IMG/VR virus record: IMGVR_UViG_3300023174_000037
Source: a virus
Taxonomy: Duplodnaviria; Caudoviricetes
Direction: 5' to 3' (one strand)
Length of the DNA stretch: 64,000 bases
Shown here: one piece after another, positions 1-64,000 of the stretch
Position numbering within the stretch: the first letter of the stretch is position 1
How the letters are laid out: each line of letters begins with the position of its first letter
Position numbers and translations under genes: made by a program
The notes under the pieces: generated by a model
The model's input: only the letters and a program-made list of their open reading frames with translations
What the model was told of the DNA's origin: nothing
The model's database searches: none

Positions 1-53
1 CAATGTTTGCCCAATATCCAGCGGGCTAATCGGATTCTTAATTGTTGTATCAT
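1..53 (-). CDS. hypothetical protein, N-terminal part only (runs off window)
   Basis: ATG at 53 overlaps the TGA of the upstream gene (ATGA coupling); reads MIQQLRIRLARWILGKH; hand-translated. Confidence 0.5.
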   Translation of the reverse strand, partial: MIQQLRIRLARWILGKH

Positions 54-475
54 GCAAACACTTCCTCTTCTAAATAGCGTTTAAGTTCTTTGTCAGTAGG
101 GTCAACGGTGTAATTGTTTTTGAAGAATATCTCATAACTGTCACTACCGTACTTGCCAATACCATATAACTCAGTAGCATCTTCCCCGTCCCACCGCCCA
201 AAATCATAGCTCATCTCAACCAACCTTTTATAACGCACATTTACCATGCCCAGGCTCCATATCACATCCTTGATCTCTTGTTCATGTGCCCTTACAAACT
301 TGCTGGGACTAGGCCAATAGTGCATGAAGATGGGGAATACTGTTTTGACAGGTTTGCGACCAGTCTGGTTCAACATGATCACTGCCACCATGTGTTGCCA
401 GGCCGCTATCCGGCCCTCTAGGCCATCCGGCAACTGCTGTTGCACCATGAGATCATCACGCAAGGGTTGGATCAT
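50..475 (-). CDS. MBD4-like HhH-GPD DNA glycosylase
   Basis: VAVIMLNQT...LGMVNVRYKRL...ELYGIGKYGSDSYEIF closely parallels the MBD4 catalytic domain (IELHGIGKYGNDSYRIF). Confidence 0.85.
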   Translation of the reverse strand: MIQPLRDDLMVQQQLPDGLEGRIAAWQHMVAVIMLNQTGRKPVKTVFPIFMHYWPSPSKFVRAHEQEIKDVIWSLGMVNVRYKRLVEMSYDFGRWDGEDATELYGIGKYGSDSYEIFFKNNYTVDPTDKELKRYLEEEVFA

Positions 476-651
476 TGCGTTTTTTCACCTTGTATCAGCT
501 CACCGGTGACCGCATTAACTCGTGCCCCAGATTCATTAATGTAGTAAGGCTGGCACATTTTGACACCATCCCAACGTTGTCCACACCAACACTCACCCGC
601 TTCGTTTATAATACAAGTGCCACTATCGCAACATCTAGGATCTACATTCAT
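472..651 (-). CDS. small Cys-rich hypothetical protein (59 aa), absent from ORF track
   Basis: Hand-translated MNVDPRCCDSGTCIINEAGECWCGQRWDGVKMCQPYY...; ATGA overlaps with both neighbours. Confidence 0.75.
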   Translation of the reverse strand: MNVDPRCCDSGTCIINEAGECWCGQRWDGVKMCQPYYINESGARVNAVTGELIQGEKTQ

Positions 652-1457
652 CTTGGGGCAAAGTCCTGTTGTAGTTTGATATTGTCCATGAACTCTTTCT
701 TGGTTCCAGAGTCTGTGGCGAAGCTACCTTTTAATACTGTGGTCTGTGTCAGACTCGAGTGCGCCATAATACCGCGATTCTCACAACAACCATGCGTGGC
801 CTGTATATACACACCTACATTCTCTGAGTCCGTGGCTCGCATTATTTCTCTTGCGATGTCGTTGCATAGTTCTTCTTGAAGTGTGCCACGACGAGCACAC
901 CACTGAGCGATCCTAGTATATTTAGACAGGCCAATAAGTTTATTAGCGGCGATGATTCCGATGTAAGCAACACCAGACACAGGCTGGTGATGATGACTGC
1001 ACATAGAACGCAGTTCGCTACGAACAACAAGCATGCCTTCATATCTATCCGCTGAATCATTTGGAAAAGCTGTTGCATCTGGTGCTGGATCATATCGACC
1101 TCCCATAATTTCGTTGTAATACATCTTGGCCAATCGCTTGGCTGTTCCTCGACTATTAGGATCTGTTTCACGATCAATTAATAAGGTGTCTAAGACCTTC
1201 TCAAATGCTTCGGTGGCTTCGTTGATTAGGATTTCCTTATCACCTTCGTGCAAGTAGTCGCTAATGTTGTCACCAGCCCAGAAACGTTTGTTATCACGCT
1301 TCATCTTAAAGCGGATAGCATCTGCTAAGTTAGCTTCTTCGTAGCCTTTATCGCCGATTACAGCATCTTCGTAGCCGGGATGGTATGGTGCTTCTACAAC
1401 CAATTGATCTGCTTTCAATCTATCGAATGTATCTTGGCTTGTATTTTTATCTGTCAA
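648..1457 (-). CDS. folE: GTP cyclohydrolase I
   Basis: DPNSRGTAKRLAKMY, SMCSHHHQP, IGLSKYTRI, HGCCENRG motifs. Confidence 0.97.
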   Translation of the reverse strand: MTDKNTSQDTFDRLKADQLVVEAPYHPGYEDAVIGDKGYEEANLADAIRFKMKRDNKRFWAGDNISDYLHEGDKEILINEATEAFEKVLDTLLIDRETDPNSRGTAKRLAKMYYNEIMGGRYDPAPDATAFPNDSADRYEGMLVVRSELRSMCSHHHQPVSGVAYIGIIAANKLIGLSKYTRIAQWCARRGTLQEELCNDIAREIMRATDSENVGVYIQATHGCCENRGIMAHSSLTQTTVLKGSFATDSGTKKEFMDNIKLQQDFAPR

Positions 1458-1512
1458 TTATATTCTCCGAGTTATAGTCGTGGATGACCAGTATTGTTAC
1501 TATTGTAACAGT

Positions 1513-1518
1513 TATTTA
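1513..1518 (-). promoter_or_regulatory. TAAATA late-promoter-like core upstream of folE
   Basis: TCTAAATAAC on the minus strand in the intergenic gap; the same hexamer recurs upstream of many genes. Confidence 0.45.
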
Positions 1519-1526
1519 GATTTAAA

Positions 1527-2105
1527 TCAACACTTAAATGGAATTTTTCTAAGATCAGGATAAACTCCAGGCTGTGCTTTTGGCTCAATGGTAGGTAATA
1601 GCTCTAGCCCTTTGATACACAGTTCTAAGGTAGGGCAATAATGGTAACCCAAGATCAATTCGGTTTCTTCCTGCCACGGTATATTTAGATCTCTACCATC
1701 CGACCGTTGTCGGCTAAACAGCCGGTATGCATCTGGGTTATCTAGTAAGATAGCACCCACCTTGCCTAACTGTAATGGTTTGGTCCAACCAAAACTAAGA
1801 CACTGCATTGCGCCCGGCCGGTACATTCCTGGTTCAAGTCTGCGAGCACTATCCCAAATCCTTGTGTTCTTAAACTGATATTCACCGACCCAGGCTTCAT
1901 CAAGCATTTCATAATCTATATCCAGATGCGTCAACGTCATTGGAACACTTAGATATGTATATGCTGGAAACTGACATTCTTTGACCTGTTCGTACCGCAT
2001 ACACAACTCAATGGCGTGTGTGCAACCGTCAGTTAAAACCACATATGGAGCACCTGTGTATTCAGCTAAGGCTTGCTCAAATTCAAATAATTTTTGAAAA
2101 CTCAT
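1527..2105 (-). CDS. DegT/DnrJ/EryC1/StrS-family PLP aminotransferase-like protein (short)
   Basis: FEQALAEYTGAPYVVLTDGCTHAIEL, WDSA, CLSFGWTKPLQLGKVGAIL (SF-x-x-x-K Schiff-base Lys pattern). Confidence 0.8.
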   Translation of the reverse strand: MSFQKLFEFEQALAEYTGAPYVVLTDGCTHAIELCMRYEQVKECQFPAYTYLSVPMTLTHLDIDYEMLDEAWVGEYQFKNTRIWDSARRLEPGMYRPGAMQCLSFGWTKPLQLGKVGAILLDNPDAYRLFSRQRSDGRDLNIPWQEETELILGYHYCPTLELCIKGLELLPTIEPKAQPGVYPDLRKIPFKC

Positions 2106-2461
2106 TCTGACAGGTGATCTTTCTTGATTTCACGTACCGGACAACTTAATTTTTCTGCCATTAAATTTTTAAGTGCCACACGCTTATTATTATGATCTCG
2201 AATAGCAATAGCACGGCGTCCTATTTCTTCCAATGCAAGTTCTGCCTCTCGACCTGTTTTAAGTTCTGCCTCTAGGTTCCATATTTCGTTGTGTATGCGT
2301 TTAAGATCTTCGTACTCGTTGGCAATTTTTTCAAGGTTAATATGAAGAGCTTGATACTTGTACCATGCTAATTCTTCGTTGTTAGCGCCGGTACGTTGGA
2401 ATTTAATCTCAGCGATGGCTAGTCTATCAACTAATTCAATAATGGGAAATTTTAGATTCAT
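2102..2461 (-). CDS. hypothetical coiled-coil protein
   Basis: 119 aa ORF translationally coupled within the operon. Confidence 0.75.
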   Translation of the reverse strand: MNLKFPIIELVDRLAIAEIKFQRTGANNEELAWYKYQALHINLEKIANEYEDLKRIHNEIWNLEAELKTGREAELALEEIGRRAIAIRDHNNKRVALKNLMAEKLSCPVREIKKDHLSE

Positions 2462-3111
2462 AGTTTAATTTGCTTGATTAAATGATCCGTCCACATTTGA
2501 TGCCCTATTGCATTTATGTGTTGATCTGTTTTGCTCAGTGCTACTTTATTTTCTACAATAAATTCTAACATAAAATTGTCATTTTGCCTGATAATTTGGT
2601 CAACACTTTCTTTGCTAAAATAAAATGGCAAGTATTGGCATGGCACTTTGAGGGCAACACTATCCATACAGGCTTCAAAATTACAGCGTTGTTCGTATTC
2701 CGAATAGTAGTTGTTAAACCAGGAATCATAAAATTCTACTGTAGAATTTTTAGGTTTTGCAGACCAAACCCATCCATCATTCTGTTTAGCATTAAAACTT
2801 CTAAATAAAGTTTTTGTTTCTGTTTGGTAAACTAACCCTGTTTTGGCTGTAGTAACATGAATTGGATTATTTGGATCAAAAACAAATGATTTTCTTGACG
2901 GATGACTCCATCCAATTATGATTATGTCATCATGATTGATTTTTTTATAATTTTCTAAAAAAGAATGATAGATAAAAAAATTGTCTGCTCCTTCTTGAGC
3001 AAAATTGACATATTCACAATCTAATTTTTTAGATAATAAAAATGGCCAAGACTGTTGTTCTTCTAGACCATGCGCCAAACACATACTATGGCCAAAGATC
3101 CATAATTTCAT
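2458..3111 (-). CDS. SGNH/GDSL-like hydrolase or acyltransferase
   Basis: N-terminal IFGHS, GADN block, C-terminal DQHINAIGH. Confidence 0.6.
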   Translation of the reverse strand: MKLWIFGHSMCLAHGLEEQQSWPFLLSKKLDCEYVNFAQEGADNFFIYHSFLENYKKINHDDIIIIGWSHPSRKSFVFDPNNPIHVTTAKTGLVYQTETKTLFRSFNAKQNDGWVWSAKPKNSTVEFYDSWFNNYYSEYEQRCNFEACMDSVALKVPCQYLPFYFSKESVDQIIRQNDNFMLEFIVENKVALSKTDQHINAIGHQMWTDHLIKQIKL

Positions 3112-4136
3112 AGATATAATCCTTCAATTTCTTTGGGATTATTCAATATATTTTGTATTTTAATGTTACTAATATTTGGTCTACATGGAGCACAAAATTC
3201 TACACGAGTTTTATTATATATTTCATAATGTCTTTCGTTCAACCAACTATTTCGGAAGTCCCCGGAATCCCAGTCAGCCAATTCAAATTGTGGATTTCCT
3301 TTGCCTTCACAACAAATGTATATTTTGCCGTCGGCACAAAATACAGGAAAGTGAAACATCTGATGACACTTTTTATAATTACGCGGCAGTGTTTTATTTT
3401 GATTGGCGTAGTAGGGCAACTTGTATTCTTGACTATATTTGTCTAACCTAGAAATAGTCTCTTCGGTAATAGGATAGGCTTGGTTGTTAATAATTACCGG
3501 ACGAAAATACAGCATACGTCCACCTAGTTGTTTAACCAACTTAAACAGATCGTTCATTGCTTCGTCAGTGTCGTTTAACGGATTAATTAATGCCTTAAAA
3601 TCAACATTGACTCCGGCTTGGATTAGGCCACGTGCATTGTCGCATACCTTAGTAAACAAACTTTTAGCAGTTAGGCTCCGACGTATTTTTTCATACAATG
3701 GTTGGGTTCCAGCATCAATATCAACACCAATCCAGGCCAACTTACGCAATTTATCCACGTGAACATTATCTAACAAACGATCTAAATTGCTGCCATTGGT
3801 AGTGATACTTCCAAGGAATCCTAGATCTATTGTGTGTTCAATGACTTGTTCGTAGTTGACCAATACAGTAGGCTCTCCTCCACCCGGATATGTTATAGTA
3901 TGCGTTGTTCCGTAACTGTTGGGAGTATGCGCTCTCCAACCGGCTAATTTATCTAGCAAGGAAATGTATTCTGTATATTTTTTTTGCACAGGCATTGCTG
4001 CTCTAAAGTCTGCACTGTTGCAGTAATAGCAGTCTTGATTGCATACATTAGTTAAATCAATGTCTACTTGTGCGGGCAATATTTTCATTGTGCCCTGATT
4101 TTTCATCCAATGAACTAGTTCGGCATATTGATACAT
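3108..4136 (-). CDS. radical SAM protein with SPASM/twitch-like C-terminus
   Basis: CNQDCYYC, GGGEPT, C-terminal C...ICC...CAPC. Confidence 0.9.
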   Translation of the reverse strand: MYQYAELVHWMKNQGTMKILPAQVDIDLTNVCNQDCYYCNSADFRAAMPVQKKYTEYISLLDKLAGWRAHTPNSYGTTHTITYPGGGEPTVLVNYEQVIEHTIDLGFLGSITTNGSNLDRLLDNVHVDKLRKLAWIGVDIDAGTQPLYEKIRRSLTAKSLFTKVCDNARGLIQAGVNVDFKALINPLNDTDEAMNDLFKLVKQLGGRMLYFRPVIINNQAYPITEETISRLDKYSQEYKLPYYANQNKTLPRNYKKCHQMFHFPVFCADGKIYICCEGKGNPQFELADWDSGDFRNSWLNERHYEIYNKTRVEFCAPCRPNISNIKIQNILNNPKEIEGLYL

Positions 4137-4139
4137 CAG

Positions 4140-5093
4140 TTACTTATTGTACCAAGTCCATGCGTGTTGGATAACATCAGTTAACCCAAATTTTGGTTGC
4201 CACGAACTTGCACTCATAAATTTAGTAGGATCGGCAACAAGTTGAGCTGGATCTCCACTGCGTCTTGGACCATGCAAGTAGGCTATGTCTTTACTCAGCA
4301 CAGCAGATGCCGCCTGCAATACTTGTAGATTGCTATGACCTTGGTTGGTACCTAAATTATAAATGTTGGATTTAACGGAAGGATCAATTGCGGCAATATG
4401 AGCCTCGGCTAAATCCTCTACGTGGATATAATCACGAACGCAGGTGCCATCTGGGGTTTCATAGTCGGTGCCATACATAGTAAAGTCTTTGCCATCGCGA
4501 ACACTTTCTAAAAGTCTAGCAACAATATGTGTAGCACCTGGTGCTTGTCCATGACGACCTTGACTATCAGCACCACAGGCATTAAAATAACGGAATGAAA
4601 CAAAGTCCAAACCATATGCACGTTGGTAACTTCGCAACATCCAGTCAATCATCAATTTGCTTTCACCATATGGGCTAATTGGCTCAGTAGGATCAACTTC
4701 CTGCACAGGAGTCATAATAGGATTGCCATAGGTTGCGGCACTGCTACTAAAAATAATCCTAACTTGTTTGTCGTGATTTTTAACCAGATAGTCTAATAAA
4801 ATTTTAGTCTTGACAAAATTGTTATTGTAGTATTCTTCTGGATCCTGCACACTAGGACCAACCAGACTAGTACCAGCACAATGAACAATGGCATCAGGAC
4901 AAAATCTTTTAATAGAATCCAGTCCTATCTCACCAGAGTAATCCCCAGTGTGCCATTGACACGGAACAGGAATCAAATTCCCAGGTGGCATTACTCGATC
5001 AATAGCCAGCACATCGTGACCAGCATCTACTAATTTTAATAAAGTCTCGCCACCAATAAATCCTGCGGCACCAGTAACTACAACTTTGCTCAT
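4140..5093 (-). CDS. galE: UDP-glucose 4-epimerase
   Basis: GAAGFIG, FSSSAATYG, YGESK, RYFNACG, DGTCVRDYIHVEDLA. Confidence 0.95.
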   Translation of the reverse strand: MSKVVVTGAAGFIGGETLLKLVDAGHDVLAIDRVMPPGNLIPVPCQWHTGDYSGEIGLDSIKRFCPDAIVHCAGTSLVGPSVQDPEEYYNNNFVKTKILLDYLVKNHDKQVRIIFSSSAATYGNPIMTPVQEVDPTEPISPYGESKLMIDWMLRSYQRAYGLDFVSFRYFNACGADSQGRHGQAPGATHIVARLLESVRDGKDFTMYGTDYETPDGTCVRDYIHVEDLAEAHIAAIDPSVKSNIYNLGTNQGHSNLQVLQAASAVLSKDIAYLHGPRRSGDPAQLVADPTKFMSASSWQPKFGLTDVIQHAWTWYNK

Positions 5094-6295
5094 CCTTCAA
5101 TTTTCCTTACGTGGTATTTGGCTTGACTCACATGATCTCGATATCTATTGCCTGCACGATTCCATACCTCGCCTTGGCCTTCTAAGATATCCACAATACG
5201 ATCTACTGTGCCATCTGTCCAATTTGAGATTAACCCCATGTTGTGATGTGGTGTTTGTAACAAGTTTTCTAACTTGTGGTATGCATCGTCGATACTCCAG
5301 GGCACATATAATCGGTTGGGGTCGTTAGCAAAAGTTTCAGGAAAGCTACGGTAAGCAGGATAGAGAACGTTACAGCCCAAAGTGTCTGCTTCAGAGACTG
5401 TGTTAGAGACCCAGTCTTGTAATGCACAATTAAAAAGAACACGAGTATCATTAAGCAAATTATAATAGTCATTTTTCTTCAAGTTCTCATAAATTACGAG
5501 TTTGCCCTCACGTTCTAACTGACGGGCACGATTGATATATTCAGGATTGTTACTGCGTAATGGGCCACCTTGGAACACAGCAAACTCAACGTTTTTAACA
5601 CGACCCTGTGCGTGATACATTTCAATCAAGTCCATAAAGAATCCAGGTTGCTTCTCTTGATCAAAGCGGGCGGCAAAACCCACACGCATTCGACGTTGGT
5701 CAAACGGTTTGATATTTTGTGAGCCACCTATACGCTCTAGCACTTCCGCTTTGCCAAATGCCAATCCACTAATATTGTAGATCGGTGCTTCCCAACCTGC
5801 AATACGCATATGAGCAACCATTTCTTCATTAGTTGCCAATACACCAGTGGCAAATTCATTAACCATTTTTTCATAGATGCCCATCCACTTTGCCATACCC
5901 CACACATGAACAAAGTCATCTGGATCAATGGCCTGAGCAAGACAGCGAACATAAATCCTAGGACGCTGGTTAGGATCCACTTGATCGAGAATATAAGGTA
6001 AGCTCTCGATACCGGGTTGAAACATGTCTTCAAAATAGATGACATCTTCACTGGTAACTTCTCCATTACGCATCATTTGAACTAGATTCATCATCTGGCT
6101 CATGCTGAAATAGGACCTGCCGTGTGCGTCTAGAACCTGACCTACACTAATACTTTGTGTGTTGTCAATAGTGATGCCAGGAACATAGACTACATCTAAG
6201 CCGCGTCGGTCAAACACACGACGGTTCCATTCTGTGAGTTGTAGTGTATAACGGGCCTCGTAACTCTCAAGACCCATATAAAATAACTTACGCAC
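5090..6295 (-). CDS. GT-B fold glycosyltransferase
   Basis: ARFDQEKQP, DWVSNTVSEADTLGC, YRSFPE resemble the C-terminal Rossmann domain of retaining GT-B enzymes; GTG start at 6295 preferred because the ORF-track extension runs through the neighbouring gene. Confidence 0.75.
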   Translation of the reverse strand: MRKLFYMGLESYEARYTLQLTEWNRRVFDRRGLDVVYVPGITIDNTQSISVGQVLDAHGRSYFSMSQMMNLVQMMRNGEVTSEDVIYFEDMFQPGIESLPYILDQVDPNQRPRIYVRCLAQAIDPDDFVHVWGMAKWMGIYEKMVNEFATGVLATNEEMVAHMRIAGWEAPIYNISGLAFGKAEVLERIGGSQNIKPFDQRRMRVGFAARFDQEKQPGFFMDLIEMYHAQGRVKNVEFAVFQGGPLRSNNPEYINRARQLEREGKLVIYENLKKNDYYNLLNDTRVLFNCALQDWVSNTVSEADTLGCNVLYPAYRSFPETFANDPNRLYVPWSIDDAYHKLENLLQTPHHNMGLISNWTDGTVDRIVDILEGQGEVWNRAGNRYRDHVSQAKYHVRKIEG

Positions 6296-6515
6296 GGCGG
6301 TGTCCTGAGAATCTACGGCTATCTTCGTCCCACATGTTCTTGGCATTCTTGCCTTGGGTGAACTTGTTATACTGTTGCCAAGCATAACTGCGGAAGTTAT
6401 ACAAGTCTTCCTCTCGATATCTGTAGCCATAATCTTTACAGAATTCCAAGTAGTTTGACAAATCTTCTAATGCTTGAAGTGCTCTTGGATTTGCACGAAA
6501 TTGGGTTTTGCCCAT
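6288..6515 (-). CDS. hypothetical protein
   Basis: 75 aa ORF with an AAGGA ribosome-binding site. Confidence 0.75.
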   Translation of the reverse strand: MGKTQFRANPRALQALEDLSNYLEFCKDYGYRYREEDLYNFRSYAWQQYNKFTQGKNAKNMWDEDSRRFSGHRRA

Positions 6516-6526
6516 GATATTTCCTT

Positions 6527-6976
6527 TTAAATTACAATTGAATGACTTGGACGGGTGAGGTTATAATTAATTGAGCATCCGTTTTCACCGTCCTCGGACA
6601 CTTCAATTGTAACACAACGATTGGGATAACGTGCAGCAATTTGGAGATATAAGTCATCGGCAATCATTTCGCAAGACTTAAAGTCTAATTCTAAAACGGT
6701 ATTCGCACCGCTATACAACGCTTCGAGCCATCGTTTGAACTGGATAAACTCGATGTCTCGGTCATTGTGCCACACATCGATTGACACCCTGAAATGAAAT
6801 ATATGGCGATGAGGATTAGCAAGGAACGCAACATTGTATTCATCGCTAGTATTTAACTGTGGATCTGTTGCGGCTGCTGGATAACAATGGATTCCTTCCT
6901 TACGGAATGTAACCCAAATCTGTCGACCTGCGGCTTCTTTGATGCGCTCAACTGTTTCTCTTTCTGCTTGTATCAT
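6527..6976 (-). CDS. queD: QueD-like 6-carboxytetrahydropterin synthase (T-fold)
   Basis: EGIH...HRHIFH metal-binding histidines, IEFIQFK, SCEMIA, VSEDGENG; located between the TGT-like gene and folE. Confidence 0.75.
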   Translation of the reverse strand: MIQAERETVERIKEAAGRQIWVTFRKEGIHCYPAAATDPQLNTSDEYNVAFLANPHRHIFHFRVSIDVWHNDRDIEFIQFKRWLEALYSGANTVLELDFKSCEMIADDLYLQIAARYPNRCVTIEVSEDGENGCSINYNLTRPSHSIVI

Positions 6977-7299
6977 TTTTGTAATAACTCCATAGTTACA
7001 ATTTTGCCGATTGATTCTGACAAGTCTTGGTCAGAAGTGACGATATGTAATTTGACCCGTTGCTCATCTTTTTTGTAGTCGTACCATCTGGTCTCTATCA
7101 GTGTGCCGCCATTGACGGCCTGCACACTAAACCTAATAGGGTCTGGCAGCTCTATACCATTTGAAATGTCGTCGTCAATTATTGAAAGAGAATTAGATAT
7201 GGCACGACCTTTTCGGCGTACCTTAATCTCATCCTCTCTAATATCACGATTGAAATCCCAACCCCATTTCATTAAGTTTGACCATAACCATCTAATCAT
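6973..7299 (-). CDS. hypothetical protein
   Basis: 108 aa ORF coupled in the operon. Confidence 0.7.
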   Translation of the reverse strand: MIRWLWSNLMKWGWDFNRDIREDEIKVRRKGRAISNSLSIIDDDISNGIELPDPIRFSVQAVNGGTLIETRWYDYKKDEQRVKLHIVTSDQDLSESIGKIVTMELLQK

Positions 7300-7835
7300 T
7301 GTATTACTTCGTCCTTGGTATATTTAGACCAGTCAGTAAACACTGATCTTTTTTGTAAGTCGTGTAGACTGTGACACCACACTCCGGGATTGGTTGCGGC
7401 AAAATCCTTGTCATCCAGTTTGAGTGTAGCATTATAACCCAATTGATTGATGTAGGGCAACTTTACTGAAATCATAGGAATAAAGTTGTGATTCTCTGTT
7501 AGGCCACTTTCCAACAGGCCTTCTACACAAGTGCTATCAATGTCCAAGGTACATAGAATGTTCCGTTCCAACACTGAATGAATCATGGTCTCCCAAGGTG
7601 CCCAGCCTGCTCCATCGTTTACAGCCAGCTGAGGAAAACTCATATTGGCTCCAAAATACACATGTTCAATGTGTTGACTAGAATCCAGTAGCGACCGAGA
7701 ATCATTTACTATTTCAAGAATTTTATGATAGTCTTGAATACCGACCACAAACAGAGTTTTCTTGCCGTAAGCAGGGGTATGTTCAACTTCAGTTCCTATA
7801 AAGAAACTAACGTCACTGTGTCCATCTCTGTTCAT
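7296..7835 (-). CDS. hypothetical protein directly downstream of the TGT-like gene
   Basis: 179 aa ORF; start overlaps the TGT-like stop. Confidence 0.8.
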   Translation of the reverse strand: MNRDGHSDVSFFIGTEVEHTPAYGKKTLFVVGIQDYHKILEIVNDSRSLLDSSQHIEHVYFGANMSFPQLAVNDGAGWAPWETMIHSVLERNILCTLDIDSTCVEGLLESGLTENHNFIPMISVKLPYINQLGYNATLKLDDKDFAATNPGVWCHSLHDLQKRSVFTDWSKYTKDEVIQ

Positions 7836-9559
7836 TATACTTGATCTTGTTCTAATTGATCTAATCGGGCCAGTTGGTCCGGGCTAAAGTCTTCGTCTAA
7901 TTGTATACTATCTTCATCGGTGTTGTCAACATCAACTTCTTCAAATAAGGCATTAAATTGACTGTGTGCATTTTTGGCTTTCTTACCTTTGAATCCACGA
8001 GTACCTACAATGTCCATCCAATAACGATCATAGTGCTCAATGATAGCTTCGGCTTCAGCACGATCGGGTGTGGCAAATATAGCATCCACAATGTCTTTGA
8101 ATCGAGCATGGTCGCCATTTTGATTCCACATCATAGCAGGCCACGATCCGTTATCATATTCACGATTGGCACGTTGTACCGCTTCAAGATGCATCCAAAC
8201 ATTATGACCCATCAGCAATGCATAACTGAAACTGTCCCAGCTTGTTTTACCTTCTTTGCCAATTTTGTTTAGCATACCAGGTTGGTAGTAACAAACATCT
8301 TTCATTTGCAGTTGTAGACTAATTGGGCTTTCATCAAAGTGATCAACCAACCCATCTGCTACCACAGCTTGACCGTACGGACGAGTGTCAGTGCTATACT
8401 TTTTGTCATCGGCAATAGGACTCATACGATAGCACCACTTGTCATTATGTGGCAAATCAATGTGGTGATAAACCTGTCCGTTGGCAGTGGCCAAGAACGG
8501 ACTGGCACAGTCAAACGAGATTGTAAATGCTGGATTAACATACTTACGCACAGCACGTTGGATGTCTGTTAGTAATACTGCCCACTCTAGTTTGCTGGTG
8601 CCCAAGAAGTGCATCCAATCGTGAACACCTTCTTTGAGTAATCCATCGTGGCGTAGTGCCACAAGTCTACGCAATACCAAATGAACATCACACATGTTCT
8701 GTCCGCCCATACTCCATCCATCGAAATGTGTGTCTGGATATAAGTTAGGGTCACAATAGTGTTTCATTGTGTCATACCAACGATCAGCGTCGGCATGATT
8801 GGCGCCTTGTAGAACATTCAGCACTTTCATGCCACCATTCTTAGCACCTTTACGATGGCGCATATAGTAATCATTGTTATACTTGGTGGCCGCTACTGCT
8901 TCTTCTAATGTTGTGATACCACATTTGTCGCTGGCATTTTTATCATGTATGACCCAGGTCGGAATATCAAGTGTCATGCCATAATCTGAAACACCATCCA
9001 ACCATTTAACTACCGCCTCTCGTTTCTTCTGTGCAGCATCTAACAAGTTCTGGTAGTTCTTAACATGATCAATCTTGACATACTTTTTGTTGCCATTCTT
9101 ATCGTGCTTGGGCGTTCCGTCTGGTTTAAGATCTAATACGTGTTCAACACCTTTGGCCTTGAGTTCGGCCATCTTAGCCACGACCTCGGGACTAGTTGGG
9201 TCACGCCATTCACCTTCCCATAAGCCTTTGGCAATTTGGAATCCACCCGAGTCGCCTAACATAAGAGTACCTGGCTCACGATTACGAACCATGTCTTCAG
9301 ACCAGTCCTGCTTGGTAAGATCCAAGTTGGCATGTCCACCCGAGTAAAGCGACCATCGGTACGGAAACAGACCTTTGGCGCTGTTAAGCCAGTTCATCTG
9401 TTCCATGTCTTTTATTGCAGCAGGCATACGTGCCGGATCCACATAAGGACCATTAACCGGATCACGTTGTTTGCCTATGTAAGTGGCATAGAAGCCACTG
9501 ATAGCCGGCAGGAATACAGCGTAATCGTTTTGCTTGGCGGTTAAGTTATCTTGGGTCAC
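7835..9559 (-). CDS. TGT-family guanine transglycosylase (DpdA-like)
   Basis: LGDSGGFQ, MTLDIP, VLQG, DGWSMGG, HFLG, SFDCASP, GHN motifs in TGT order; clustered with queD and folE. Confidence 0.88.
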   Translation of the reverse strand: MTQDNLTAKQNDYAVFLPAISGFYATYIGKQRDPVNGPYVDPARMPAAIKDMEQMNWLNSAKGLFPYRWSLYSGGHANLDLTKQDWSEDMVRNREPGTLMLGDSGGFQIAKGLWEGEWRDPTSPEVVAKMAELKAKGVEHVLDLKPDGTPKHDKNGNKKYVKIDHVKNYQNLLDAAQKKREAVVKWLDGVSDYGMTLDIPTWVIHDKNASDKCGITTLEEAVAATKYNNDYYMRHRKGAKNGGMKVLNVLQGANHADADRWYDTMKHYCDPNLYPDTHFDGWSMGGQNMCDVHLVLRRLVALRHDGLLKEGVHDWMHFLGTSKLEWAVLLTDIQRAVRKYVNPAFTISFDCASPFLATANGQVYHHIDLPHNDKWCYRMSPIADDKKYSTDTRPYGQAVVADGLVDHFDESPISLQLQMKDVCYYQPGMLNKIGKEGKTSWDSFSYALLMGHNVWMHLEAVQRANREYDNGSWPAMMWNQNGDHARFKDIVDAIFATPDRAEAEAIIEHYDRYWMDIVGTRGFKGKKAKNAHSQFNALFEEVDVDNTDEDSIQLDEDFSPDQLARLDQLEQDQV

Positions 9560-10278
9560 TTGCTTTGTGCTGGAATAATGTAGGTGTAAACAGCAACTCC
9601 GGAATCAACTGTGATTTGAGCTGCACCATCATCACTGATACGCATGACTTTATCGCCGGTCAAATCAAGAATACTGATCACAGTCTTAATCGGCCATGAC
9701 CATGTGCGTTTAAGTGTTCCTGTTACTCCTGGTTGGAATACAAAGTTGCCAGCGTGTGTGCTGTGGTCACCAAAGAAAAACTTTAGATCACCGTTTTCAG
9801 TTTTGGCTTGAAAATTGACTTCTTCAGCATTGGCCTGTGCCTGCATCTTAAGTCGCTGAATAGAGGCCACTGTGGGTTCAAACTCGATGTGCCAGTTGAC
9901 ACCTTTGAATTTAACTGTCTTGGCTTTTTCAGTTACAATTTCACTGGCCATAAAACGATAGGTATTTTTAAAGTCTTTAGTGGCATTTTGAAAACTGATA
10001 CCATCGGGCTCACCGGTGGTTTTCTTTGTAACACTGAGTTCAGCGCCTTCTTTATACTCCGGCAAATTCAAAAGAATATTAAGTTTTGCCAAGTTTGGCA
10101 TACCAAACAGTCCAATAAATTCTGGCACCGGGTTAGCATACTTGCCCTCTACCACTACGCTACGATCCTCGGCTACACCAAAGATATCAGTTGACTTGTC
10201 GTCACCGGTAATTTTAACCAGGTCAATGCAACCTAATTTTAATGTATGTTCTACTAAGTCTAGTAAATGATCTTTCAT
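9556..10278 (-). CDS. DNA polymerase sliding clamp (gp45/PCNA-like), putative
   Basis: About 240 aa beta-rich protein ending YTYIIPAQ like PCNA-type clamps; lies next to polB; AGGAG precedes MKDHLL at 10278. Confidence 0.6.
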   Translation of the reverse strand: MKDHLLDLVEHTLKLGCIDLVKITGDDKSTDIFGVAEDRSVVVEGKYANPVPEFIGLFGMPNLAKLNILLNLPEYKEGAELSVTKKTTGEPDGISFQNATKDFKNTYRFMASEIVTEKAKTVKFKGVNWHIEFEPTVASIQRLKMQAQANAEEVNFQAKTENGDLKFFFGDHSTHAGNFVFQPGVTGTLKRTWSWPIKTVISILDLTGDKVMRISDDGAAQITVDSGVAVYTYIIPAQSK

Positions 10279-10309
10279 ATATTTCTCCTTGTGTTTGATT
10301 ATACGTGGT

Positions 10310-11287
10310 TTATTTAGATTTTGCAACAGGTTTAGGTAATATTTTTGCTAAACTTTGGCCGCCACGCAACGAAGTTAACTTTCCGGGTTTTCGAAGTTCT
10401 ACCCATACACTAGGCGAATCGGACTGATGACAAAATATTTCTTCAAATCCTAAATAGTTTGCCCAACCTCTAACCAATGATCCAGGAGTGTAACCAGTAA
10501 TTCCTTGTTCAACTGCCTGCATGGCCATGTAACGATCACAATCATTAAAAGTCATGGCCAACACCCCGCCTGGCAATAATTTTTGATAAATTTCTTCAAG
10601 ATATATTTTTACCATAGCAAACGGACGGTAATCTAAATAATTATAGGCCAAACAAAACCCAATCTGTTGATCAGGTAATCGATTTAAGATTGGATGATTA
10701 AACGATTCGTTGATTACGTAGGGCCGCAACCTATTTTGATACACTGGATTAAATTGTGACAGTGTAGGTTCTAACAAATAATGACTTTCGTCTACTAGAT
10801 ACAACGGATCACTAGCTGTCATTTCGTGTACGAACGGCTCCAACATTGGATGTATGATCATGGCCGGATGTTTCCAATCGCAGTAATTAGCAACTCGGCT
10901 TTTTAATGCTGATTCTGTTTCTGCATCTCTTCGAACTGGTTTATTACGATGTAACCCTAGGTAATTTTCTGTTTGTGCGTAGTTGGTTTCAAGATATTTT
11001 TCATATTCAGTGTAATTTCGATGCAACCATCCTTGCCCTTGTTCAGAAATTAATCGTTGCACTTCAGATTTTAATTCTAGTAATTCTTCTTCAATGCTGA
11101 TAAACACTGATTGCAATGCATGATTCTTTTCTTTTAATTCTTGTTGGAAACCAGCGTCAACACCGGCTTCTGGTACGTCAATGCGTTCAATAATCAACTC
11201 AAATCTGCTACGAGATTCCCGTTGAAGATCTTGCATAGTGAGTTCTTCTAAGCGGTTATTTAAGCGTATTAATTCAACTAAATTCAT
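10310..11287 (-). CDS. coiled-coil N-terminus plus class I SAM-dependent methyltransferase-like domain
   Basis: QIGFCLAYNYLDY...EIYQKLLPGGVLAMTF resembles the class I MTase C-terminal half; start chosen at MNLVEL. Confidence 0.6.
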   Translation of the reverse strand: MNLVELIRLNNRLEELTMQDLQRESRSRFELIIERIDVPEAGVDAGFQQELKEKNHALQSVFISIEEELLELKSEVQRLISEQGQGWLHRNYTEYEKYLETNYAQTENYLGLHRNKPVRRDAETESALKSRVANYCDWKHPAMIIHPMLEPFVHEMTASDPLYLVDESHYLLEPTLSQFNPVYQNRLRPYVINESFNHPILNRLPDQQIGFCLAYNYLDYRPFAMVKIYLEEIYQKLLPGGVLAMTFNDCDRYMAMQAVEQGITGYTPGSLVRGWANYLGFEEIFCHQSDSPSVWVELRKPGKLTSLRGGQSLAKILPKPVAKSK

Positions 11288-11288
11288 A

Positions 11289-13946
11289 TTACCATTCAAA
11301 CAATGTTTGGAAAGTATTTTCTGTGTTAGTAGCACTGGCCAAGTCCCACTCCAACACACCTAACAAGTTATCTAATTTTTGATCTACAACCGTGGCTTCC
11401 ATTTCAGAATGATCAAAAGGTAGATCTTTAAACCATTGCGGTATATGAGTTTCGTCTGTGGGATAACCTATGCTGGTCCATCCTAGTGGATTACTTTTGA
11501 GTTTGCATACAATGGTTTTCATTCCATCCACGATCTGCATTGAATATTTGTCGCCGTTCATCCTACGCAAATTATTCCAATTAAGTGCAGCTCGCACATG
11601 CCCAGGCATGTTGGCTTTGCCTAGTCGTTCTTCTTCCTTGCCATACTTGGTCAAGTTGTTGACACGTTTAGGACTGCCTTTTTCCCAGCCTGGACGTTCT
11701 TTAAAAATGTATTTGAACTCTCGAATTTTTTCAATAATCTGGTCACGACTTGCGCCTACCAACACTTCGTTAAGAATTTCGCTTAAGAAATCTTGAATGA
11801 CCTTGGGAGTGTCACTGCGTTTTAGATCAAGACCCATGGCTTTTACTTTACCAGGACTTCCGTGTGTGTCTACACGTTTGTTCTCTTTGTCATAATACAT
11901 GACAGCATAACGCTTTTTAGTAATAAACAAGCCCTTGCTGGCCACAATCTCTCGCCCACCTTTGATCACTGACCCCATTTCACGTGGCACGTGGAATGCA
12001 GTTTCCATAAAGCCAGGAAAGCTATCGTTGACTTGGTCAGCAATACTGTTATACAGTTGAACAGCAATTTCTCTGTTCCAGGTCATTTCACCTTTGTCAA
12101 TTGATTCTTTAAGCACAGGATAGGCAGTAAAGTAACACGAGTCTGTGTCACCATAGATAATACTTTCACCTACGTGATCGTACTTGCCAGTGATACATTC
12201 GTTTACATAGGCATCCATGTGCCGGGCAATGGCACGACCTGTCAAAGTAGTTGACTGTCCAATACGTTTATCAAAGAATCTACAACCGGGATTAAGAATA
12301 GCACCATACAACGAATTCAAGTTAATTTTCTTAACTAGTTGTCGCTTGTCCCAATATTCCTCGTCTTCTGGCGTCTTTGCTTCTTTTAGTTTGGCCTGCA
12401 TGTCTTTACGTTCGGCGTACCAACGTTTTAACAAGCCTGGGATAACTGCTTCCTTTTCAAAAGTAAAGATTGTGCCATTGGCACTGAGCATCCATGGCCG
12501 GTTACTATCAAATATGATTTTCCATACATCAGCGGCACTGTGAACCGATTCTTCTCCGTCTTTCCAATCAATGGTAATTTCTGTTCCAGGCTCAGTATTT
12601 ATAACTGCGGAATATTCTAAGCTACCAAATAATCCCTCCCATGCCGCAGCAAAACTTGATCCACTACGCATTTTGTCTTGAATATAATGGTCAGTCATTA
12701 CGGGACGTAACTGTCCAACAATAGTTTCTGGTCCCATGTTAAGCGCACGAATGGCACTTGGATACAATGAGTTGATGTCTATTGATCCTACATATTCGTG
12801 GATGCCTTTGCGAGGATAAGCAACATAGGCACCTGCCGCTTGTGTGTCTTCGTCTGAGTAACGTTCTTTACGGTTCGGCACAACCATGCCACGTTCGTGC
12901 GCTTCATTGATAATGGCCTGTTCGGTTACGGCTACAGCACCCATTGTGGTCTGTAGTAGCACAGTATTTTCATGTGCCAGTGTATTAGCTAGATCCAAGA
13001 ACTTTAGTTTCTTGTCCAGCTTGGCAAGAATCATTGTGTCTTGACGGTTGTATTCAATAAACTTTTTGAAATTTTGATTATACAGTTGATCCAATGTGCC
13101 TTCGAACACTGTCTTGGTTTCTTGCAGTTCGTATTCAGCAATGGCATCCAAGCTATAACTATGACGTTCTTCATAAGTATATTTGCGATACAGTTGCATA
13201 TAGTCCATATGCACACGACCAATCAAGTCATATGTTTCGTTTTCTGCACCAAAGCGTTCAAACATACGTTTCTTGGGATATTGATTCCACAGACAAAATC
13301 TGCGGGTGTCGTCCTTGCTGAGCACACGAGTGACACGATTTACTGTGTAGGGTATATCATAGCCCTCACTGTTCCATCCAGACAATGCGTCAGCATCTTC
13401 GATGAGATCTAAAAATGTTTTTAACATCTCATCTTCACGTTCAAACACAATGCAGTTTTCAAATTCTCGAGCAATTTCATCTGCGGTTTCGCGACTCATG
13501 TGTTTGGGCGGAACAACTAGTGTAACCATTTGCTCTAGCCATTGCAAATAGACACTAATAGCAGTAATAGCATTGAATGGGTCTGTGGTTGGCGAAAATC
13601 CACGTTCTGGATCAAAGTCCACTTCAATGTCAAAAAACGCTACATTCAGTTTTGGGCCATCTTGGCCTTTGTAGTTGTCTTCTAGGCAACGAAAAATTGG
13701 ATTAATATCGGATTCATACAGTTGTTTGCCACTCTGTATACGAATTTCTTTACGAAACTCTTTGTTGTTACGAGTGCTGAATCTGCTAACAGGTGTGCCG
13801 AATAGGCTTTGGAATTTACCACGAGGATCCTCGTAATAAAAAATGTAGTTGGCCGGATATTCCTGATAGACTCTGCGGCCATCCTTCCGTTCAACCACAT
13901 GAATACGATCGTGTTCACGATCAAATAGTGCATCTACGTAACTCAA
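11289..13946 (-). CDS. polB: family B DNA polymerase with 3'-5' exonuclease
   Basis: FDIEV, GWNSEGYD, YNRQD (ExoI-III); DINSLYP, KINLNSLYG, YGDTDS (polymerase motifs). Confidence 0.98.
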   Translation of the reverse strand: MSYVDALFDREHDRIHVVERKDGRRVYQEYPANYIFYYEDPRGKFQSLFGTPVSRFSTRNNKEFRKEIRIQSGKQLYESDINPIFRCLEDNYKGQDGPKLNVAFFDIEVDFDPERGFSPTTDPFNAITAISVYLQWLEQMVTLVVPPKHMSRETADEIAREFENCIVFEREDEMLKTFLDLIEDADALSGWNSEGYDIPYTVNRVTRVLSKDDTRRFCLWNQYPKKRMFERFGAENETYDLIGRVHMDYMQLYRKYTYEERHSYSLDAIAEYELQETKTVFEGTLDQLYNQNFKKFIEYNRQDTMILAKLDKKLKFLDLANTLAHENTVLLQTTMGAVAVTEQAIINEAHERGMVVPNRKERYSDEDTQAAGAYVAYPRKGIHEYVGSIDINSLYPSAIRALNMGPETIVGQLRPVMTDHYIQDKMRSGSSFAAAWEGLFGSLEYSAVINTEPGTEITIDWKDGEESVHSAADVWKIIFDSNRPWMLSANGTIFTFEKEAVIPGLLKRWYAERKDMQAKLKEAKTPEDEEYWDKRQLVKKINLNSLYGAILNPGCRFFDKRIGQSTTLTGRAIARHMDAYVNECITGKYDHVGESIIYGDTDSCYFTAYPVLKESIDKGEMTWNREIAVQLYNSIADQVNDSFPGFMETAFHVPREMGSVIKGGREIVASKGLFITKKRYAVMYYDKENKRVDTHGSPGKVKAMGLDLKRSDTPKVIQDFLSEILNEVLVGASRDQIIEKIREFKYIFKERPGWEKGSPKRVNNLTKYGKEEERLGKANMPGHVRAALNWNNLRRMNGDKYSMQIVDGMKTIVCKLKSNPLGWTSIGYPTDETHIPQWFKDLPFDHSEMEATVVDQKLDNLLGVLEWDLASATNTENTFQTLFEW

Positions 13947-13949
13947 ATT

Positions 13950-14029
13950 TTTCTCCGTTTATGACCGGTTAGCCATGATTCATGTTCGTAACGTGAACGA
14001 CTCGATTGTTGTTGAAAACAATATTTATA
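13950..14029 (-). promoter_or_regulatory. TATAAATA late promoter and structured 5' leader of polB
   Basis: Exact T4 late consensus at 14022-14029; hairpins GTTC-N7-GAAC and ATGGCT-AACC-GGTCAT just before the GGAG RBS. Confidence 0.55.
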
Positions 14030-14288
14030 GTGTCTTGCCCACGCTGGTTAGAATTGTTTCTAACAATTCATGGTCCTGTTGTTCTCGGCCAAATTCAGCC
14101 TTGTGTGCCAGTTTGATAGCTTTCTTAAGGATATTGGGTTTGATATCCATTTCTTCGGCAATGGCCTTGACTGTGTCGTTGAGTCCGCCGGTTAAGGTTT
14201 CAATTTCCATCATGACCTGCATGCCTTCGTTGATCACTTGGGTAAGTTTGGCCTGTTCGGTACCGCTAAAAGTTCTGCTGTTAGACAT
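14025..14288 (-). CDS. T4 DsbA-like dsDNA-binding protein
   Basis: 87 aa helical protein; size and pattern (VKAIAEEMDIKPNILKKAIKLAHK) resemble the DsbA/GapR-like family. Confidence 0.6.
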   Translation of the reverse strand: MSNSRTFSGTEQAKLTQVINEGMQVMMEIETLTGGLNDTVKAIAEEMDIKPNILKKAIKLAHKAEFGREQQDHELLETILTSVGKTL

Positions 14289-15062
14289 TTAAATCTCCTT
14301 TGAATGTTGATTATATACTAATTTTACACTGTGGTCAATAAAAAATTCATCAAATGATTGCCAAATTTGATCTAACGGTACGGCGTAACCTTGATCATAA
14401 TTTTTTACGTTGTAGGTTATTGGAATAACATTATTCTTATTCAACTGTGAAATTAAGTTTGGAAAGAACTTTTGGACAATATCCCGATTACAAATTGGTG
14501 GACTACATAAATTTTGATATTTAATTCCGCAATCAAGCGAGGTAATAATGTCAGTGGCTAGTCTATTTAATGGATACCACTGTATATAAGAATCTAAACA
14601 AATTTTGTCTAACCAAATTTGTGCCTTAAGATCGTAAAGTATATTTTTGTTCATTAACCGGTCTGACAAACTAGATAATCGTGTTATATAACTGTTAGGC
14701 ATGGCACTGATAGCCTGCTCTAACAACCAACGATTGCGACCATAACTGGCAACAGGGTAAACTAAATGCGGGTTAGCATCTGTGCTGGTTCTGGTTGAAT
14801 AAACATCCAGGGTGCTGATATACACTACTTGATTATACTTGCATTGTTCTAGTAATTTGATAATCTGTTGACAGTCATTTAAGTCTTTAGATGGGTCTTC
14901 TGTAACTGAGATTCTATTGCCTGTTGGTGCAGCAACAATTACAACATCTGATGGCTGTTCTATCAGGGCATTAGATTCATTTCGATTGTAGATAATGCTA
15001 TTGGGCAATTGTCGATGTAACGCCTGGCCAACTAGTCCCGAACCAATAATAGAATATTTCAT
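14289..15062 (-). CDS. NAD(P)-dependent epimerase/dehydratase-like protein
   Basis: IIGSGLVG, YISTLDVY, YGRNR (SDR-like YxxxK variant). Confidence 0.7.
   Translation of the reverse strand: MKYSIIGSGLVGQALHRQLPNSIIYNRNESNALIEQPSDVVIVAAPTGNRISVTEDPSKDLNDCQQIIKLLEQCKYNQVVYISTLDVYSTRTSTDANPHLVYPVASYGRNRWLLEQAISAMPNSYITRLSSLSDRLMNKNILYDLKAQIWLDKICLDSYIQWYPLNRLATDIITSLDCGIKYQNLCSPPICNRDIVQKFFPNLISQLNKNNVIPITYNVKNYDQGYAVPLDQIWQSFDEFFIDHSVKLVYNQHSKEI
14310..14338 (-). promoter_or_regulatory. sigma70-type promoter
   Basis: TTGACC-17 nt-TATAAT upstream of the dsbA-like gene. Confidence 0.75.
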
Positions 15063-15616
15063 AGGTAAGCTACTAGTATATCATCTATAGGATTCACCAC
15101 TCCAAAACTTGTACCACCGTCTAAGTATGTAATTTTATAGTTTGGATTAATTTCAAGTATTCGATCCACAATTGATTGCTTAGAAAGAAAGTTCCATGAC
15201 TCTGTATCAAACAAACGACAATCATCAATAAAAATAACATGATCCTTCCTAGGCGATAACGCAATAGCATCTAGCTCTTGAATCAATGGATTAGGCCCGT
15301 ATACATTGCTACCGGGTGTGTGTAAAGAAAAGCTACGATGTGCATCTAACCAAAATGTGCATCTTGCTGTTATTTTCTGTAAAATTTTTTGTAATACATC
15401 AGGACTGTCCCCGCAATGTATTTTTATGCAATCATTGTGTTTAAATCGTTGCTGGCACTGTTTAAATAACTGATAATTTATTTCAATGCTATGTATTGTC
15501 TGGAATCCAAAATCCATTGCAACTGCTACAGTATCGCCATGATATGTTCCTGTTTCTATAAACACGGTAGTTGAGCCTGAATATGTGTTGAGATAAAAAG
15601 TATTTAACTGTCCCAT
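15059..15616 (-). CDS. class I SAM-dependent methyltransferase-like protein
   Basis: FIETGTYHG, GDS, FWLDAH, IFIDD. Confidence 0.7.
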   Translation of the reverse strand: MGQLNTFYLNTYSGSTTVFIETGTYHGDTVAVAMDFGFQTIHSIEINYQLFKQCQQRFKHNDCIKIHCGDSPDVLQKILQKITARCTFWLDAHRSFSLHTPGSNVYGPNPLIQELDAIALSPRKDHVIFIDDCRLFDTESWNFLSKQSIVDRILEINPNYKITYLDGGTSFGVVNPIDDILVAYL

Positions 15617-16731
15617 TAGATAAATCTTTGTAGTATTATTTCTGCTGTGTGTTGATTATGCTCCTTACACCGACGCTCAAACTCGCCAGACCATATTATG
15701 TCGGCATTATGTTTTGAACTTTCTTGTGTCATGTCATTGATGTCAGATATTGAATAATTTTTTAAATCAATTATTGTATCAATCATACTGGATAAGCGAG
15801 ACAAGTTTCCAGGATCTTGGTCCCAAGACAGATCAATACTGCCGTAGTCAAACTTTAGACCAAGTTTAGTAAGTTGTCCGTAGAAATCAAACTGCCCTAC
15901 TGATATAAAAGGGGTTTGAGACAATAGACATTTAAAAGTTTTTTCACTGACATGCGGCCCAGGGCGAATAGAAGTAATTCCATTGTGAGACATTTGGCTA
16001 TAAGGATAACTTTCGTTGTTTAAATGTATAGCAGAATCTAAATAAAATGGTTGCCATGGGATGCTGTTTCTTCTTTGATAATTATGCGTATTATTAGTGA
16101 ACTCATCAACTAGTATTTCGTGCCCGTAATACTTTTCAAAAAAGATTTTAGACAAATTGTCTAATTTTTCTACTCCAGTTGGTTGCCCGTGATGAATATT
16201 TTTTTCCTCCATCCAGGTTCCTAATTTAACCAATAGATCTTCACGATCAAAGTTTTCTAACAAGGCGGTAGTTACTAGTAATTTACTTTGTGTGATACGA
16301 TTACAAATAGCACTTATTTTATATTTTAAATTTCTATTTTGTCTGTTAGGAAACCAATCCATCATTTGACGCAGATGTATATGCCAACTGTAAAAATTAA
16401 AAAAATGCACATTGTCGGGCCACGGAAAATCATAATCAGATCCATCAGCCAAAACAATAATAGGTTGTGTTATTTTTTTACATTGATCGAGCAACCAAAC
16501 ACAGTCTACTGCTTCGGAATGAAAAGACACAACATAAAGATTGTGTCCAGTAGGCAACTCTATTGAGTCAACATTGGCACTGGGCCACCTTACCCATAGT
16601 GCAAAGTAAGTGTCTTTTGGTAAATCTTGAAACCACTGGTAATCTTTCCAAAGTGTTGGAAAGGGCTGTGTTCCTATCAATGTTCCGGGTGCAATTTCCT
16701 CTTTTTCTGGAGGCAACGTACGATATGTCAT
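15616..16731 (-). CDS. hypothetical protein
   Basis: 371 aa ORF in the AT-rich block; ESYPY...SEKTFKCLLSQTPF is reminiscent of GT10-like C-termini, but the match is weak. Confidence 0.7.
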   Translation of the reverse strand: MTYRTLPPEKEEIAPGTLIGTQPFPTLWKDYQWFQDLPKDTYFALWVRWPSANVDSIELPTGHNLYVVSFHSEAVDCVWLLDQCKKITQPIIVLADGSDYDFPWPDNVHFFNFYSWHIHLRQMMDWFPNRQNRNLKYKISAICNRITQSKLLVTTALLENFDREDLLVKLGTWMEEKNIHHGQPTGVEKLDNLSKIFFEKYYGHEILVDEFTNNTHNYQRRNSIPWQPFYLDSAIHLNNESYPYSQMSHNGITSIRPGPHVSEKTFKCLLSQTPFISVGQFDFYGQLTKLGLKFDYGSIDLSWDQDPGNLSRLSSMIDTIIDLKNYSISDINDMTQESSKHNADIIWSGEFERRCKEHNQHTAEIILQRFI

Positions 16732-16769
16732 ATGTTTTATATATCATTAAACTTTGACGGGTGGTATTA

Positions 16770-16970
16770 AATGCTCACTTCAAGATACCATTCCGGGGCA
16801 CGACTCCCATAATATCTAGCCCAGCAGCCGGGCACACCTGAAGTAACGCTAACGTTCCTAAGGTAGGTGTTCTATTCTTTTGGAGGACAACAGTAAGATG
16901 GATCACACCAATCAGTTTGAGCGATGTATCCAGCGTAGGCCACGCCACAAACATACATAGCCAATGCACA
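16770..16970 (-). ncRNA. candidate structured non-coding RNA
   Basis: At least four helices; several need G-U pairs that exist only on the minus strand (see findings). Confidence 0.55.
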
Positions 16971-16980
16971 AATAATATTT

Positions 16981-17052
16981 TTATACAGGGCTGTAGGGGT
17001 TCTTTGTAGTGTCATAACCATCGTCCTCTGGGTATACTGGATAAGGGTTCAT
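16981..17052 (-). CDS. 23 aa micro-ORF MNPYPVYPEDDGYDTTKNPYSPV
   Basis: ATG overlaps the TGA of the deaminase gene; hand-translated. Confidence 0.6.
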   Translation of the reverse strand: MNPYPVYPEDDGYDTTKNPYSPV

Positions 17053-17681
17053 TTTCCATCCACGTGTAATTGACTGCCTTTGTTGAAGCTGGGGCTAAAT
17101 GGACTCTGTGCCACACGCCCACCTTTGCTTTGACTCCATGCATAACCAGCACGATGACCTGAACAGTCTTTGGTGCAGGTTGATCCTAAGAAACTGAGTT
17201 CGTTTAGATCATCTTTTAAAAATGTATCAGCAAAGGCTTTGCATAATTTTTCAATTTTGGGATTGCGAGTAATTTCTATGTGATACTGTTTACGTATGCG
17301 TTCCTGGCTAGGATCTTGATAGCCGGCATAAACTTTATGAACACCAACATCGTCAACAAGATCACTACAGTTAATGCCCGCACGTTCGTCCATGTCCTGA
17401 GTGCATGGGCTACAAGTTGTGATAATAATGCTACCAGCAGGAATCTCGCCAAAGCGGGCATAGTAACTGTCTATGGCTGCACGTTCACCGTGAACACGCT
17501 TGCCATCTTTGGTAGGATAATTGATGCCTACTACACAATTGTTATCAGGATCTAACACTGCGGCTGCTACCATACCTAGGTCTTGATCTTTTTGTTGGCC
17601 TTGAATGACCATTTCGCAAAGACGCACTAGAATTTGATCTAGCTTGTTGTGATTGCTAATTTGAAAATCTGATATCTTCAT
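17049..17681 (-). CDS. cytidine/deoxycytidylate deaminase-fold protein with a C-terminal Cys module
   Basis: HGERAAI (HxE) and CSPC (CxxC) zinc motifs; tail CTKDCSGH after LNE. Confidence 0.8.
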   Translation of the reverse strand: MKISDFQISNHNKLDQILVRLCEMVIQGQQKDQDLGMVAAAVLDPDNNCVVGINYPTKDGKRVHGERAAIDSYYARFGEIPAGSIIITTCSPCTQDMDERAGINCSDLVDDVGVHKVYAGYQDPSQERIRKQYHIEITRNPKIEKLCKAFADTFLKDDLNELSFLGSTCTKDCSGHRAGYAWSQSKGGRVAQSPFSPSFNKGSQLHVDGK

Positions 17682-20600
17682 TAGGCACCAAGAATTTGTC
17701 GAACTTGATTGACATAAGCACTGACATCACTGGTGCCAATTTCATCTACGTCACCCACATTGTAGGCCACTTCCTCTGCGGCCTGCATGACCTTGTCGGG
17801 ACCAAACTTCATCAACAGGTCTGTGTGTGCAACCATGATACGATTTAAGATAGCACGTTCAACTGCTTCACTGGCAGTGCTGGATTCTTCTCTAACAGGA
17901 TCTTTTAGCTTGCCGTAACGTGCTTCTAAATCTTTAAGAGCTTGTTTAATAATTTGTTTGTTGGCTGGATTAGAATCAACTGCCATCATACGGAATAACT
18001 TGTCGCGTTGATCCAAATACTCTTTGCGTGTAGTGGGTTCTTTCATCAAGCCTTCCGCCACACCTTGGTCTTTGTGTTTCTTAACGTCATTGGCAAATTG
18101 TTTTTTGGTTGCCTTTATGATTCCTGCAAAACGTTTGTCACCACGCTCAAAGTTGCCTGCTTTGTCGGCAGCACCAGCATCAAGTGCTGCGGCCTGTTTG
18201 TATTGACTTAATTTTTCATTGCTTAATTCATTTACAGTAGGGTTAGCACCGGTCAAGCTCACAGTCCACTTCTTACCGCTTGTAGCAGATTTCTTTTCTG
18301 CCCAACGACGCATGCCGTTTAGGTAAGCACGTTCTTCGGCACTGTCGGCGTAGCCTTTGCCTGGCACAACTTTCCAAACTTTACCGTTGATGGCAATGGC
18401 AATGTTGTTTCGCTCGTGACCTAGTTCGTGTTGCAGTTCTTTGCGTTTGAACTCACGACGCTCGTGATCACCTAGGCCTTCGCCCATTTCCATGTCCTTA
18501 CGATCTTTAGCACGTTTACGAGCATAGTCAGTCTGTGGATTCTTGGGTACGGGTTTAACCGGACGGCCAGCATCTACGTCACGCTCGCGTTGACGACGTT
18601 TTTGATAATCTGTCTGTGCTTCCGCCATACCTTTTGGTTTTTTGTGATGCTTCTTCATGTTGATAGCAATGGCCGCCTGCTGTGCTGGATTGGCAGCTTC
18701 GTCCAGTTGATCATCTGAGAAAGCCATAAAGTCATATGGTCCCCAGGGTTGGCCTGTGCGACCGTCATTGCCATCTAGATCACCATGCTCATAGTAGTCG
18801 TCACTGTAGATTTCTACACCGTCAAAGTCACTATTGTAATCAATATGTAGTTTACGTGTGACACCGTCGGGACAAACAATGCCACGATTCAGCAGGCGCT
18901 CTACGTCTTCTTTGCTCTTGATTCCTTTTTGCAAACTGCCAGTGTTGAATGTGCCATTGTACCAAGCACTGGCTAAAGCCTGGAAGTAATTGCCTGAGCC
19001 ACTTCCACCTGCAGGGGCAAATTCTTTTAAAGAGTTGCTTTTTGCTTTGGCAGCCGCTTCACGCTTCTTGCGGAAGATCTCACGGAAGTAATCATCATCT
19101 TCTTCCGGGCTGTAAGGATATGGATTGTGGTCACTACTGGGTCGTTTACGAGGTATATCTCCAGGACGGTCGTAATCAATGCCCGGCAAATCTTCCGGTC
19201 TAGCTTCTTCAACTTTGCCGGCGTTACGAGCTTTCCATGCAGTGGCATAGGCAATAGCTTTATCTTTGTCACTTAACCGGCCGTCTTTGCTCAAACTCTT
19301 TTTAATATGCTTGACCATACGTTCAGCTTTGGCACCAGGAGGAGCCACTTCTGTTACACCTTTGGCCTTGGCTTCTCGATCCAAATCTAGTCTACGTTGT
19401 AGGACAGCCGCTTGGTCAACATCTTTGTTCATTGACAAATCTTGTAAGGCTTTGCGTTTGGCCGCATAATCACCTTGAGGATCCTTTGAATTTAGTGCTG
19501 TTTCGGCTACCCGGTGGTTTATGCTCTCACCACCACCGTCTCCGCCGCCGTCACCTGATTCGCCGCCTCCATAATATGCATAGCCAGGAAAGAAATAACC
19601 TCCCATTGCTTTTGAAGATTTTTTCTTTTTCTTTTTCTTGCCTTCTGCTACACCTTCATCATACCAATCATTTTCTTCCTCTTGGTCAGCGTAATCATTA
19701 TAAGCAACATCACTTAGGTGCATACTGTGTTTGCCGTGATTGTATAAGTCCACAATAACAAATGAGCCACTTGGACTGAAATCATATATCTCACCAGTCT
19801 TGCCTTCAAACTCATTGGGTGCTATTACCACAACTGGATCGCCACGTTGTAGGCGTTGGCCTTCGTTTATAGCTTCTGCTGCTCGTTTTAAACTCTGAAC
19901 AGGCGGTTGTGTTTCTGCATCGTTGTCTGGAAATAAGTCAACCACATTACCACCTCTCATGCTAGCGGGTGCTGGATTATTGTTAATACCTTGAACTTGT
20001 CTTGGTTGTGACAAACTCCGAGCCATTTGACTCATCGCATTGGATTTTGATTTAAATTGTTGCACAGGCTCAGCTGGTTCAGCTTTGGCTGCAGGTTGGG
20101 CTTGGGGTTCTGCATCTGCAGGAGCATTTGGAATTAAATTAATTGCTCGAGATTGCGATCTATCAGTAGTATCAGTGCCGTCGGACTGACCTTGTCCGCT
20201 CATTTGGCCAATGGTCTGTGCTAGTTTTGCATTGGTTTGTTCTACATTTGCTAGTTGTTGTTCCAGACGGTCGTTTTCATTATCTAAACTGCCAATTTCT
20301 TTGCCTTGTTTTCGATCCAGAGCCACTAGCTGTTGTAGCAGTCGATCTTGTTCGGTGTTGGCACCTTTGATAGCCGACAATTGTTGTTGGCTTCGCTCGT
20401 TGGAATCTATTTCACTTTTGGCCACAGCTTCCACATCGCTTCGCGCCGCAGGATATTGAGCACGAAGTTTTTGTAACTCTCTAGCAACTTTAACATCGCC
20501 AGCGGCTACATCCGAATTGGAGTTAAACTTTTTTTTTTCTTGTAGTGGCAGTTCGCCCTGGGTAGGAATGCCTGGAAGTTCGGGCTGGACTGCACTATGC

Positions 20601-21376
20601 CAACCTAATCGTTTCAAAGTGGTCACGACTTCATCTGCGCTGGGCAATACACGATAGATAAAATGATTTTTCATTTGATCATTTTCTAAGCCATCGTAAT
20701 AGTCGCTGATCAAGTCAAGGCCTTTTTTATCTAAATGAATGTTGTCTTTGGGGTTAGGAAATTCTAATGTAACACTAGGAATATTACCCATGTTGGCTTT
20801 AAGTAATCGTTGGAAGTTGCCTACACCAAATGCTCTAGGCGACTGTGGGTAATCTCCATATGGGCTTTTTTCTTCACGAAATGCTTCTGGTGGGTTTTCT
20901 TTGAGCATACGCTCAACTTGTGCAACATAAGCACTGACATCACTTGAACCAATTTCGTCAACATCGCCCACATAGTCGGCCACATTGTCAATGGCTGCAC
21001 CTACCAGTTCAGGACCGTATTGTTTTAATAAATCGTGACGTTGCATCAAAATACGACGAGTGATTGCGCTGGCCACTGGACTGTCGTGTTGCTCATCCAA
21101 CTTGCCTTTAGTTGTGCCCAGACTTCCTGTAGGGTCCATACCGGTGGCAGGATTAATTTTAAAGTAGCTGTCACGTTCGGCTTTGATCTTTTGAAATTGT
21201 TTCTTAAGTCCAGCCAATGCCGCAGGATTCTTTTTGTAAGCAGGTTCTTTGGCACTATCTAACAGTTCTAACATTCGCATGTTTAGGTCATCAATGCGGC
21301 GAGCTTCAAGGTTGTCTACTGCACCTTCTTTGAGTTCTCGTTCATATTTTGTGTTGAATAGGTCTAATGCAAACAT
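17681..21376 (-). CDS. 1231 aa modular putative internal head polyprotein
   Basis: String of short unrelated modules, many starting right after [VLIM]xE; one domain is duplicated at both ends. Confidence 0.75.
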   Translation of the reverse strand: MFALDLFNTKYERELKEGAVDNLEARRIDDLNMRMLELLDSAKEPAYKKNPAALAGLKKQFQKIKAERDSYFKINPATGMDPTGSLGTTKGKLDEQHDSPVASAITRRILMQRHDLLKQYGPELVGAAIDNVADYVGDVDEIGSSDVSAYVAQVERMLKENPPEAFREEKSPYGDYPQSPRAFGVGNFQRLLKANMGNIPSVTLEFPNPKDNIHLDKKGLDLISDYYDGLENDQMKNHFIYRVLPSADEVVTTLKRLGWHSAVQPELPGIPTQGELPLQEKKKFNSNSDVAAGDVKVARELQKLRAQYPAARSDVEAVAKSEIDSNERSQQQLSAIKGANTEQDRLLQQLVALDRKQGKEIGSLDNENDRLEQQLANVEQTNAKLAQTIGQMSGQGQSDGTDTTDRSQSRAINLIPNAPADAEPQAQPAAKAEPAEPVQQFKSKSNAMSQMARSLSQPRQVQGINNNPAPASMRGGNVVDLFPDNDAETQPPVQSLKRAAEAINEGQRLQRGDPVVVIAPNEFEGKTGEIYDFSPSGSFVIVDLYNHGKHSMHLSDVAYNDYADQEEENDWYDEGVAEGKKKKKKKSSKAMGGYFFPGYAYYGGGESGDGGGDGGGESINHRVAETALNSKDPQGDYAAKRKALQDLSMNKDVDQAAVLQRRLDLDREAKAKGVTEVAPPGAKAERMVKHIKKSLSKDGRLSDKDKAIAYATAWKARNAGKVEEARPEDLPGIDYDRPGDIPRKRPSSDHNPYPYSPEEDDDYFREIFRKKREAAAKAKSNSLKEFAPAGGSGSGNYFQALASAWYNGTFNTGSLQKGIKSKEDVERLLNRGIVCPDGVTRKLHIDYNSDFDGVEIYSDDYYEHGDLDGNDGRTGQPWGPYDFMAFSDDQLDEAANPAQQAAIAINMKKHHKKPKGMAEAQTDYQKRRQRERDVDAGRPVKPVPKNPQTDYARKRAKDRKDMEMGEGLGDHERREFKRKELQHELGHERNNIAIAINGKVWKVVPGKGYADSAEERAYLNGMRRWAEKKSATSGKKWTVSLTGANPTVNELSNEKLSQYKQAAALDAGAADKAGNFERGDKRFAGIIKATKKQFANDVKKHKDQGVAEGLMKEPTTRKEYLDQRDKLFRMMAVDSNPANKQIIKQALKDLEARYGKLKDPVREESSTASEAVERAILNRIMVAHTDLLMKFGPDKVMQAAEEVAYNVGDVDEIGTSDVSAYVNQVRQILGA

Positions 21377-21386
21377 TTATTTTTCC

Positions 21387-22082
21387 TTATGCTTCGTCAA
21401 TGTAATCTGCTGAGTCGTTGATCTTGCGACGACGTGCCGCGAACATTTCCAAGGCCATCTCAGCCTCATCTAAATTTTTAAAACGTGTGGGCAATCGACG
21501 ATTGCCGTGGCGGATTTCAAAGCCAGTTTTTTCGTTGCCGTGAACTTCAAACATGCCACATTCGTTGGTAATGACTTTAACTGCAGCTGATTCTTTCATA
21601 CTGACACCTTCTTCACCTGGTGGCTGTTGGGCAGGAACAACACCACTCAAGGCCGAGTCTAGTTCGCCTTCGGTTTCTTTGACTTTTTGTTGTTTGGCAA
21701 CAAGAGCACGGTCCACTGTGCTTTTTTCTTTTATATCAGTGTCTTCGTGCTTTTTGTCTTTGAGATCTGAATCTTGGCGAATTTCGTCAGTGACCGTTTT
21801 TAAATAGTCAGCAAATGAAGATTTAACTCGATCCAAAACATCTTCACTGGTAATGGCTTCCTCCAACGGCTCTTCGTCATTTTCGACACTTTCTTCGGCA
21901 CCACCGACTAGTTTGCCAGCCATGGGATTTTTAGGATCTGTTTTGGCTGTGAGCACTGCTACAGTTTTGGGTTTGAATGTAGGGCCAAGTTGGTTTACAC
22001 TTCGTTGATTCGTGTTTAATCCTTCTTCGATAACACGAAGACGTTCAACAATGGTGTATATACTGTTATGGTCGTGTGCCAT
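21387..22082 (-). CDS. hypothetical protein (possible head core/scaffold-like)
   Basis: 231 aa, Glu-rich, within the polyprotein cluster. Confidence 0.7.
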   Translation of the reverse strand: MAHDHNSIYTIVERLRVIEEGLNTNQRSVNQLGPTFKPKTVAVLTAKTDPKNPMAGKLVGGAEESVENDEEPLEEAITSEDVLDRVKSSFADYLKTVTDEIRQDSDLKDKKHEDTDIKEKSTVDRALVAKQQKVKETEGELDSALSGVVPAQQPPGEEGVSMKESAAVKVITNECGMFEVHGNEKTGFEIRHGNRRLPTRFKNLDEAEMALEMFAARRRKINDSADYIDEA

Positions 22083-22085
22083 AGA

Positions 22086-22526
22086 TCATGCCCTTGCGTC
22101 CTTCAAATAACTCTTTAACTGCCACATGTATTTGCCATGACTGCTTTGGCGTTCTGCGGCAAAGTTTGCAACATCTTCACGACCTTCGGCACTGGCAGCA
22201 TCAAATACTTGCTTGCTCATGTCGACCATGGTCTGTGTATCTGCGAGTAATTCTTGTAACATTAATCGGGCACGAGGAACCTTGATCTGGTCCTGTATTT
22301 GTGATAATTCTTGGAAACGATTTAGGCTTCCTGGGGCATATTCTTCTGTGGTACGGATGTATTCAGCAATGGGATCCACAGCTGAATAAGCGTCTTCGTA
22401 GATTTTTTGGAAAAACTTGTGTAATTGACCAAAGTCTGGACCCTCCACGTTCCAGTGAAACATGTGGGCCTTTAAGTAATAGGCAAATGTTGAGGCCAAG
22501 TAAGTTTTTAACAAATCTGCTAGCAT
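22086..22526 (-). CDS. dps: Dps/ferritin-like DNA protection protein
   Basis: HMFHWNVEGPDFGQLHKFF, DPIAEYIR ferroxidase pattern, WQL. Confidence 0.92.
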   Translation of the reverse strand: MLADLLKTYLASTFAYYLKAHMFHWNVEGPDFGQLHKFFQKIYEDAYSAVDPIAEYIRTTEEYAPGSLNRFQELSQIQDQIKVPRARLMLQELLADTQTMVDMSKQVFDAASAEGREDVANFAAERQSSHGKYMWQLKSYLKDARA

Positions 22527-22732
22527 TATTTCTTCCGTTTATACTTTTTATACTCTGCAGGCGTGTTGGGCGTTGCATCGTCAGTAGTGTATTTAGCGCC
22601 AGAAAAGAAAGAACCACCATTTCTTGATAATGTAGTGCCTAACGGCATACTAACTGTGGCTATGCTGCCGCTGGTAGTGCTGGCCGTACTGGCGCCATCT
22701 TCTTGTAAGTTAACAAATTCATGCAATCTCAT
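22526..22732 (-). CDS. small hypothetical protein with CTS-like N-terminus
   Basis: MRLHEFVNLQE followed by a Ser/Thr/Gly-rich segment and a basic tail. Confidence 0.7.
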   Translation of the reverse strand: MRLHEFVNLQEDGASTASTTSGSIATVSMPLGTTLSRNGGSFFSGAKYTTDDATPNTPAEYKKYKRKK

Positions 22733-23028
22733 TGGTATGGGGCCTCGTCAATAATTGTTAGAACATTATTTTTTATAGTTCCAGGACCAAAATCCACACG
22801 CATATCTGTTACAGTTAGCCAGGCCAAGTGCGGCAAAACCAATTCATGACGTATTGTGTATTCACCAGGTTCGGCTTCAATTTGTAACAGTTCTTCAAGA
22901 TAATGCTCGGTCCAGCGCCAGGTGCGTTCAGCAAATAATTCATCGTTGACATAGGTACGATAAATGGGTTGAAAACTTTCCCATTCGCAATCAATATTAC
23001 ACAGCACCCGTATGAATTGTTTGGACAT
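22729..23028 (-). CDS. hypothetical protein
   Basis: 99 aa; TAAATA lies 4 nt before the ATG. Confidence 0.75.
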   Translation of the reverse strand: MSKQFIRVLCNIDCEWESFQPIYRTYVNDELFAERTWRWTEHYLEELLQIEAEPGEYTIRHELVLPHLAWLTVTDMRVDFGPGTIKNNVLTIIDEAPYQ

Positions 23029-23046
23029 GCTGTATTTAGTAGCGTT

Positions 23047-23235
23047 TTATTTGACTTCTTTTACACTGCCAACATGCCATTCTTCTACACCGTATTGTGC
23101 CCGCATTAACCTACGTGCTTCTGTGGCATTGGCGGCGGTTACAGTGACATCAATCCAGCCCACATAGTTGGGTTGTTGTATCCGGACCTGTGCAGTCCAT
23201 AATTTATACTTGGGGTATATGTCTCGGGCTTTCAT
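23047..23235 (-). CDS. small hypothetical protein
   Basis: MKARDIYPK start overlaps the stop of the upstream gene (ATGA). Confidence 0.7.
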   Translation of the reverse strand: MKARDIYPKYKLWTAQVRIQQPNYVGWIDVTVTAANATEARRLMRAQYGVEEWHVGSVKEVK

Positions 23236-25256
23236 CGTCCAGTCCATTTAGCTATCATACTAACACGGTTACTGCTATAAATGCCAGTGCCACGTCGTGT
23301 GCTACGCATACTACGTCGACCGGGCTCTACAGGAAATGTGTATCGAGTCCATGTGGCATTTTGATCTACAATTTGATCACCGCGTTTCTGGCGATAATCT
23401 TCAGTGGGCTCCATTGCATAACCCTTGACTTCTACACCCGGAATTGAATTTAACATGAGCCACATGGCTTGTCCAAATTTGGTCTGTGTTTCTCCGGTTT
23501 CAAGCGTGAGTTTAAGGATCGTGAGAGCAATACCATACAATGCTTTGCCCAGCCCGCGCCCACGATAATCAGGATCATTGGCCACAGTTTCTACACGCCA
23601 GGTTTTAAGCGGATCAAGGGTGGCACTAAGATCAAGTTCTGCGACCAATGTATCTCCATCAAAGATCATGATTTCCAAAAACTCAGGATCTTTTCGGTTC
23701 ACCGCATAAGAGAATTGACTACCACCTGGCAAGGGTTTAGTTTTGGGCTTTTTTGCCATGGGCATCAGTGTGTCCTTATCACCAAAGTCGCCTTGTGGTA
23801 TGCGGGCTATTTCATCTAACTCTGTTTCCCATACACGTTTACTACCGCGATTCTTATTCCAAAAATGTTTTCCGGCATCAGTCTGCTCGTGACTGCGTTT
23901 TACTTGATAGCCAAGATCTTTGGCATAATCATACATGACAGCCGCAATACCTTGTCCACGATATGCTTCATCAACTAATAAATCCCGTGCTATTAACGTT
24001 TTGCCCGCAACATCAAATACTACTCGTGCTAGATTACGGCCATGTGTATCTGCATCAATTGTTAATTCATTTCCATATTTGTGTGCTGTTAAATCAAGTC
24101 CATCTCTATATGCTTGTTTAACTGCAGGTTCGGCATCTTCAATGATGCCAGTGCTACGACGTAAGCGTAAATCAAAGTCTACATCAGAAATATAGTTACG
24201 AATAAACTTTTCATAATACTGTTGTGCAAGAGCCGGAGTATCAGCTTCAAAACGATCTACTATCTGTGAGCCGCCAGCAGGACGATCAGCGTGATAAATT
24301 TCATAGCCTTTGTTCAAGCGTTCTCTAGCTTGACTCATACGGTCCATTCTGTTACTGACTTGACGGTCAGCACGACTCAAATAACTTTGTAATCGTTCAT
24401 CGCTGATTTCATTGACATCTTGTTTACGAACTGGCTTCCAATGGAATACTGTCATGCCCATGCTGGGATATTCTTCATGCGCCCACTTTGGTCCTAAAAT
24501 GTTCTGCACCACTGGTACAAAGTATTTGCGATACAGGTTGGCGCGGTTGTCACCTTTGGCAGTAAATGATACGCCAGGCGGGCGAGTCTTGGCAATGTAT
24601 TCAGGCAATTGTTGTTTGATCACGTTGAGCACTGTGCTCAATATTCGAACAGTTGACTTACTAGCACTTGTAGGCTGACTTGGAGCATCATAGTCGCTGT
24701 TTACAGTAAATGTAATGTGTAAGGTACCGTTAAATTCGCTGCGATCAAAGAACACATCCACCCAATGTCCATCCACAGTAGAGTGAAACAAACTGCGTTT
24801 TCTTTTGCGGTTGGGTTTGTAGTCAGCTGGTGCGTTGCCTAATTCTGTAAGTTGTTGAACCGGCGCCCAGGCCTGTATATCTGATCTATTCAACAGGTTG
24901 GCGGCGGCCCAAGCTCTGTGATTGCCATCTATGATCCAACCTTTGGAGTCTACCACAATAGGTCTACGATCCACAAAGTTTGCACTATATTCACCCGCAT
25001 GGTCAGGGTCTACAGTTTGCACTCGATTGTATGGATCTTGTTCGGGCTCTTGTTCTTCGTCATCGTACTCTTGATCAGGTATGTGCAAACTGTTTAATGC
25101 AACACGTCGTAGTTCATACTGCGGATAGCGCAGGATCAATTTTTTTAAAAATCCACCACCCTGTTGGTCTTTGGGGTGTATGCCATCTACATAATTCCAC
25201 ACCTGTTCAGCTGACACAACTTTGGCAGATTCAATGACAAATTCACGGGCTTTCAT
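23232..25256 (-). CDS. 674 aa modular protein: ParB/Srx-like domain plus two GNAT acetyltransferase domains
   Basis: PIVVD...IIDGNHR (ParB); YRGQGIA and YRGRGLG (GNAT motif A); N-terminus MKAREFVIE. Confidence 0.8.
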   Translation of the reverse strand: MKAREFVIESAKVVSAEQVWNYVDGIHPKDQQGGGFLKKLILRYPQYELRRVALNSLHIPDQEYDDEEQEPEQDPYNRVQTVDPDHAGEYSANFVDRRPIVVDSKGWIIDGNHRAWAAANLLNRSDIQAWAPVQQLTELGNAPADYKPNRKRKRSLFHSTVDGHWVDVFFDRSEFNGTLHITFTVNSDYDAPSQPTSASKSTVRILSTVLNVIKQQLPEYIAKTRPPGVSFTAKGDNRANLYRKYFVPVVQNILGPKWAHEEYPSMGMTVFHWKPVRKQDVNEISDERLQSYLSRADRQVSNRMDRMSQARERLNKGYEIYHADRPAGGSQIVDRFEADTPALAQQYYEKFIRNYISDVDFDLRLRRSTGIIEDAEPAVKQAYRDGLDLTAHKYGNELTIDADTHGRNLARVVFDVAGKTLIARDLLVDEAYRGQGIAAVMYDYAKDLGYQVKRSHEQTDAGKHFWNKNRGSKRVWETELDEIARIPQGDFGDKDTLMPMAKKPKTKPLPGGSQFSYAVNRKDPEFLEIMIFDGDTLVAELDLSATLDPLKTWRVETVANDPDYRGRGLGKALYGIALTILKLTLETGETQTKFGQAMWLMLNSIPGVEVKGYAMEPTEDYRQKRGDQIVDQNATWTRYTFPVEPGRRSMRSTRRGTGIYSSNRVSMIAKWTGR

Positions 25257-26134
25257 CGCATAGCCACCTGATAAGATTTAAATTGGTCCTGTCGTGACTG
25301 TAGACCTTTTGATGCAGGATTGATTTTTTTAGTAACCGCATTAGTATTACTAAAGTCTTTGATTTTTGGAGCAACACGATTTTGCCAATACCATACAGCT
25401 ACCTTGGCGGCAACGTCGGGTCTAGCCGCCAGGTCTGGCTGTTGTGCTAGAGGTAGTCCTAGCGCGGCACCAGCACGAGTGTAATTGTCACGGCCGGTTA
25501 ATTGTATATAACCACGTCCTTTGTAGCGTTCGCCGTCGCCTTTGACTTTGTTGCCTAAGATCTTGGCCTTGCGTGGATTTTGTTCATATTTTTTAGTAAA
25601 GTAAGCTGGGCTACCACGTTCTTCCATGCTGGCAAAGTTTGCACTCTCATGAGCACATTGCGCCAAGAACTGTGCCAGTTCTGTGCCTTGGATGCCACTG
25701 GCCATGGCAACAGATCGTAATTGATTAACTGGACCTGCTTGTTGTGCAGGAGCTTGCACTTGTGCAACAGGCGCCTTTGCTTGTGGAGTTGGTGCGGTCA
25801 TTTTTGCATTGGCTGCGCTGCCACCCAAGGCCATTGCTCCGGCTAAGGCGGCACCACCTAACGCACTCTTCCAACCTTCTTCTAAGTCTTCTAGTTCTTC
25901 AGCTGGCCAACTAATAAAACTGTTACCGTTAACATCGCCAGCGCGAACAACAAATGCGCCGCCGTTGTCATAACCTTCGTCTTGACCAATCTCCCAGCCC
26001 ATTGCAGACAGAGCACGTTCAGCACGTGGATCTTCGTCACCTTGCCACCACTGTGCGGCTAACCGGTGTAGTATTTCTTCTTCATTGGGCTCTCTATCGT
26101 CACCACCTGCGGATGCAAATTCATACAGTCTCAT
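25253..26134 (-). CDS. modular protein with C-terminal GH19 (chitinase class I/lysozyme-like) domain
   Basis: QFLAQCAHES, YKGRGYIQLTGRDNY, VAVWYW, VTKKIN. Confidence 0.9.
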   Translation of the reverse strand: MRLYEFASAGGDDREPNEEEILHRLAAQWWQGDEDPRAERALSAMGWEIGQDEGYDNGGAFVVRAGDVNGNSFISWPAEELEDLEEGWKSALGGAALAGAMALGGSAANAKMTAPTPQAKAPVAQVQAPAQQAGPVNQLRSVAMASGIQGTELAQFLAQCAHESANFASMEERGSPAYFTKKYEQNPRKAKILGNKVKGDGERYKGRGYIQLTGRDNYTRAGAALGLPLAQQPDLAARPDVAAKVAVWYWQNRVAPKIKDFSNTNAVTKKINPASKGLQSRQDQFKSYQVAMR

Positions 26135-27109
26135 TTAGCAATTCCAACGACGACGTGCCTTGCAAATAGCTTTGTCTGGAGTCTTGGCACATGAAATATT
26201 GTGCATCTTCATTTGTCCACGACTGCGTGAGCAATAACTCTTTCTACGCTTTGACGCTTTGCTACCTTTTTTCAACTTTGAAGGCTTGGTAGTCACTGCT
26301 GTTTGTAGTTTGCTACCAGGATGCTCGCGGCGATATGTTTTAACTGCTTTACGACTCATACCGTCTGTCTTGTCTCGATTGTTGGCTTTTTGCCAGGCTT
26401 CGGATTCCATTAATGGGTCAGAGGTCACAGCAAACACATACAGTTCATCTTCTGTGAGACTTTCTAAATCCGCCCAAACTGCTTCTGCATCAACACCATT
26501 GTGTTCAGCAATGGTTTCAATGATACTCTCAATAAGATCAAATTCTTCATGCAGTTCAGCCCTGGCTTCCATACTTAGGCCTGTGCCCAGTTCAAGAATT
26601 CTGCTGAGTTCATCCATGTTCATCTCCTTGTCTTCATTTTTTACACAGTTTGGCACACGTTTACCAAACAGTTCTTTCATGCCTTCTTTGTGATAGCCTT
26701 TCCAGCAGGCTTCATCTAGATTTTGATTGTGCTCGTGTGTTTCACACATGCCACAGTCTTCACAGACCATTTCCATTTCAACACTTTCATTGTGTTTCTT
26801 TTTGCCTGCACAATGCGCCCGTTGGCTAAAACCTTTGGGATGGCTACAGTTAATACTGCTTTTGTATTTCTGACTCCACTTTTCATCCAGTTGATCTACA
26901 CTCTCACTTTTGTTGCCATAATTGGCCGCGCCTTTTTTACGGCATTGTACCAAGCGTCCTGACGCATAGGCACTGGGCCAAACTTTTGCTGAAGCCTTGA
27001 CCTTGTAATAGCAAGCATCTTTCTTTTCGGCAAGTATTAAATCTGTAAATGCAGGACCGCCGCATTCTGGGCAGGTTTGATGAGATTCAAATAAGTCAGT
27101 TATAATCAT
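26135..27109 (-). CDS. 324 aa modular protein of basic Cys-containing mini-domains
   Basis: CPECGG, CEDCGMC, CWKGY...PNCV and other modules, each following FE, LAE, LDE or LME. Confidence 0.75.
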   Translation of the reverse strand: MIITDLFESHQTCPECGGPAFTDLILAEKKDACYYKVKASAKVWPSAYASGRLVQCRKKGAANYGNKSESVDQLDEKWSQKYKSSINCSHPKGFSQRAHCAGKKKHNESVEMEMVCEDCGMCETHEHNQNLDEACWKGYHKEGMKELFGKRVPNCVKNEDKEMNMDELSRILELGTGLSMEARAELHEEFDLIESIIETIAEHNGVDAEAVWADLESLTEDELYVFAVTSDPLMESEAWQKANNRDKTDGMSRKAVKTYRREHPGSKLQTAVTTKPSKLKKGSKASKRRKSYCSRSRGQMKMHNISCAKTPDKAICKARRRWNC

Positions 27110-27366
27110 TTTTTCTTAGTGGCCACGTTGATGGCCGCTCCTTTTCTATTGGCGTTAGGATCCTGCCTGCGTTTACGAGCTGCCGCTGATGCACGACCTT
27201 TTTTGCCCAGGGCATGTGCTTTGGCCTGTGGCAAACATTTGGGCTTGCCTTCTTTTTCAGATCCACGGGCACAGTCACCACGAATCTTGCCATCGGGCCC
27301 AAAACGTACCCATTTTTCTTTGAACCAGTCACGTAGATTTTCAGTTACAAACTCACTGGCTCTCAT
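27106..27366 (-). CDS. small basic protein with CTS-like N-terminus
   Basis: MRASEFVTE-NLRDWFKEKW...; very Lys/Arg-rich. Confidence 0.8.
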   Translation of the reverse strand: MRASEFVTENLRDWFKEKWVRFGPDGKIRGDCARGSEKEGKPKCLPQAKAHALGKKGRASAAARKRRQDPNANRKGAAINVATKKK

Positions 27367-30300
27367 TTTTTCTTTCCTCTACGCATATTTATTTGCCAAC
27401 GTGCCAGCTGGCCTTTACGACCCGGTGCTTTTGCAGCCTTTTCTAATTGAGCCATAGTGGCACCTTTGGGTATGCCGTGACGCTGACTGTCTCCAGGACG
27501 TCCTGGACCTTTACCGTCAGCAAAGTTTTCCGCCACACCCGACGCTTGTTTTGTCAGCGTATAAGTTGCGCCACCTGGCATATCACTTCTTTCCAAATCG
27601 TAACCGCTGCCGCTGATGTAGCGTCGAAGCATTCTATCATACAGTCTAGCTCTACTGCCGGTAGGGTCATCCTCTTTTTCTGCACTGAAATTCAACCGCG
27701 CTGGTTTACGCTTGGCGATGAATTGTTGCATGGCAGCGAGCACAGTGGCAAACACTCGTGACGCATCACCTTCACCGGTGATCTCCATGTTTTCGTCACG
27801 CTCAAACTCCACCATCCAACTGTTGTCGCCTTGAGCCATGAACAGCACAATTAGTTCACTGCCGTCATCCAAGTCAGCAGTGGCATGCCAGTCACCATTT
27901 TGTTTGCGCCATTCAACGGCATAAGGTTGATCAAAGGCTTCGTTTATTGTCTCGGTCGGAGTCCATTCAAAACTAGAAACTGGCACTGAATATTTGTCAC
28001 TGAGTTTTTGTAGCAGTGCATCTAGCGTGGCAACAGGAATATTTTTAGCAACTACACGTTGGCCACGACTGCCTGGAACTGGACGATAGTATACATCAAC
28101 ATGTTCAGGATCAATGATGCGTGATTCTGCTACAGCAAATTGATTGCCCAATTGTTTTGCTAAACTTTTTTGTCTATTGATATTGGCCGGAGTGCCTGTA
28201 CCACTTTGTTTGTGATCAAACACACCATACAGTTTGATCACAGTAGGGTCACGACCATCGACACTGTAGAACAAACTGAGATCTCTGGTTAAATGCACAT
28301 GGCGCAACTTTGGCACTTTGGCCAAAGGACCAGCTGCAACAAACGGTGTGTCTTTGCCCCAAGGACGACCAGGGTTGTCGGTTTTAAATGCTAAAAATTC
28401 CTGTATCTTTGCTGGCAAGTTGGGCAGTTGGTTAGACTTGTCAGCTACTGTTTGATCAAACATACTGCTCTTTCTAATTTCAACATTATTGCCAGACTCT
28501 GACAGCATCCATGCACCTTGATCTATTTCCAGCAACAGGTTGACCAAGGCAGGATCAATACTTTCGATCATGACCGGTACTACTTCAATCTGTGTCATGT
28601 CCGCATCAGCAGGTCCATTTTGTTGCAACCATAAAGAGGCTATTCTGTTAGCATCGGCTTGACTGTTGCCTACGCCACGGAATCTATACAGTTCTTGCCC
28701 GGTATCAGTATCCAAGATTCGCCACTGTCCACTAAAACTGTTGCCTGGTGGTGCCGAACTGGCCTGATTTGTGGCGCCAAACAAGTCTCTGAATGAATAA
28801 TCAATGTTGCGGCCATCGGTTCTGTCCTGCGGGAAGTTCTGTTCTATATCCAAGGGCACTTCGGGAATGGATCCAGTTAATCTAGCCTGTAAGTCTGCGC
28901 TGTCTTGGGCGTTGTCCACAGCCTGGTTAGCATCTGCAGCCTTGGTCATTGTTGGAGCTGAGTCAGTGGTTTTGGGTCTCACGTCAAACAGATCAGGTTG
29001 TTCAGCGCCTACGCTCTTTAACCAATTTTTGCCATCTGTTTTCGCATCAGCAGCAGTGTCGCTTAAGAAGGTATGAACCACATGTCCGGTTTCTTTTTCG
29101 TACACTTCCCAATAAGGAACACCACGTTCGTTTGTGTCCTGTTTGGGTTTTTGTTGTTTAGGGTCTGTAATACGCTTGGCCAACTTGGCACGTGGTGTCA
29201 GTGTTTTAGGATCCACATACGGACGCACATTGAATCCTATGTTTTGATTAAGATACTTGTCAAATACTTTGTCAGCGGCAGCACCTTTGTTTGCAGCTTG
29301 AACTATTTCAAGTGTTGCACCAGTTTTAACATCATACACTTCCCACTGTTGATTGTCACTCATGTTGACCAATTGGTATTCACCCGAGTCCAAGGCTTCA
29401 CGACCGTATTTCATCCATACTCTATTTTTAACTTCGTCTTCTTGGAAGCCACGATATTCAGCACCTGGTACTGCGGTCCAGACGCCGTTGACCTTTTGAT
29501 ACAACTTGAAATACTGATTTATTTTCTTTTCATTACCTAGAGTTTTTTCGGCCCAGAGTTTCTTGAGTTGTTCTTTGTCTAGTTCACCTGCGGCATACTG
29601 ACTAAACAAGGCCAGTTGACTGTCGCCTTCGGGGGCAATTAATTTGTATAATTTTTTAGCATACTCTCTACGATCTGTGCTGGCGCTGGCAGCAATTTGC
29701 ATGGCACGGGCATAACGCAACATGGTACTTTGTAATTTTTCAGGATCAGCTGATTCTTCAGCCAACCAATCGCCTCCGGCACTGCGGAATTCTATGTAGC
29801 CATCTTGTATGTGAGCACTGGTATACTTGCCTTGTCCTACACCCTTTTGAATTTCTCGTTGTGCTAATTCAAGCAAGCCATGTTGCATCAACTTCAAAGC
29901 ACCGGCTGGATCTGCACGACCTGATTTGAGATTTTCACGGAAGCTCTTCATTGCTGACTTGGTGTAAGTGTTGGCTTCGCGGCCAAATTGTTGTAGAACA
30001 TATTCGTCACCTAGGAACAGAATAAGTTTTAGGTAGTCAACATCACCACCTTTGTATGGAACACTAACGCCCATGTGTAGGCCAGTTGAATCGTTAGTGT
30101 AAGCATTGCCTTCTGTGCTGTTGGCCCAGTCTGTGACTTGTTGTAATTTTTCCAAGGCCACTAGTAATGGCATTGGAGGACTTACTATTTCCAAACCGTA
30201 GTCTTCACGATCATCTGGACTCAAACTTGAATCTGGCTCTACAATCCATTGGCCTTCTTTACGTGTGGTACTGTGATAATTTGAACTTACTTTGACTGGC

Positions 30301-33300
30301 ATGTCTACAACACCTTGTAAACTGTTTCCAATATCATCCCAATCACGTGACCCATCATTGCCGCCGCCACCGGTCATGTAGGGCCAGTCTAAACCGTACT
30401 CACTGGCCACATCACTCATGTAGCGTAGGCCCGCATCATCAAAGAAACCAGAGTCGTCATCTATCTGATAATTGTCGCGGAAATCATCCAGTGCGGCATC
30501 CCAGTTTGCACCTTCTTTTCTTACTTCGTCGGCTACTAGATCATCCAATAGGCCTTCGGCTTCGCTTTGTGCATCTAGGTATTTTTCATACAGGGGATTT
30601 TCTTTTGCGTAGGCTTGCTGTTCGCTTGATCGGGTAAATTTAGGAGCAGTTTCTCCAGCTTTGATAATTTCATTTATTTCTTCATCTGACAAGTCCAACA
30701 AGGCCAACTGTTTTTGTATCTCGTCGTCCTCATCCCAATCACCTTCGTCAACCAGCACTTTACGAATCAAATCTTCGGCTTCGTCTCTAAATTCTCGAGT
30801 CATTTGTTCGTCGTACCACTCGTAATAGGCTTCATCCAACTGTTCTTGTAGTCGTGCTTCTTGCCTAGAACTTAGTCCACCATATTCGCCGTTGTTAAAG
30901 AAGTCTATAATCTGACTGATACTGCGAACACGTTCGTCGGCATCATAGTCGGGTTCCATTTCGTAATCACTGTCACCATTGTTGGTGGTGTCACGGAAGA
31001 TCAACTCAGCTTCAAATCCGGCACGTATACCTTCGGCTTCTGGACTAGTGGCCCATTTCATCAGGGCCGACGGTGACATTTTAACTTCGTCCAACTGTTC
31101 ACTTTCGGCCAAGGCAAACAGTTTCTTTTCTGCTACCTGCTTGTTGAACATTGTATAACTACGCAAGAATTCTTTTTCTTGTCGTGTAAGTTCGCGGCCT
31201 TGTTGGACTTTGGCCACTAAAAATTTATAATAGTCTGCTTTGTCACGATTCTTGGATACCGGTGCTTGAATATTTTCTTTAAACTGCGCCAGCTCTAATG
31301 CTAATTTTTCAAACAGGCCATTGGCCTTGGCAATCTGCGGAACGCCTTGCTTGTTTGTTTTGAGATTTAATTTGTTGGCTTCTTTGCCAATTTGTCCCGG
31401 CTTGATGTCCACTGTGAGTGCCATACTATAACGTGGATCCTTGGCCTGTTTCTTTGTGGGAATATAACCCGATGCACCTTCGTTGGTTGGCCCAGACGGC
31501 TTTTGCTGATTTTGTTTTTGTAGTTGATATAGCCGACTTTGATTTTGTGCGTTGACTTCACCGCGCTGAGCACGAATAAAATTGTTTAGTTCTTGAGCAA
31601 CGTCAGCTTGTATTACTGTGCTATTGTATTGTTTGGCATTGTAAAGAACACGAGCCGCATCCATTGGCCGCATGCCTTGTTGAGTAGCACAACCACTGAG
31701 ACTGCCTCCGCCGATGATGCAGGCACTTAATGCGGCCACAGCCGATCCTTTAAGGCCTTCATCAACATCTTCTTCGTGTAGGTTGTTGGCTTGTTTCTTT
31801 GTGGAAATGTAACTTGATGCTGATTCAGTGACAGAAAGTCCATGTTTTTGAATGAACTCTTGCATTTTGTTTTCAATCCATTGATCTTCTTGACCAGCCA
31901 TTCTTATTTTATATAGATTTTTGTCATTGTATTCATAGCGACTTTGGTCTTGAAAGTATTTGGAGATTTGTTCAAATGCAGCAAAAAGCTCTGGAGTCTT
32001 GGTATACTTTGATCGTTGATAGTTGGAATATTTAGAAATTTTAGTTTGTGCCCATTTTGCCCGCAGATCTTTTTCTGGAACTTGATAGTCGCTAGCTATT
32101 TTTTCTACTTCTTTTTTTATTGTTTCTGGAGTAACATCCAAGTTTCTGTCAACTCGATAGGTTATGATCTGTATTAATTTTTTGTAGGCATCTTCTAGTC
32201 CAGATTTGGGCCTGGACATAACCGCAGGATTCTTAACAGTTGAACCAGTGACGGATATGGCTCGTTTGACTTGGTTGACCAACTGATCATAAGTGTAGGT
32301 CCGCGGGGCCACACTGCGATAAATCAGTTGATCACCTTGGTACACATAAAAATATTCACCTTTGACCACTACCTTGTAGCCCAATATACCATAGGCTTTT
32401 TCAATTTCTTCTTTTAAGTTTTCTGCTTGACCCACCGCAAAGTATTCTGGATGTAGTCTAGCATAGTCACGCATCAACACACCAGCTCTGGCATTGGCTT
32501 CGTTTTCATACGGACTGCCAGTTTCGCCAGCATCAGTAGGAACCGACTCACGTTCATGTTGATGACGATGTGTAAGTTCGTGTGCCACTGTTCTGAGCAC
32601 ATCCATAATATGGCGATGTCCCCAGGCCACTTCTAATAGATTATGATCGTCGATGTAACGACCAAATGTTTTGTTTCTTACTGACCATTGTGGATCTTTA
32701 CGCAACTTGACCATCGGCATGCTTTTGAGTTTTAATTCTTTAAAACAAAAATCAATAAAGTCCGTTAGTATTTCTTCATCAGACAGTGTCGCAGGTGCCG
32801 CTTCAAGAGAAACTGTGTCAGCTTCGACCACTGTGGGGGTGCGGAATCCGTATGTTACTCTGGGTTTGGTTGTTTTTTCTGCTAAACTAAATTCTCGATC
32901 CTTGGCAGCATTTCTAGCATCATACAGGTCTTTAATTAGTCCTTGACTACGCAATATTTTGAATGCTAAATTTTCTGGACCAAACTCGCCATGTGCTTCT
33001 AATCCAGTTTGGCGCATCCGTTTAATTTTTTCTGCCAGACTAGTCATGCGTTTTAAACTGCCGCTCTTGATAGCTGACTCAATTTGGCGGCCAACTTTTT
33101 CAAACTTGTTGCGTGTGCTGGTGTCGTTGACTACGCTCTTGACTCTACGTGGAACCTGTATCCAGTCGTTGTTCAACAAGGAATATATGCCCTGACTGAT
33201 GTGCGGCTTGTCAGCATCTTGCACATACAATTCCACATCAGCACCACCAATCTTAATATCGTGTTGTTCGTTATACTGAAACTTTTTGGCATCAAACAGT

Positions 33301-33581
33301 TCACGGTAAACAGGGTTATCTGGCATGTCTACTACCAAGTGCAAATCAATATCGCTGTTGGGAGTATATGTGTAAGCCGCATTTGATCCGCTGATAGTAA
33401 TGTCTTGAATTGCTAGATCTGTTACGCCTAAAAACTCACGAAAATCGTCGGCTATTTCCAGCAGGCGTTCACGCACTTCAGGCCGCAAATGTTCACGATC
33501 GTCCCACAGGCGTGGATTTAATTGATCATTAAATTTAACAGCGTCTTCAAGATTATAAGAGTCTAATTCCGTGATGTTCAT
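27363..33581 (-). CDS. 2072 aa multidomain polyprotein (pol-beta NTase, zincin, amidoligase, RelE/YafQ-like and others)
   Basis: SGSN...SDIDLH; HELTH...YENEA; GFEAE, EPDSSL, LEIVSP, STGLH, IEFRS; RHVHLTRDLSLFY. Confidence 0.85.
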   Translation of the reverse strand: MNITELDSYNLEDAVKFNDQLNPRLWDDREHLRPEVRERLLEIADDFREFLGVTDLAIQDITISGSNAAYTYTPNSDIDLHLVVDMPDNPVYRELFDAKKFQYNEQHDIKIGGADVELYVQDADKPHISQGIYSLLNNDWIQVPRRVKSVVNDTSTRNKFEKVGRQIESAIKSGSLKRMTSLAEKIKRMRQTGLEAHGEFGPENLAFKILRSQGLIKDLYDARNAAKDREFSLAEKTTKPRVTYGFRTPTVVEADTVSLEAAPATLSDEEILTDFIDFCFKELKLKSMPMVKLRKDPQWSVRNKTFGRYIDDHNLLEVAWGHRHIMDVLRTVAHELTHRHQHERESVPTDAGETGSPYENEANARAGVLMRDYARLHPEYFAVGQAENLKEEIEKAYGILGYKVVVKGEYFYVYQGDQLIYRSVAPRTYTYDQLVNQVKRAISVTGSTVKNPAVMSRPKSGLEDAYKKLIQIITYRVDRNLDVTPETIKKEVEKIASDYQVPEKDLRAKWAQTKISKYSNYQRSKYTKTPELFAAFEQISKYFQDQSRYEYNDKNLYKIRMAGQEDQWIENKMQEFIQKHGLSVTESASSYISTKKQANNLHEEDVDEGLKGSAVAALSACIIGGGSLSGCATQQGMRPMDAARVLYNAKQYNSTVIQADVAQELNNFIRAQRGEVNAQNQSRLYQLQKQNQQKPSGPTNEGASGYIPTKKQAKDPRYSMALTVDIKPGQIGKEANKLNLKTNKQGVPQIAKANGLFEKLALELAQFKENIQAPVSKNRDKADYYKFLVAKVQQGRELTRQEKEFLRSYTMFNKQVAEKKLFALAESEQLDEVKMSPSALMKWATSPEAEGIRAGFEAELIFRDTTNNGDSDYEMEPDYDADERVRSISQIIDFFNNGEYGGLSSRQEARLQEQLDEAYYEWYDEQMTREFRDEAEDLIRKVLVDEGDWDEDDEIQKQLALLDLSDEEINEIIKAGETAPKFTRSSEQQAYAKENPLYEKYLDAQSEAEGLLDDLVADEVRKEGANWDAALDDFRDNYQIDDDSGFFDDAGLRYMSDVASEYGLDWPYMTGGGGNDGSRDWDDIGNSLQGVVDMPVKVSSNYHSTTRKEGQWIVEPDSSLSPDDREDYGLEIVSPPMPLLVALEKLQQVTDWANSTEGNAYTNDSTGLHMGVSVPYKGGDVDYLKLILFLGDEYVLQQFGREANTYTKSAMKSFRENLKSGRADPAGALKLMQHGLLELAQREIQKGVGQGKYTSAHIQDGYIEFRSAGGDWLAEESADPEKLQSTMLRYARAMQIAASASTDRREYAKKLYKLIAPEGDSQLALFSQYAAGELDKEQLKKLWAEKTLGNEKKINQYFKLYQKVNGVWTAVPGAEYRGFQEDEVKNRVWMKYGREALDSGEYQLVNMSDNQQWEVYDVKTGATLEIVQAANKGAAADKVFDKYLNQNIGFNVRPYVDPKTLTPRAKLAKRITDPKQQKPKQDTNERGVPYWEVYEKETGHVVHTFLSDTAADAKTDGKNWLKSVGAEQPDLFDVRPKTTDSAPTMTKAADANQAVDNAQDSADLQARLTGSIPEVPLDIEQNFPQDRTDGRNIDYSFRDLFGATNQASSAPPGNSFSGQWRILDTDTGQELYRFRGVGNSQADANRIASLWLQQNGPADADMTQIEVVPVMIESIDPALVNLLLEIDQGAWMLSESGNNVEIRKSSMFDQTVADKSNQLPNLPAKIQEFLAFKTDNPGRPWGKDTPFVAAGPLAKVPKLRHVHLTRDLSLFYSVDGRDPTVIKLYGVFDHKQSGTGTPANINRQKSLAKQLGNQFAVAESRIIDPEHVDVYYRPVPGSRGQRVVAKNIPVATLDALLQKLSDKYSVPVSSFEWTPTETINEAFDQPYAVEWRKQNGDWHATADLDDGSELIVLFMAQGDNSWMVEFERDENMEITGEGDASRVFATVLAAMQQFIAKRKPARLNFSAEKEDDPTGSRARLYDRMLRRYISGSGYDLERSDMPGGATYTLTKQASGVAENFADGKGPGRPGDSQRHGIPKGATMAQLEKAAKAPGRKGQLARWQINMRRGKKK

Positions 33582-33587
33582 AGATAG

Positions 33588-33593
33588 TATTTA
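33588..33593 (-). promoter_or_regulatory. TAAATA late-promoter-like core heading the polyprotein cluster
   Basis: TAAATA-6 nt-ATG immediately downstream of a terminator. Confidence 0.6.
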
Positions 33594-33600
33594 CCGGATA

Positions 33601-33628
33601 AACAAAAGCCGCTAACTTAGCGGCTTGT
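33601..33628 (-). terminator. intrinsic terminator
   Basis: Perfect inverted repeat AAGCCGCTAA-C-TTAGCGGCTT followed by TTTTGTTT on the minus strand. Confidence 0.85.
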
Positions 33629-33648
33629 GTAGATTAAACAAAATAGAT

Positions 33649-34542
33649 TTATTTTTTCTTTTTCTTGCTGGATGCTAATACTTTAGCTTCAACTGGTTTA
33701 GCAGGTGATGTATCCACCACTGTTGGGCCTCCCAATGCTGTGCCGTTTTGTACGGCCAATGCATGTAGATCTTTGTAAAGTTGATCTTGCGTTTGGAAGT
33801 CAAACACATAGGTGCCCGTGTGACGTAATAGCACACGCTTATCAACCCACACTTGGCCGCCAATGTCGCGCCAGTTTTCGCAGAAAGTCCAGTCTTCGCT
33901 ATAATAGCGGTTTTCGCGCACTGCTGTGTCAAAGTAGGTTTTCATGTAGGGATTAAGTTCCGCAGGCAAACCAATATCGTTAATAAAAGGTTTGGTAGCA
34001 GGGTGAGCATTTAATTTCTCAAATACATCACGTTTGATCAACATAAAACCTGTGCCGGTTTTGCTGACTTCTTGTAGAGTTCCATCTTCACTGACTTGGG
34101 CGCCATCAAATCCGTTGACACACCATTTGACCGGCAGGCTCTTCATTGGATATAGGCCGCCGATGACATCTTTTTGTGCGTTGAGCATGACCAGTAGGTG
34201 CCATGGTTCCCAACCAATGTCCGCATCAATAAACATCAGATGAGTGCTTTCTTTGTTGTGTAAGAACTTGGCTGTAAGAGTGTTACGAGCACGTGAAATT
34301 AAACTTTCATTGGTCATGGTTTCCATGGTCCAATCAATGCCTAGTTGACGACAAGTGTTTGACCACTTGATATAGCTCATGAATGTTGATTCTGTCAGCA
34401 TGCCGCCATAACACGGCATACAGATATGCACACGGGTGGTTTTTAAATAGTCAACGTTGACTTGAATCTGTTGTTGACCTGGCTGTAATGCCGGCGCTTG
34501 CGGGGTTGCTGTGGTTGGTGTTGCAGGTTGGGTTTCAGCCAT
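33649..34542 (-). CDS. GT-A fold glycosyltransferase-like protein
   Basis: ICMPCYGG, ESLISRARN, MFIDAD (DxD), SEDWTFC. Confidence 0.8.
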   Translation of the reverse strand: MAETQPATPTTATPQAPALQPGQQQIQVNVDYLKTTRVHICMPCYGGMLTESTFMSYIKWSNTCRQLGIDWTMETMTNESLISRARNTLTAKFLHNKESTHLMFIDADIGWEPWHLLVMLNAQKDVIGGLYPMKSLPVKWCVNGFDGAQVSEDGTLQEVSKTGTGFMLIKRDVFEKLNAHPATKPFINDIGLPAELNPYMKTYFDTAVRENRYYSEDWTFCENWRDIGGQVWVDKRVLLRHTGTYVFDFQTQDQLYKDLHALAVQNGTALGGPTVVDTSPAKPVEAKVLASSKKKKK

Positions 34543-34592
34543 AAGTTCCTCTATTAAAGTGTAAGATATTTAATAGAGTATAACACACCCGG

Positions 34593-35366
34593 CTATTTTT
34601 TCCTAGCCTTGTGTTCGTCGATATAGTCTCGACTTTCCTTAATGGTTTTAATTTTATTCTTTAGCCGTTGGATATTTTCTTGTATTCGAGCCAATTTGTG
34701 CTCACGCATTACACTTACAGGATTGTCTCCAGCAAATACTGCTTCTTGTCCGTATACAACAGCTTCTTGAGGAGCATTGACTCCCAGACGTTGATCAAAT
34801 ATGGCCCGCAGTTCCGGGTCCGGTGATCCATACAGGTCTGTGATAATTTGATCACGGTCTGCATCGTTGCCATCCAGGTATAGTTTGCGAATTTGGCTGG
34901 CACTGTTGGCATCTACGCCCTTGACACGAAAGTTCACAGTTGGAGTCACTGCAACATAACCGTGCTGTGTCATTGGCTTCATACCTTTTTTGTTGTCAGG
35001 CAAGGGCTGTAAGTAACTGGCAGATCCGTCTTTTTTGGGTGCAAAGTTAAACCGTTCAGCATCTTTTGCACTGACAGCAAACACCAACACAGTGTTGGCT
35101 CGTTCTTCATCGGACAAACTGCTTGTAATTTCCGCAGCTTGATAGGGATTTTTTACTTTGACAATGTGGCCAGACGGAACACCCAGTTTGGTCATCATTG
35201 TTACTTTGTCTGCGTATTCAAACGGGCTGGTTTCAGGATCTTGAACACCACTGCTGGCAATATACACATTGTTATCGCCAAATTGTTGAGTCAGCCAATC
35301 ATAACTGGCCATATGACCTAGATGAAAAGGATGAAAGCGTCCGGGATATATTACAAGATAATTCAT
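34593..35366 (-). CDS. HIGH-family cytidylyltransferase-like nucleotidyltransferase
   Basis: YPGRFHPFHLGH, SPF, SASQIR. Confidence 0.8.
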   Translation of the reverse strand: MNYLVIYPGRFHPFHLGHMASYDWLTQQFGDNNVYIASSGVQDPETSPFEYADKVTMMTKLGVPSGHIVKVKNPYQAAEITSSLSDEERANTVLVFAVSAKDAERFNFAPKKDGSASYLQPLPDNKKGMKPMTQHGYVAVTPTVNFRVKGVDANSASQIRKLYLDGNDADRDQIITDLYGSPDPELRAIFDQRLGVNAPQEAVVYGQEAVFAGDNPVSVMREHKLARIQENIQRLKNKIKTIKESRDYIDEHKARKK

Positions 35367-35382
35367 TGTAATATATTTATGG

Positions 35383-35820
35383 TTACATGTTTTCTAGCAA
35401 CCACAGGTATATGGGCGTAGTGAATTTCAAACCGACTGTGCCGTTACATCCCATTACACCATGGAATCGTTCTTGGGTCAGTTCTTTTGTACCATTAAAA
35501 TTGTGTATATAAGTGGCCAACTTGGTTACCATGTGACCCAGTTTAATTTCATCAAATGCCAAATTTGACACAGTTAATGTAGCATCAGATATGATAGTAC
35601 CATCAACGTCTATTTTAGTGTGCGCTTCTGTTTTGTTCTTTAACACAAGTTGCAATTCGTGATCACCGTCGGTGTCAGCAATATCTATTTTAATCAACTG
35701 CTGGCCCTGCACATGATCAATATCAACAAATTTTTCATCATCGACCCAGGCTTCGAATCCCAGCTCAGCTGATTCATTGGAGGTGTTTAACTCAAAAGAG
35801 ATACCAATAGTATTTGTCAT
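35383..35820 (-). CDS. hypothetical protein
   Basis: 145 aa beta-rich ORF. Confidence 0.75.
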   Translation of the reverse strand: MTNTIGISFELNTSNESAELGFEAWVDDEKFVDIDHVQGQQLIKIDIADTDGDHELQLVLKNKTEAHTKIDVDGTIISDATLTVSNLAFDEIKLGHMVTKLATYIHNFNGTKELTQERFHGVMGCNGTVGLKFTTPIYLWLLENM

Positions 35821-36183
35821 TTAATATGTAGCATTCACGGTGTTTACGTTGCCCGCAGCAAAATCAGTAATTGTAGCTCGCAACCAGGTAAAATTGCCAA
35901 TTACAGTATTGCTGGTGACTTGAGTTGTTACATTGGCCGCAATCACATTGGCTATTTCAAACCACGGTGCAGATTCTTGCAGATCATTTAAAGTAGCTTC
36001 CACAGTGATATTGCCTTGAAAACCGGCCACGTTGGCCACTAAAGTTTGAATAGCACCTTGCCCACCATAATAATTGGCTGCTGGCACTGCATTCCCGACG
36101 TAGATATTGCCACCAAGGTATTGACCCGAAGGCACACCGTATTGTAATGCGGGCACTAGTGTTTGCGTAGTAAATGCGGTCAT
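35821..36183 (-). CDS. hypothetical protein (possibly structural, beta-sandwich)
   Basis: 120 aa ORF coupled to its neighbours. Confidence 0.75.
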   Translation of the reverse strand: MTAFTTQTLVPALQYGVPSGQYLGGNIYVGNAVPAANYYGGQGAIQTLVANVAGFQGNITVEATLNDLQESAPWFEIANVIAANVTTQVTSNTVIGNFTWLRATITDFAAGNVNTVNATY

Positions 36184-36344
36184 GCTCTTTCTGCTTCAAC
36201 AACAACGCCTGTGCCAGCTAATTCTTCTGCCACACTTTGCAAAGCCGCCACAATGTCGTCACTGGCAATTTCCGTGCCAGCATCAGTATCTTTGACCAAT
36301 TTGGATAGTTTGATCACAACTATTTCTTCGTGTATTTTTGCCAT
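36180..36344 (-). CDS. small hypothetical protein (54 aa), absent from ORF track
   Basis: Hand-translated MAKIHEEIVVIKLSKLVKD...; TAAATA 7 nt upstream; ATGA overlap downstream. Confidence 0.75.
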   Translation of the reverse strand: MAKIHEEIVVIKLSKLVKDTDAGTEIASDDIVAALQSVAEELAGTGVVVEAERA

Positions 36345-36350
36345 AGTCAA

Positions 36351-37028
36351 CTATTTAGCCGGGATTATTTCTAGAGTTTTTCTTATTAGGCCCGGTGTTA
36401 CCAAACTCAGCATGGTTAACCACGAGACTGTATTATAATCAACAAAAAAGTAATCTTGTGTTCGAGTGAATTTTAGTGGCACCCATTGTATCAATGCTGG
36501 ACTGAGTCTAACATCGGGTTGACTTGCTAAAAAGTTTACCAACTGAGTTTTTTGCTCTGTAGTTAATTTGCCTATTTTAAAATAACTGCGCCATTGATGA
36601 CGTGGATCTTTTAATTGAATTGTATTTTTAGGTCGACCCACAATAGCTCTGGTATATTCAGTATACAACACGCCGGGCAATTTGCTCACAGTGTTAATTA
36701 AAGCCAAATCATTGGTATAAACATAGCCGGTAAATGAACTGACGACTAATTTAAATGTTGCTGGAGTGGTTAATAATACGTCAGCCAACTTATGCAAATT
36801 CTCAACTGTTGTTTCGGTTATTTTGTTTGACTGATTAGACAATACTGTGGTGGGGGTACTGCTGTGCATGGTTTGACTGATTGACCGCCAAGCGATTCTG
36901 CGCTCAATCATACGATCAATTTGTGCATGGTCCAGAGTTCGTAGGCAATTGACTTCTTCTAAATGAAATCTTATGCAATACTCAAACTGACTGTAAAACA
37001 GTTGATCTTTAACAACAGGTTTAAACAT
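36351..37028 (-). CDS. hypothetical protein
   Basis: Long ORF after clpA; start chosen at MFKPVVK. Confidence 0.75.
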   Translation of the reverse strand: MFKPVVKDQLFYSQFEYCIRFHLEEVNCLRTLDHAQIDRMIERRIAWRSISQTMHSSTPTTVLSNQSNKITETTVENLHKLADVLLTTPATFKLVVSSFTGYVYTNDLALINTVSKLPGVLYTEYTRAIVGRPKNTIQLKDPRHQWRSYFKIGKLTTEQKTQLVNFLASQPDVRLSPALIQWVPLKFTRTQDYFFVDYNTVSWLTMLSLVTPGLIRKTLEIIPAK

Positions 37029-39297
37029 TTGCACCCGTTTGGTTAAGCACAATATATCCGTTTTCGTCTACTGTAGGAGCGAGCAACTGCGGTTCAATGG
37101 CAAATTCAACTCGATCATCGACCATTGTGGCAGTTATAGTGCAGTGTTCCAGTCGATCAAATAAGATGCGCTTGCTCAAAGGTACACGGATTAATTCGTC
37201 AATTTTGCGTCCCAAGGGTCTGGCACCCATTTTGCTATCGTAACCTTTGTCAGCCAACATGTCAACCACAGCTTCAGTCAAGTTCAAGCGGATGTTTTTG
37301 TTTAACAAACTATCTTTGAGTTCATCAACAAATTTAAGCACAACTTTCTTAATGGCCAAGGTATCTAGTTTTTCAAACTTGCATACACAGTCGATACGAT
37401 TGCGTAGCTCAGGTTTAAAGAACTCTTTCATGGCCTTGTCTTCACTGCCGGTGCGTTCTAGCGCCTGTCCAAAGCCAATGTTGTTGTTTTCGTTGTCTCT
37501 GGCACCCAAGTTTGATGTCATGATAATGATACAGTTCTTAAGATCCACTGTTTTGCCACTGCTACTGGTAATACGTGCTTCATCCAACATTTGCAACATG
37601 ATATTGATAACATCGGGGTGAGCTTTTTCAATTTCATCAAACAACAAGATACTGAACGGATTTTTGCTTACATCCGAAATCAATTTGCCGCCGCCCACTG
37701 TGCCAGATTCAAAACCCACATAGCCCGGAGGAGCACCAATCAAGCCTGACACTGTATGACGTTCTTGATACTCACTCATGTCATACTTGAGCAATTTCAT
37801 ATCTAAATGTTCGCTCAGTAGTTTGGCCAATTCTGTTTTGCCTGTGCCGGTTGGACCTAGGAACAAAAAGCTGGCAATAGGACGTTTAGCATTACCAATG
37901 CCCGAAAAGTTGATATACACACGTTCCAGCACACGGTCCACAGCCACATCTTGACCGTAGAGCTTTTGCTTGATATTAGTTTCTAAATCAACAATCTTGG
38001 CACTGCGTTCATTTTCCAGCCGATCTAAAGGAACTGCTGTGACCCGACTCAGTTGTTCCATGATCATTTGTTTGGTAACAGTCACATTACCTTTGTCCTT
38101 AACACGCTCTTTGGCACAAGCACCGTCCAGCAAATCTATACTTTTGTCTGGGTTTTTGCGATCGTGTATATAACGTCCACTTAAATGAACTGCGGCTGTG
38201 ATAGCTTCTGTATCAATTAACACATTGTGGAATGTTTCTAAACGTGGACTAAGTCCAATAAGGATTTGCTCTGTGGTTACATCATCGGGTTCATCAATGC
38301 CGACACGATGGAAACGACGCATGAGTGCGCGATCCTTTTCAAACGATTCGTAGTATTCTTCCCAGGTCGTACTGGCCACCACTTTGATATTGCCACGAGT
38401 GATAGCAGGTTTAAGCATATTGGCCATGTCTAAACTGCCTTGACTGCCTGCTCCTGCGCCCTGCATAGTGTGTGCTTCATCTACAAACAAGATACAGTTT
38501 TTCTTGGTTTCAAGTGCAGTAATAACAGCCTTGAACTTTTCTTCGAATTCGCCGCGATATTTGCTGCCAGCTAGCAAACTGCCCACTTCCAAACTCCATA
38601 GTTCATGTCCTTTGAGAAACTCTGGCACACGATTGGCCTGCATTTCTTGGGCAAGTCCTTCGACGATGGCAGTTTTACCTACACCCGGATCTCCTACCAT
38701 GAGTACGTTGGCTTTGAACTTGCGGGCCAGCACAGTGATCATTTCGTCCAGTTCTTCAGAGCGTCCGATCATGGGTTCTAGGCGATCTTCTCTGGCCAGG
38801 TCAGTTAAACAGACGCAATGTTCTGCAAGTATTTCTGTTGCCTGTTGATTAGTAAGTTTGACATCACTTTGTTTATAATTTGCTTGATAAAATTCTGCAA
38901 ACTCTTGTTTCTTTACTCCAAATTTAAGCAAGAAATAGTGTGCATGACTATTGGTCTCACTCATGATGGCCAAGTATAAATCCAAGGTACTGACAGTTCT
39001 GCGACCAGTAAATAGCACCTGTGTTAATGCACGATTAAACACCCGCTCCAGCGCATTGGTTTTCTTAGGCGGAACTGGCGTGGCTGCAACCACTGTGACT
39101 ATATTGCCTAGATAAGACGCTAGTTCTTGTTCAAGGCGTGTCAGGTCAGTGCCAAACTTTTCCAACACTCGACGAAAGGGATCATGTTTAATTAAAGACA
39201 ATAAAACATGTTCAGTCATTACATATTCATGATGGCTGTCACGTGCCATTTTAACCGCGGCATCGACTATTTGTTCAATTTCAGGATTGTTTTGCAT
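37021..39297 (-). CDS. clpA: ClpA/ClpB-type ATP-dependent Clp ATPase
   Basis: Clp N-domain; GDPGVGKT and GPTGTGKTE Walker A motifs; FDEIEKAHP; MGARPL. Confidence 0.95.
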   Translation of the reverse strand: MQNNPEIEQIVDAAVKMARDSHHEYVMTEHVLLSLIKHDPFRRVLEKFGTDLTRLEQELASYLGNIVTVVAATPVPPKKTNALERVFNRALTQVLFTGRRTVSTLDLYLAIMSETNSHAHYFLLKFGVKKQEFAEFYQANYKQSDVKLTNQQATEILAEHCVCLTDLAREDRLEPMIGRSEELDEMITVLARKFKANVLMVGDPGVGKTAIVEGLAQEMQANRVPEFLKGHELWSLEVGSLLAGSKYRGEFEEKFKAVITALETKKNCILFVDEAHTMQGAGAGSQGSLDMANMLKPAITRGNIKVVASTTWEEYYESFEKDRALMRRFHRVGIDEPDDVTTEQILIGLSPRLETFHNVLIDTEAITAAVHLSGRYIHDRKNPDKSIDLLDGACAKERVKDKGNVTVTKQMIMEQLSRVTAVPLDRLENERSAKIVDLETNIKQKLYGQDVAVDRVLERVYINFSGIGNAKRPIASFLFLGPTGTGKTELAKLLSEHLDMKLLKYDMSEYQERHTVSGLIGAPPGYVGFESGTVGGGKLISDVSKNPFSILLFDEIEKAHPDVINIMLQMLDEARITSSSGKTVDLKNCIIIMTSNLGARDNENNNIGFGQALERTGSEDKAMKEFFKPELRNRIDCVCKFEKLDTLAIKKVVLKFVDELKDSLLNKNIRLNLTEAVVDMLADKGYDSKMGARPLGRKIDELIRVPLSKRILFDRLEHCTITATMVDDRVEFAIEPQLLAPTVDENGYIVLNQTGANV

Positions 39298-39327
39298 GGA
39301 TTCCTTTTAATAATACACCCTACATTC

Positions 39328-39356
39328 ATTATACTACATTGAGAATAGAATTGCAA
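39328..39356 (-). promoter_or_regulatory. sigma70-type promoter
   Basis: TTGCAA-17 nt-TATAAT upstream of clpA. Confidence 0.7.
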
Positions 39357-39369
39357 TCGATATGGGTAT

Positions 39370-40155
39370 TTATTGTTCACAATTTTGAACAATAGCGTCC
39401 ATTAATGGTTGTGGAATATGAGCAGGTATGACAGCATTTACCCGCACAAACAAGTCGCCAGGCGCATTACCTTTTTGTCCAAGTCCACGTCCTTTTAATC
39501 TAAATGTGGTTTTGGCCTGTGTTCTTGGCGGAATGGTTAAAGTAAATTGATTGCCTAAAATATCTTGAATTAAGATGTCCTTGCCCAAAATAAGATCCCA
39601 TACGCTTATCTCTTGATCTACAGTTAAGTTAGGGCCTTGACGATGCCATTTGGGATTGGGATGAACTCTAAAGGTTATTACCAAATCTATTCCACCAGGT
39701 CCTACCCCAGCATACTGAACACTGTCACCGTCATCAATATTGGCAGGTATATCTATTTCTATAACTTGTGTACCTTGCGGAGTGCCTACACTGATAGTTT
39801 TACGACCAGCTATGGCTACATCTTGTAGGGTGATCCACAAGGTCATTTGTGCTCGATTTGCTCGTTGATGTGGGTGTTGAAATCTAGTGCCAAACACATC
39901 AAATATAGTTTGGAAATCAAACCCTCCAGGACCGCCGTGTTGAAAACCAAACCCTGGTGGTGGTCGTGGATTGTTGTATTCAGCACGTTTTTGTTCGTTG
40001 CCTAGGGTGTCATATGCCTGTTGAATTTCTTGGAATTTGGCTTTGTTGCCACCTTTGTCAGGGTGGTGCTGACTTGCGAGCTTACGATAAGCCCTTTTAA
40101 TTTGATCAGGAGTAGCGTTGCGGTCGACGCCAAGAGTTTGATAATAATCAGCCAT
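39370..40155 (-). CDS. DnaJ-class (CbpA-like) co-chaperone
   Basis: J domain with HPD, G/F-rich linker, DnaJ C-terminal domain, no zinc finger. Confidence 0.93.
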   Translation of the reverse strand: MADYYQTLGVDRNATPDQIKRAYRKLASQHHPDKGGNKAKFQEIQQAYDTLGNEQKRAEYNNPRPPPGFGFQHGGPGGFDFQTIFDVFGTRFQHPHQRANRAQMTLWITLQDVAIAGRKTISVGTPQGTQVIEIDIPANIDDGDSVQYAGVGPGGIDLVITFRVHPNPKWHRQGPNLTVDQEISVWDLILGKDILIQDILGNQFTLTIPPRTQAKTTFRLKGRGLGQKGNAPGDLFVRVNAVIPAHIPQPLMDAIVQNCEQ

Positions 40156-40222
40156 GCATATTAATTATACTGTGTCTTGCCAACGAGATTAAATACTTGG
40201 TCTACACAAAAAGGAATGCACA

Positions 40223-40459
40223 ATGACAATTGAAACTCACACTACCTGGGGCAGAGAATTTACTCCCGAAGAACTGGTACTTCTTGATAAGCGAAAAGCT
40301 AAATTACTCAGTGAAGGAGTAGTATTACATCCAATTATGGGCAATAGCGAAAATTTAATCCGAGAATGGGACACCATAGAGCTGGCCAATGGTTGGGTAG
40401 AATTTGCTAATTCACTGAATCCACCACCTGTAAAAGTAGAAGTTGTTGTAACTGAATAA
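40223..40459 (+). CDS. hypothetical protein
   Basis: 78 aa ORF with AAGGA RBS and an upstream TAAATA. Confidence 0.7.
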   Translation: MTIETHTTWGREFTPEELVLLDKRKAKLLSEGVVLHPIMGNSENLIREWDTIELANGWVEFANSLNPPPVKVEVVVTE

Positions 40460-40464
40460 TCTAA

Positions 40465-40653
40465 TTACTTTTTAGATTTTTCTGGAACTTTGGTTCCTTC
40501 TAGTTTCTTATGCACTTTGATGTCTTTGCACACTTCTTTTTTGGTCTTTTCGTCAGTTTTGCAAACACGTTTGGTTTCACCAGCAGCATTGGCAACTGTG
40601 ATTAAGCTCGCAGCGATAACCGTGGCCCAACAGATTTTGATTATTGCGTTCAT
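40465..40653 (-). CDS. small secreted protein
   Basis: Signal peptide ...ITVANA-A, two Cys, basic mature part; start at MNAIIK. Confidence 0.7.
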   Translation of the reverse strand: MNAIIKICWATVIAASLITVANAAGETKRVCKTDEKTKKEVCKDIKVHKKLEGTKVPEKSKK

Positions 40654-40769
40654 TTTCGATCCTTTATCAAGGCAGTGATCCGAGCCTGTATGGCACGAGC
40701 CCACGATGGTTGTGGAAAATTCCATCCTACAAATGCTCCTACTGCGATCCATAATATGATATCTAACAT
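40650..40769 (-). CDS. 39 aa membrane protein, absent from ORF track
   Basis: GGAG RBS; MLDIILWIAVGAFVGWNFPQPSWAR...; ATGA overlap. Confidence 0.7.
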   Translation of the reverse strand: MLDIILWIAVGAFVGWNFPQPSWARAIQARITALIKDRK

Positions 40770-40780
40770 CGTGCTTCTCC

Positions 40781-41266
40781 TTAAATTTCAGGGTGTGGTG
40801 GTTGTACCGGTGCACCAAAGGCAGGTGCTGGTGTAGGCTTGGCCGCAGGTGCTCCAAAACTTGGAGCAGTGCTTACTGAGTTACCACCTAGCGGTGTGCC
40901 GCCAAAACTTGGTGCTGGTGTTGATACAGGCGCTGGGTTAACAAAACTTGGAGTCGGTGTAGGTGGTGCTATTCCACCGTTGTTGGCACCATTGAGTTTT
41001 TCCTGTGTGCGACCATATGCGGCAATACCTAGTATGGCACCCATGGCCATATGGAATAGGCCGGCACCTTGCAAGGTAATTGGACTCCATTGTGTTTCCA
41101 CACGGCCTCCGCCTATGACTTGTACCAGACTCCACAGCACTGGGAACAACACAAAGTCGGCCATGCAAACAAACATATACATCCACCCCATGGCTGGACG
41201 CCATTTTGAATTCATCCAGTCTTCGTTTTTCTTAGAACTTTCGCTTTTGACTTCTTCAGCGGGCAT
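40781..41266 (-). CDS. holin, 3TM/gene-transfer-agent type, putative
   Basis: KWRPAMGW, two hydrophobic helices, GRTQEK, Pro-rich tail; inside the lysis cassette. Confidence 0.7.
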   Translation of the reverse strand: MPAEEVKSESSKKNEDWMNSKWRPAMGWMYMFVCMADFVLFPVLWSLVQVIGGGRVETQWSPITLQGAGLFHMAMGAILGIAAYGRTQEKLNGANNGGIAPPTPTPSFVNPAPVSTPAPSFGGTPLGGNSVSTAPSFGAPAAKPTPAPAFGAPVQPPHPEI

Positions 41267-41308
41267 ATCAACTCCTTTTATTTTTATTATTATAATATGC
41301 TACTATTA

Positions 41309-41569
41309 TTACACTGCTGAGGCTATGGTAACCAAGGCAGTTATGGCTGTATTTAACCTTTGTTTGGTTTCAAATTGTGACATGTTTTCGGTGATTGTGA
41401 TCTGACGCTGTAGGTCCCGCAACAGTTCTGCGTATTCAGATTGACTGATATTACCGGCCCGCAGTTCTTCACCGTAGGCATTGGTGGCAGTGGCCACCAT
41501 CTGTGTGTTCTCATCATCGGGATTGTTTAAGATGTGTAATACTTCTGCTTCCCATTGCGACCAACTCAT
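41309..41569 (-). CDS. hypothetical protein
   Basis: GGAG RBS before MSWSQWE. Confidence 0.7.
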   Translation of the reverse strand: MSWSQWEAEVLHILNNPDDENTQMVATATNAYGEELRAGNISQSEYAELLRDLQRQITITENMSQFETKQRLNTAITALVTIASAV

Positions 41570-41582
41570 AGTATTCTCCTTG

Positions 41583-41987
41583 TTATTTACGCGGTCGTCC
41601 TGCTGTGACACGTTGTATAATTTCAGCACCGTTCTCGATATTGTTGTATTTTAATCGACAAAACATTGAGCTTACAGGACCTTTGACGTAGGCTGTGTTG
41701 AGTCCTTGAGCAATTTCATTGAGAGCTTGTGCAGACTTAAAACCATTGGTGTTACGAGGAATCTGCTCTTGATATTTTTCATACAGTTCTGTGCGGTTGG
41801 CTATAGCCTGTGCGTTTGCAGGCGCCAGGACGGGATTATCGCATTGACGTCGATATTGTATAGCTGTTGTGCGTATTTCTGTAATCTGCAAGTATTCGTT
41901 GGCATCGTAAGGTGCCATCATGTAGGCATCCCATACAGCACAACTGGTCAAGGAAAGTGCAATTGCGGCCAAAAATATTCGTTTCAT
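41583..41987 (-). CDS. lipoprotein
   Basis: MKRIFLAAIALSLTS-C lipobox. Confidence 0.8.
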   Translation of the reverse strand: MKRIFLAAIALSLTSCAVWDAYMMAPYDANEYLQITEIRTTAIQYRRQCDNPVLAPANAQAIANRTELYEKYQEQIPRNTNGFKSAQALNEIAQGLNTAYVKGPVSSMFCRLKYNNIENGAEIIQRVTAGRPRK

Positions 41988-42598
41988 TTTCCAATGCTTT
42001 CGTAGATCTTGCGTTGGTTGTTATACCACTGCTGCCAGGCCTTTAGTTTTTCTGCGTTTTCGTGGCAGGCACCGTAGTTTTCAATGACTCGGTCGAGGAG
42101 ACGACTGGCTTCAACTCCACTGGGGGTTCCATCAGTTGCGGCGGCACGCTGGGGAACTTCATTACGACTGGCACTGTCGTGCAGGCTGACAGTAGACTGA
42201 GGCAAACTGCACTGAGCATCCAGTTGCTGGCCCGCCACTTCTTTGATGATTTCTCTTGTGATGTAAACATTTTCTTTGACCACCTTTACTTTTTCAATTA
42301 TTTTGGTTTCAATCACAGTGTTGACCTGCTGTGATTTTTCTTCTGCAATTTGGATTTGTTGCTTCATTTCAGCTATTTGGTCTCTGTAGTTGATACCACC
42401 GTAGAAATAAGCAGCAATGATCAGGGCCACAACACCTGCTAATTCTGCAGGCAAACGATACTGGCCCATGAGTGGAATCCAACTGACCAATTTGCTGGCC
42501 ACATACAGTATCACACCTGCCGCAAACAATAGATATGTAATCCAAACAAAAATACTGTCAGGGATTAACTGCAATATCCATTGTAGTTGCCACATCAA
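41984..42598 (-). CDS. i-spanin (Rz-like)
   Basis: N-terminal TM helices, coiled coil, C-terminal NYGACHENAEKLKAW; follows the endolysin. Confidence 0.7.
   Translation of the reverse strand: MMWQLQWILQLIPDSIFVWITYLLFAAGVILYVASKLVSWIPLMGQYRLPAELAGVVALIIAAYFYGGINYRDQIAEMKQQIQIAEEKSQQVNTVIETKIIEKVKVVKENVYITREIIKEVAGQQLDAQCSLPQSTVSLHDSASRNEVPQRAAATDGTPSGVEASRLLDRVIENYGACHENAEKLKAWQQWYNNQRKIYESIGK
42043..42270 (-). CDS. embedded o-spanin (Rz1-like) lipoprotein in an alternative frame
   Basis: KKWR n-region, LSLLSA-C lipobox, Pro-rich mature part KFPSVPPQLMEPP. Confidence 0.65.
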   Translation of the reverse strand: MFTSQEKSSKKWRASNWMLSAVCLSLLSACTTVPVVMKFPSVPPQLMEPPVELKPVVSSTESLKTTVPATKTQKN

Positions 42599-43221
42599 TC
42601 AGCACCTAACACATGCTTGGCATGCTCATAGTGTTTTTTACGATCTTCAAGACCAATTGTACCACCGTTGATACGTTTTGTCATGGTAAGAATATCATCC
42701 TTGTCGGCCCACTGATTGAGATTATTGGTTTCCCAGAACCAGCAAGCACCTTGTACCGCGCCTTCAAAAGTTTCTAGATAAGCTGGAACTTGCTCCACCG
42801 GAGTTTCTATGCTGTCAGCAAAGTTTGAATAGTTGCTTTTGCCTGTGAGCTGTATGAGTCCACGACCACAGTAGCGATAGCCATCGCCTGACGCTTCGTC
42901 TCCGTTGCCCATTCTATTAGCATATATTCTGTTGGCAATGGCTTCGGCTTTGTTGGGCAAACTGGCATACTGGTTGGCCAACTCATCTGTAGGAAAATAC
43001 TTAGGGAATATTTTTCTTAGACTGGCCGCACGGTAGTTTAAGTTTTCTTTGAGGAACACAAAGTTTCCGCTTTCGTGGGCGCACTGTGCTATAAAAGCAG
43101 CCACACGTGGCGGTGTGTCAATACCGTAGTCGGATAACAATTGGTTTAAAGCATTGGTCCATTGCTCTACATAAGGATTGTTGCCGATACAGGCGCCGAG
43201 TTGTTGTTGGGTAATTTGCAT
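42595..43221 (-). CDS. endolysin, glycoside hydrolase family 19
   Basis: AFIAQCAHESG, GRGLIQLTGKSNY, ACWFW, RINGG. Confidence 0.93.
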   Translation of the reverse strand: MQITQQQLGACIGNNPYVEQWTNALNQLLSDYGIDTPPRVAAFIAQCAHESGNFVFLKENLNYRAASLRKIFPKYFPTDELANQYASLPNKAEAIANRIYANRMGNGDEASGDGYRYCGRGLIQLTGKSNYSNFADSIETPVEQVPAYLETFEGAVQGACWFWETNNLNQWADKDDILTMTKRINGGTIGLEDRKKHYEHAKHVLGAD

Positions 43222-43250
43222 AATATTAATACCTTGTTAGATACTAATAT

Positions 43251-43457
43251 TTAGCTGTTTTTACCCCATTTAACTCTGGTCCATGCTCGTTCGTGTAACC
43301 AATAAAGCACAGTATTAATACACATTTGTATCACGGCAATAAACGAGCTGACACCAAAACTGCCAGTTACCAAATAAGCAATAGTAAATGTGCTGGCACT
43401 GCCGGTAATGCGCCAGGTAAGAGTTTTTGCCAGACTGCGCTTATTACTGTCAATCAT
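43251..43457 (-). CDS. small membrane protein (DUF2061-like)
   Basis: RSLAKTLTWR...YWLHERAW pattern. Confidence 0.75.
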   Translation of the reverse strand: MIDSNKRSLAKTLTWRITGSASTFTIAYLVTGSFGVSSFIAVIQMCINTVLYWLHERAWTRVKWGKNS

Positions 43458-44314
43458 TTTAATCCTAATTCTTTACGAATTTTTGTAGCCGAAATGTCTG
43501 TGATAGCTTCATCAAACGTTTCTTCTGCATGGGTATATCCTACTCCGCGACCCCAGCCGATGTGAACAATGTTAGGAACCACTTGTATTTCATATTGTCC
43601 TTGATAGATAGGATCTAAATCACGTCGAATAAATGCTTTGACACGTTCTACTTCAAATGGGTTACTACCTTGCCAGCCCTGAACATCGCGTATTTGAATA
43701 ACCACTTGTCCTGTACGGGCAATCAAGCGGTCAAACAGCGCACGATGACCTTCGTGCCATGGCTGCCAACGACCCAACATCTGCACAGTTTCTTTTTTCC
43801 AATCAAATGTAGGACGACGACGATTTTCAATAATGTGATTACCAATGAACTCAGCCCACTTTTCTGCATTTTGTTCTGTGACACGGAAGTCATATACGTC
43901 AGGCTCAACAAAAGCTGCGTTAGTATCAGCGTAGCGACCTTCACGGATAGTGTCTACCCAGATAGTCCAATCGGCTTTGAAGTTGTTACGCATTTCAACC
44001 AATGGAGCAACAAAATCACAAATTACAAATTCACCTGGCGACTCTAATGCAAATTGCAACATACGTATACTTTGGCGAATACGACCTTCTTTGCTAAAAT
44101 CCCAGTCATTGAATTTTCTACGAACATCGTCGGCATTGAACCAATCCACACCTATCTTCATAAAATTAGGACCTGGAATTCCTTCGTAATTTAACATTCG
44201 CTGAGGATTGATTTTTTCTAAATCACCGTGATCTTCTAAATACCGTTTAAGTGCGGCGGCCAAAGTTGTTTTGCCTGAGCCAGGCAATCCCATGATTAAA
44301 ATACGTTGTGCCAT
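43454..44314 (-). CDS. adenylylsulfate kinase-like domain fused to a HIGH nucleotidyltransferase
   Basis: GLPGSGKTT, ADDVR...DFSKEGR (CysC-like); GRWQPWHEGH, SNPF, ISATKIR. Confidence 0.8.
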   Translation of the reverse strand: MAQRILIMGLPGSGKTTLAAALKRYLEDHGDLEKINPQRMLNYEGIPGPNFMKIGVDWFNADDVRRKFNDWDFSKEGRIRQSIRMLQFALESPGEFVICDFVAPLVEMRNNFKADWTIWVDTIREGRYADTNAAFVEPDVYDFRVTEQNAEKWAEFIGNHIIENRRRPTFDWKKETVQMLGRWQPWHEGHRALFDRLIARTGQVVIQIRDVQGWQGSNPFEVERVKAFIRRDLDPIYQGQYEIQVVPNIVHIGWGRGVGYTHAEETFDEAITDISATKIRKELGLK

Positions 44315-44359
44315 TGTTGTTTCCTTTAAATGTGCTGTAAAATACTTAGTGACCTATAA

Positions 44360-45046
44360 TTAGTGATGTAATATTTCTTCATTAAACCGTTTAATCATAT
44401 AATCACCTGCGCCCAGGTGTGCCGCTTCCAATGGATGCCCGCCCGGTCCAATTGGGTATCCATTGGCTTTGGCCCATTCCAAAAAACTTTTCCCGTCAAA
44501 GTTGGTTATAAAAGGTCGTATGTAAGACTGTAGGTCTAGTATAGCTGGAGAAACATGCCAACGTTGATCAAACAATAGTTCATCCAAATTGGTCATAACA
44601 AAAGGTATACTACGCTGTCTTAGAGTATCAATGGCCAATTTTATACTGGTTAAACTTACTAACTTGTCGCGAAATTCTGAGTGTAACTTTCGATAGTATA
44701 CTTGAGCAACAGGGTCTTGATCTACAGGTAGTATAGTATTCCAAGGATCAACTGTGGAATCACCGTGATTGTCAACATAATAGTCAAAACGTTCAATCCA
44801 AGTCCACCCCACAACAAACACGTCTGAACTGTCGCTGTTGGCCGCTTGATCTAAAACACGAGATAAGATTTGTAAATTGCCAGACCCACCGTGTGAAAAA
44901 CAAAGGTATGAGCGGCCGAGATGTTGAGCTAGATGTGCTGGCCACGTCAATTTACTTGGCATATCTCTTGTACCAACAAATGTTTGATCGGGTAATTCTG
45001 TTCCGTGAATGAAACTACAGCCAAAACTTTTTAATCGCATAGGCAA
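44360..45046 (-). CDS. SGNH-like hydrolase or acyltransferase
   Basis: FGCSFIHG, GSGN, GHPLEAAH. Confidence 0.6.
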   Translation of the reverse strand: MPMRLKSFGCSFIHGTELPDQTFVGTRDMPSKLTWPAHLAQHLGRSYLCFSHGGSGNLQILSRVLDQAANSDSSDVFVVGWTWIERFDYYVDNHGDSTVDPWNTILPVDQDPVAQVYYRKLHSEFRDKLVSLTSIKLAIDTLRQRSIPFVMTNLDELLFDQRWHVSPAILDLQSYIRPFITNFDGKSFLEWAKANGYPIGPGGHPLEAAHLGAGDYMIKRFNEEILHH

Positions 45047-45079
45047 TTATATACCTAGTTTATGATACCACTATGATTT

Positions 45080-45673
45080 TTAAAGTATGCCAGCGGCTGA
45101 TTGGATGGCTTGTAGTGCTCGATCTCTTTTGTCGTAGTTGCTGACCACAGGCATGCCAGCAGCAATACGCACTTCGTTTAGATCTTTTTCAGAACGTTCG
45201 CGATAGGCTCTTGGACTTAACGGAACTAGTTTGTCAAACTCATCTCGACTAAACGGAGCTTCTTTGCCTTTGTAGTGCATAGTCCAATCCGAGCTGTCAG
45301 CAAATTCAGTCAGTGTGTTTAGGTCGTTTAACAACTGTTCTACATTACCACCGGCATTGCTACGACGGCGAATTTCTACATAGACTAGGTAACGATTGGG
45401 TTTGATTTCTCCGGGACTACGATCAGCATCCAACACAAAGTCGTAACCTTTTTCAAACCAGTTCATTAGGTCTTTGGCGGCCTGAGCATCACGCACAAAA
45501 AAGCTGATAACGATAACGTCATCATCGTCGCCCATTTTAGAGCTGAATTCATCCACATGAACCGTGGGCTTCATCATGCCCTCAAGGTCTTTAAACCCTA
45601 GGCTTTCAGAAAGCAGGTTGAGGTTGTTGAGGTTGTTGGAGTTGTTGTTGTGCATTATCGGCCTGTGAGTCAC
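45080..45673 (-). CDS. hypothetical protein (start uncertain, 45655 or later)
   Basis: Long ORF whose N-terminus overlaps the upstream gene. Confidence 0.75.
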   Translation of the reverse strand: MTHRPIMHNNNSNNLNNLNLLSESLGFKDLEGMMKPTVHVDEFSSKMGDDDDVIVISFFVRDAQAAKDLMNWFEKGYDFVLDADRSPGEIKPNRYLVYVEIRRRSNAGGNVEQLLNDLNTLTEFADSSDWTMHYKGKEAPFSRDEFDKLVPLSPRAYRERSEKDLNEVRIAAGMPVVSNYDKRDRALQAIQSAAGIL

Positions 45674-46202
45674 TTTGATAACTTTCTTGGTCTAGATCCT
45701 GCTCGTAAGCATCATCTAGGTCTGCTAGATCAATATCTTGATCTTCTAATTCTACTGAGCCTGTGCGGATATCGCTCATCAAGGCTTTGGGCATGGATAT
45801 TTCTACCAACCATACGGGTTTTTCTGTTATGCGAGCTTTGTGGGTGCCCGGGCGATAATCACTAGGATCTTCAATCTTGACCGGCACTTTCATTTGTGTT
45901 TTTTTGTATTTGACCACACAATCAAACGGCAATAGTCTACATCCGCCACGTGGGTCTGGCATGAGTTTTTCGGGCCACATAAAAATACAAGCGACACGGT
46001 ATTTGCTGATAGTTGGGCCTTGGACAAGTTCGCCAATTTGCCAGTTTTTAAAAGCATACAAATCCAGCTCATCCAGCACACGTTCAAAATCCAGCAAGGT
46101 CAACAAGCTACCTTCACTGAGATAGATGTCCTGAATATTTTGGGCTATTTGCCAATAGTCAGCACCGTCTTTGAATATTTCTTGATCAATGGTTTTGCTC
46201 AT
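45606..46202 (-). CDS. hypothetical protein
   Basis: 198 aa; TAAATA 5 nt upstream of the ATG; acidic, Gln-rich tail. Confidence 0.8.
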   Translation of the reverse strand: MSKTIDQEIFKDGADYWQIAQNIQDIYLSEGSLLTLLDFERVLDELDLYAFKNWQIGELVQGPTISKYRVACIFMWPEKLMPDPRGGCRLLPFDCVVKYKKTQMKVPVKIEDPSDYRPGTHKARITEKPVWLVEISMPKALMSDIRTGSVELEDQDIDLADLDDAYEQDLDQESYQSDSQADNAQQQLQQPQQPQPAF

Positions 46203-46380
46203 ACGATTATTTATGGTGATTTCGATCTAAGCGGAAAGTTCGAATATCTGGAGTATAGCCTAATACTTATGACATTTTAGAATCATTTACTACCCACACT
46301 AAACTTTGAGATCTATACCCGTAAATACTTGGACAGCAAAAGGTGCTGTCAGAAGTAACTCAACTACAATGGAGTATAAA

Positions 46381-47118
46381 TTGAGTAGACAAAGAGCAGC
46401 AAAATCACAAAAACGTCATGACATGACACATCAAGAAAATACAATCCGCTTCGATCAAGTAAAACCAGTAAAACAAAGGCCTATTGATATTGTGCCCCGC
46501 ACAAGAAATCAAGAACGTTTGGTGCTGGCTTTGCAAGATGCAGATCAGCATATTGTGATTACAGCAGGGCCAGCAGGAACCGGGAAAACATATTTGGCCA
46601 TGCTTGCGGCAGTGAAGGCATTTAGAGAAGGTGATGTTGATCGCATAGTATTAACGCGACCAGCAGTGGGAGTAGAAGATGAAAAGCACGGGTTCTTGCC
46701 CGGTGACTTGAATCAAAAAATGGATCCATGGGTTCGCCCATTGACCGACATACTTCGTGAGTATTATCGTCAGCCTGATATTCAGGCTATGATGGATGAT
46801 CAACGAATTGAAATAGCGCCGTTGGCATTCATGCGCGGCCGGACTTTTAAAAGTGCGTATATTATTGCGGACGAGATGCAGAACGCAACTCCAAACCAAT
46901 GTAAAATGCTGATGACCCGTATCGGCGATGGCTCAAAAATAGTAATCACGGGCGACGTAGAACAAGCGGATCGAAACCGCGGCAATAATGGTTTGTTAGA
47001 CCTGTGCCAAAGACTCGGGGAAGGGGGTGTAAAAGGTATAGCTGTATGTAGTCTTGACAATCAAGACATACAGCGGCATAGGATCATTGATTCTGTGCTA
47101 CGACTTTACACCGACTAG
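46381..47118 (+). CDS. phoH: PhoH-like ATPase
   Basis: GPAGTGKT, GFLPG, MRGRTF, DEMQN, GDVEQ; TTG start after GGAG. Confidence 0.95.
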   Translation: MSRQRAAKSQKRHDMTHQENTIRFDQVKPVKQRPIDIVPRTRNQERLVLALQDADQHIVITAGPAGTGKTYLAMLAAVKAFREGDVDRIVLTRPAVGVEDEKHGFLPGDLNQKMDPWVRPLTDILREYYRQPDIQAMMDDQRIEIAPLAFMRGRTFKSAYIIADEMQNATPNQCKMLMTRIGDGSKIVITGDVEQADRNRGNNGLLDLCQRLGEGGVKGIAVCSLDNQDIQRHRIIDSVLRLYTD

Positions 47119-47855
47119 TCTGTCATTGGCTCATCGAGTATGGTTTTTATTCGATGAGCCAATGTTTTATATGTATCCGCACCAGGATGAATTAGATCTC
47201 TAGCATTACCAAATGGAAACGGCCTAGTATCAATTTGATTTCTGTCTAATATAACCGATTCAATCCCCAAAGTTTGACACAAATATTTAAATGCCAAAGT
47301 ATTTTTTCGCAGATTCAACTGTTGATTGGTCACAGAAGTAAACCAAGTTTTAATAAAATAATCGTTGGCACACGGGTTTTTAGTATCCGTGGTTATGATA
47401 TTCAAACTCAGTGGAACTGCATCGTCTAGCAATTCAATCCTGTGCATGTCAGTTTGTAACCATACAGCATAGCGAGGTCGTAGCAGTGGCAAATAATGTA
47501 AAGCAAATCTAACCGCTGTGTCGTTACTACTGCCAGCATGACCAAGATTGGCTGTGGTCAATCCGGTGATAGCAGCAAGTTGTTCTGGCCAAGTATCTTG
47601 ACTATGGACTCCGGTACCCATAGTAAAACTACAGCCAAAACACACTATATCAAATGCTTGATCAAACTCTTGAGTTCTAAATCCATGACTATTGTATCTG
47701 TAATCTATTTGAGTGTTTAAAAACCCAAGGTCACTTAACCGTTGACGTGCTTCGGGGTTTTCTATATTTTTTAAATACCAGGGCTGATTATCAGAGGTAT
47801 CCCAATGTAATGTTCGATTTGCCAGACGCGAATAATTGTGTATGATTGTGTTCAT
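47115..47855 (-). CDS. SGNH-like hydrolase or acyltransferase
   Basis: CFGCSFTMG, GSSND, ARDLIHPG. Confidence 0.6.
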   Translation of the reverse strand: MNTIIHNYSRLANRTLHWDTSDNQPWYLKNIENPEARQRLSDLGFLNTQIDYRYNSHGFRTQEFDQAFDIVCFGCSFTMGTGVHSQDTWPEQLAAITGLTTANLGHAGSSNDTAVRFALHYLPLLRPRYAVWLQTDMHRIELLDDAVPLSLNIITTDTKNPCANDYFIKTWFTSVTNQQLNLRKNTLAFKYLCQTLGIESVILDRNQIDTRPFPFGNARDLIHPGADTYKTLAHRIKTILDEPMTD

Positions 47856-48454
47856 CCAGTGACTATCTCGTAGATGTGTTTCCAGTTTTTAACAAGAGTA
47901 ATGCCTTCATGGTAATGATGCATGTTGTGTCCGTGCTCTAGCAGTAACGGATTCAGGCCATAGTTATAACCACATTCGGCATTTTCTGGTTTGTCTTCGA
48001 TCCAGATAAGTCCAGTGCCTTCATATTCTTCCAGGGCTTCATGTTTGTCAGCACCGGTATCAAGGCAAACAATACGTTCAAAAGTATGCTCACCAAACAA
48101 CTTGCTAAGATTCATTTCACGAAGTCGTTGTGCATTTTCATCCCGGCTCAGACTTGTAATGCAATGAAATACATAACCATGTTCTTCTACTAGCCGTTTA
48201 ACATAATACATGGCATCTCTCAAGGCCGGTAAGAATCCGATTGCAGCACTTTCATTAAAGATGCGTATGAGTTTTGTTACCTGATCTTTTGGAATACCGT
48301 AACGTACCGCCATGTCATAGTTTAATTTACTGCCTGGTACTTCTTCAAAGCCGTGCTCTTGCATCCAAACATTGAATGCCCATTCCCAATCTAACAAACA
48401 GCCATCGGCGTCAGTTAAAATGAGTTTTTTTCTGTTTCTATATTTTGATTTCAT
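47852..48454 (-). CDS. HAD-family 5'(3')-deoxyribonucleotidase-like protein
   Basis: LTDADGCLLD (DxDG), ITS, WIEDK. Confidence 0.85.
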   Translation of the reverse strand: MKSKYRNRKKLILTDADGCLLDWEWAFNVWMQEHGFEEVPGSKLNYDMAVRYGIPKDQVTKLIRIFNESAAIGFLPALRDAMYYVKRLVEEHGYVFHCITSLSRDENAQRLREMNLSKLFGEHTFERIVCLDTGADKHEALEEYEGTGLIWIEDKPENAECGYNYGLNPLLLEHGHNMHHYHEGITLVKNWKHIYEIVTG

Positions 48455-48459
48455 ACTGT

Positions 48460-48489
48460 ATTATACTACAAAATGTATTTTTTGGTCAA
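48460..48489 (-). promoter_or_regulatory. sigma70-type promoter
   Basis: TTGACC-18 nt-TATAAT, 5 nt upstream of the ATG. Confidence 0.65.
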
Positions 48490-48537
48490 CCGACCTATAT
48501 TTAACAGTGCAAGTGGATATTCTCTTAAATATAGCTA

Positions 48538-49989
48538 ATGCTTGATATTGTTATCATATCCGTTCCTGGAGTAATGAGAAAATCTCCTCAGGCTGCTCCG
48601 GCACTGCTTAGAGGGAGTGTAGAAGCCGCTGGCTTTACATGTAACACCATTGATTTTAATATTCGATTTTATCAAGATGTAAAAGAATCTGATGCACTTG
48701 AAACTTATTTTGCTACCGGGTTAAATGCGGAAGAACATGATCGAGCGTCAGCCCTGGTTGAAATCTGGACAAAAGATATATTGAAACTCAATCCAAAGTT
48801 TATTGGTATCAGTGTGTTTACTTACCAAAATAGGGTAGCAACACGATTATTCTGTGAGCATATTCGTCGATTATCCAATGTCAAAATAATCTTAGGTGGT
48901 CAAGGACTGTCAGATGGAGGCATCCTAGGAGCTGCCGGATTTGGAAAACAAATGTATGATGAACGATTAACTGATTTTTGGATTCGCAGTGAAGGGGAAG
49001 TTAGTCTGGTTGAATTACTTAAAAATAACATGGATTACCCTGGTATCAACTCAGACACCTTTAAACAAATTGATGATTTGGATAGTATACCTTTTCCAAA
49101 CTATGATGATTACGAATTAGACTCATACGAATTTAAAACATTGCCAATTACCGGCAGTCGAGGATGTGTAAGAGCCTGCAGTTTTTGTGATATTCACGAT
49201 CATTGGGATTACCGATATCGCACCGGACAAAACATGGCCGATGAGGTTTTGTATCTAAATAAAAAATATAAGGTTAACGAATTTAATTTCACTGACAGTT
49301 TGATAAATGGAAATCTCAAAGAATTTAAAAAATTTACAAAAATCACAGCCGACTTTAACAAAAGTTTAGATAATCCTATTAGATGGACCAGTCAATTTAT
49401 TATTAGACCCGCAAGTCAAGTCGATGAACAATATTGGCAAGATATAGCTGATTCAGGAGGAAGTAAGTTGGCCATCGGAGTTGAGACTGGCAGCGATACA
49501 GTTCGAACACACATGAACAAAAAGTTTAGCAACGACGATCTTGACTATACCATGTCCATGCTGGACAAATATAACATAACCTGCACTTTTTTAATGATTG
49601 TCGGTTATCCGACTGAAACCGAACTGGATTTTCAAGAGACCCTTGACATGTTCACTCGTTACAAAAAATACACACATATCATAACCAACATCAATATTGG
49701 CAGCACATTAGGTATACTGCCAGGAACACCGTTGTATAATAATTCAAAACAGTTCAACATTGAAGTTGATAAGTATGAAAACAACTGGATCGCACTGGAT
49801 AACCCAGAATTAACCTTAGAACGTCGCATACAAAGACGTCATGTTCTCAAAGATCATGTGTTGAAATTAGGATATACAATACCGGTTGACTCAACCGAAC
49901 ACATGCTGACAATCTTAGACAACAACAAAGACATGTTTGAAAAACGCCTTACTATTAAAAAAATGATGAGGATTAAAAATGCAACATAA
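48538..49989 (+). CDS. cobalamin-binding radical SAM protein
   Basis: B12-binding-like N-domain (IGISVF, IILGG, EGE), SRGCVRACSFC, GVETGS. Confidence 0.9.
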   Translation: MLDIVIISVPGVMRKSPQAAPALLRGSVEAAGFTCNTIDFNIRFYQDVKESDALETYFATGLNAEEHDRASALVEIWTKDILKLNPKFIGISVFTYQNRVATRLFCEHIRRLSNVKIILGGQGLSDGGILGAAGFGKQMYDERLTDFWIRSEGEVSLVELLKNNMDYPGINSDTFKQIDDLDSIPFPNYDDYELDSYEFKTLPITGSRGCVRACSFCDIHDHWDYRYRTGQNMADEVLYLNKKYKVNEFNFTDSLINGNLKEFKKFTKITADFNKSLDNPIRWTSQFIIRPASQVDEQYWQDIADSGGSKLAIGVETGSDTVRTHMNKKFSNDDLDYTMSMLDKYNITCTFLMIVGYPTETELDFQETLDMFTRYKKYTHIITNINIGSTLGILPGTPLYNNSKQFNIEVDKYENNWIALDNPELTLERRIQRRHVLKDHVLKLGYTIPVDSTEHMLTILDNNKDMFEKRLTIKKMMRIKNAT

Positions 49990-50593
49990 ACCAGCTGGTC
50001 AACTGTTGGACGTGTTTCAGCCTGAAGAAATTCAATCGGTCTTGGCCGCTTTGACCAAATTAAACAATGCTCCCAATTTGGGTGAGCAATTTAAAGCCTA
50101 TACCAATGGATTTCAACCAAGTGATTTAATATATCCATTTATTAAACGGAAAGTTATAGACAGATTACAAACACTGCTTGATCGTCCAATTAACCTGGTC
50201 CATGGCATGTTGTTAAAAGAGCAAAGACCCTGGGGAATACACACTGACTATGTCAAGGGCGATTCAAATCCAGACATGGGCATTTTAATTCCGTTGAACA
50301 ATTCTGTAGTCAATACGCATACTGTAATTTTCAATGAATCTTGTATTGATACCTTTGACATATACATGTCAAACAATGAAAAATCAATCAATAGTGCAGT
50401 AGACATGCACGATACTTTGTTGAGTCACGAAACAACAGAGCGGCTTGAATATGTTAGTCTACTAGGAGCTTTTCAATGGTTGCCGGGATCAGTTATATAT
50501 TGGGATAGAAAATTATTACATGCCAGTGATAATTTTCTAAAAAATAATGTCACTGAAAAAACAGCATTGGTGTTATTTACAAACTCTCAGTAG
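49979..50593 (+). CDS. 2OG-Fe(II) oxygenase-like protein
   Basis: IHTD (HxD) and distal LHAS histidine. Confidence 0.6.
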   Translation: MQHKPAGQLLDVFQPEEIQSVLAALTKLNNAPNLGEQFKAYTNGFQPSDLIYPFIKRKVIDRLQTLLDRPINLVHGMLLKEQRPWGIHTDYVKGDSNPDMGILIPLNNSVVNTHTVIFNESCIDTFDIYMSNNEKSINSAVDMHDTLLSHETTERLEYVSLLGAFQWLPGSVIYWDRKLLHASDNFLKNNVTEKTALVLFTNSQ

Positions 50594-50870
50594 ATTTTAT
50601 AGTTTCTTCTTTGGGAAGTTCGTGTCCATTTTCTTGAAATAATCTTTCCATGATATTGGTATAAAAAGGATAATAATAACCAACAATACGGTCCCAATCT
50701 TTTGGAATTGCATTATCTCGCACACTGGCTTTGATGACCTTTAGCTCTTTAAAATCCAATATTACATTGGTCATTTGCCAGTCTCTGGTTCTAATTTTAG
50801 TGGACACAACCATGCTCTCATCAATTTTACCGTTGGCTTTGGTATAGTAAGTTAACATTAGGTATCTCAT
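50577..50870 (-). CDS. hypothetical protein
   Basis: MRYLMLTYY start overlaps the stop of the upstream gene. Confidence 0.7.
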   Translation of the reverse strand: MRYLMLTYYTKANGKIDESMVVSTKIRTRDWQMTNVILDFKELKVIKASVRDNAIPKDWDRIVGYYYPFYTNIMERLFQENGHELPKEETIKSTESL

Positions 50871-51991
50871 TGGGCATATTCCTTTTGATATTTTTTCATA
50901 ATTGATTTGTATGTATCTAAATGTTTGGCCTTTGGCGCACAAAGACCACACAGACATTTGTGTTTTTTACATTGTATAACGGGTTGTCCATTGGCCAATT
51001 GGATTTTTAAATCATTGATAATACTGTCTGAATCAGACAATTTTCCAATTGGTCCAACTGTTCCATCAAACTTCATTTTGCAATCTTTGTTAACGTAAAC
51101 TTCTCCAGTAACTTGTTTAACAAAAAGAAAGAACTGATTTACGCTGCAGTACCAGTCTGTAAATCGATTATCAAAGATGTAATACTGACGCTCTTTGTAA
51201 TTTCGGTCCGAACAAGTTTGCCTTCCTCCGCAACATGCTCGCCCAGCATTACTAAGGTCAGACGACTCGTAAATGTCAGGGTCAATTGTGTTGGACACGC
51301 CATATGTCTTACTTTGATATTCTGAATTGAACCATGTTATTTGTTGTTTATCATAAGGTCGGCGATCACCGTCAATTTGTTTGGCCAATGACCGTATTTG
51401 GTTAGTATCGAGCCAAGATAAAAAATCTTGGGCTTCTTGAAATAGCAGTGAGTCATTATGCATCATTACAATGCACTTTAATCTTTTAGCGGAATCTCGA
51501 ATAGTCAACAAATTTTCTTTAAATTGTTGTTTTTGTTTATCAGTGCTTTCGACATGTGAACTTACTGTAAATTCATCAATGTATGGAATTATCTTTAATA
51601 AAGTTTTATTAGGCACTATAGCATTGGTTGTTGTAGTAACCGTCAAATGCCATCGATCTTGATATGGTTGATATTTTGATTGTATTTGAGATAATATTTC
51701 TACAATGTCAGGATGATGTAACGATTCTCCACCATATACATTAAGAACAACATATTTTAATCCGCTAGGCTTGCGTTGCATATATTGATCTACATATTCA
51801 AACATAAACTCTAGAGCTTGAACACATTCATCTTGTGGAGGATGTTTGGTAGAGTTATCATGCCCGCCGTATAGTCCCGAAGAACAATAACTACAATCAA
51901 GATTACATTTCATTGTAAGTTCCCAATCTAATAGAAACGAAATTCTATTGTTGGGATCTATTGCTGGTTCAAGAACTTCAAACGCTGGCAT
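50867..51991 (-). CDS. radical SAM protein
   Basis: CNLDCSYC, YGGESLHHP, TTN; C-terminal Cys cluster. Confidence 0.9.
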   Translation of the reverse strand: MPAFEVLEPAIDPNNRISFLLDWELTMKCNLDCSYCSSGLYGGHDNSTKHPPQDECVQALEFMFEYVDQYMQRKPSGLKYVVLNVYGGESLHHPDIVEILSQIQSKYQPYQDRWHLTVTTTTNAIVPNKTLLKIIPYIDEFTVSSHVESTDKQKQQFKENLLTIRDSAKRLKCIVMMHNDSLLFQEAQDFLSWLDTNQIRSLAKQIDGDRRPYDKQQITWFNSEYQSKTYGVSNTIDPDIYESSDLSNAGRACCGGRQTCSDRNYKERQYYIFDNRFTDWYCSVNQFFLFVKQVTGEVYVNKDCKMKFDGTVGPIGKLSDSDSIINDLKIQLANGQPVIQCKKHKCLCGLCAPKAKHLDTYKSIMKKYQKEYAQ

Positions 51992-52911
51992 TATAGTCTG
52001 CTTAGTTCACACAGCGTAGCACTTAAATTGATTTCTTGGTCGGCTACCATGGGCATTGCAGCCATGCCGTTGCGAATAATGATAATGGCTTGATCCTGAC
52101 GTTCTACATCTGTGGTCCACAAGTCTAAATTATCATACATCCAGCGAAAAATGTCTTCTGTTTCTTCTGGAGTGCTTTGTTGACAAATCAGTGTGCGGGC
52201 TTCGCGGATTTTGCCCGATTTAAACAATTGCACACAATCCAGTTTCCAATCGCCTACACTCTTGTCTGTGCTGTTGGGTGTGTTCAAAACACCTGTTTGA
52301 CTATTTTGTTGTAACAACTGTAGACATTTACGTAAGTCTGGATATGTAGCACGAACATAACTGTCAAGAGTATCAATATCAAATTCGACATTCTCTGTGA
52401 CCAACACTGTGGCCGCACGGGCTGTAAATTCGGTATGATCTGTTTTTAAGATGTGTAACTGTTGCAGTCTCGAATGTAACGGTGGAATGATCTTGTTGGG
52501 ATAGTTACAAGTTAGAATAAAGCGCACACTGTGACTGTAGTCTTCCATCAAGTTACGCATGGCTGGTTGAACTGAATTAGGATTCAAGTAGTCAGCTTCG
52601 TCAATAAACACAACTTTAAATTTGCCAAATGGCATGGTCTGACAGAACGAGATCAGTTTATCTACCCATTCAATTTTACGACCTTCTTTTGATCCGTTAG
52701 CATACAGCACATCGTATTCGTCTACGCCCAGTTCATTGATTAAGATCTTGCCCAGAGTAGTTTTACCTGTGCCAGGACTGCCACTAAATAACAAATTTGG
52801 AATACTGCCATCTCGGATCCATGACTCTACTTGTTGACGTTGATTGTCATCAACAAACACATAACCATCTACATTTCGTGGTCTGTATTTTTCTATCCAA
52901 AGTTCTTTCAT
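51991..52911 (-). CDS. clamp loader ATPase subunit (gp44/RFC small-subunit-like)
   Basis: WIEKYRP, GSPGTGKTT, DEAD, RFILTCN, SRL (SRC-like). Confidence 0.93.
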   Translation of the reverse strand: MKELWIEKYRPRNVDGYVFVDDNQRQQVESWIRDGSIPNLLFSGSPGTGKTTLGKILINELGVDEYDVLYANGSKEGRKIEWVDKLISFCQTMPFGKFKVVFIDEADYLNPNSVQPAMRNLMEDYSHSVRFILTCNYPNKIIPPLHSRLQQLHILKTDHTEFTARAATVLVTENVEFDIDTLDSYVRATYPDLRKCLQLLQQNSQTGVLNTPNSTDKSVGDWKLDCVQLFKSGKIREARTLICQQSTPEETEDIFRWMYDNLDLWTTDVERQDQAIIIIRNGMAAMPMVADQEINLSATLCELSRL

Positions 52912-53282
52912 TCTACGCCTTTAACAAATGGTTTTAAATCGGGCGTGGTCCAGCCCACTGGCTTTAATACTTTGCCATCTTCACGTTTGCGTACCTTGCC
53001 AGTATCCTTATCAATCTTGGCAAAGTTGGTACGCATGACTTCTTTCCATGCACCTTCTGCATCAAATCCTGCACTGTGTATTGCTCCAATAGTAACAACT
53101 AAGATATCAATCAGTGCATCCAATTGTTCAACACGGTCGTTTTCACGAAGTGCTTGCTCAAATTCTTTTTTTTCCTCGTCGATTAAGCCCGCATACATGA
53201 GATACTGTTGAGGATTACGGTCGCTGGTAGTTTGATCACAAGCCTTCATAAACTTTTCTTGATCACGGAATGGATTTGTCAT
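52908..53282 (-). CDS. MazG-like nucleotide pyrophosphohydrolase
   Basis: LIDEEKKEF, DALIDILVV, RTNFAK, REDGKVLKP. Confidence 0.85.
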   Translation of the reverse strand: MTNPFRDQEKFMKACDQTTSDRNPQQYLMYAGLIDEEKKEFEQALRENDRVEQLDALIDILVVTIGAIHSAGFDAEGAWKEVMRTNFAKIDKDTGKVRKREDGKVLKPVGWTTPDLKPFVKGVE

Positions 53283-53467
53283 ACCAACTCTTCGGCTATA
53301 CCCAATAATTCTGCTAATAAAAACAAGCAGGCTGCAATTTGTATTTCGTAGTAGGCCAAAAATCCACATGCCACAATACGCAGTCCGCTTTTGGCAAAAC
53401 TGATAATGCGATGTTTAATAGGGTGTGGGTGCGCCACTTGTGATACAGTAGGTCTAGTTAGTGCCAT
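53279..53467 (-). CDS. small membrane protein
   Basis: 62 aa hydrophobic ORF with RBS. Confidence 0.7.
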   Translation of the reverse strand: MALTRPTVSQVAHPHPIKHRIISFAKSGLRIVACGFLAYYEIQIAACLFLLAELLGIAEELV

Positions 53468-53540
53468 TTTATTTTTCCTTTGATAAATTGAATTAAATTG
53501 TAAAACCTAAAATAATGACTAGGATATTCAAAAACTGTTT

Positions 53541-53762
53541 TTACCGTTTGAGTATTTCTATCAGTTTCTTTTGTTCCCATTTTTCTTCTCCAGAAAAAGT
53601 TGGTAGTTTAGAATATTCAAGTTCTAACCAACATTTTAACATATAAAGTTCTTCTTTGCAAGAGCTTTGTGTCCATCCATCGTTGTATGGACTATGTATT
53701 TCGCCTAAACTTTTGCGTATAGCAGAATACGCCGAGTCTATATCGGGCTTGCGAAATCCCAT
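53541..53762 (-). CDS. hypothetical protein
   Basis: 73 aa ORF. Confidence 0.7.
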   Translation of the reverse strand: MGFRKPDIDSAYSAIRKSLGEIHSPYNDGWTQSSCKEELYMLKCWLELEYSKLPTFSGEEKWEQKKLIEILKR

Positions 53763-53763
53763 G

Positions 53764-53913
53764 TTAACTTGGTATGATGTGTGGAATGTAAGGAACGTTA
53801 CGTGGACCGTGACGTTGTTCTAACAACATTCTAGCCTCTGCCAAATCTTTAGCCCACACACGATCTTTCTTTTCACCTTCGGGTGTTCGTACTGTGGTTT
53901 CGTACATGGGCAT
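53764..53913 (-). CDS. 49 aa hypothetical protein, absent from ORF track
   Basis: Hand-translated MPMYETTVRTPEGEKKDRVWAKDLAEARMLLEQRHG...; fills the gap after groES. Confidence 0.7.
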   Translation of the reverse strand: MPMYETTVRTPEGEKKDRVWAKDLAEARMLLEQRHGPRNVPYIPHIIPS

Positions 53914-53915
53914 GG

Positions 53916-54317
53916 TTATTCGTTGGATTTATTAGGAATGTAAACAGCATCGCTGTGTGTGTCATCAAGTGGACGATCAGGTTCGTCTGACACTAGTAAT
54001 ATATCCTTTGGATCAATTTTACGAATGGTCACTTTATGGTCGGTGGTGCCATCATCGATATCAATACCTCTGGTCCAGCGCCCATGTGCCACCATAATCC
54101 ATTGACCTACTCGAACATCTGTTTGTTTTGGGCCCACTGCATATACACGACCCCAACGCGGACGAATACCTAAACTGGTTCCATCATCGTTTGGAATGAT
54201 AATGCCTCCTCGACTCAGTCGAGTATCAAATTCCATGTCAGCTACTAGCACATTATCTTGTAGTGCTTTGATTCGATCTTGTGTAATTTTGTGTGGTTCA
54301 AATGCTGCTTTAGTCAT
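53916..54317 (-). CDS. groES: GroES co-chaperonin
   Basis: IKALQDNVLV, GGIIIP, GRVYAVGP, VRVGQ, DILLV. Confidence 0.85.
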   Translation of the reverse strand: MTKAAFEPHKITQDRIKALQDNVLVADMEFDTRLSRGGIIIPNDDGTSLGIRPRWGRVYAVGPKQTDVRVGQWIMVAHGRWTRGIDIDDGTTDHKVTIRKIDPKDILLVSDEPDRPLDDTHSDAVYIPNKSNE

Positions 54318-54326
54318 AGGGTCCTC

Positions 54327-54845
54327 TTAAATTCGTCTTACGCCCTGTGCTTGTGCTTGTTGGCGACGTGTTTTTTCTAATTCTTGTTTGACTTCTCTAG
54401 TGCGGGCAATAGCGCCAGCTAGGCCTCCGCCCTGAGCAGGAGCCGTGGATGGAGTGTCTGACTGTTCTTGATTTACCACTGATTCTGGCACAAGTTCAGG
54501 TTCTTCTTTGGCCACAACCAAGTCTTCCATAAACGGATCTGGTTCTGTTTCGTCTAATGGAAGATCTGAAAAGCTGTCAGCGGGGTCAACCATTGGCTGT
54601 TGTACCTGCGCCTTGGCTGAATTTGTGCTTGATTGTGTAGGTCCAGCAGATACATTGGTTTGTTTGTTGTATCTACGTTGCACTTGTTGATTTTTTGGCT
54701 CAACTACTTTGTTGTTGCTATCCAAACGATCACCGCGAGCATTTACATTCATGTTGCCCACAGCCCGAACTCTTTCGTTTTGCAATAACAATGATCCCAT
54801 GTCTACTGATTTACCCATGGCCGATTTGTAAATTTTGCGTGTCAT
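54327..54845 (-). CDS. hypothetical protein
   Basis: 172 aa with AAGGA RBS and an upstream TAAATA. Confidence 0.8.
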   Translation of the reverse strand: MTRKIYKSAMGKSVDMGSLLLQNERVRAVGNMNVNARGDRLDSNNKVVEPKNQQVQRRYNKQTNVSAGPTQSSTNSAKAQVQQPMVDPADSFSDLPLDETEPDPFMEDLVVAKEEPELVPESVVNQEQSDTPSTAPAQGGGLAGAIARTREVKQELEKTRRQQAQAQGVRRI

Positions 54846-54872
54846 TTTAATTTCCTTAACATATATCTGTAT

Positions 54873-55415
54873 TTAACGTAAAAACTCGCGGCAGTCTAAT
54901 TTATAGTATAAACTGTCAACCCGATGAACACCTAATTTGTATAATACGTAACTGGCTACGCTACTGCCACGGCCTACACCCCAAATAACACTGTTATCAG
55001 TCATGACATCTACTAGATATTTTAAATAACGTAACAGATCAAACAAATTGCGTTCTTGATACAGCAACAATTCTTCACCACACCTTTGTAATTCAACTTC
55101 AGAACTGCACAGTCCAAGTATATGCGCCGCAATATCTAAATTTTTATACTTCTCGGGCATGTGCCACATCAACTGTTGGCTGGCATGAAATTCTGGTACT
55201 GATGTTTCTTTATTGTATGGGAATGTCCAAGTTAACAATGATTCTGGCCGTTCAACGTGCATGACCAATTCTTCAATGTTTACACTAGGGTCAACAACCA
55301 AATGCTTTAGAGAATCAACACTGCGACCTTGCATGAGCAAGTCGCACACATCGTGTTCTGAAAAAACTAGTTCACCAAATTTATTTTGTTTCATTGGGTT
55401 GTTTAAAATCTGCAA
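54873..55415 (-). CDS. stand-alone DNA polymerase III alpha (DnaE) fragment
   Basis: GVGRGSSVASYVLYKLGVHRVD matches DnaE GPGRGSxAGSLVAYxLGITxVD; ends at EFLR. Confidence 0.8.
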   Translation of the reverse strand: MQILNNPMKQNKFGELVFSEHDVCDLLMQGRSVDSLKHLVVDPSVNIEELVMHVERPESLLTWTFPYNKETSVPEFHASQQLMWHMPEKYKNLDIAAHILGLCSSEVELQRCGEELLLYQERNLFDLLRYLKYLVDVMTDNSVIWGVGRGSSVASYVLYKLGVHRVDSLYYKLDCREFLR

Positions 55416-55995
55416 ACACTACAACATTACCAGGAGAGCCTTCGTCGCTGAGCGTGTCTGACCACGCCAACTCTAACTCTCGCCAATCTGTGCTTGGTTG
55501 TATAGACAATACTTTTTCGGACTTATTTGCCAACACAAAATCACTGTGAATCAAATCTGGGCTAGTCCACCAGCCTGGTTGCGTGTATCCGGACGTATTT
55601 TCAAAATCAGAATGTAGATATGTCATGTTGGCGCCATAGGTGCTGGATATTTCAGTTTCTACAATAATCATACGTTCTTCTGTAATGGCATTTAGTTTGT
55701 AGTATAACATTATGCCCACCAGTTGGTCAACTGGATCATTTGGCATGGTTGTAATGCTAAGACCAGCTTTGGAAAAAAGAGTGCATTGTGCTTTTTGATT
55801 ACTGTTGATAAAAATAGTATTGTCAATTTGGCTGTAGATAAAATACTTAATTCGTTCAAACGAAATAGTTTGATCAACAGAGTTTTCACTATTGGTGGTC
55901 ATCCACAATCTAAGATTGTAGTTGTTCATGATCAGTTTGCTGTCATGATATATACCCGCGGTAAATTGTATGTCGTGTTTGAGTCTAACGTTCAT
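55381..55995 (-). CDS. hypothetical protein (possible degenerate T-fold)
   Basis: 204 aa; spacing reminiscent of QueD/PTPS but without the metal histidines. Confidence 0.7.
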   Translation of the reverse strand: MNVRLKHDIQFTAGIYHDSKLIMNNYNLRLWMTTNSENSVDQTISFERIKYFIYSQIDNTIFINSNQKAQCTLFSKAGLSITTMPNDPVDQLVGIMLYYKLNAITEERMIIVETEISSTYGANMTYLHSDFENTSGYTQPGWWTSPDLIHSDFVLANKSEKVLSIQPSTDWRELELAWSDTLSDEGSPGNVVVFADFKQPNETK

Positions 55996-56213
55996 GATAT
56001 GTCAATTACGCCGTCGAAGTTAGTGTCGGTATTGCGTCGAATTTTTTCTTGGTATTTGTTTTGGTGGCTTTCAATTGCCATCCTGAGTTGATTGCACAAA
56101 TCATGGTTGCCCATGCCATAGGCTATGCCTAATTTGCGGCTCAGTTCGGTAATTTTTTCTAGCAGTTGTTCGGGTGTGAAATCTTCTAAACTGCCAATTA
56201 AAGGATGTTCCAT
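55992..56213 (-). CDS. hypothetical protein
   Basis: 73 aa ORF under a sigma70 promoter. Confidence 0.75.
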   Translation of the reverse strand: MEHPLIGSLEDFTPEQLLEKITELSRKLGIAYGMGNHDLCNQLRMAIESHQNKYQEKIRRNTDTNFDGVIDIS

Positions 56214-56219
56214 ATACCT

Positions 56220-56248
56220 ATTGTATATGATTAGTCAACAAAGGTCAA
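56220..56248 (-). promoter_or_regulatory. sigma70-type promoter
   Basis: TTGACC-17 nt-TACAAT. Confidence 0.7.
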
Positions 56249-56258
56249 CCAGTTTTGG

Positions 56259-57167
56259 TTAGGCAAATATGCAACCGTTGTTGCCAATACAGAACCATTT
56301 GCTTGCGGCAATATTGGCAACGTTGCTGTTGATATATTGCAGTGTGCAAGCATCACCGATGTCGTTGAATGTGATATTTCCAGTGCCAGAAGTTTTCCAG
56401 CCTGCATTGCTGACAGTAATAACCATATTGCCGCTGTCGGCATACATGGCAAAAGTTTTGATTTGCCCAGGAACACCTGGCAGTAATTGAGCTGTGGTTG
56501 CGGCCACTGTGCTAAAGAAGCTGGTAGTCACTGCGGCATTGACGTTTGCTGTGTCGGTTAGATTTTCACTACTGTTGTTAAATGGTTGTAAAACTTTGTT
56601 GACTTCTCTAACTGTGATAGTGGTTCCGCCGTTGGCAGTTGAAAATTCAAAACTGTAAACACCAGTAGCAGCAAACGAAATAGTATTGGTTGAAGTGTTA
56701 AGCCCTTGTATTCCTACATTGTTCACTGTAACTGCGGCCGGCAATATCAAAGTATGAATTGTGTTGGCCACTGTGACTTGAACAACTACAGAAGCAGCCG
56801 CACCAGAGGCTGGAAAATTAGTAAAACTTAGACTTACAGCACCATTGGTTGTTAGGGTTTGATAACTGGCCAACGCATAATTAATAACTGTTGTTCCGCT
56901 TACTGTGCCTAGGGCCAGTGTAGCATCAGCCATATTAGACAATAATGCATTGGATAAAGGACTGCCTAACATGTTGTTGTCTAGCACAGTTCCAGTTAAG
57001 GCTTGTTTTAATACTGCTGTGGCTTGAAGATCTGAAATTTCGTCGGCTGCAAACGTAAAATTATTTGCAGTGTTTGTGAAATTATCACGAAATCCTTGCG
57101 AATTATTGTCCTGCCCAGCTACTGGGTAAGCACCGTTAATGTTGTTTGGGTTAATTGCACTTGTCAT
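56259..57167 (-). CDS. virion structural protein (tail/baseplate-associated), putative
   Basis: Thr/Ala/Asn-rich beta protein; DNNSQGFRDNF N-terminus; in the structural block. Confidence 0.7.
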   Translation of the reverse strand: MTSAINPNNINGAYPVAGQDNNSQGFRDNFTNTANNFTFAADEISDLQATAVLKQALTGTVLDNNMLGSPLSNALLSNMADATLALGTVSGTTVINYALASYQTLTTNGAVSLSFTNFPASGAAASVVVQVTVANTIHTLILPAAVTVNNVGIQGLNTSTNTISFAATGVYSFEFSTANGGTTITVREVNKVLQPFNNSSENLTDTANVNAAVTTSFFSTVAATTAQLLPGVPGQIKTFAMYADSGNMVITVSNAGWKTSGTGNITFNDIGDACTLQYINSNVANIAASKWFCIGNNGCIFA

Positions 57168-57213
57168 ATGTATTCCTAATTTATCCTATAATATTTATCA
57201 AACTCTAGCAGGG

Positions 57214-57660
57214 TTAAGAATAATAACTCAATGTTATAGTTCCGCTGCCACCGGTGCTGTTAACAGCGCCACCGTTTGACCCAGTGGATTGAACTCCACC
57301 TGTGGGTATTAAACAAGCTCCATTTTCTCCAGAATAGCCGCCGTTGTCGCCGCCAAGAAGTCCGCCACCAGCACCGCCATTTTGACCTCCACCACCACCA
57401 CCGCCACCAGCACCGTCACCACTGCCTCTACCTTGTCCGTAAGCACCGTAAGTGGTTCCAGCAGTTCCAGGGTTATTTTGGTTGGGTTGGCCGGGACTAA
57501 ACTGTCCGCCACCTCCGCCGCCGCCACCTCCACCGGCCACAGCTCGAGCTACAGTGTTAATAAAAACAACAGACGCTTGACCACCTCCGCCACCTCCACC
57601 ACTGTAGCCAGATCCACCAAAACTTCCACCTAATCCACCTCTATAATCTGATCCGGGCAT
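57214..57660 (-). CDS. glycine-rich tail-associated protein (C-terminal half of a Gly-rich domain)
   Basis: GGGGG tracts, ends GTITLSYY; has its own AAGGA RBS. Confidence 0.7.
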   Translation of the reverse strand: MPGSDYRGGLGGSFGGSGYSGGGGGGGQASVVFINTVARAVAGGGGGGGGGGQFSPGQPNQNNPGTAGTTYGAYGQGRGSGDGAGGGGGGGGQNGGAGGGLLGGDNGGYSGENGACLIPTGGVQSTGSNGGAVNSTGGSGTITLSYYS

Positions 57661-57669
57661 ATTTAATCC

Positions 57670-57873
57670 TTATTGATTTTTAATTTTCCAGGCATCGTAT
57701 GCTTGAATAATTGGATCATCGCCCTGTGGTATGCCGCTGACAATATAAGCCAACAATGGTGCATTGGGCACAATCTTTATTAAGATAGTTGCGTAGTCAG
57801 TTAACATACGGAATAAACTGGCTTGTTCGTTTTCGGTCAATGCCAATGCATTTTGTGTTAGTGTATCTATCAT
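57670..57873 (-). CDS. hypothetical protein
   Basis: 67 aa; ATGA-coupled to the upstream gene. Confidence 0.65.
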   Translation of the reverse strand: MIDTLTQNALALTENEQASLFRMLTDYATILIKIVPNAPLLAYIVSGIPQGDDPIIQAYDAWKIKNQ

Positions 57874-58814
57874 GGTTTCTTACCTTCGATTAATCGTCCC
57901 AGCTCAGCCACAAGTTTAAGTAGAACAAACACTGGAATCAACATGGCGCCTTTGACAAATCCTGCGGGCTGTTTGCTTGGTCCAAATATTCGTTGCCATA
58001 CACCCACTGCTTTACAAATAGGAGTACCAACAGCCATTATGGCTTTACCTGTGTTGTTGGGCAATAGACTTTCGCCCATTTGATAGGCCATTTCTTCTGC
58101 CCACGGAGTGGCAATATCTTGTGCCCACCGAGTGGACCAAGATTTAGCTGCTTGACTAAATGCTTCATCTGTCATCCACGGCATCATCTTGGGCCCTCGA
58201 CCATCCATCCAATCGACTACAATTTCTGCCCATGCACGATAGCCGTTATAGATGTCTGGACTGCGTGTAACTAGTTTGGCACCAAAGGCTTGATCAGCTA
58301 GATATATTTCTTTACTCATCAGCCCAAGTTCATATAACTTGGTGCAGATAATCTTGCCACCACCACCACCGCCTCCACCTCCACCTCCGGAGCCCCCAGG
58401 GCCACCACCAATGCCTACAAAAGCATTGATGAGATCTCCTGCAGCAGCTGGTATAGATCCTCCGGTGACGGTCTGTCCTGGATAACCTACATAACCGGGT
58501 TGACTATCAGGACCACCGCCGCCACCGCCTCCACCAGTCATTGATACAATGTTTAGTGTGCCAACAAAAGTTTCTGGCAATACTATAAAATTATCTCCAG
58601 CTGTAGAAAATGTCACAGTGGTCAGTGTTGTTCTTTTAGCACCATAAAAATCTGTAATACTTATAGGACCAGAAGTTGGAACATTGGGTGCATAATCTGT
58701 TAGCAGAACATATGATCCGCCTTTATAATATTCAGCGAGACGAGTTGGGGCAGCGCCGCCAAATTCTTGTTGTATATCCCAGAGACTTATAGGTCCTTCG
58801 GTTTGCAAGGCCAT
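57870..58814 (-). CDS. tail-fibre-associated Gly-rich protein with a C-terminal KIICT domain
   Basis: MALQTEGPISLWDIQQEFGG N-terminus, Gly-rich middle, abrupt switch to a helical domain at KIICTKLY. Confidence 0.75.
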   Translation of the reverse strand: MALQTEGPISLWDIQQEFGGAAPTRLAEYYKGGSYVLLTDYAPNVPTSGPISITDFYGAKRTTLTTVTFSTAGDNFIVLPETFVGTLNIVSMTGGGGGGGGPDSQPGYVGYPGQTVTGGSIPAAAGDLINAFVGIGGGPGGSGGGGGGGGGGGKIICTKLYELGLMSKEIYLADQAFGAKLVTRSPDIYNGYRAWAEIVVDWMDGRGPKMMPWMTDEAFSQAAKSWSTRWAQDIATPWAEEMAYQMGESLLPNNTGKAIMAVGTPICKAVGVWQRIFGPSKQPAGFVKGAMLIPVFVLLKLVAELGRLIEGKKP

Positions 58815-59815
58815 TACAATACTCCAGACGAAGTCACATTGCCTATGGTGGTGAAGTTGCCCTCTGAATCTATTTTGGCAACATTAAATCCATTGAAACT
58901 AAAATACAAAGTTGTGTCATTAGGAGTTATTGCCCAGCCGCCGGCTAGGTTAACTTCAGGAAGATTAGTGATGGTTCCGCCGGTAATAGCAACAGCATTG
59001 GCGTTCTGAGTGGCCATTGAGCCCAGGCCATTTATTCTATTATTGACAAATGCCGCAGTGGCCACTTCATTATTAACTGTTCCAGCTATAGGAGTTGGTG
59101 CAGTGACCGTGCCAACCAATTGAGTTGTTCCTGCTACTGATAAATTGGCACCAACGACAACGTTGCCTTGTGCTGATACAGTGCCTAACACACTTAAGGT
59201 GTTGGATCCTTTGTTATAGGTCAATCCGCCAACAGCATCAACGTTGCCAGCAGTGTTGAATAAAATTTGTGTGCTGGAACCAGGTGCTCCTGTGATATTT
59301 CCAACAATGTTTCCTTGGAAGTTGCCAACAAATAGGCCAGCGGTTACAATGTTACCTGTGGCTGAAACTATACCTTGTGCCACCACATTGCCTTGAGAAC
59401 TGATACTGCCGGTAGCAGTTATATTTCCGCCTGCATTAAGATTGCCACTAACTGATGCTGATGTGGTCGCTATATTGCCACCAGTGATGTTGCCTACAAC
59501 ACTGATCAATCCGGCTGTTAAAAAATTACCTCCAGTGACATTGCCAAATGCACTGACAATGCCACCTGTAGCAATGTTGCCTACTGCAATATTTCCAGTG
59601 ACCGATGCGCTTCCGGCTGTTCTTAAGTTTCCACCGGTGACATTACCAGTGACTGATAACGCAACCAGTGTGCCAAGTGATGTGATGTTTGGTTGTGCAG
59701 CATTGGCCACATTGCCAGCTGTGTTGGCAAAAGTAGGAGTAACAGCAAAGTTAGCATCTAACTGACTGAGTGGTATTGGACTTTGTTCATTGCCGAATGT
59801 GTATGGTACTGTCAT
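58814..59815 (-). CDS. tail fibre/spike-like repeat protein
   Basis: xGNVTGGN-type beta-helix repeats; N-terminus PLSQLDANF. Confidence 0.75.
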   Translation of the reverse strand: MTVPYTFGNEQSPIPLSQLDANFAVTPTFANTAGNVANAAQPNITSLGTLVALSVTGNVTGGNLRTAGSASVTGNIAVGNIATGGIVSAFGNVTGGNFLTAGLISVVGNITGGNIATTSASVSGNLNAGGNITATGSISSQGNVVAQGIVSATGNIVTAGLFVGNFQGNIVGNITGAPGSSTQILFNTAGNVDAVGGLTYNKGSNTLSVLGTVSAQGNVVVGANLSVAGTTQLVGTVTAPTPIAGTVNNEVATAAFVNNRINGLGSMATQNANAVAITGGTITNLPEVNLAGGWAITPNDTTLYFSFNGFNVAKIDSEGNFTTIGNVTSSGVL

Positions 59816-59825
59816 TTTTGCCTTG

Positions 59826-60890
59826 TTAAGTTAATGTAATATTACCCCAGGATACACCGTTGTAACCTTGATATGTATTACCAACCACTATTAACATACC
59901 AACAACTGGATTTGAAATGGCAGCATTGCGGGCAGTTGCATTAGCATATACAGGTAATTGGAAAGCTGTAGTTGCGGATATATTATTTCCGGTAATATTT
60001 CCTGCAACACTGACATTGCCAGGCATGGTCCAATTGCCATCAGTATCAAATGTTGTGACATACGTGGCGACATTGCCCAACCCACCTGGCGTTTGAGCAA
60101 TAGATATATTTTCTCCTGCTGCTATCACCAAAGAGTCCGGAAATGACACATAGTCCGGACCGGTGAATGTCAAGATACCGGTTGAAAATCTGCCGGGCAA
60201 CAATATTTCACTGCGTTTATTAAAGTTGGCAGCTGCACCAAGTAAACTTGATACTCCTAGAGCAGAGTAATCATTAAGAAAAGCCCATGCCAAGTCTGGA
60301 TCAGCCACGTTGGCTGACATAAGCAAATTACCAGTTGACGAATTGATGCTTACGCCATAAAAAGCTCCGGCACGAACATTACCAGTAACTGATAACGAAC
60401 TTAGTGTGCCAACCGTTGTGATATTTGGTTGTGAATTTGTGTATACTGTTCCAGCAACCAACGCATTGCCAACTTGTCCACTGACATTGGCACCTGCTAC
60501 TGCAAGTGCGGTGTTGGCCACATTGGCCAAAGCCACAGCACCCGACACATTGGCACCTGCTACTGAGTTGGCAGTGGTAGCGTAGGTCACTGCTCCTACC
60601 ACATTGGCACCTGCTACTGAGTTGGCAGTGGTAGCGTAGGTCACTGCTCCTACCACATTGGCACCTGGAATATTGGTCAAAGCGTTTCCGTTGCCAATGT
60701 ATTGAGTGCTGGTAACTGATCCGTTTACTGTTAACGAAGTTAAATTGCCAACCGATGTAATATTTGGTTGTGCCGCAAAAACTACAATATTAGCCGTAGA
60801 GACGTTGTTGGCAACATACGCAAAATTAGCGTCGAGCTCTGCGGCCGGAACCCTACCGCTGGCATTGGCAAAAGTAAAAGGAACAGTCAT
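59826..60890 (-). CDS. tail fibre/spike-like repeat protein (paralogue of its neighbour)
   Basis: MTVPFTF...AELDANF and AQPNITSVG shared with 58814-59815. Confidence 0.75.
   Translation of the reverse strand: MTVPFTFANASGRVPAAELDANFAYVANNVSTANIVVFAAQPNITSVGNLTSLTVNGSVTSTQYIGNGNALTNIPGANVVGAVTYATTANSVAGANVVGAVTYATTANSVAGANVSGAVALANVANTALAVAGANVSGQVGNALVAGTVYTNSQPNITTVGTLSSLSVTGNVRAGAFYGVSINSSTGNLLMSANVADPDLAWAFLNDYSALGVSSLLGAAANFNKRSEILLPGRFSTGILTFTGPDYVSFPDSLVIAAGENISIAQTPGGLGNVATYVTTFDTDGNWTMPGNVSVAGNITGNNISATTAFQLPVYANATARNAAISNPVVGMLIVVGNTYQGYNGVSWGNITLT
60547..60667. repeat. exact 54 bp tandem repeat (2.2 copies) in a tail gene
   Basis: acattggcacctgctactgagttggcagtggtagcgtaggtcactgctcctacc at 60547 and 60601, partial copy at 60655. 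Confidence 0.95.
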
Positions 60891-60919
60891 TTATATCCTA
60901 TTTGGTGTTAAGTTAATAT

Positions 60920-63709
60920 TTATACATTTCCGCTGACCCATATAAACTCGTAGTCTGACGAATTTACCCATATGAGAGATTGATTAGCATTGTTAATCCA
61001 GTCAATTGCGCTGACTTGGTTGATAGGACTTAGAATATTACGTCTCGGGAACAACAAATATCGGTCGTATATATCAGTGTTGGAATACATGTCAACTGGT
61101 GCAGTAAATTGCATACTTCCTCCATCAAATGTAGTTCCTGGCGGAGTAGCATAGGTCCAGTTGGCTAAAGTAAAGTTATCATCGGCCCAGGTAGTTATGA
61201 TGTTTTCATCATTGATCCATCGAGCAACATCCCTACCATTTGAAGACCAATATGCAGTGTCAGTGGGCAGTGTACCAGGAGTAGTGGCGGCCAAACAAAC
61301 ATACAGTTTGTTAATTCTAACGTCGCCTTGAATGGTTTGATATTGCACAACGTCACCCATTTGGTAAGTTGTTGTGTATGAGAATACGGGCAAGCCGATA
61401 ATGTCAAAAGTGGTCAAACTAGGCGGATGTGGAGGACCCCAATATTGTTCTTCACGGTCCCAATTCTTAGTCAGTAAATTATCTAATTCATATCGATCTA
61501 CTTTGAAGTCGATTGTATTGAGTTTTTCAGCAAAGTCTTGTCCAATGTAATAGGCCAACTGTTCTCCGCGTCCGGGTTTGGCATAAGCAATAACCCAAGC
61601 AGGAGTAAAACCCAGTGTTTGACCATTGGCTTGTTTGCAAATCATCCATAATGGTAACACATTTGAAATTTGTCCCACTGTATCAATTACCTGATCTCGC
61701 ATGTTGATCAAACTGTTGGGATACACTGTAGTAATTCCAGCAGCGGGTCCAGTGCCCACAGTGTACGGTAGCGTGACTTCTTTGCTGACACTTTCACCTT
61801 GAGCATTGACCAAATCATCAATGATTCGACTGTATACCACTTCGTAGATAACTGCGCCCGTGCTGTCAACAGCTTGGGCAACTTCAATTGACCCCAGCAC
61901 AAGATTTTTCCAATAATGATTGATATCCAAACTGCTTACATAAGCATCTATAGTGTCTGCTTGTAGACCATACGCATGATAATACTTGACATTTTTTGCA
62001 ATACCAAAATTTGGATCAGTTGGACGGTATATCAAATCCTGTTGGAAAATATCTGAATTTTGTAGTAATCCATTTATGATAACACGATCGTCGAGTGGAG
62101 GCATGGCCAAAATATACAAATTGTCATAGGGTTCATTGTAGGCACGATTGACTGTGATTGAAAATGTGTTGTTTGAATTGATCAATCCATCTGTGCTGTA
62201 TGCGTTGACTGTGAAAGAACAAACCAAATCAAAAGTAGTGGTGCTTTTATCAAACGTAGTGGTGCCCATGTCCAAGGCAAAAGTATTAAAACTCGCCCGA
62301 CCAGCAATTTCACCGGTGGGCAACAATTGTAAACCTTGTGGTAGTCGACTATCACTGCCAGACAACAATTGATACTGTAGTGCTACACCGCTTCTACTTA
62401 CAGCGGCCACATAAAAAGTGCTGGTAGCTCCGTTGTCAATCGTGCCGAGATTGTCAGGAACCAACCAAGTTATATCAGCACTCACTGGACCAGTCACAGT
62501 TAATGAATAAGCATAGGGTGGACTCAGTACCTCTGTGATTGCTGTGAATGTCAGTCCTGCTGTTGTTCCAACAGTGGTATCAATAGGCAAGCCGCCTGGA
62601 GATGGTGACAGTGTAAAGGTAGTCGATGCATTGGTATTAATTATATAATACGAGGTTGGGTTGGAATATCCTGTAATGGTTCCTGTTCCAGTGTTGGTTC
62701 CACTTATTACAACTTCTTGCCCAACTACTAACGGAGTAGGGTTACAAGTGAATTGTCCGTTGACGCCATCAATTGCCACGCCCGAGTAGGCCGACTCCAA
62801 TATCAAATTAAGACGAATATTAAAAGAGTAGGTTTGGAAATTAACACCCAATGGAGGGATTGTTCCATATAACCATCCTGAGTTTGGGTCTAGTGTTAGA
62901 CCCGGTAATGCTTGGTCTATCAAGTATTCAAACGGAGCACCACTTAGGCTAACGCCGTTGAACTGGAAAGCAAAAAAGTTATCTCCGCGAGTTGATCCTA
63001 TCGACCCTTGTGGCGTCAATAGGACAGGAATAATTATTGGAGTTCCGTCTGCTGTGATAAACGTGTTGTCAGCAGTGTCAAATGTGTTGTCAGCAGAAAG
63101 ATAAGATCTGGTCCAGACATAGATGCTGAATGCTCTTAGTGCAGTGCCGCCTACCCTGCCATCCGACAACTCTAATGTAAATGAGTAATTGATATTTTCA
63201 CTGCTAAGTGCTATAAGACCAGAAATTTTACCACGAGCGTCTATAGACAAACCTGGAGGTAAACTGCCTGACGCAAGTCGAACCACTGTTGCATCGGGTC
63301 CTGTATAGTCTATTTGTAAGTCTGTGACCAAGGTAGCATCAAAGAACTGGGCTATTTGTCCCGGTGGCGTATTAAATATCGGTACGTTGGTATCAGTTAC
63401 TTCAAGTATAAATGTTCTATCGGCAAGTCGATTTACAACTGGTCCAACTCGTGTAAATGCTCTTACAGCAAATTTACTAGTGGTGTCAGCTGACACATCG
63501 GCCGGAACACCTTGTATTGTGGCTCGTGCATTAGGAATACCGGTTATAATACCAGTGTCGTCAATTTGCATTCCATTGGGCAAGGCGCCAGCTATCAGTT
63601 GATAATACACTGTATCAGTGGCCGTGGCCACTAGTGGAATCTGGTAGAACACACCTTCCGGTATAGTTCCTAGAATCCCCGCAGGTGTTTGCCAGACCGG
63701 TTGTGCCAT
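60920..63709 (-). CDS. large structural protein with putative Ig/cadherin-like repeats (baseplate wedge-like)
   Basis: Repeated G-x-LP-x-GL-x-L-x-x-x-G-x-I-x-G motifs; located in the structural block. Confidence 0.7.
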   Translation of the reverse strand: MAQPVWQTPAGILGTIPEGVFYQIPLVATATDTVYYQLIAGALPNGMQIDDTGIITGIPNARATIQGVPADVSADTTSKFAVRAFTRVGPVVNRLADRTFILEVTDTNVPIFNTPPGQIAQFFDATLVTDLQIDYTGPDATVVRLASGSLPPGLSIDARGKISGLIALSSENINYSFTLELSDGRVGGTALRAFSIYVWTRSYLSADNTFDTADNTFITADGTPIIIPVLLTPQGSIGSTRGDNFFAFQFNGVSLSGAPFEYLIDQALPGLTLDPNSGWLYGTIPPLGVNFQTYSFNIRLNLILESAYSGVAIDGVNGQFTCNPTPLVVGQEVVISGTNTGTGTITGYSNPTSYYIINTNASTTFTLSPSPGGLPIDTTVGTTAGLTFTAITEVLSPPYAYSLTVTGPVSADITWLVPDNLGTIDNGATSTFYVAAVSRSGVALQYQLLSGSDSRLPQGLQLLPTGEIAGRASFNTFALDMGTTTFDKSTTTFDLVCSFTVNAYSTDGLINSNNTFSITVNRAYNEPYDNLYILAMPPLDDRVIINGLLQNSDIFQQDLIYRPTDPNFGIAKNVKYYHAYGLQADTIDAYVSSLDINHYWKNLVLGSIEVAQAVDSTGAVIYEVVYSRIIDDLVNAQGESVSKEVTLPYTVGTGPAAGITTVYPNSLINMRDQVIDTVGQISNVLPLWMICKQANGQTLGFTPAWVIAYAKPGRGEQLAYYIGQDFAEKLNTIDFKVDRYELDNLLTKNWDREEQYWGPPHPPSLTTFDIIGLPVFSYTTTYQMGDVVQYQTIQGDVRINKLYVCLAATTPGTLPTDTAYWSSNGRDVARWINDENIITTWADDNFTLANWTYATPPGTTFDGGSMQFTAPVDMYSNTDIYDRYLLFPRRNILSPINQVSAIDWINNANQSLIWVNSSDYEFIWVSGNV

Positions 63710-63712
63710 AGT

Positions 63713-64000
63713 TTAAAGTATTACTGCAATGATAGTTTTTTCGCCATCGTCAAGATTGGTTTCAAGAGCCTTGGCAAAAACAGCCTGTCCATACAGTCGG
63801 CTACGTCCAACACTTTGAGCATATCCTGCAACGGAACTGGTGACCAGACCGTCTCCTTTGGTCACAGCGCCAATCAACTTGACCGGAACACGACCACGCA
63901 GGGCTACTGGCAATCCGGCCTGTCCTGAATTCATCAAATGTGCTGGATTGGTAGATATTGCTCCAGCCACTCGTTCGTCTGCTACTTCGGTGCTGATTGT
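63713..64000 (-). CDS. C-terminus of a tail protein with an intramolecular-chaperone-like domain (5' end outside window)
   Basis: VALRGRVPVKLIGAVTKGDGLVTS pattern typical of tail-fibre C-terminal chaperone domains. Confidence 0.7.
   Translation of the reverse strand, partial: TISTEVADERVAGAISTNPAHLMNSGQAGLPVALRGRVPVKLIGAVTKGDGLVTSSVAGYAQSVGRSRLYGQAVFAKALETNLDDGEKTIIAVIL

Follow-up and report, generated by a model that had tools for sequence, protein, structure and literature searches.

Nine of the twelve genes of a packed operon from an uncultured giant lake phage begin with variants of one short peptide and, judged from sequence comparison, these shared N-termini are probably short propeptides of the kind known from T4 as capsid-targeting sequences (CTS). 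The preliminary description of this DNA had proposed such a CTS family, and the proposal appears supported by the match to functional T4 residues, by a gp21-type protease in relatives and by tag ends that fall on domain boundaries. On the same grounds the tag probably marks proteins that are injected into the host.

The operon and its N-terminal tags

The operon lies within the window, by which is meant the whole 64-kb stretch of DNA that was analysed, and its products, in the order listed, are of 2072, 86, 324, 293, 674, 62, 99, 68, 146, 231, 1231 and 210 aa. Its junctions are mostly ATGA, 1-nt overlap or direct abutment; the start of the 62-aa gene at 23235 is an ATG inside a 66-aa ORF and forms the ATGA stop/start overlap that recurs along the operon. 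The 2072-aa protein matches nucleotidyltransferase phrog_36119 (E = 2e-42), Amidoligase_2 and DUF6934, and it contains an HExxH motif and gives a weak Peptidase_M78 match (E = 0.017). The 674-aa protein has two GNAT domains; a ParB-like domain had been suspected in it, and none was found by Pfam in the first 135 residues at E values up to 1. The 293-aa product is a GH19 muramidase protein, the 210-aa product is deaminase-like and the 146-aa product Dps-like, and hydrophobic, signal-like stretches lie inside two of the cluster proteins. A Clp-type AAA+ ATPase is also encoded in the window; among PHROG families it strongly matches one that bears the name ATP-dependent protease.

The nine N-termini that the preliminary description listed were all recovered at their coordinates on the minus strand (a slash marks the predicted cut):

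17049..33593, minus strand: the twelve-gene packed operon
33555..33581, minus strand: tag of the 2072-aa protein, N-terminus MNITELDSYNLE; MNITE/LDSY, Alt-like
27340..27366, minus strand: tag of the 86-aa protein, MRASEFVTE/N, canonical
27086..27109, minus strand: tag of the 324-aa protein, MIITDLFE/S, Alt-like
26120..26134, minus strand: tag of the 293-aa protein, MRLYE/FAS, short
25230..25256, minus strand: tag of the 674-aa protein, MKAREFVIE/S, canonical
23215..23235, minus strand: tag of the 62-aa protein, MKARDIY, weak, D at position 5
22700..22732, minus strand: tag of the 68-aa protein, MRLHEFVNLQE/D, longer form of EF[IV]xE
21326..21376, minus strand: candidate propeptide of the 1231-aa protein, MFALDLFNTKYERELKE/G, longer, starting MFALDLF
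17655..17681, minus strand: tag of the 210-aa protein, MKISDFQIS, weak, D at position 5

Only four or five of these nine tags are canonical. For the 86-aa protein, the PHROG profile and the cyanophage homologues align only from residue 10 onward; the MRLYE/FAS start of the 293-aa protein aligns to ...ELDE/FAP within a fused 409-aa relative (locus L001), and in the 1231-aa protein L-x-E/G is kept in relatives. The 210-aa and 62-aa proteins lack the likeness to T4 CTS residues (an aromatic residue as at F7, a hydrophobic P3 and a P1 Glu), and an [LIV]-x-E sought near their tags was not found close by. Three cluster genes, those of the 99-aa, 146-aa Dps-like and 231-aa proteins, have no tag. The MLADLL of the Dps-like protein was considered as one and rejected: it is conserved in related loci even behind additional N-terminal residues and is therefore read as part of the protein.

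Two promoter-like elements were located:

33586..33593, minus strand: TAAATACT, T4 late promoter-like, ending 4 nt upstream of the ATG of the first gene
23033..23038, minus strand: a second TAAATA, within the cluster and 5 nt upstream of the 99-aa gene's ATG

Given the 4 nt between TAAATACT and the first ATG, the leader would be very short. In relatives this element is also present ahead of the small head gene that adjoins the protease. As an 8-mer, TAAATACT shows no clear excess in the window: it occurs 6 times where 2.7 are expected, a count reached by 5 of 100 shuffles. TAAATA at no more than 16 nt from the ATG is found at 13/74 motif genes and 24/386 others (odds ratio 3.2).

Enrichment in the window and in related genomes

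Starts of the form M-x-x-x-[D/E]-[F/L/I] occur at 9/12 cluster genes and at none of about 60 other called genes of the window (Fisher p = 2.6e-9). The pattern is a loose one, derived post hoc from the same N-termini that it scores, and of every ATG that the window contains just 1.7% are followed by it. Permitting V or M at position 6 as well brings two matches outside the cluster, with starts at 51991 and 41266. The preliminary description had reported the pattern as absent from genes outside the cluster, which holds within the window and does not extend to relatives, where the tag is carried elsewhere in the genome too.

In 17 related IMG/VR loci, which were retrieved for their homology to the 674-aa protein, the peptide takes the sharper form M-R/K-A-x-E-F-[I/V/L]-x-E and stands on many unrelated proteins with differing domains, its codons varying synonymously (GAA/GAG, TTT/TTC, AGA/CGN, GCN). 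Across the window and these loci, [LIV]-x-E with its E at residue 8-12 was found in 39/58 motif N-termini and 24/345 others, and K or R at position 2 in 37/58 and 43/345; both features lie outside the definition of the pattern, and orthologues are included in the cross-locus counts, so that p-values overstate independence. The exact nonapeptide MRAxEFITE is present in more than 120 IMG/VR stretches, where by rough estimate fewer than 1 would arise by chance, and 88/88 matches are at ORF starts (80 loci among the matches listed).

Strict DNA patterns gave 14, 24 and 22 matches in related genomes against 0, 1 and 0 for controls; at the scale of whole genomes, the motif scan that the preliminary description had proposed covered relatives. 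Complete relatives are of 338-367 kb and each carries 4-6 strictly tagged MRAxEF genes, with more if degenerate tags are counted; among the tagged proteins of relatives are an unannotated tandem family of about 125 aa and a T7 gp0.7-like kinase. A looser DNA pattern gave four extra matches in one complete relative (G001), of which three are short spurious ORFs and the remaining one an AAA-type ATPase whose start is uncertain.

Among GenBank phages there was no match to the cluster by megablast, nor by tblastn to the 674-aa protein or the tagged protein of about 125 aa. The strict motif is not enriched in the cultured relatives Phosso, Atu_ph07, Vibrio 2.275.O, 121Q and XaC1, with 0-1 matches in each; the match in Phosso is interrupted by a stop and that in 121Q is antisense to annotated genes.

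Cleavage-type sites at domain boundaries

All-against-all BLAST linked 49 proteins via common modules. Stand-alone tagged genes of relatives align inside the large proteins of the window exactly after [L/I/V]-x-E; where a domain is fused inside a larger protein, this tripeptide stands before it, in the place of the tag. The candidate sites in the window are:

31758..31766, minus strand: V-D-E/G, residues 606-608 of the 2072-aa protein (sequence reading)
31086..31094, minus strand: L-D-E/V, residues 830-832 of the 2072-aa protein, ...QLDE/VKMSPS
27939..27947, minus strand: I-N-E/AFDQPY, residues 1879-1881 of the 2072-aa protein, preceding a DUF6934-like domain
26882..26890, minus strand: L-D-E/KWSQKY, residues 74-76 of the 324-aa protein, ...QLDE/KWSQKY
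26711..26719, minus strand: L-D-E/ACWKGY, residues 131-133 of the 324-aa protein, ...NLDE/ACW
24843..24851, minus strand: L-T-E/LGNAP, residues 136-138 of the 674-aa protein, ...QLTE/LGNAP
23811..23819, minus strand: L-D-E/IARIPQG, residues 480-482 of the 674-aa protein (alignment to relatives)

For tagged stand-alone genes in L011, L014 and L017, homology to the 2072-aa protein begins at L-D-E/V. At its ...TINE/AFDQPY junction the same protein aligns with MRASEFITE/AFDQPY of L009 and MKISE/VFNQPY of L016, and other relatives have ...VTE/, ...ILE/ or ...LEE/ at this junction. MRAEEFLIE/LGNAP of L011 aligns to ...QLTE/LGNAP of the 674-aa protein, and MKANEFITE/KWSQKY of L001 and L003 to ...QLDE/KWSQKY of the 324-aa protein. 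The V-D-E/G of the 2072-aa protein adjoins a hydrophobic, lipobox-like stretch downstream. Given that the cluster proteins as a whole contain [LIV]-x-E at no more than the expected density, the tripeptide alone is weak evidence and it is the position at domain boundaries that counts.

Protease and head module of relatives

The window itself holds neither protease nor head genes, and evidence for a gp21-type protease (Peptidase_S77) comes from relatives, where it was found in 4/5, 5/5 and 4/5 large related contigs, 13/15 altogether, all four complete ones included. The head module of relatives is ordered as a 73-80 aa protein, a protein of about 300 aa, the protease, a large protein and the capsid gene. 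The 73-80 aa protein starts MIISELF or MILNEFW, the large protein after the protease is in the position of T4 gene 22, and the capsid protein has L-A-E where T4 gp23 carries the LTE/A cut.

Residue likeness to T4 internal proteins and Alt

In GenBank, T4 IPII and IPIII start MKTYQEFIAE, IPI starts MKTFKEF with its first 19 residues ending in ITE, and Alt starts MELITELFDE. T4 gp21 cuts after L/I-x-E, and residues 4 and 7 of the CTS serve targeting while 8 and 10 serve processing (PMC9026906); Alt is cut at ITE-6 and C-terminally at LTE-619 (PMC5694885). In the motif of the window, F, [IVL] and E align with T4 F7, I8 and E10; the 86-aa and 674-aa proteins have the form EF[IV]xE, and the 324-aa and 2072-aa proteins have Alt-like ones. 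The N-termini of T4 gp67 and gp68 were also considered and are not close to the tag, gp67 having LIE-6.

Proposed mechanism

In the mechanism that we infer, the operon would be transcribed late and every product would bear a tag of 5-17 residues, with a core form M-[R/K]-[A/L/I]-x-[E/D]-[F/L]-[I/V/L]-x-E and a second, Alt-like form M-x-I-[T/S]-[E/D]-L-[F/D]. The tag would bind the scaffolding core of the prohead, so that the protein is incorporated into the head, and a gp21-type (Peptidase_S77) prohead protease would then cut behind the Glu of [L/I/V]-x-E. The same protease is predicted to cut the 2072-, 674- and 324-aa proteins, and probably the 1231-aa protein, at equivalent linkers into domain-sized cargo comprising a nucleotidyltransferase, an HExxH peptidase-like region, an amidoligase, GNATs, a GH19 muramidase and small Cys-rich modules, which would leave the head together with the DNA. 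Late timing, core binding, cleavage, presence in the virion and ejection are all inferred steps, as is the sufficiency of the peptide for packaging. Use of the tag for packaging foreign proteins, which the preliminary description had envisaged, is a prospect for a phage that is uncultured.

Alternative explanations

It is possible, though unlikely, that the tag is a protease-removable propeptide or linker and nothing more. The N-terminal peptide, like the internal [LIV]-x-E linkers, would then be a processing site that perhaps holds the enzymes inactive until maturation, and it would be other portions of the proteins that bring them into the head. Targeting and processing residues are separable in T4 (PMC9026906), some tags in the window are just 5 residues long, and the coincidence with domain boundaries bears on cleavage and not on targeting. 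However, the most conserved residues, E-F and M-R/K-A, lie upstream of P3-P1 and would be unneeded for mere cleavage, F7 of T4 is a targeting residue, and the identical nonapeptide is found on dozens of unrelated proteins. A more improbable explanation gives the shared gene starts no role in the protein, as recombination cassettes or as translation-initiation elements copied among genes for coupled or near-leaderless translation. The variability of T-even internal-protein loci (PMC9026906) would agree with this, as would the ATGA overlaps at most genes, the nearly leaderless first genes and the strong preference for ATGAGAGC; yet the residues are constant under synonymous codon variation and fit the functional residues of the T4 CTS, the conserved unit stops at domain boundaries, its place being taken by [LIV]-x-E linkers in fusions, and untagged genes of the same operons use the same junction types.

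If anything, it is less probable still that the peptide is some other sorting or stability signal, unrelated to the capsid, such as one for export, membrane association, degradation (a degron) or chaperone recognition. We know of no bacterial sorting signal shaped in this way, and the peptide is acidic and amphipathic, unlike a signal peptide, which has to be set against the hydrophobic, signal-like stretches within two of the proteins and the Clp-type AAA+ ATPase encoded in the window. The co-occurrence of a gp21-type protease in 13/15 large contigs and the sharing of the tag with the small head gene adjoining that protease further speak against such a signal. Chance or post hoc bias is effectively refuted: although the pattern came from the data and the loose regular expression matches at 1.7% of ATGs, the Fisher p in the window is about 3e-9, strict patterns in independent genomes gave 14 and 22 matches with 0 in the controls of either, and the more than 120 exact matches in IMG/VR compare with fewer than 1 expected by a rough estimate.

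Implications of the T4-type reading

Injected proteins are a phage's first countermeasures to host defences and normally come to light only through virion proteomics of cultured phages. If the tag acts like the T4 CTS, what uncultured giant lake phages inject could be listed from sequence alone and the mature ends of these proteins predicted; the T4 loading and processing system would extend well past T-even phages, it would be tied to polyvalent proteins, whose delivery and processing route has so far been merely predicted, and a second, divergent tag would be on offer for protein-cargo engineering in T4-type heads. A wider proposal, made tentatively and falling somewhat short of an even chance, is that the nonapeptide and the [L/I/V]-x-E linkers form a sequence-readable cargo code of a large clade of uncultured freshwater jumbo phages. 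Were this so, a genome would suffice for reading off every injected protein, among them the products of the 4-6 strictly tagged genes per complete relative, the tandem family of about 125 aa and the T7 gp0.7-like kinase. Polyproteins would be cut into many effectors, some exposing export signals only after cleavage, and the T4 capsid-targeting mechanism would have existed before T-even phages and these distant relatives diverged.

Comparison with known systems

The tag is like the T4 CTS (Mullaney and Black 1996; PMC9026906) in that both are peptides reaching from the initiator Met on otherwise unrelated proteins, and in both [I/V/L]-x-E comes after an E-F pair. The genes are tandem or clustered in either case, and both lineages have a gp21-type protease. 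The length of the propeptide varies in both, from 5-17 residues here and from 10-19 in T4. The tag differs in having 9 residues where T4 has 10, with one fewer from Met to E-F, and R/K-A where T4 has K-T-Y; its carriers include enzymes and giant multi-domain proteins besides small ones, and they belong to uncultured lake phages known from sequence alone.

With Alt, the phage shares the form I-[T/S]-[E/D]-L-[F/D], seen in MIITDLFE/S, in MNITE/LDS and in MIISELFDP of the small head protein of relatives, although the cut is predicted at ITE-5 in the 2072-aa protein and is at ITE-6 in T4 Alt. In both cases a large injected enzyme would be tagged and one protein cut at multiple sites, but Alt is a single ADP-ribosyltransferase whereas the present proteins would be polyproteins with several predicted internal cuts.

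In phiKZ-like giant phages (201phi2-1, phiKZ and SPN3US), a distant gp21-related protease cuts many head and ejection proteins after Glu, and their N-terminal propeptides have been suggested to be targeting sequences. Their protease is of family S80 with a P3 preference for S/A/G (S/A-x-E), and they have no common nonapeptide, in contrast to the phages described here.

Cyanophage T4-GC119 is homologous to the 86-aa and 324-aa proteins, which are built from the same small Cys/Lys-rich modules and DUF6321 C-terminus. Members of that family (P-SSM2 PSSM2_123, P-RSM4 PRSM4_120 and S-P4 AYR01841) are encoded in a structural block, and purified S-SM1 virions yielded 13 peptide counts for T4-GC119 (PMC3037559 Table S8). 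The modules are joined in a single protein there and are separate proteins here, and most cyanophage copies are without a tag, the P-RSM4 protein starting MATNEIIE.

By its composition the 2072-aa protein, finally, can be counted among the polyvalent proteins, a class recognized by 2 to 15 unrelated effector domains in one polypeptide, often with a metallopeptidase and a lysozyme among them, and by shuffled architectures. Iyer et al. (2017, PMC5512222) predict that such huge and extensively shuffled chains of unrelated effector domains, including those with a peptidase and a lysozyme, are virion cargo that is packaged and delivered with the DNA; as far as the accessible part of that work goes, neither an N-terminal targeting tag nor head-protease linkers are described there for them. 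The same part of that work proposes that the domains are released by the proteins' own metallopeptidase domains, whereas the linkers found here resemble sites of the head protease.

The phage and its operon

The source of the window is an uncultured jumbo phage, whose family-B DNA polymerase (11289-13946, minus strand) shares 50% identity with Sinorhizobium phage Phosso, 47% with Agrobacterium phage Atu_ph07 and about 42% with the 121Q/GAP32 group. GenBank phages searched with the cluster DNA and with the 674-aa protein gave no match. The operon comprises twelve close-packed genes, joined mostly by ATGA or single-base overlaps or directly abutting.

Products of the operon (17049-33593, minus strand)
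2072-aa protein: nucleotidyltransferase (phrog_36119), HExxH region, Amidoligase_2, DUF6934-like C-terminus
86-aa protein: small module, phrog_23735
324-aa protein: DUF6321
293-aa protein: GH19 muramidase
674-aa protein: two GNAT domains
62-, 99- and 68-aa proteins: no domain match
146-aa protein: Dps/ferritin
231-aa protein: no domain match
1231-aa protein: no clear Pfam domain
210-aa protein: deaminase-like

The 1231-aa protein (17681-21376, minus strand) contains a repeat of about 60 residues, with one copy close to the N-terminus, ending ...GDVDEIGSSDVSAYVAQV, and another at the extreme C-terminus (...GDVDEIGTSDVSAYVNQV). In its central part a Lys run leads into GGYFFPGY, and this KKK...GGYF[YF]PG element comes immediately after the tag in IMG/VR proteins of loci L064, L083 and L092. 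Several cluster proteins carry Lys-rich C-terminal tails (...RRGKKK, ...ATKKK; gene ends at, for example, 27106-27120 and 27363-27380), the A/G-rich codons of which immediately precede the following ATG and may provide its ribosome-binding region at the ATGA-coupled junctions. The operon is adjoined by a phage-borne chaperone/unfoldase pair: a 758-aa Clp-type AAA+ ATPase (37021-39297, minus strand; phrog_4871, E = 4e-233) and, beside it, a protein (39370-40155, minus strand) whose N-terminus, MADYYQTLGV, reads like a DnaJ J-domain.

The N-terminal tag

All nine N-termini that the preliminary description assigned to a capsid targeting sequence (CTS) family were found in the window. The pattern M-x3-[DE]-[FLI] begins 9 of the 12 cluster genes and none of the approximately 60 further genes called in the window (Fisher p = 2.6e-9) and follows 1.7% of all window ATGs, indicating that the shared N-termini are real and not due to chance; the 210-aa and 62-aa proteins bear weak forms of the tag.

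With the 674-aa protein as query, 17 loci were retrieved from IMG/VR, in which the tag is sharper (MRASEFITE, MRATEFLIE, MRAKEFIIE, MRAHEFIVE, MKANEFITE and others) and heads proteins of widely differing domain content. Synonymous codon variation at its conserved residues points to selection on the peptide. Within the locus set, which includes orthologues, 39 of 58 N-termini with the motif and 24 of 345 without it have [LIV]-x-E with Glu at residue 8-12; for Lys or Arg at position 2 the counts are 37 of 58 and 43 of 345. Neither feature was used in defining the motif, and the set is unbiased. At the DNA level, a pattern for M-x3-E-F-h-x-E (h, hydrophobic, codon NTN) gave 14 matches against 0 for the control in five large related contigs, and one for MRAxEF gave 22 against 0, with 4-6 genes per complete genome (338-367 kb) in several places. 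The earlier remark that the pattern was not seen outside the cluster holds for the window; in the relatives the tag extends beyond a single cluster.

The exact MRAxEFITE pattern occurs in more than 120 IMG/VR stretches, against a chance expectation below 1 by rough estimate; among the matches listed (80 loci), 88 of 88 lie at ORF starts, mostly heading tandem genes of about 125 aa. This tandem family, which has no PHROG or Pfam match and none in cultured phages, looks like a counterpart of the T-even internal-protein genes. It recurs in uncultured phages (L045, L046, L069, L080, L118, L122 and many more), each gene starting MRAxEFITE, and where upstream sequence was read the prior gene ends ...FKGY[P/K][R/K] with its stop overlapping the next ATG (ATGA). 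Other proteins so headed include GH19, GNAT, DUF6934 and T7 gp0.7-like kinase proteins. The last is a 365-aa protein (L055:6798-7895, minus strand; start MRATEFITE) matching the PHROG of this host transcription inhibitor, which raises the possibility that a host-takeover kinase may be delivered from the capsid.

The strict tag is absent from the cultured relatives examined. In two T4-like cyanophages, the N-termini of cluster-protein homologues read MNLQEFVDK (nucleotidyltransferase, Synechococcus phage DSL-LC02, L039:301-420) and MATNEIIEK (GC119, P-RSM4, L168:601-), and cyanomyoviruses may therefore also possess tag-like N-termini.

Upstream of the operon, TAAATACT ends 4 nt short of the initial ATG; for comparison, T4 late promoters read TATAAATA. 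TAAATA near the ATG is three times commoner for motif genes than for others in the locus set including orthologues, and is also present upstream of the small head gene in relatives.

Gene fission and cleavage-type sites

The strongest argument for the tag as a putative removable propeptide comes from gene fission and fusion. Stand-alone tagged genes of one phage match, by alignment, domains inside larger proteins of another phage, where the residues preceding the shared domain are [LIV]-x-E.

Stand-alone and fused forms (/, predicted cut)
MRASEFITE/AFDQPY: fused as ...TINE/AFDQPY in the window 2072-aa protein; ...VTE/, ...ILE/ and ...LEE/ in relatives
MRAEEFLIE/LGNAP: fused as ...QLTE/LGNAP in the 674-aa protein
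MKANEFITE/KWSQKY: fused as ...QLDE/KWSQKY in the 324-aa protein

Other junctions in fused proteins are ...NLDE/ACW, ...QLDE/VKMSPS and ...ELDE/FAP. These alignments place the start of the mature domain at the end of the tag and cleavage-type sites at the domain joints of the large proteins. The overall density of [LIV]-x-E in cluster proteins is not enriched, and such sites take their weight from position only. In the 86-aa protein, the PHROG and cyanophage homologue alignments begin at residue 10, directly past the predicted cut.

Two hydrophobic, signal-peptide-like stretches lie right behind such sites: residues 609-631 of the 2072-aa protein (31689-31757, minus strand), after V-D-E/ and with a lipobox-like L-S-G-C at its end, and, in the 293-aa protein, residues 87-110 (25805-25876, minus strand), after L-E-E/ and with A-N-A at its end. 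Cleavage there could leave the freed fragment with an exposed export or lipidation signal. One related protein (L005:3402-4619, plus strand) carries two tags in series, MTLYELFEGDN then MRSNEFITEKW; it looks like two fused tagged genes and illustrates the ease of cassette fusion and splitting.

Protease, virion links and comparison with T4

The window is without the head genes of its own phage. Of 15 large related contigs, 13 encode Peptidase_S77 (the gp21 family), among them all four that are complete. The protease gene lies in a head module with the order small protein (73-80 aa), ~300-aa protein, protease, large protein placed like T4 gene 22, and capsid gene. The N-terminus of the small protein is MIISELF or MILNEFW, and the capsid protein has L-A-E at the place of the T4 gp23 LTE/A cut. 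The 86-aa and 324-aa proteins are composed of the same modules as cyanophage T4-GC119, the gene for which lies between genes 15 and 16 and the product of which was found in purified S-SM1 virions (13 peptide counts; PMC3037559 Table S8); most cyanophage GC119 copies are without the tag. For polyvalent proteins of similar domain content, packaging is predicted (PMC5512222).

In GenBank, T4 IPII and IPIII begin MKTYQEFIAE, IPI has MKTFKEF...ITE within its first 19 residues, and Alt begins MELITELFDE. Cleavage by gp21 follows L/I-x-E, with CTS residues 4 and 7 serving targeting and 8 and 10 processing (PMC9026906); Alt is cut at ITE-6 (PMC5694885). Compared with the T4 CTS, the window core form, M-R/K-A-x-E-F-[IVL]-x-E, has one residue fewer but retains the Phe, a hydrophobic P3 and Glu at P1. 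MIITDLFE (324-aa protein) and MNITEL (2072-aa protein) resemble the Alt form. Given this residue match, the fission/fusion junctions and the protease in relatives, the CTS-family reading is supported as a prediction: it is fairly likely that the shared N-termini are propeptides that target proteins to the capsid and are then taken off by a protease of the gp21 type, and cuts by this protease probably divide the giant proteins into cargo domains as well. Packaging, cleavage and ejection of the cluster proteins, as predicted from sequence, would represent the known T4 mechanism in a new form, in which freshwater jumbo phages of a large, uncultured clade carry the tag on polyvalent proteins.

Follow-up and report, generated by a model that had tools for sequence, protein, structure and literature searches.

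How a single phage gene comes to string together a nucleotidyltransferase, a metallopeptidase, an amidoligase and a GNAT-fold domain, and whether the product works as one chain, is the question raised by P0001, a single ORF of 2072 residues that runs from ATG to stop at 27363-33581 of the 64,000-nucleotide viral sequence analysed here (the window), on the minus strand, as do all features given coordinates below. With a probability of roughly 0.6, we read P0001 as a head-packaged, protease-processed polyvalent cargo polyprotein from a T4-related freshwater jumbo phage, and its gene as the head of a 16.5-kb operon encoding cargo proteins of the head interior; cleavage and packaging are what we infer. 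Its modules are independent and its linkers match the cutting motif of a head protease, and it therefore looks like a polyprotein cut into separate effectors. Some of these would gain bacterial export signals only once cut.

The T4-type DNA polymerase encoded in the window shares 47-50% identity with those of the jumbo phages Phosso and Atu_ph07. P0001 has 1127 homologues of the full-length type, found on contigs of freshwater jumbo phages that reach 345 kb, and its N-terminal part is common to 5324 clusters (50% identity). Polyvalent proteins of phages and conjugative elements were defined by Iyer, Burroughs, Anand, de Souza and Aravind in 2017 (PMC5512222). Like them, P0001 joins many disparate domains (NTase, zincin, amidoligase, GNAT fold) in one jumbo-phage polypeptide with predicted delivery alongside the DNA. 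It also contains one of their hub domains, a zincin, while another, ART-PolyVal (PF18760), occurs in three family members (E = 1.6e-17); GNAT, ParB-like, NUDIX and peptidoglycan hydrolase modules are further shared with its relatives. Unlike the polyvalent proteins described there, P0001 begins at residue 1 with a pol-beta NTase, which is not the firmicute ArdC-linked NTase of PMC5512222, keeps an amidoligase as its constant core together with a constant basic tail, has regular prohead-protease-type [LVI]xE junctions with no reliance on the zincin, and belongs to a family in which Sec, Tat and lipoprotein signals stand immediately behind the junctions.

The protein opens with the motif MNITE/L (residues 1-5, 33567-33581; the slash marks a predicted cut), which fits the M-x3-[DE]-[FL] pattern of the operon genes and resembles MELITE/L of T4 Alt (start MELITELFDE); the family consensus is M[ND]I.EL[DE]S, and I-T-E is possibly the first protease site. 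An NTase that a non-T4-like phage encodes as a separate protein also aligns, from its residue 23 on, with the first residues of P0001, so the N-terminus may belong to the fold and not to a targeting peptide. The pol-beta-fold NTase itself, with a helical C-terminal subdomain, covers residues 6-235 (32877-33566) and ends in a conserved LSLxE junction. Membership in the pol-beta superfamily follows from conserved G65-S66, D77-x-D79 and E117, the GS...DID motif and the third acidic residue in DVELY being invariant or nearly so across 128 sequences. PHROG 36119 matches at E = 2e-42, and Pfam NTP_transf_2 scores 19.5 bits, slightly below its 21-bit cut-off. The AlphaFold model (pLDDT >90) resembles MNT (2rff, Z 7.6), AadA/ANT, FAM46 and CD-NTases such as CdnD/E, with no one subfamily singled out.

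A disordered linker with the sites VVE/A and SLE/A (residues 236-264, 32790-32876; pLDDT <50 at 243-260) leads to a gluzincin-type metallopeptidase domain (residues 265-385, 32427-32789). Here a predicted HELTH helix and the downstream Glu ligand of ENEANARAG sit on a modelled zincin fold with pLDDT 95-98, closest to Wss1 (Z 8.8), IrrE (Z 8.1) and selecase (Z 7.9). Cassette X follows (residues 392-586, 31824-32408), a variable, unassigned module that ends in VTE/S and is shared by roughly 12 of 120 homologues, and then the duplicated junction remnant SASSYISTKKQANNLHEEDVDE (residues 587-608, 31758-31823; pLDDT <50 at 585-607), itself closed by a predicted site and, as its sequence reads, a recombination scar within the linkers. 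The next cassette (residues 609-702, 31476-31757) starts at a breakpoint between populations and consists of GLK, a hydrophobic run, an LSGC lipobox and a helical body of 70 residues, ending TNE/G. As encoded it is not a lipoprotein precursor: its basic n-region, its h-region and LSGC, which fits the lipobox [LVI][ASTVI][GAS]C, lie at residues 609-634, far inside the ORF, and the signal would become N-terminal only after a cut at VDE/G.

Next comes a constant, mostly helical module starting GASGYIPTKKQAKDPRY (residues 703-832, 31086-31475), which ends LAE/S..LDE/V. It is followed by an Amidoligase_2 domain, a glutamine-synthetase-like COOH-NH2 ligase (residues 833-1345, 29547-31085), interrupted at about 870-1075 by a long insert that is acidic and helical. 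Pfam PF12224 scores 28.4 bits against a cut-off of 22, the motifs GFEAE, TGLHMG and EFRS are invariant (n = 109 sequences), and AFDB folds annotated 'Amidoligase enzyme' match with probability 1.0. Four small beta-beta-alpha repeats (W.V.D..TG...; residues 1346-1673, 28563-29546), of which the motif alone reveals three, are separated by disordered linkers and differ in copy number among populations. A second variable stretch opens with a short leader and a RelE/YafQ-like candidate module (residues 1674-1819, 28125-28562), bounded by MIE/S, LSE/S and VAE/S. A Pfam search of this candidate gave no match at E up to 5, and hhalign against E. coli YafQ gave a probability of 2.7% over 20 columns, covering R..H...D..L.Y; its alpha-alpha-beta-beta-beta model has a pLDDT of about 55, and a language-model atlas search returned weak leads at 0.90-0.91. 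Residues 1820-2018 (27528-28124, ending VAE/N) hold a small alpha/beta unit and a domain weakly matched by Pfam DUF6934, whose residues 1885-2016 resemble GNAT folds at Z 8-9 over about 105-115 residues, tied with non-catalytic antizyme and an RNase E subdomain. The basic C-terminal tail, NFADGKGPGRPGDSQRHGIPKGAT...RKGQLARWQINMRRGKKK (residues 2019-2072, 27366-27527), always follows an xxE; it is almost invariant in most of 120 homologues and present in 115 copies in a wider set.

These results bear out most of the module list of the preliminary description, in sequence and in fold: the pol-beta NTase and the HExxH+E zincin, both correctly placed, the lipobox module, the amidoligase, the WxVx[DE]xxTG repeats, the basic tail and, at the level of fold, the GNAT-like domain. 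Its proposals that the NTase may NMPylate host targets or make or disrupt signalling nucleotides, and that the zincin may cleave host regulators, are conjectures. That description also took P0001 for a polyprotein and named the module content of orthologues as a test, with an invariant architecture counting against it. The architecture varies. A coverage map of the homologues separates constant blocks (1-390, 720-1480 and 2000-2072) from variable ones (400-700 and 1640-2000), the constant scaffold consisting of NTase, zincin, helical module, amidoligase, beta-beta-alpha repeats and basic tail. Cassettes are swapped at two sites, VR1 with zero to three of them and VR2 with differing ones. In P0001 they are the unassigned module, the predicted lipoprotein precursor, the RelE-like candidate and the GNAT-fold domain, and across the family they include ART-PolyVal, GNAT, deaminase, SLT, GH19, NUDIX and sigma70 region 4. 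In lake metagenome contigs aligned to the window, whole cassettes are lost or replaced (residues 383-700, 384-610 and 1576-2017). The comparison of homologues shows the modules, by their sequences, to be autonomous units shuffled between phages at Glu-ending linkers. The polyprotein reading is partly supported, by lines of evidence that are independent of one another but indirect: the variable architecture, the invariant junction Glu and the export signals behind the sites.

Every gap between 33581 and 17049 is shorter than 20 nt, and a terminator-like hairpin lies directly upstream of P0001 (33606-33626). The remaining genes of this operon-like block (17049-27366), most with N-termini like T4 targeting sequences, encode an 86-residue basic protein, a DUF6321 protein, a GH19 muramidase with an internal signal peptide, a ParB-like protein with two GNAT domains, a Dps-like protein, a 1231-residue protein and a deaminase. 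Starts such as MKAREFVIE, MRASEFVTE, MRLHEF, MRLYEF, MIITDLFE and MNITEL may be set beside MKTYQEFIAE of T4 IPII and IPIII. An M-x3-[DE]-[FL] start is found in 8 of the 12 operon ORFs but not in any of the other 62 ORFs of the window (p = 3e-8), and such starts are also clustered in the complete relative G002 (p = 4e-7). Other phages carry the deaminase, GH19, GNAT/ParB and DUF6321 modules of these neighbours inside polyproteins headed by an NTase, with the cut sites of stand-alone and embedded copies in register (MIITDLFE/SHQTCPECGG against KQAVAE/TQESCPECGG). Judged by such alignments, separate genes and embedded modules are equivalent, products of fusion or fission.

Cleavage after Glu by T4 gp21, and the targeting sequences involved, have been described (PMC9026906, PMC5694885), and the junction motif of P0001, mostly [LVI]-x-E, is in sequence terms the gp21 prohead-protease motif. 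P1 is Glu at all three anchor junctions (135/135, 115/115 and 140/140, or 390/390), counts that are not independent events because the homologues are related. P3 is aliphatic in 64%, 97% and 100% and P2 is free; about one third of the core-start junctions have Q or T at P3. Cassettes at both variable sites each end in xxE, and AlphaFold models the linkers at 243-260, 585-607 and 695-705 as disordered. Several points count against our reading: these Q or T residues at P3, the relatedness behind the counts, the general frequency of Glu-rich linkers in disordered regions, an enrichment of homology breakpoints near [LIVM]xE of only about 2.5-fold, and the absence of a prohead protease from the 64-kb window. 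A gp21-type protease (PF03420, 87-95 bits) is present once per contig in four of five related contigs, including both that are at least 90% complete. In G002, a scaffold-like protein carries 6.6 [LIVM]xE sites per 100 residues against a genome mean of 1.32, and the capsid protein has four such sites in its first 45 residues and one in the other 350 or so.

Rather than cleaving host regulators, the zincin could equally be a processing enzyme, and a rival reading has it cut the junctions in cis or in trans in the producing cell, in the head or after injection. Iyer et al. proposed such processing for metallopeptidase-containing polyvalent proteins, arguing that zincins are the commonest hub and probably process these proteins (PMC5512222). 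The domain is kept in nearly all full-length family members with HExxH+E intact and a confidently predicted fold, and cytoplasmic cutting would account for the export signals of GH19 proteins with no need for ejection. Nevertheless, we consider self-processing unlikely. T4-type prohead proteases are known to be specific for Glu at P1 and an aliphatic residue at P3 (PMC9026906, PMC5694885), the same motif is found in the relative's scaffold protein and capsid propeptide, and operon genes that lack a zincin bear the same sites. The closest zincin folds, Wss1, IrrE and the minigluzincins, are not known to be Glu-specific, which also counts against it.

A second alternative is that P0001 is never cut, being a giant multi-domain protein whose Glu-ending linkers are conserved recombination joints and flexible acidic spacers and whose hydrophobic segment is an internal membrane anchor. 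The virion RNA polymerase of phage N4 and plasmid ArdC/TraC1 are polyvalent proteins moved intact, and the duplicated junction remnant implies that the linkers do serve as recombination sites. An invariant P1 Glu beside a free P2 is, however, hard to obtain from recombination alone. The internal signals weigh further against an intact chain: lipoboxes, AxA sites and RRxFLK Tat motifs preceding GH19 domains work only near an N-terminus, yet 49 of the 56 unique signal-like segments within these chains lie 1-11 residues, most often 3-5, behind an xxE site. An ATP-dependent amidoligase after an export signal would be topological nonsense in an uncut chain, and the predicted mature N-terminus is common to stand-alone and embedded copies. 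An uncleaved protein thus appears improbable. It also appears improbable that the polyprotein, though processed, is a late expression strategy active in the producing cell, where its products would include metabolic enzymes as well as exported proteins for lysis or envelope modification. In favour of this reading, exported GH19/SLT muramidases and lipoproteins usually serve lysis or superinfection exclusion in that cell, contigs from one lake metatranscriptome match the gene, and both here and in phages S-CRM01 and Cr30 the NTase adjoins a cytidylyltransferase-like gene, a hint of some connection to metabolism. Against it, the T4 Alt/IP-like N-termini and the ART-PolyVal, GNAT, sigma region 4 and deaminase cassettes match known injected effectors, and T4-type prohead proteases are active only in assembled proheads (PMC9026906), so their substrates end in the head.

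If P0001 is packaged cargo, the precursor would enter the prohead through its Alt-like N-terminus, its conserved tail or both, and the prohead protease would cut it after the junction Glu into roughly a dozen fragments. These would leave the head together with the DNA and each work on its own in the newly infected cell. One close parallel is offered by T4 IPI-III and Alt, where M-x3-E-[FL]...E/ N-termini and a hypervariable locus, with diverse enzymes behind a common start, recall the P0001 operon, just as relatives of P0001 encode a gp21-family protease. Both ends of Alt, a large injected enzyme, are trimmed (PMC9026906). T4 packages small separate proteins, whereas P0001 would be packaged as a 230-kDa precursor stringing together up to about a dozen modules with internal sites. 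We know of no export signals in T4 internal proteins, unlike the P0001 family. In phiKZ-like giants (phiKZ, 201phi2-1, SPN3US), a gp21-related protease cuts many head proteins after Glu at short motifs, much as predicted for P0001, and the mature fragment of SPN3US gp47 starts with a transmembrane helix (PMC5694885). Their ejection proteins differ in having an S/A/G-x-E motif and long propeptides, in not being modular strings of unrelated enzymes, and in belonging to another lineage. Eukaryotic RNA virus polyproteins share with P0001, as read here, one ORF, short conserved cut motifs, independent enzymes and internal signal peptides that come into use during or after processing. P0001 differs from them in belonging to a DNA phage with ordinary operons, in probably being cut in trans by a capsid maturation protease, and in a module content that changes among close relatives.

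More tentatively, the cut and packaged polyprotein may yield fragments with Sec, Tat or lipoprotein N-termini that would be ejected unfolded through the tail into the cytoplasm of the new host and then exported to the envelope by host machinery, a possibility that we rate well below the packaging itself. That exported muramidases or lipoproteins have no clearly known role at the onset of infection also counts against our overall reading. If injection followed by export does occur, it would place muramidases and lipoproteins in the host envelope within minutes of infection, without gene expression.

P0001 is encoded by one uninterrupted ATG-to-stop frame of 2072 aa on the minus strand (window 27363-33581), as the preliminary description had proposed, and it has 1127 homologues (1200-2200 aa) encoded on contigs as long as 345 kb. 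DNA from the region was seen again in one metatranscriptome and in lake metagenomes from five or more studies. This recurrence, together with the number of homologues, implies that P0001 is not an assembly artefact. Contigs from this lake metatranscriptome align, with 0-2 mismatches, to portions of the giant gene and of the gene upstream of it (window 27272-34486), possibly through DNA carry-over. Judged by its gene content, the window derives from a phage: almost all genes lie on the same strand, a T4-type family B DNA polymerase is 47-50% identical to those of the jumbo phages Phosso and Atu_ph07, and structural and lysis genes are also encoded. A megablast search of the P0001 gene against 50,697 phage records returned no match, and thus no cultured phage with similar DNA; a literature search found no paper that describes the family. 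Three related jumbo-phage contigs of 315-337 kb (G001, G002, and G003) encode a bS21 homologue (59-63 bits) that lies apart from the head genes, and the lineage is not equated with the published bS21 phages.

P0001 opens with a pol-beta nucleotidyltransferase (NTase, residues 6-235), in which GS, DID and a third acidic residue are all conserved. It matches PHROG 36119 (E 2e-42), scores slightly below the cut-off of Pfam NTP_transf_2, and is modelled with pLDDT >90; the nearest folds, with modest scores, are MNT, aminoglycoside NTases, FAM46 and CD-NTases, which do not single out one subfamily or substrate. The zincin that follows (residues 265-385) has HELTH with a Glu downstream, a pLDDT of 95-98, and fold matches to Wss1 (Z 8.8), IrrE (Z 8.1) and minigluzincins (Z 7.9). 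The amidoligase (residues 833-1345) exceeds the Pfam cut-off, carries invariant GFEAE, TGLHMG and EFRS motifs, matches amidoligase folds in AFDB, and is interrupted by a 200-aa acidic helical insert. All three enzymes had been named in the preliminary description, and each holds up on conserved motifs, profile scores or fold matches. Four beta-beta-alpha repeats (window 28563-29546) and a GNAT-like fold (residues 1885-2016; Z 8-9, weak DUF6934 signal) are found further along the chain. The repeats are joined by (P)DVAQNF linkers, equivalent to the tail junction VAENF with Gln in place of Glu, which may be junction copies that cannot be cut. Repeat number differs among lake populations, residues 1476-1558 being absent in contigs of two runs. 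For the variable cassette X (residues 392-586), residues 705-833, the tail, the repeats, and the lipobox and RelE-like modules, Pfam at E up to 5 gave no credible match. The RelE-like module had no significant hhalign alignment to Escherichia coli YafQ either, and the YafQ-like domain of the preliminary description was not confirmed; phmmer with three P0001 segments against PDB sequences gave no useful match. In whole-model fold searches, each match list was filled by a single domain.

Homologues of several modules stand alone in cultured phages: the NTase in T4-like cyanophages, Cr30, and Maribacter and Lak phages, the zincin in S-SRM01 and B3, and the amidoligase in Atu_ph07 and RsoM2USA. 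Stand-alone DUF6934 homologues occur in Vibrio phages. S-CRM01 g124, a neighbour of the stand-alone NTase, was considered as a zincin and rejected. A cytidylyltransferase-like gene adjoins the NTase in the window (34593-35366), as in S-CRM01 (L043 1192-2049) and Cr30 (L044 1311-1712; TagD), a conserved neighbourhood that hints at a metabolic link.

Comparison of P0001 with 120 homologues shows three constant stretches, at residues 1-390, 720-1480 and 2000-2072, while residues 400-700 and 1640-2000 are found in only 5-40 of them. The architecture is modular and shuffled; the cassette content differs among relatives, in keeping with the modular reading offered earlier and not with an invariant arrangement. 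Between the zincin end and the motif SASGYIPTKKQ, relatives carry 0, 1, 2 or 3 cassettes, among them signal-peptide or lipobox modules of no fewer than five kinds, sigma-70 region 4 and a PARP-like YLWHGSR module. P0001 itself retains a degenerate second junction copy, SASSYISTKKQANN-LHEEDVDE, which indicates recombination within linkers. Pfam searches of 131 variable segments identified ART-PolyVal, GNAT, dCMP-type deaminase, SLT, GH19, LysM, NUDIX, NT5C, ParB_N, ASCH, GGACT, sigma70_r4, DUF6886, DUF5661 and a Tat signal. In contigs recovered from other lakes, entire cassettes of the window are lost or replaced, at residues 383-700, 384-610 (309 nt of other sequence instead) and 1576-2017, and cassette exchange is therefore still ongoing.

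The junctions are linkers ending in a Glu (P1) that is present in 135/135 sequences at the core start, 115/115 at the amidoligase start and 140/140 at the tail start. P3 is aliphatic (L, V, I or M) in 64% at the core start and in 97-100% at the amidoligase and tail starts, and P2 is free. The tail junction keeps its form regardless of the preceding cassette, a conserved LSLxE closes the NTase, and the main junctions fall in segments with pLDDT <50. Cleavage behind Glu at a short motif is reported for gp21, the T4 prohead protease, and for related enzymes of giant phages (PMC9026906, PMC5694885), and the P1 Glu, aliphatic P3 and free P2 of the junctions match this specificity. Exactly one PF03420 protease was found in 4/5 related contigs, among them the two whose completeness reaches 90% or more; tblastn with these protease loci as queries found none in the window. 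In the complete 337-kb contig G002, [LIVM]xE sites number 24 in the 366-aa scaffold-like protein adjoining the protease, a density five times the genome mean; of those in the capsid protein, four lie within the first 45 residues and one in the other ~350. Individual head-protein sites are akin to junctions, e.g. LRE/NASSGS compared with the junction VRE/NASGYIPT. At the level of sequence, the invariant-Glu junctions match the putative head-protease substrates of the lineage. Homology breakpoints lie within 4 residues of [LIVM]xE in 35% of cases versus 14% for the null, a modest excess in which the counts are not independent, and the argument is based on the anchored junction counts in preference to this enrichment. 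Zincin processing is a published hypothesis for polyvalent proteins (PMC5512222); set beside junctions of gp21-type form, cutting by P0001's own zincin appears unlikely.

Export signals are positioned behind junction sites. Family-wide, 49 of 56 unique internal signal-like hydrophobic segments, each with a basic n-region, an h-region and then an AxA site or lipobox, follow an xxE site at a distance of 1-11 residues, mostly 3-5. Two contain RRxFLK-type Tat motifs, and that of the homologous polyprotein P0183 precedes a GH19 domain. In P0001 a signal cassette of this kind lies at residues 609-640, behind a site. Sec, Tat and lipoprotein signals function only close to an N-terminus, and among the indirect arguments for cutting of the chain at junction sites this is the strongest; that it is never cut seems quite improbable. 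A precedent for a processed ejection protein with a membrane-type mature N-terminus is SPN3US gp47, whose mature form begins with a transmembrane helix (PMC5694885). Modules of neighbouring genes also occur inside NTase-headed polyproteins of other phages (deaminase, n=9; GH19, n=5; GNAT/ParB, n=5), and in the embedded copies an [LIV]xE site is aligned with the Met and targeting-like peptide of the separate gene, so that both forms are predicted to yield a near-identical mature N-terminus. The GH19 muramidase gene (window 25253-26134) encodes an 86-aa N-terminal module followed by a Sec-type signal, LEE/GWKSALGG...ANA; this module is an internal cassette in the polyprotein P0030 (59% identity).

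A terminator-like hairpin precedes the P0001 gene and down to 17049 all intergenic gaps behind it are shorter than 20 nt, making P0001 the first gene of a 16.5-kb block. This operon encodes T4-like N-termini: an M-x3-[DE]-[FL] start is found in 8/12 block products versus 0/62 other window products (p = 3e-8), with the caveat that the first residues of P0001 align also within a stand-alone NTase from an unrelated phage. Examples are MKAREFVIE/S, MRASEFVTE/N and MIITDLFE/S; in T4, IPII and IPIII start MKTYQEFIAE and Alt starts MELITELFDE. Such starts are likewise clustered in G002 (p = 4e-7). Beside these targeting-like starts, it is very doubtful that P0001 is processed but its products work in the producing cell.

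Other block genes encode a deaminase, the GH19 muramidase, a ParB-like protein with two GNAT domains, DUF6321 and a Dps-like protein. The last (window 22086-22526; Pfam Ferritin, E 2e-21) keeps its position in G002. The 674-aa ParB-like/GNAT protein (window 23232-25256) shares with P0142, P0168 and P0181, polyproteins of other phages, a second conserved C-terminal ending, (M/I)A(K/T)WTG(R/K/A)-COOH, which may be another sorting or targeting tag. A 1231-aa neighbour (window 17681-21376) has at residues ~590-625 a Gly/aromatic motif, GGY(F/W)(F/A)PG(Y/F)A..GG...GDGGGGES..E, also seen directly behind the NTase in linkers of P0179, P0180, P0195 and P0198, likewise polyproteins of other phages. Upstream of the operon (window 37021-40155) are a gene for a 758-aa AAA+ ATP-dependent protease-like protein (PHROG 4871, E 4e-233) and a J-domain-like gene, both in the same position in G002. 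The exact T4 late promoter TATAAATA occurs 3 times in the window versus 3.1 expected, with none ahead of the P0001 gene, and a sigma-70-type promoter scan of the window was at chance level. The similar GGTAAATAC lies 6-14 nt ahead of the ATG (window 33582-33605), where no Shine-Dalgarno is evident; relatives have ATAAATAC at that position, read as a spurious N-terminal extension, FVYPINT[FI]M.

We propose that the P0001 precursor would be incorporated into the prohead and cut by a gp21-type protease into about a dozen fragments, which would be ejected together with the DNA and act independently of one another, those gaining signal N-termini being exported. In P0001 the cuts are predicted behind E5, E235/253, E391, E586, E608, E702, E826/832, E1574, E1673/1695, E1819, E1881 and E2018, against a 230-kDa species for the intact chain. 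The conserved basic tail (54 aa) may serve in DNA binding or as a second targeting element. Its homology to small basic neighbours was not supported (E 0.19 against the neighbouring 86-aa basic protein; no match between a variant tail and the DUF6321 protein).

By the operational definition P0001 is a polyvalent protein, and its relatives bear ART-PolyVal. What appears new is the NTase-zincin-amidoligase scaffold with a constant tail, the regular junctions of prohead-protease type, modules that are interchangeable with separate genes having targeting-like N-termini, and the signals that cutting would unmask. If this reading is true, a very large group of freshwater jumbo phages, abundant and comprising thousands of 50%-identity clusters, assembles its injected arsenal as a cassette polyprotein, and the head protease is a general 'unpacking' enzyme. 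Fusion and fission would then be neutral, because the mature products are identical, which would explain the free fusion and swapping of unrelated enzymes. The [LVI]xE junctions would provide a simple sequence rule to parse hundreds of uncharacterized effector modules, and a path to the periplasm is suggested for virion-delivered proteins. Whether polyvalent proteins are processed, and by which enzyme, becomes directly testable, and the family offers a natural collection of candidate modules for anti-defence and host takeover: ARTs, deaminases, NTases, amidoligases and sigma-region-4 decoys.
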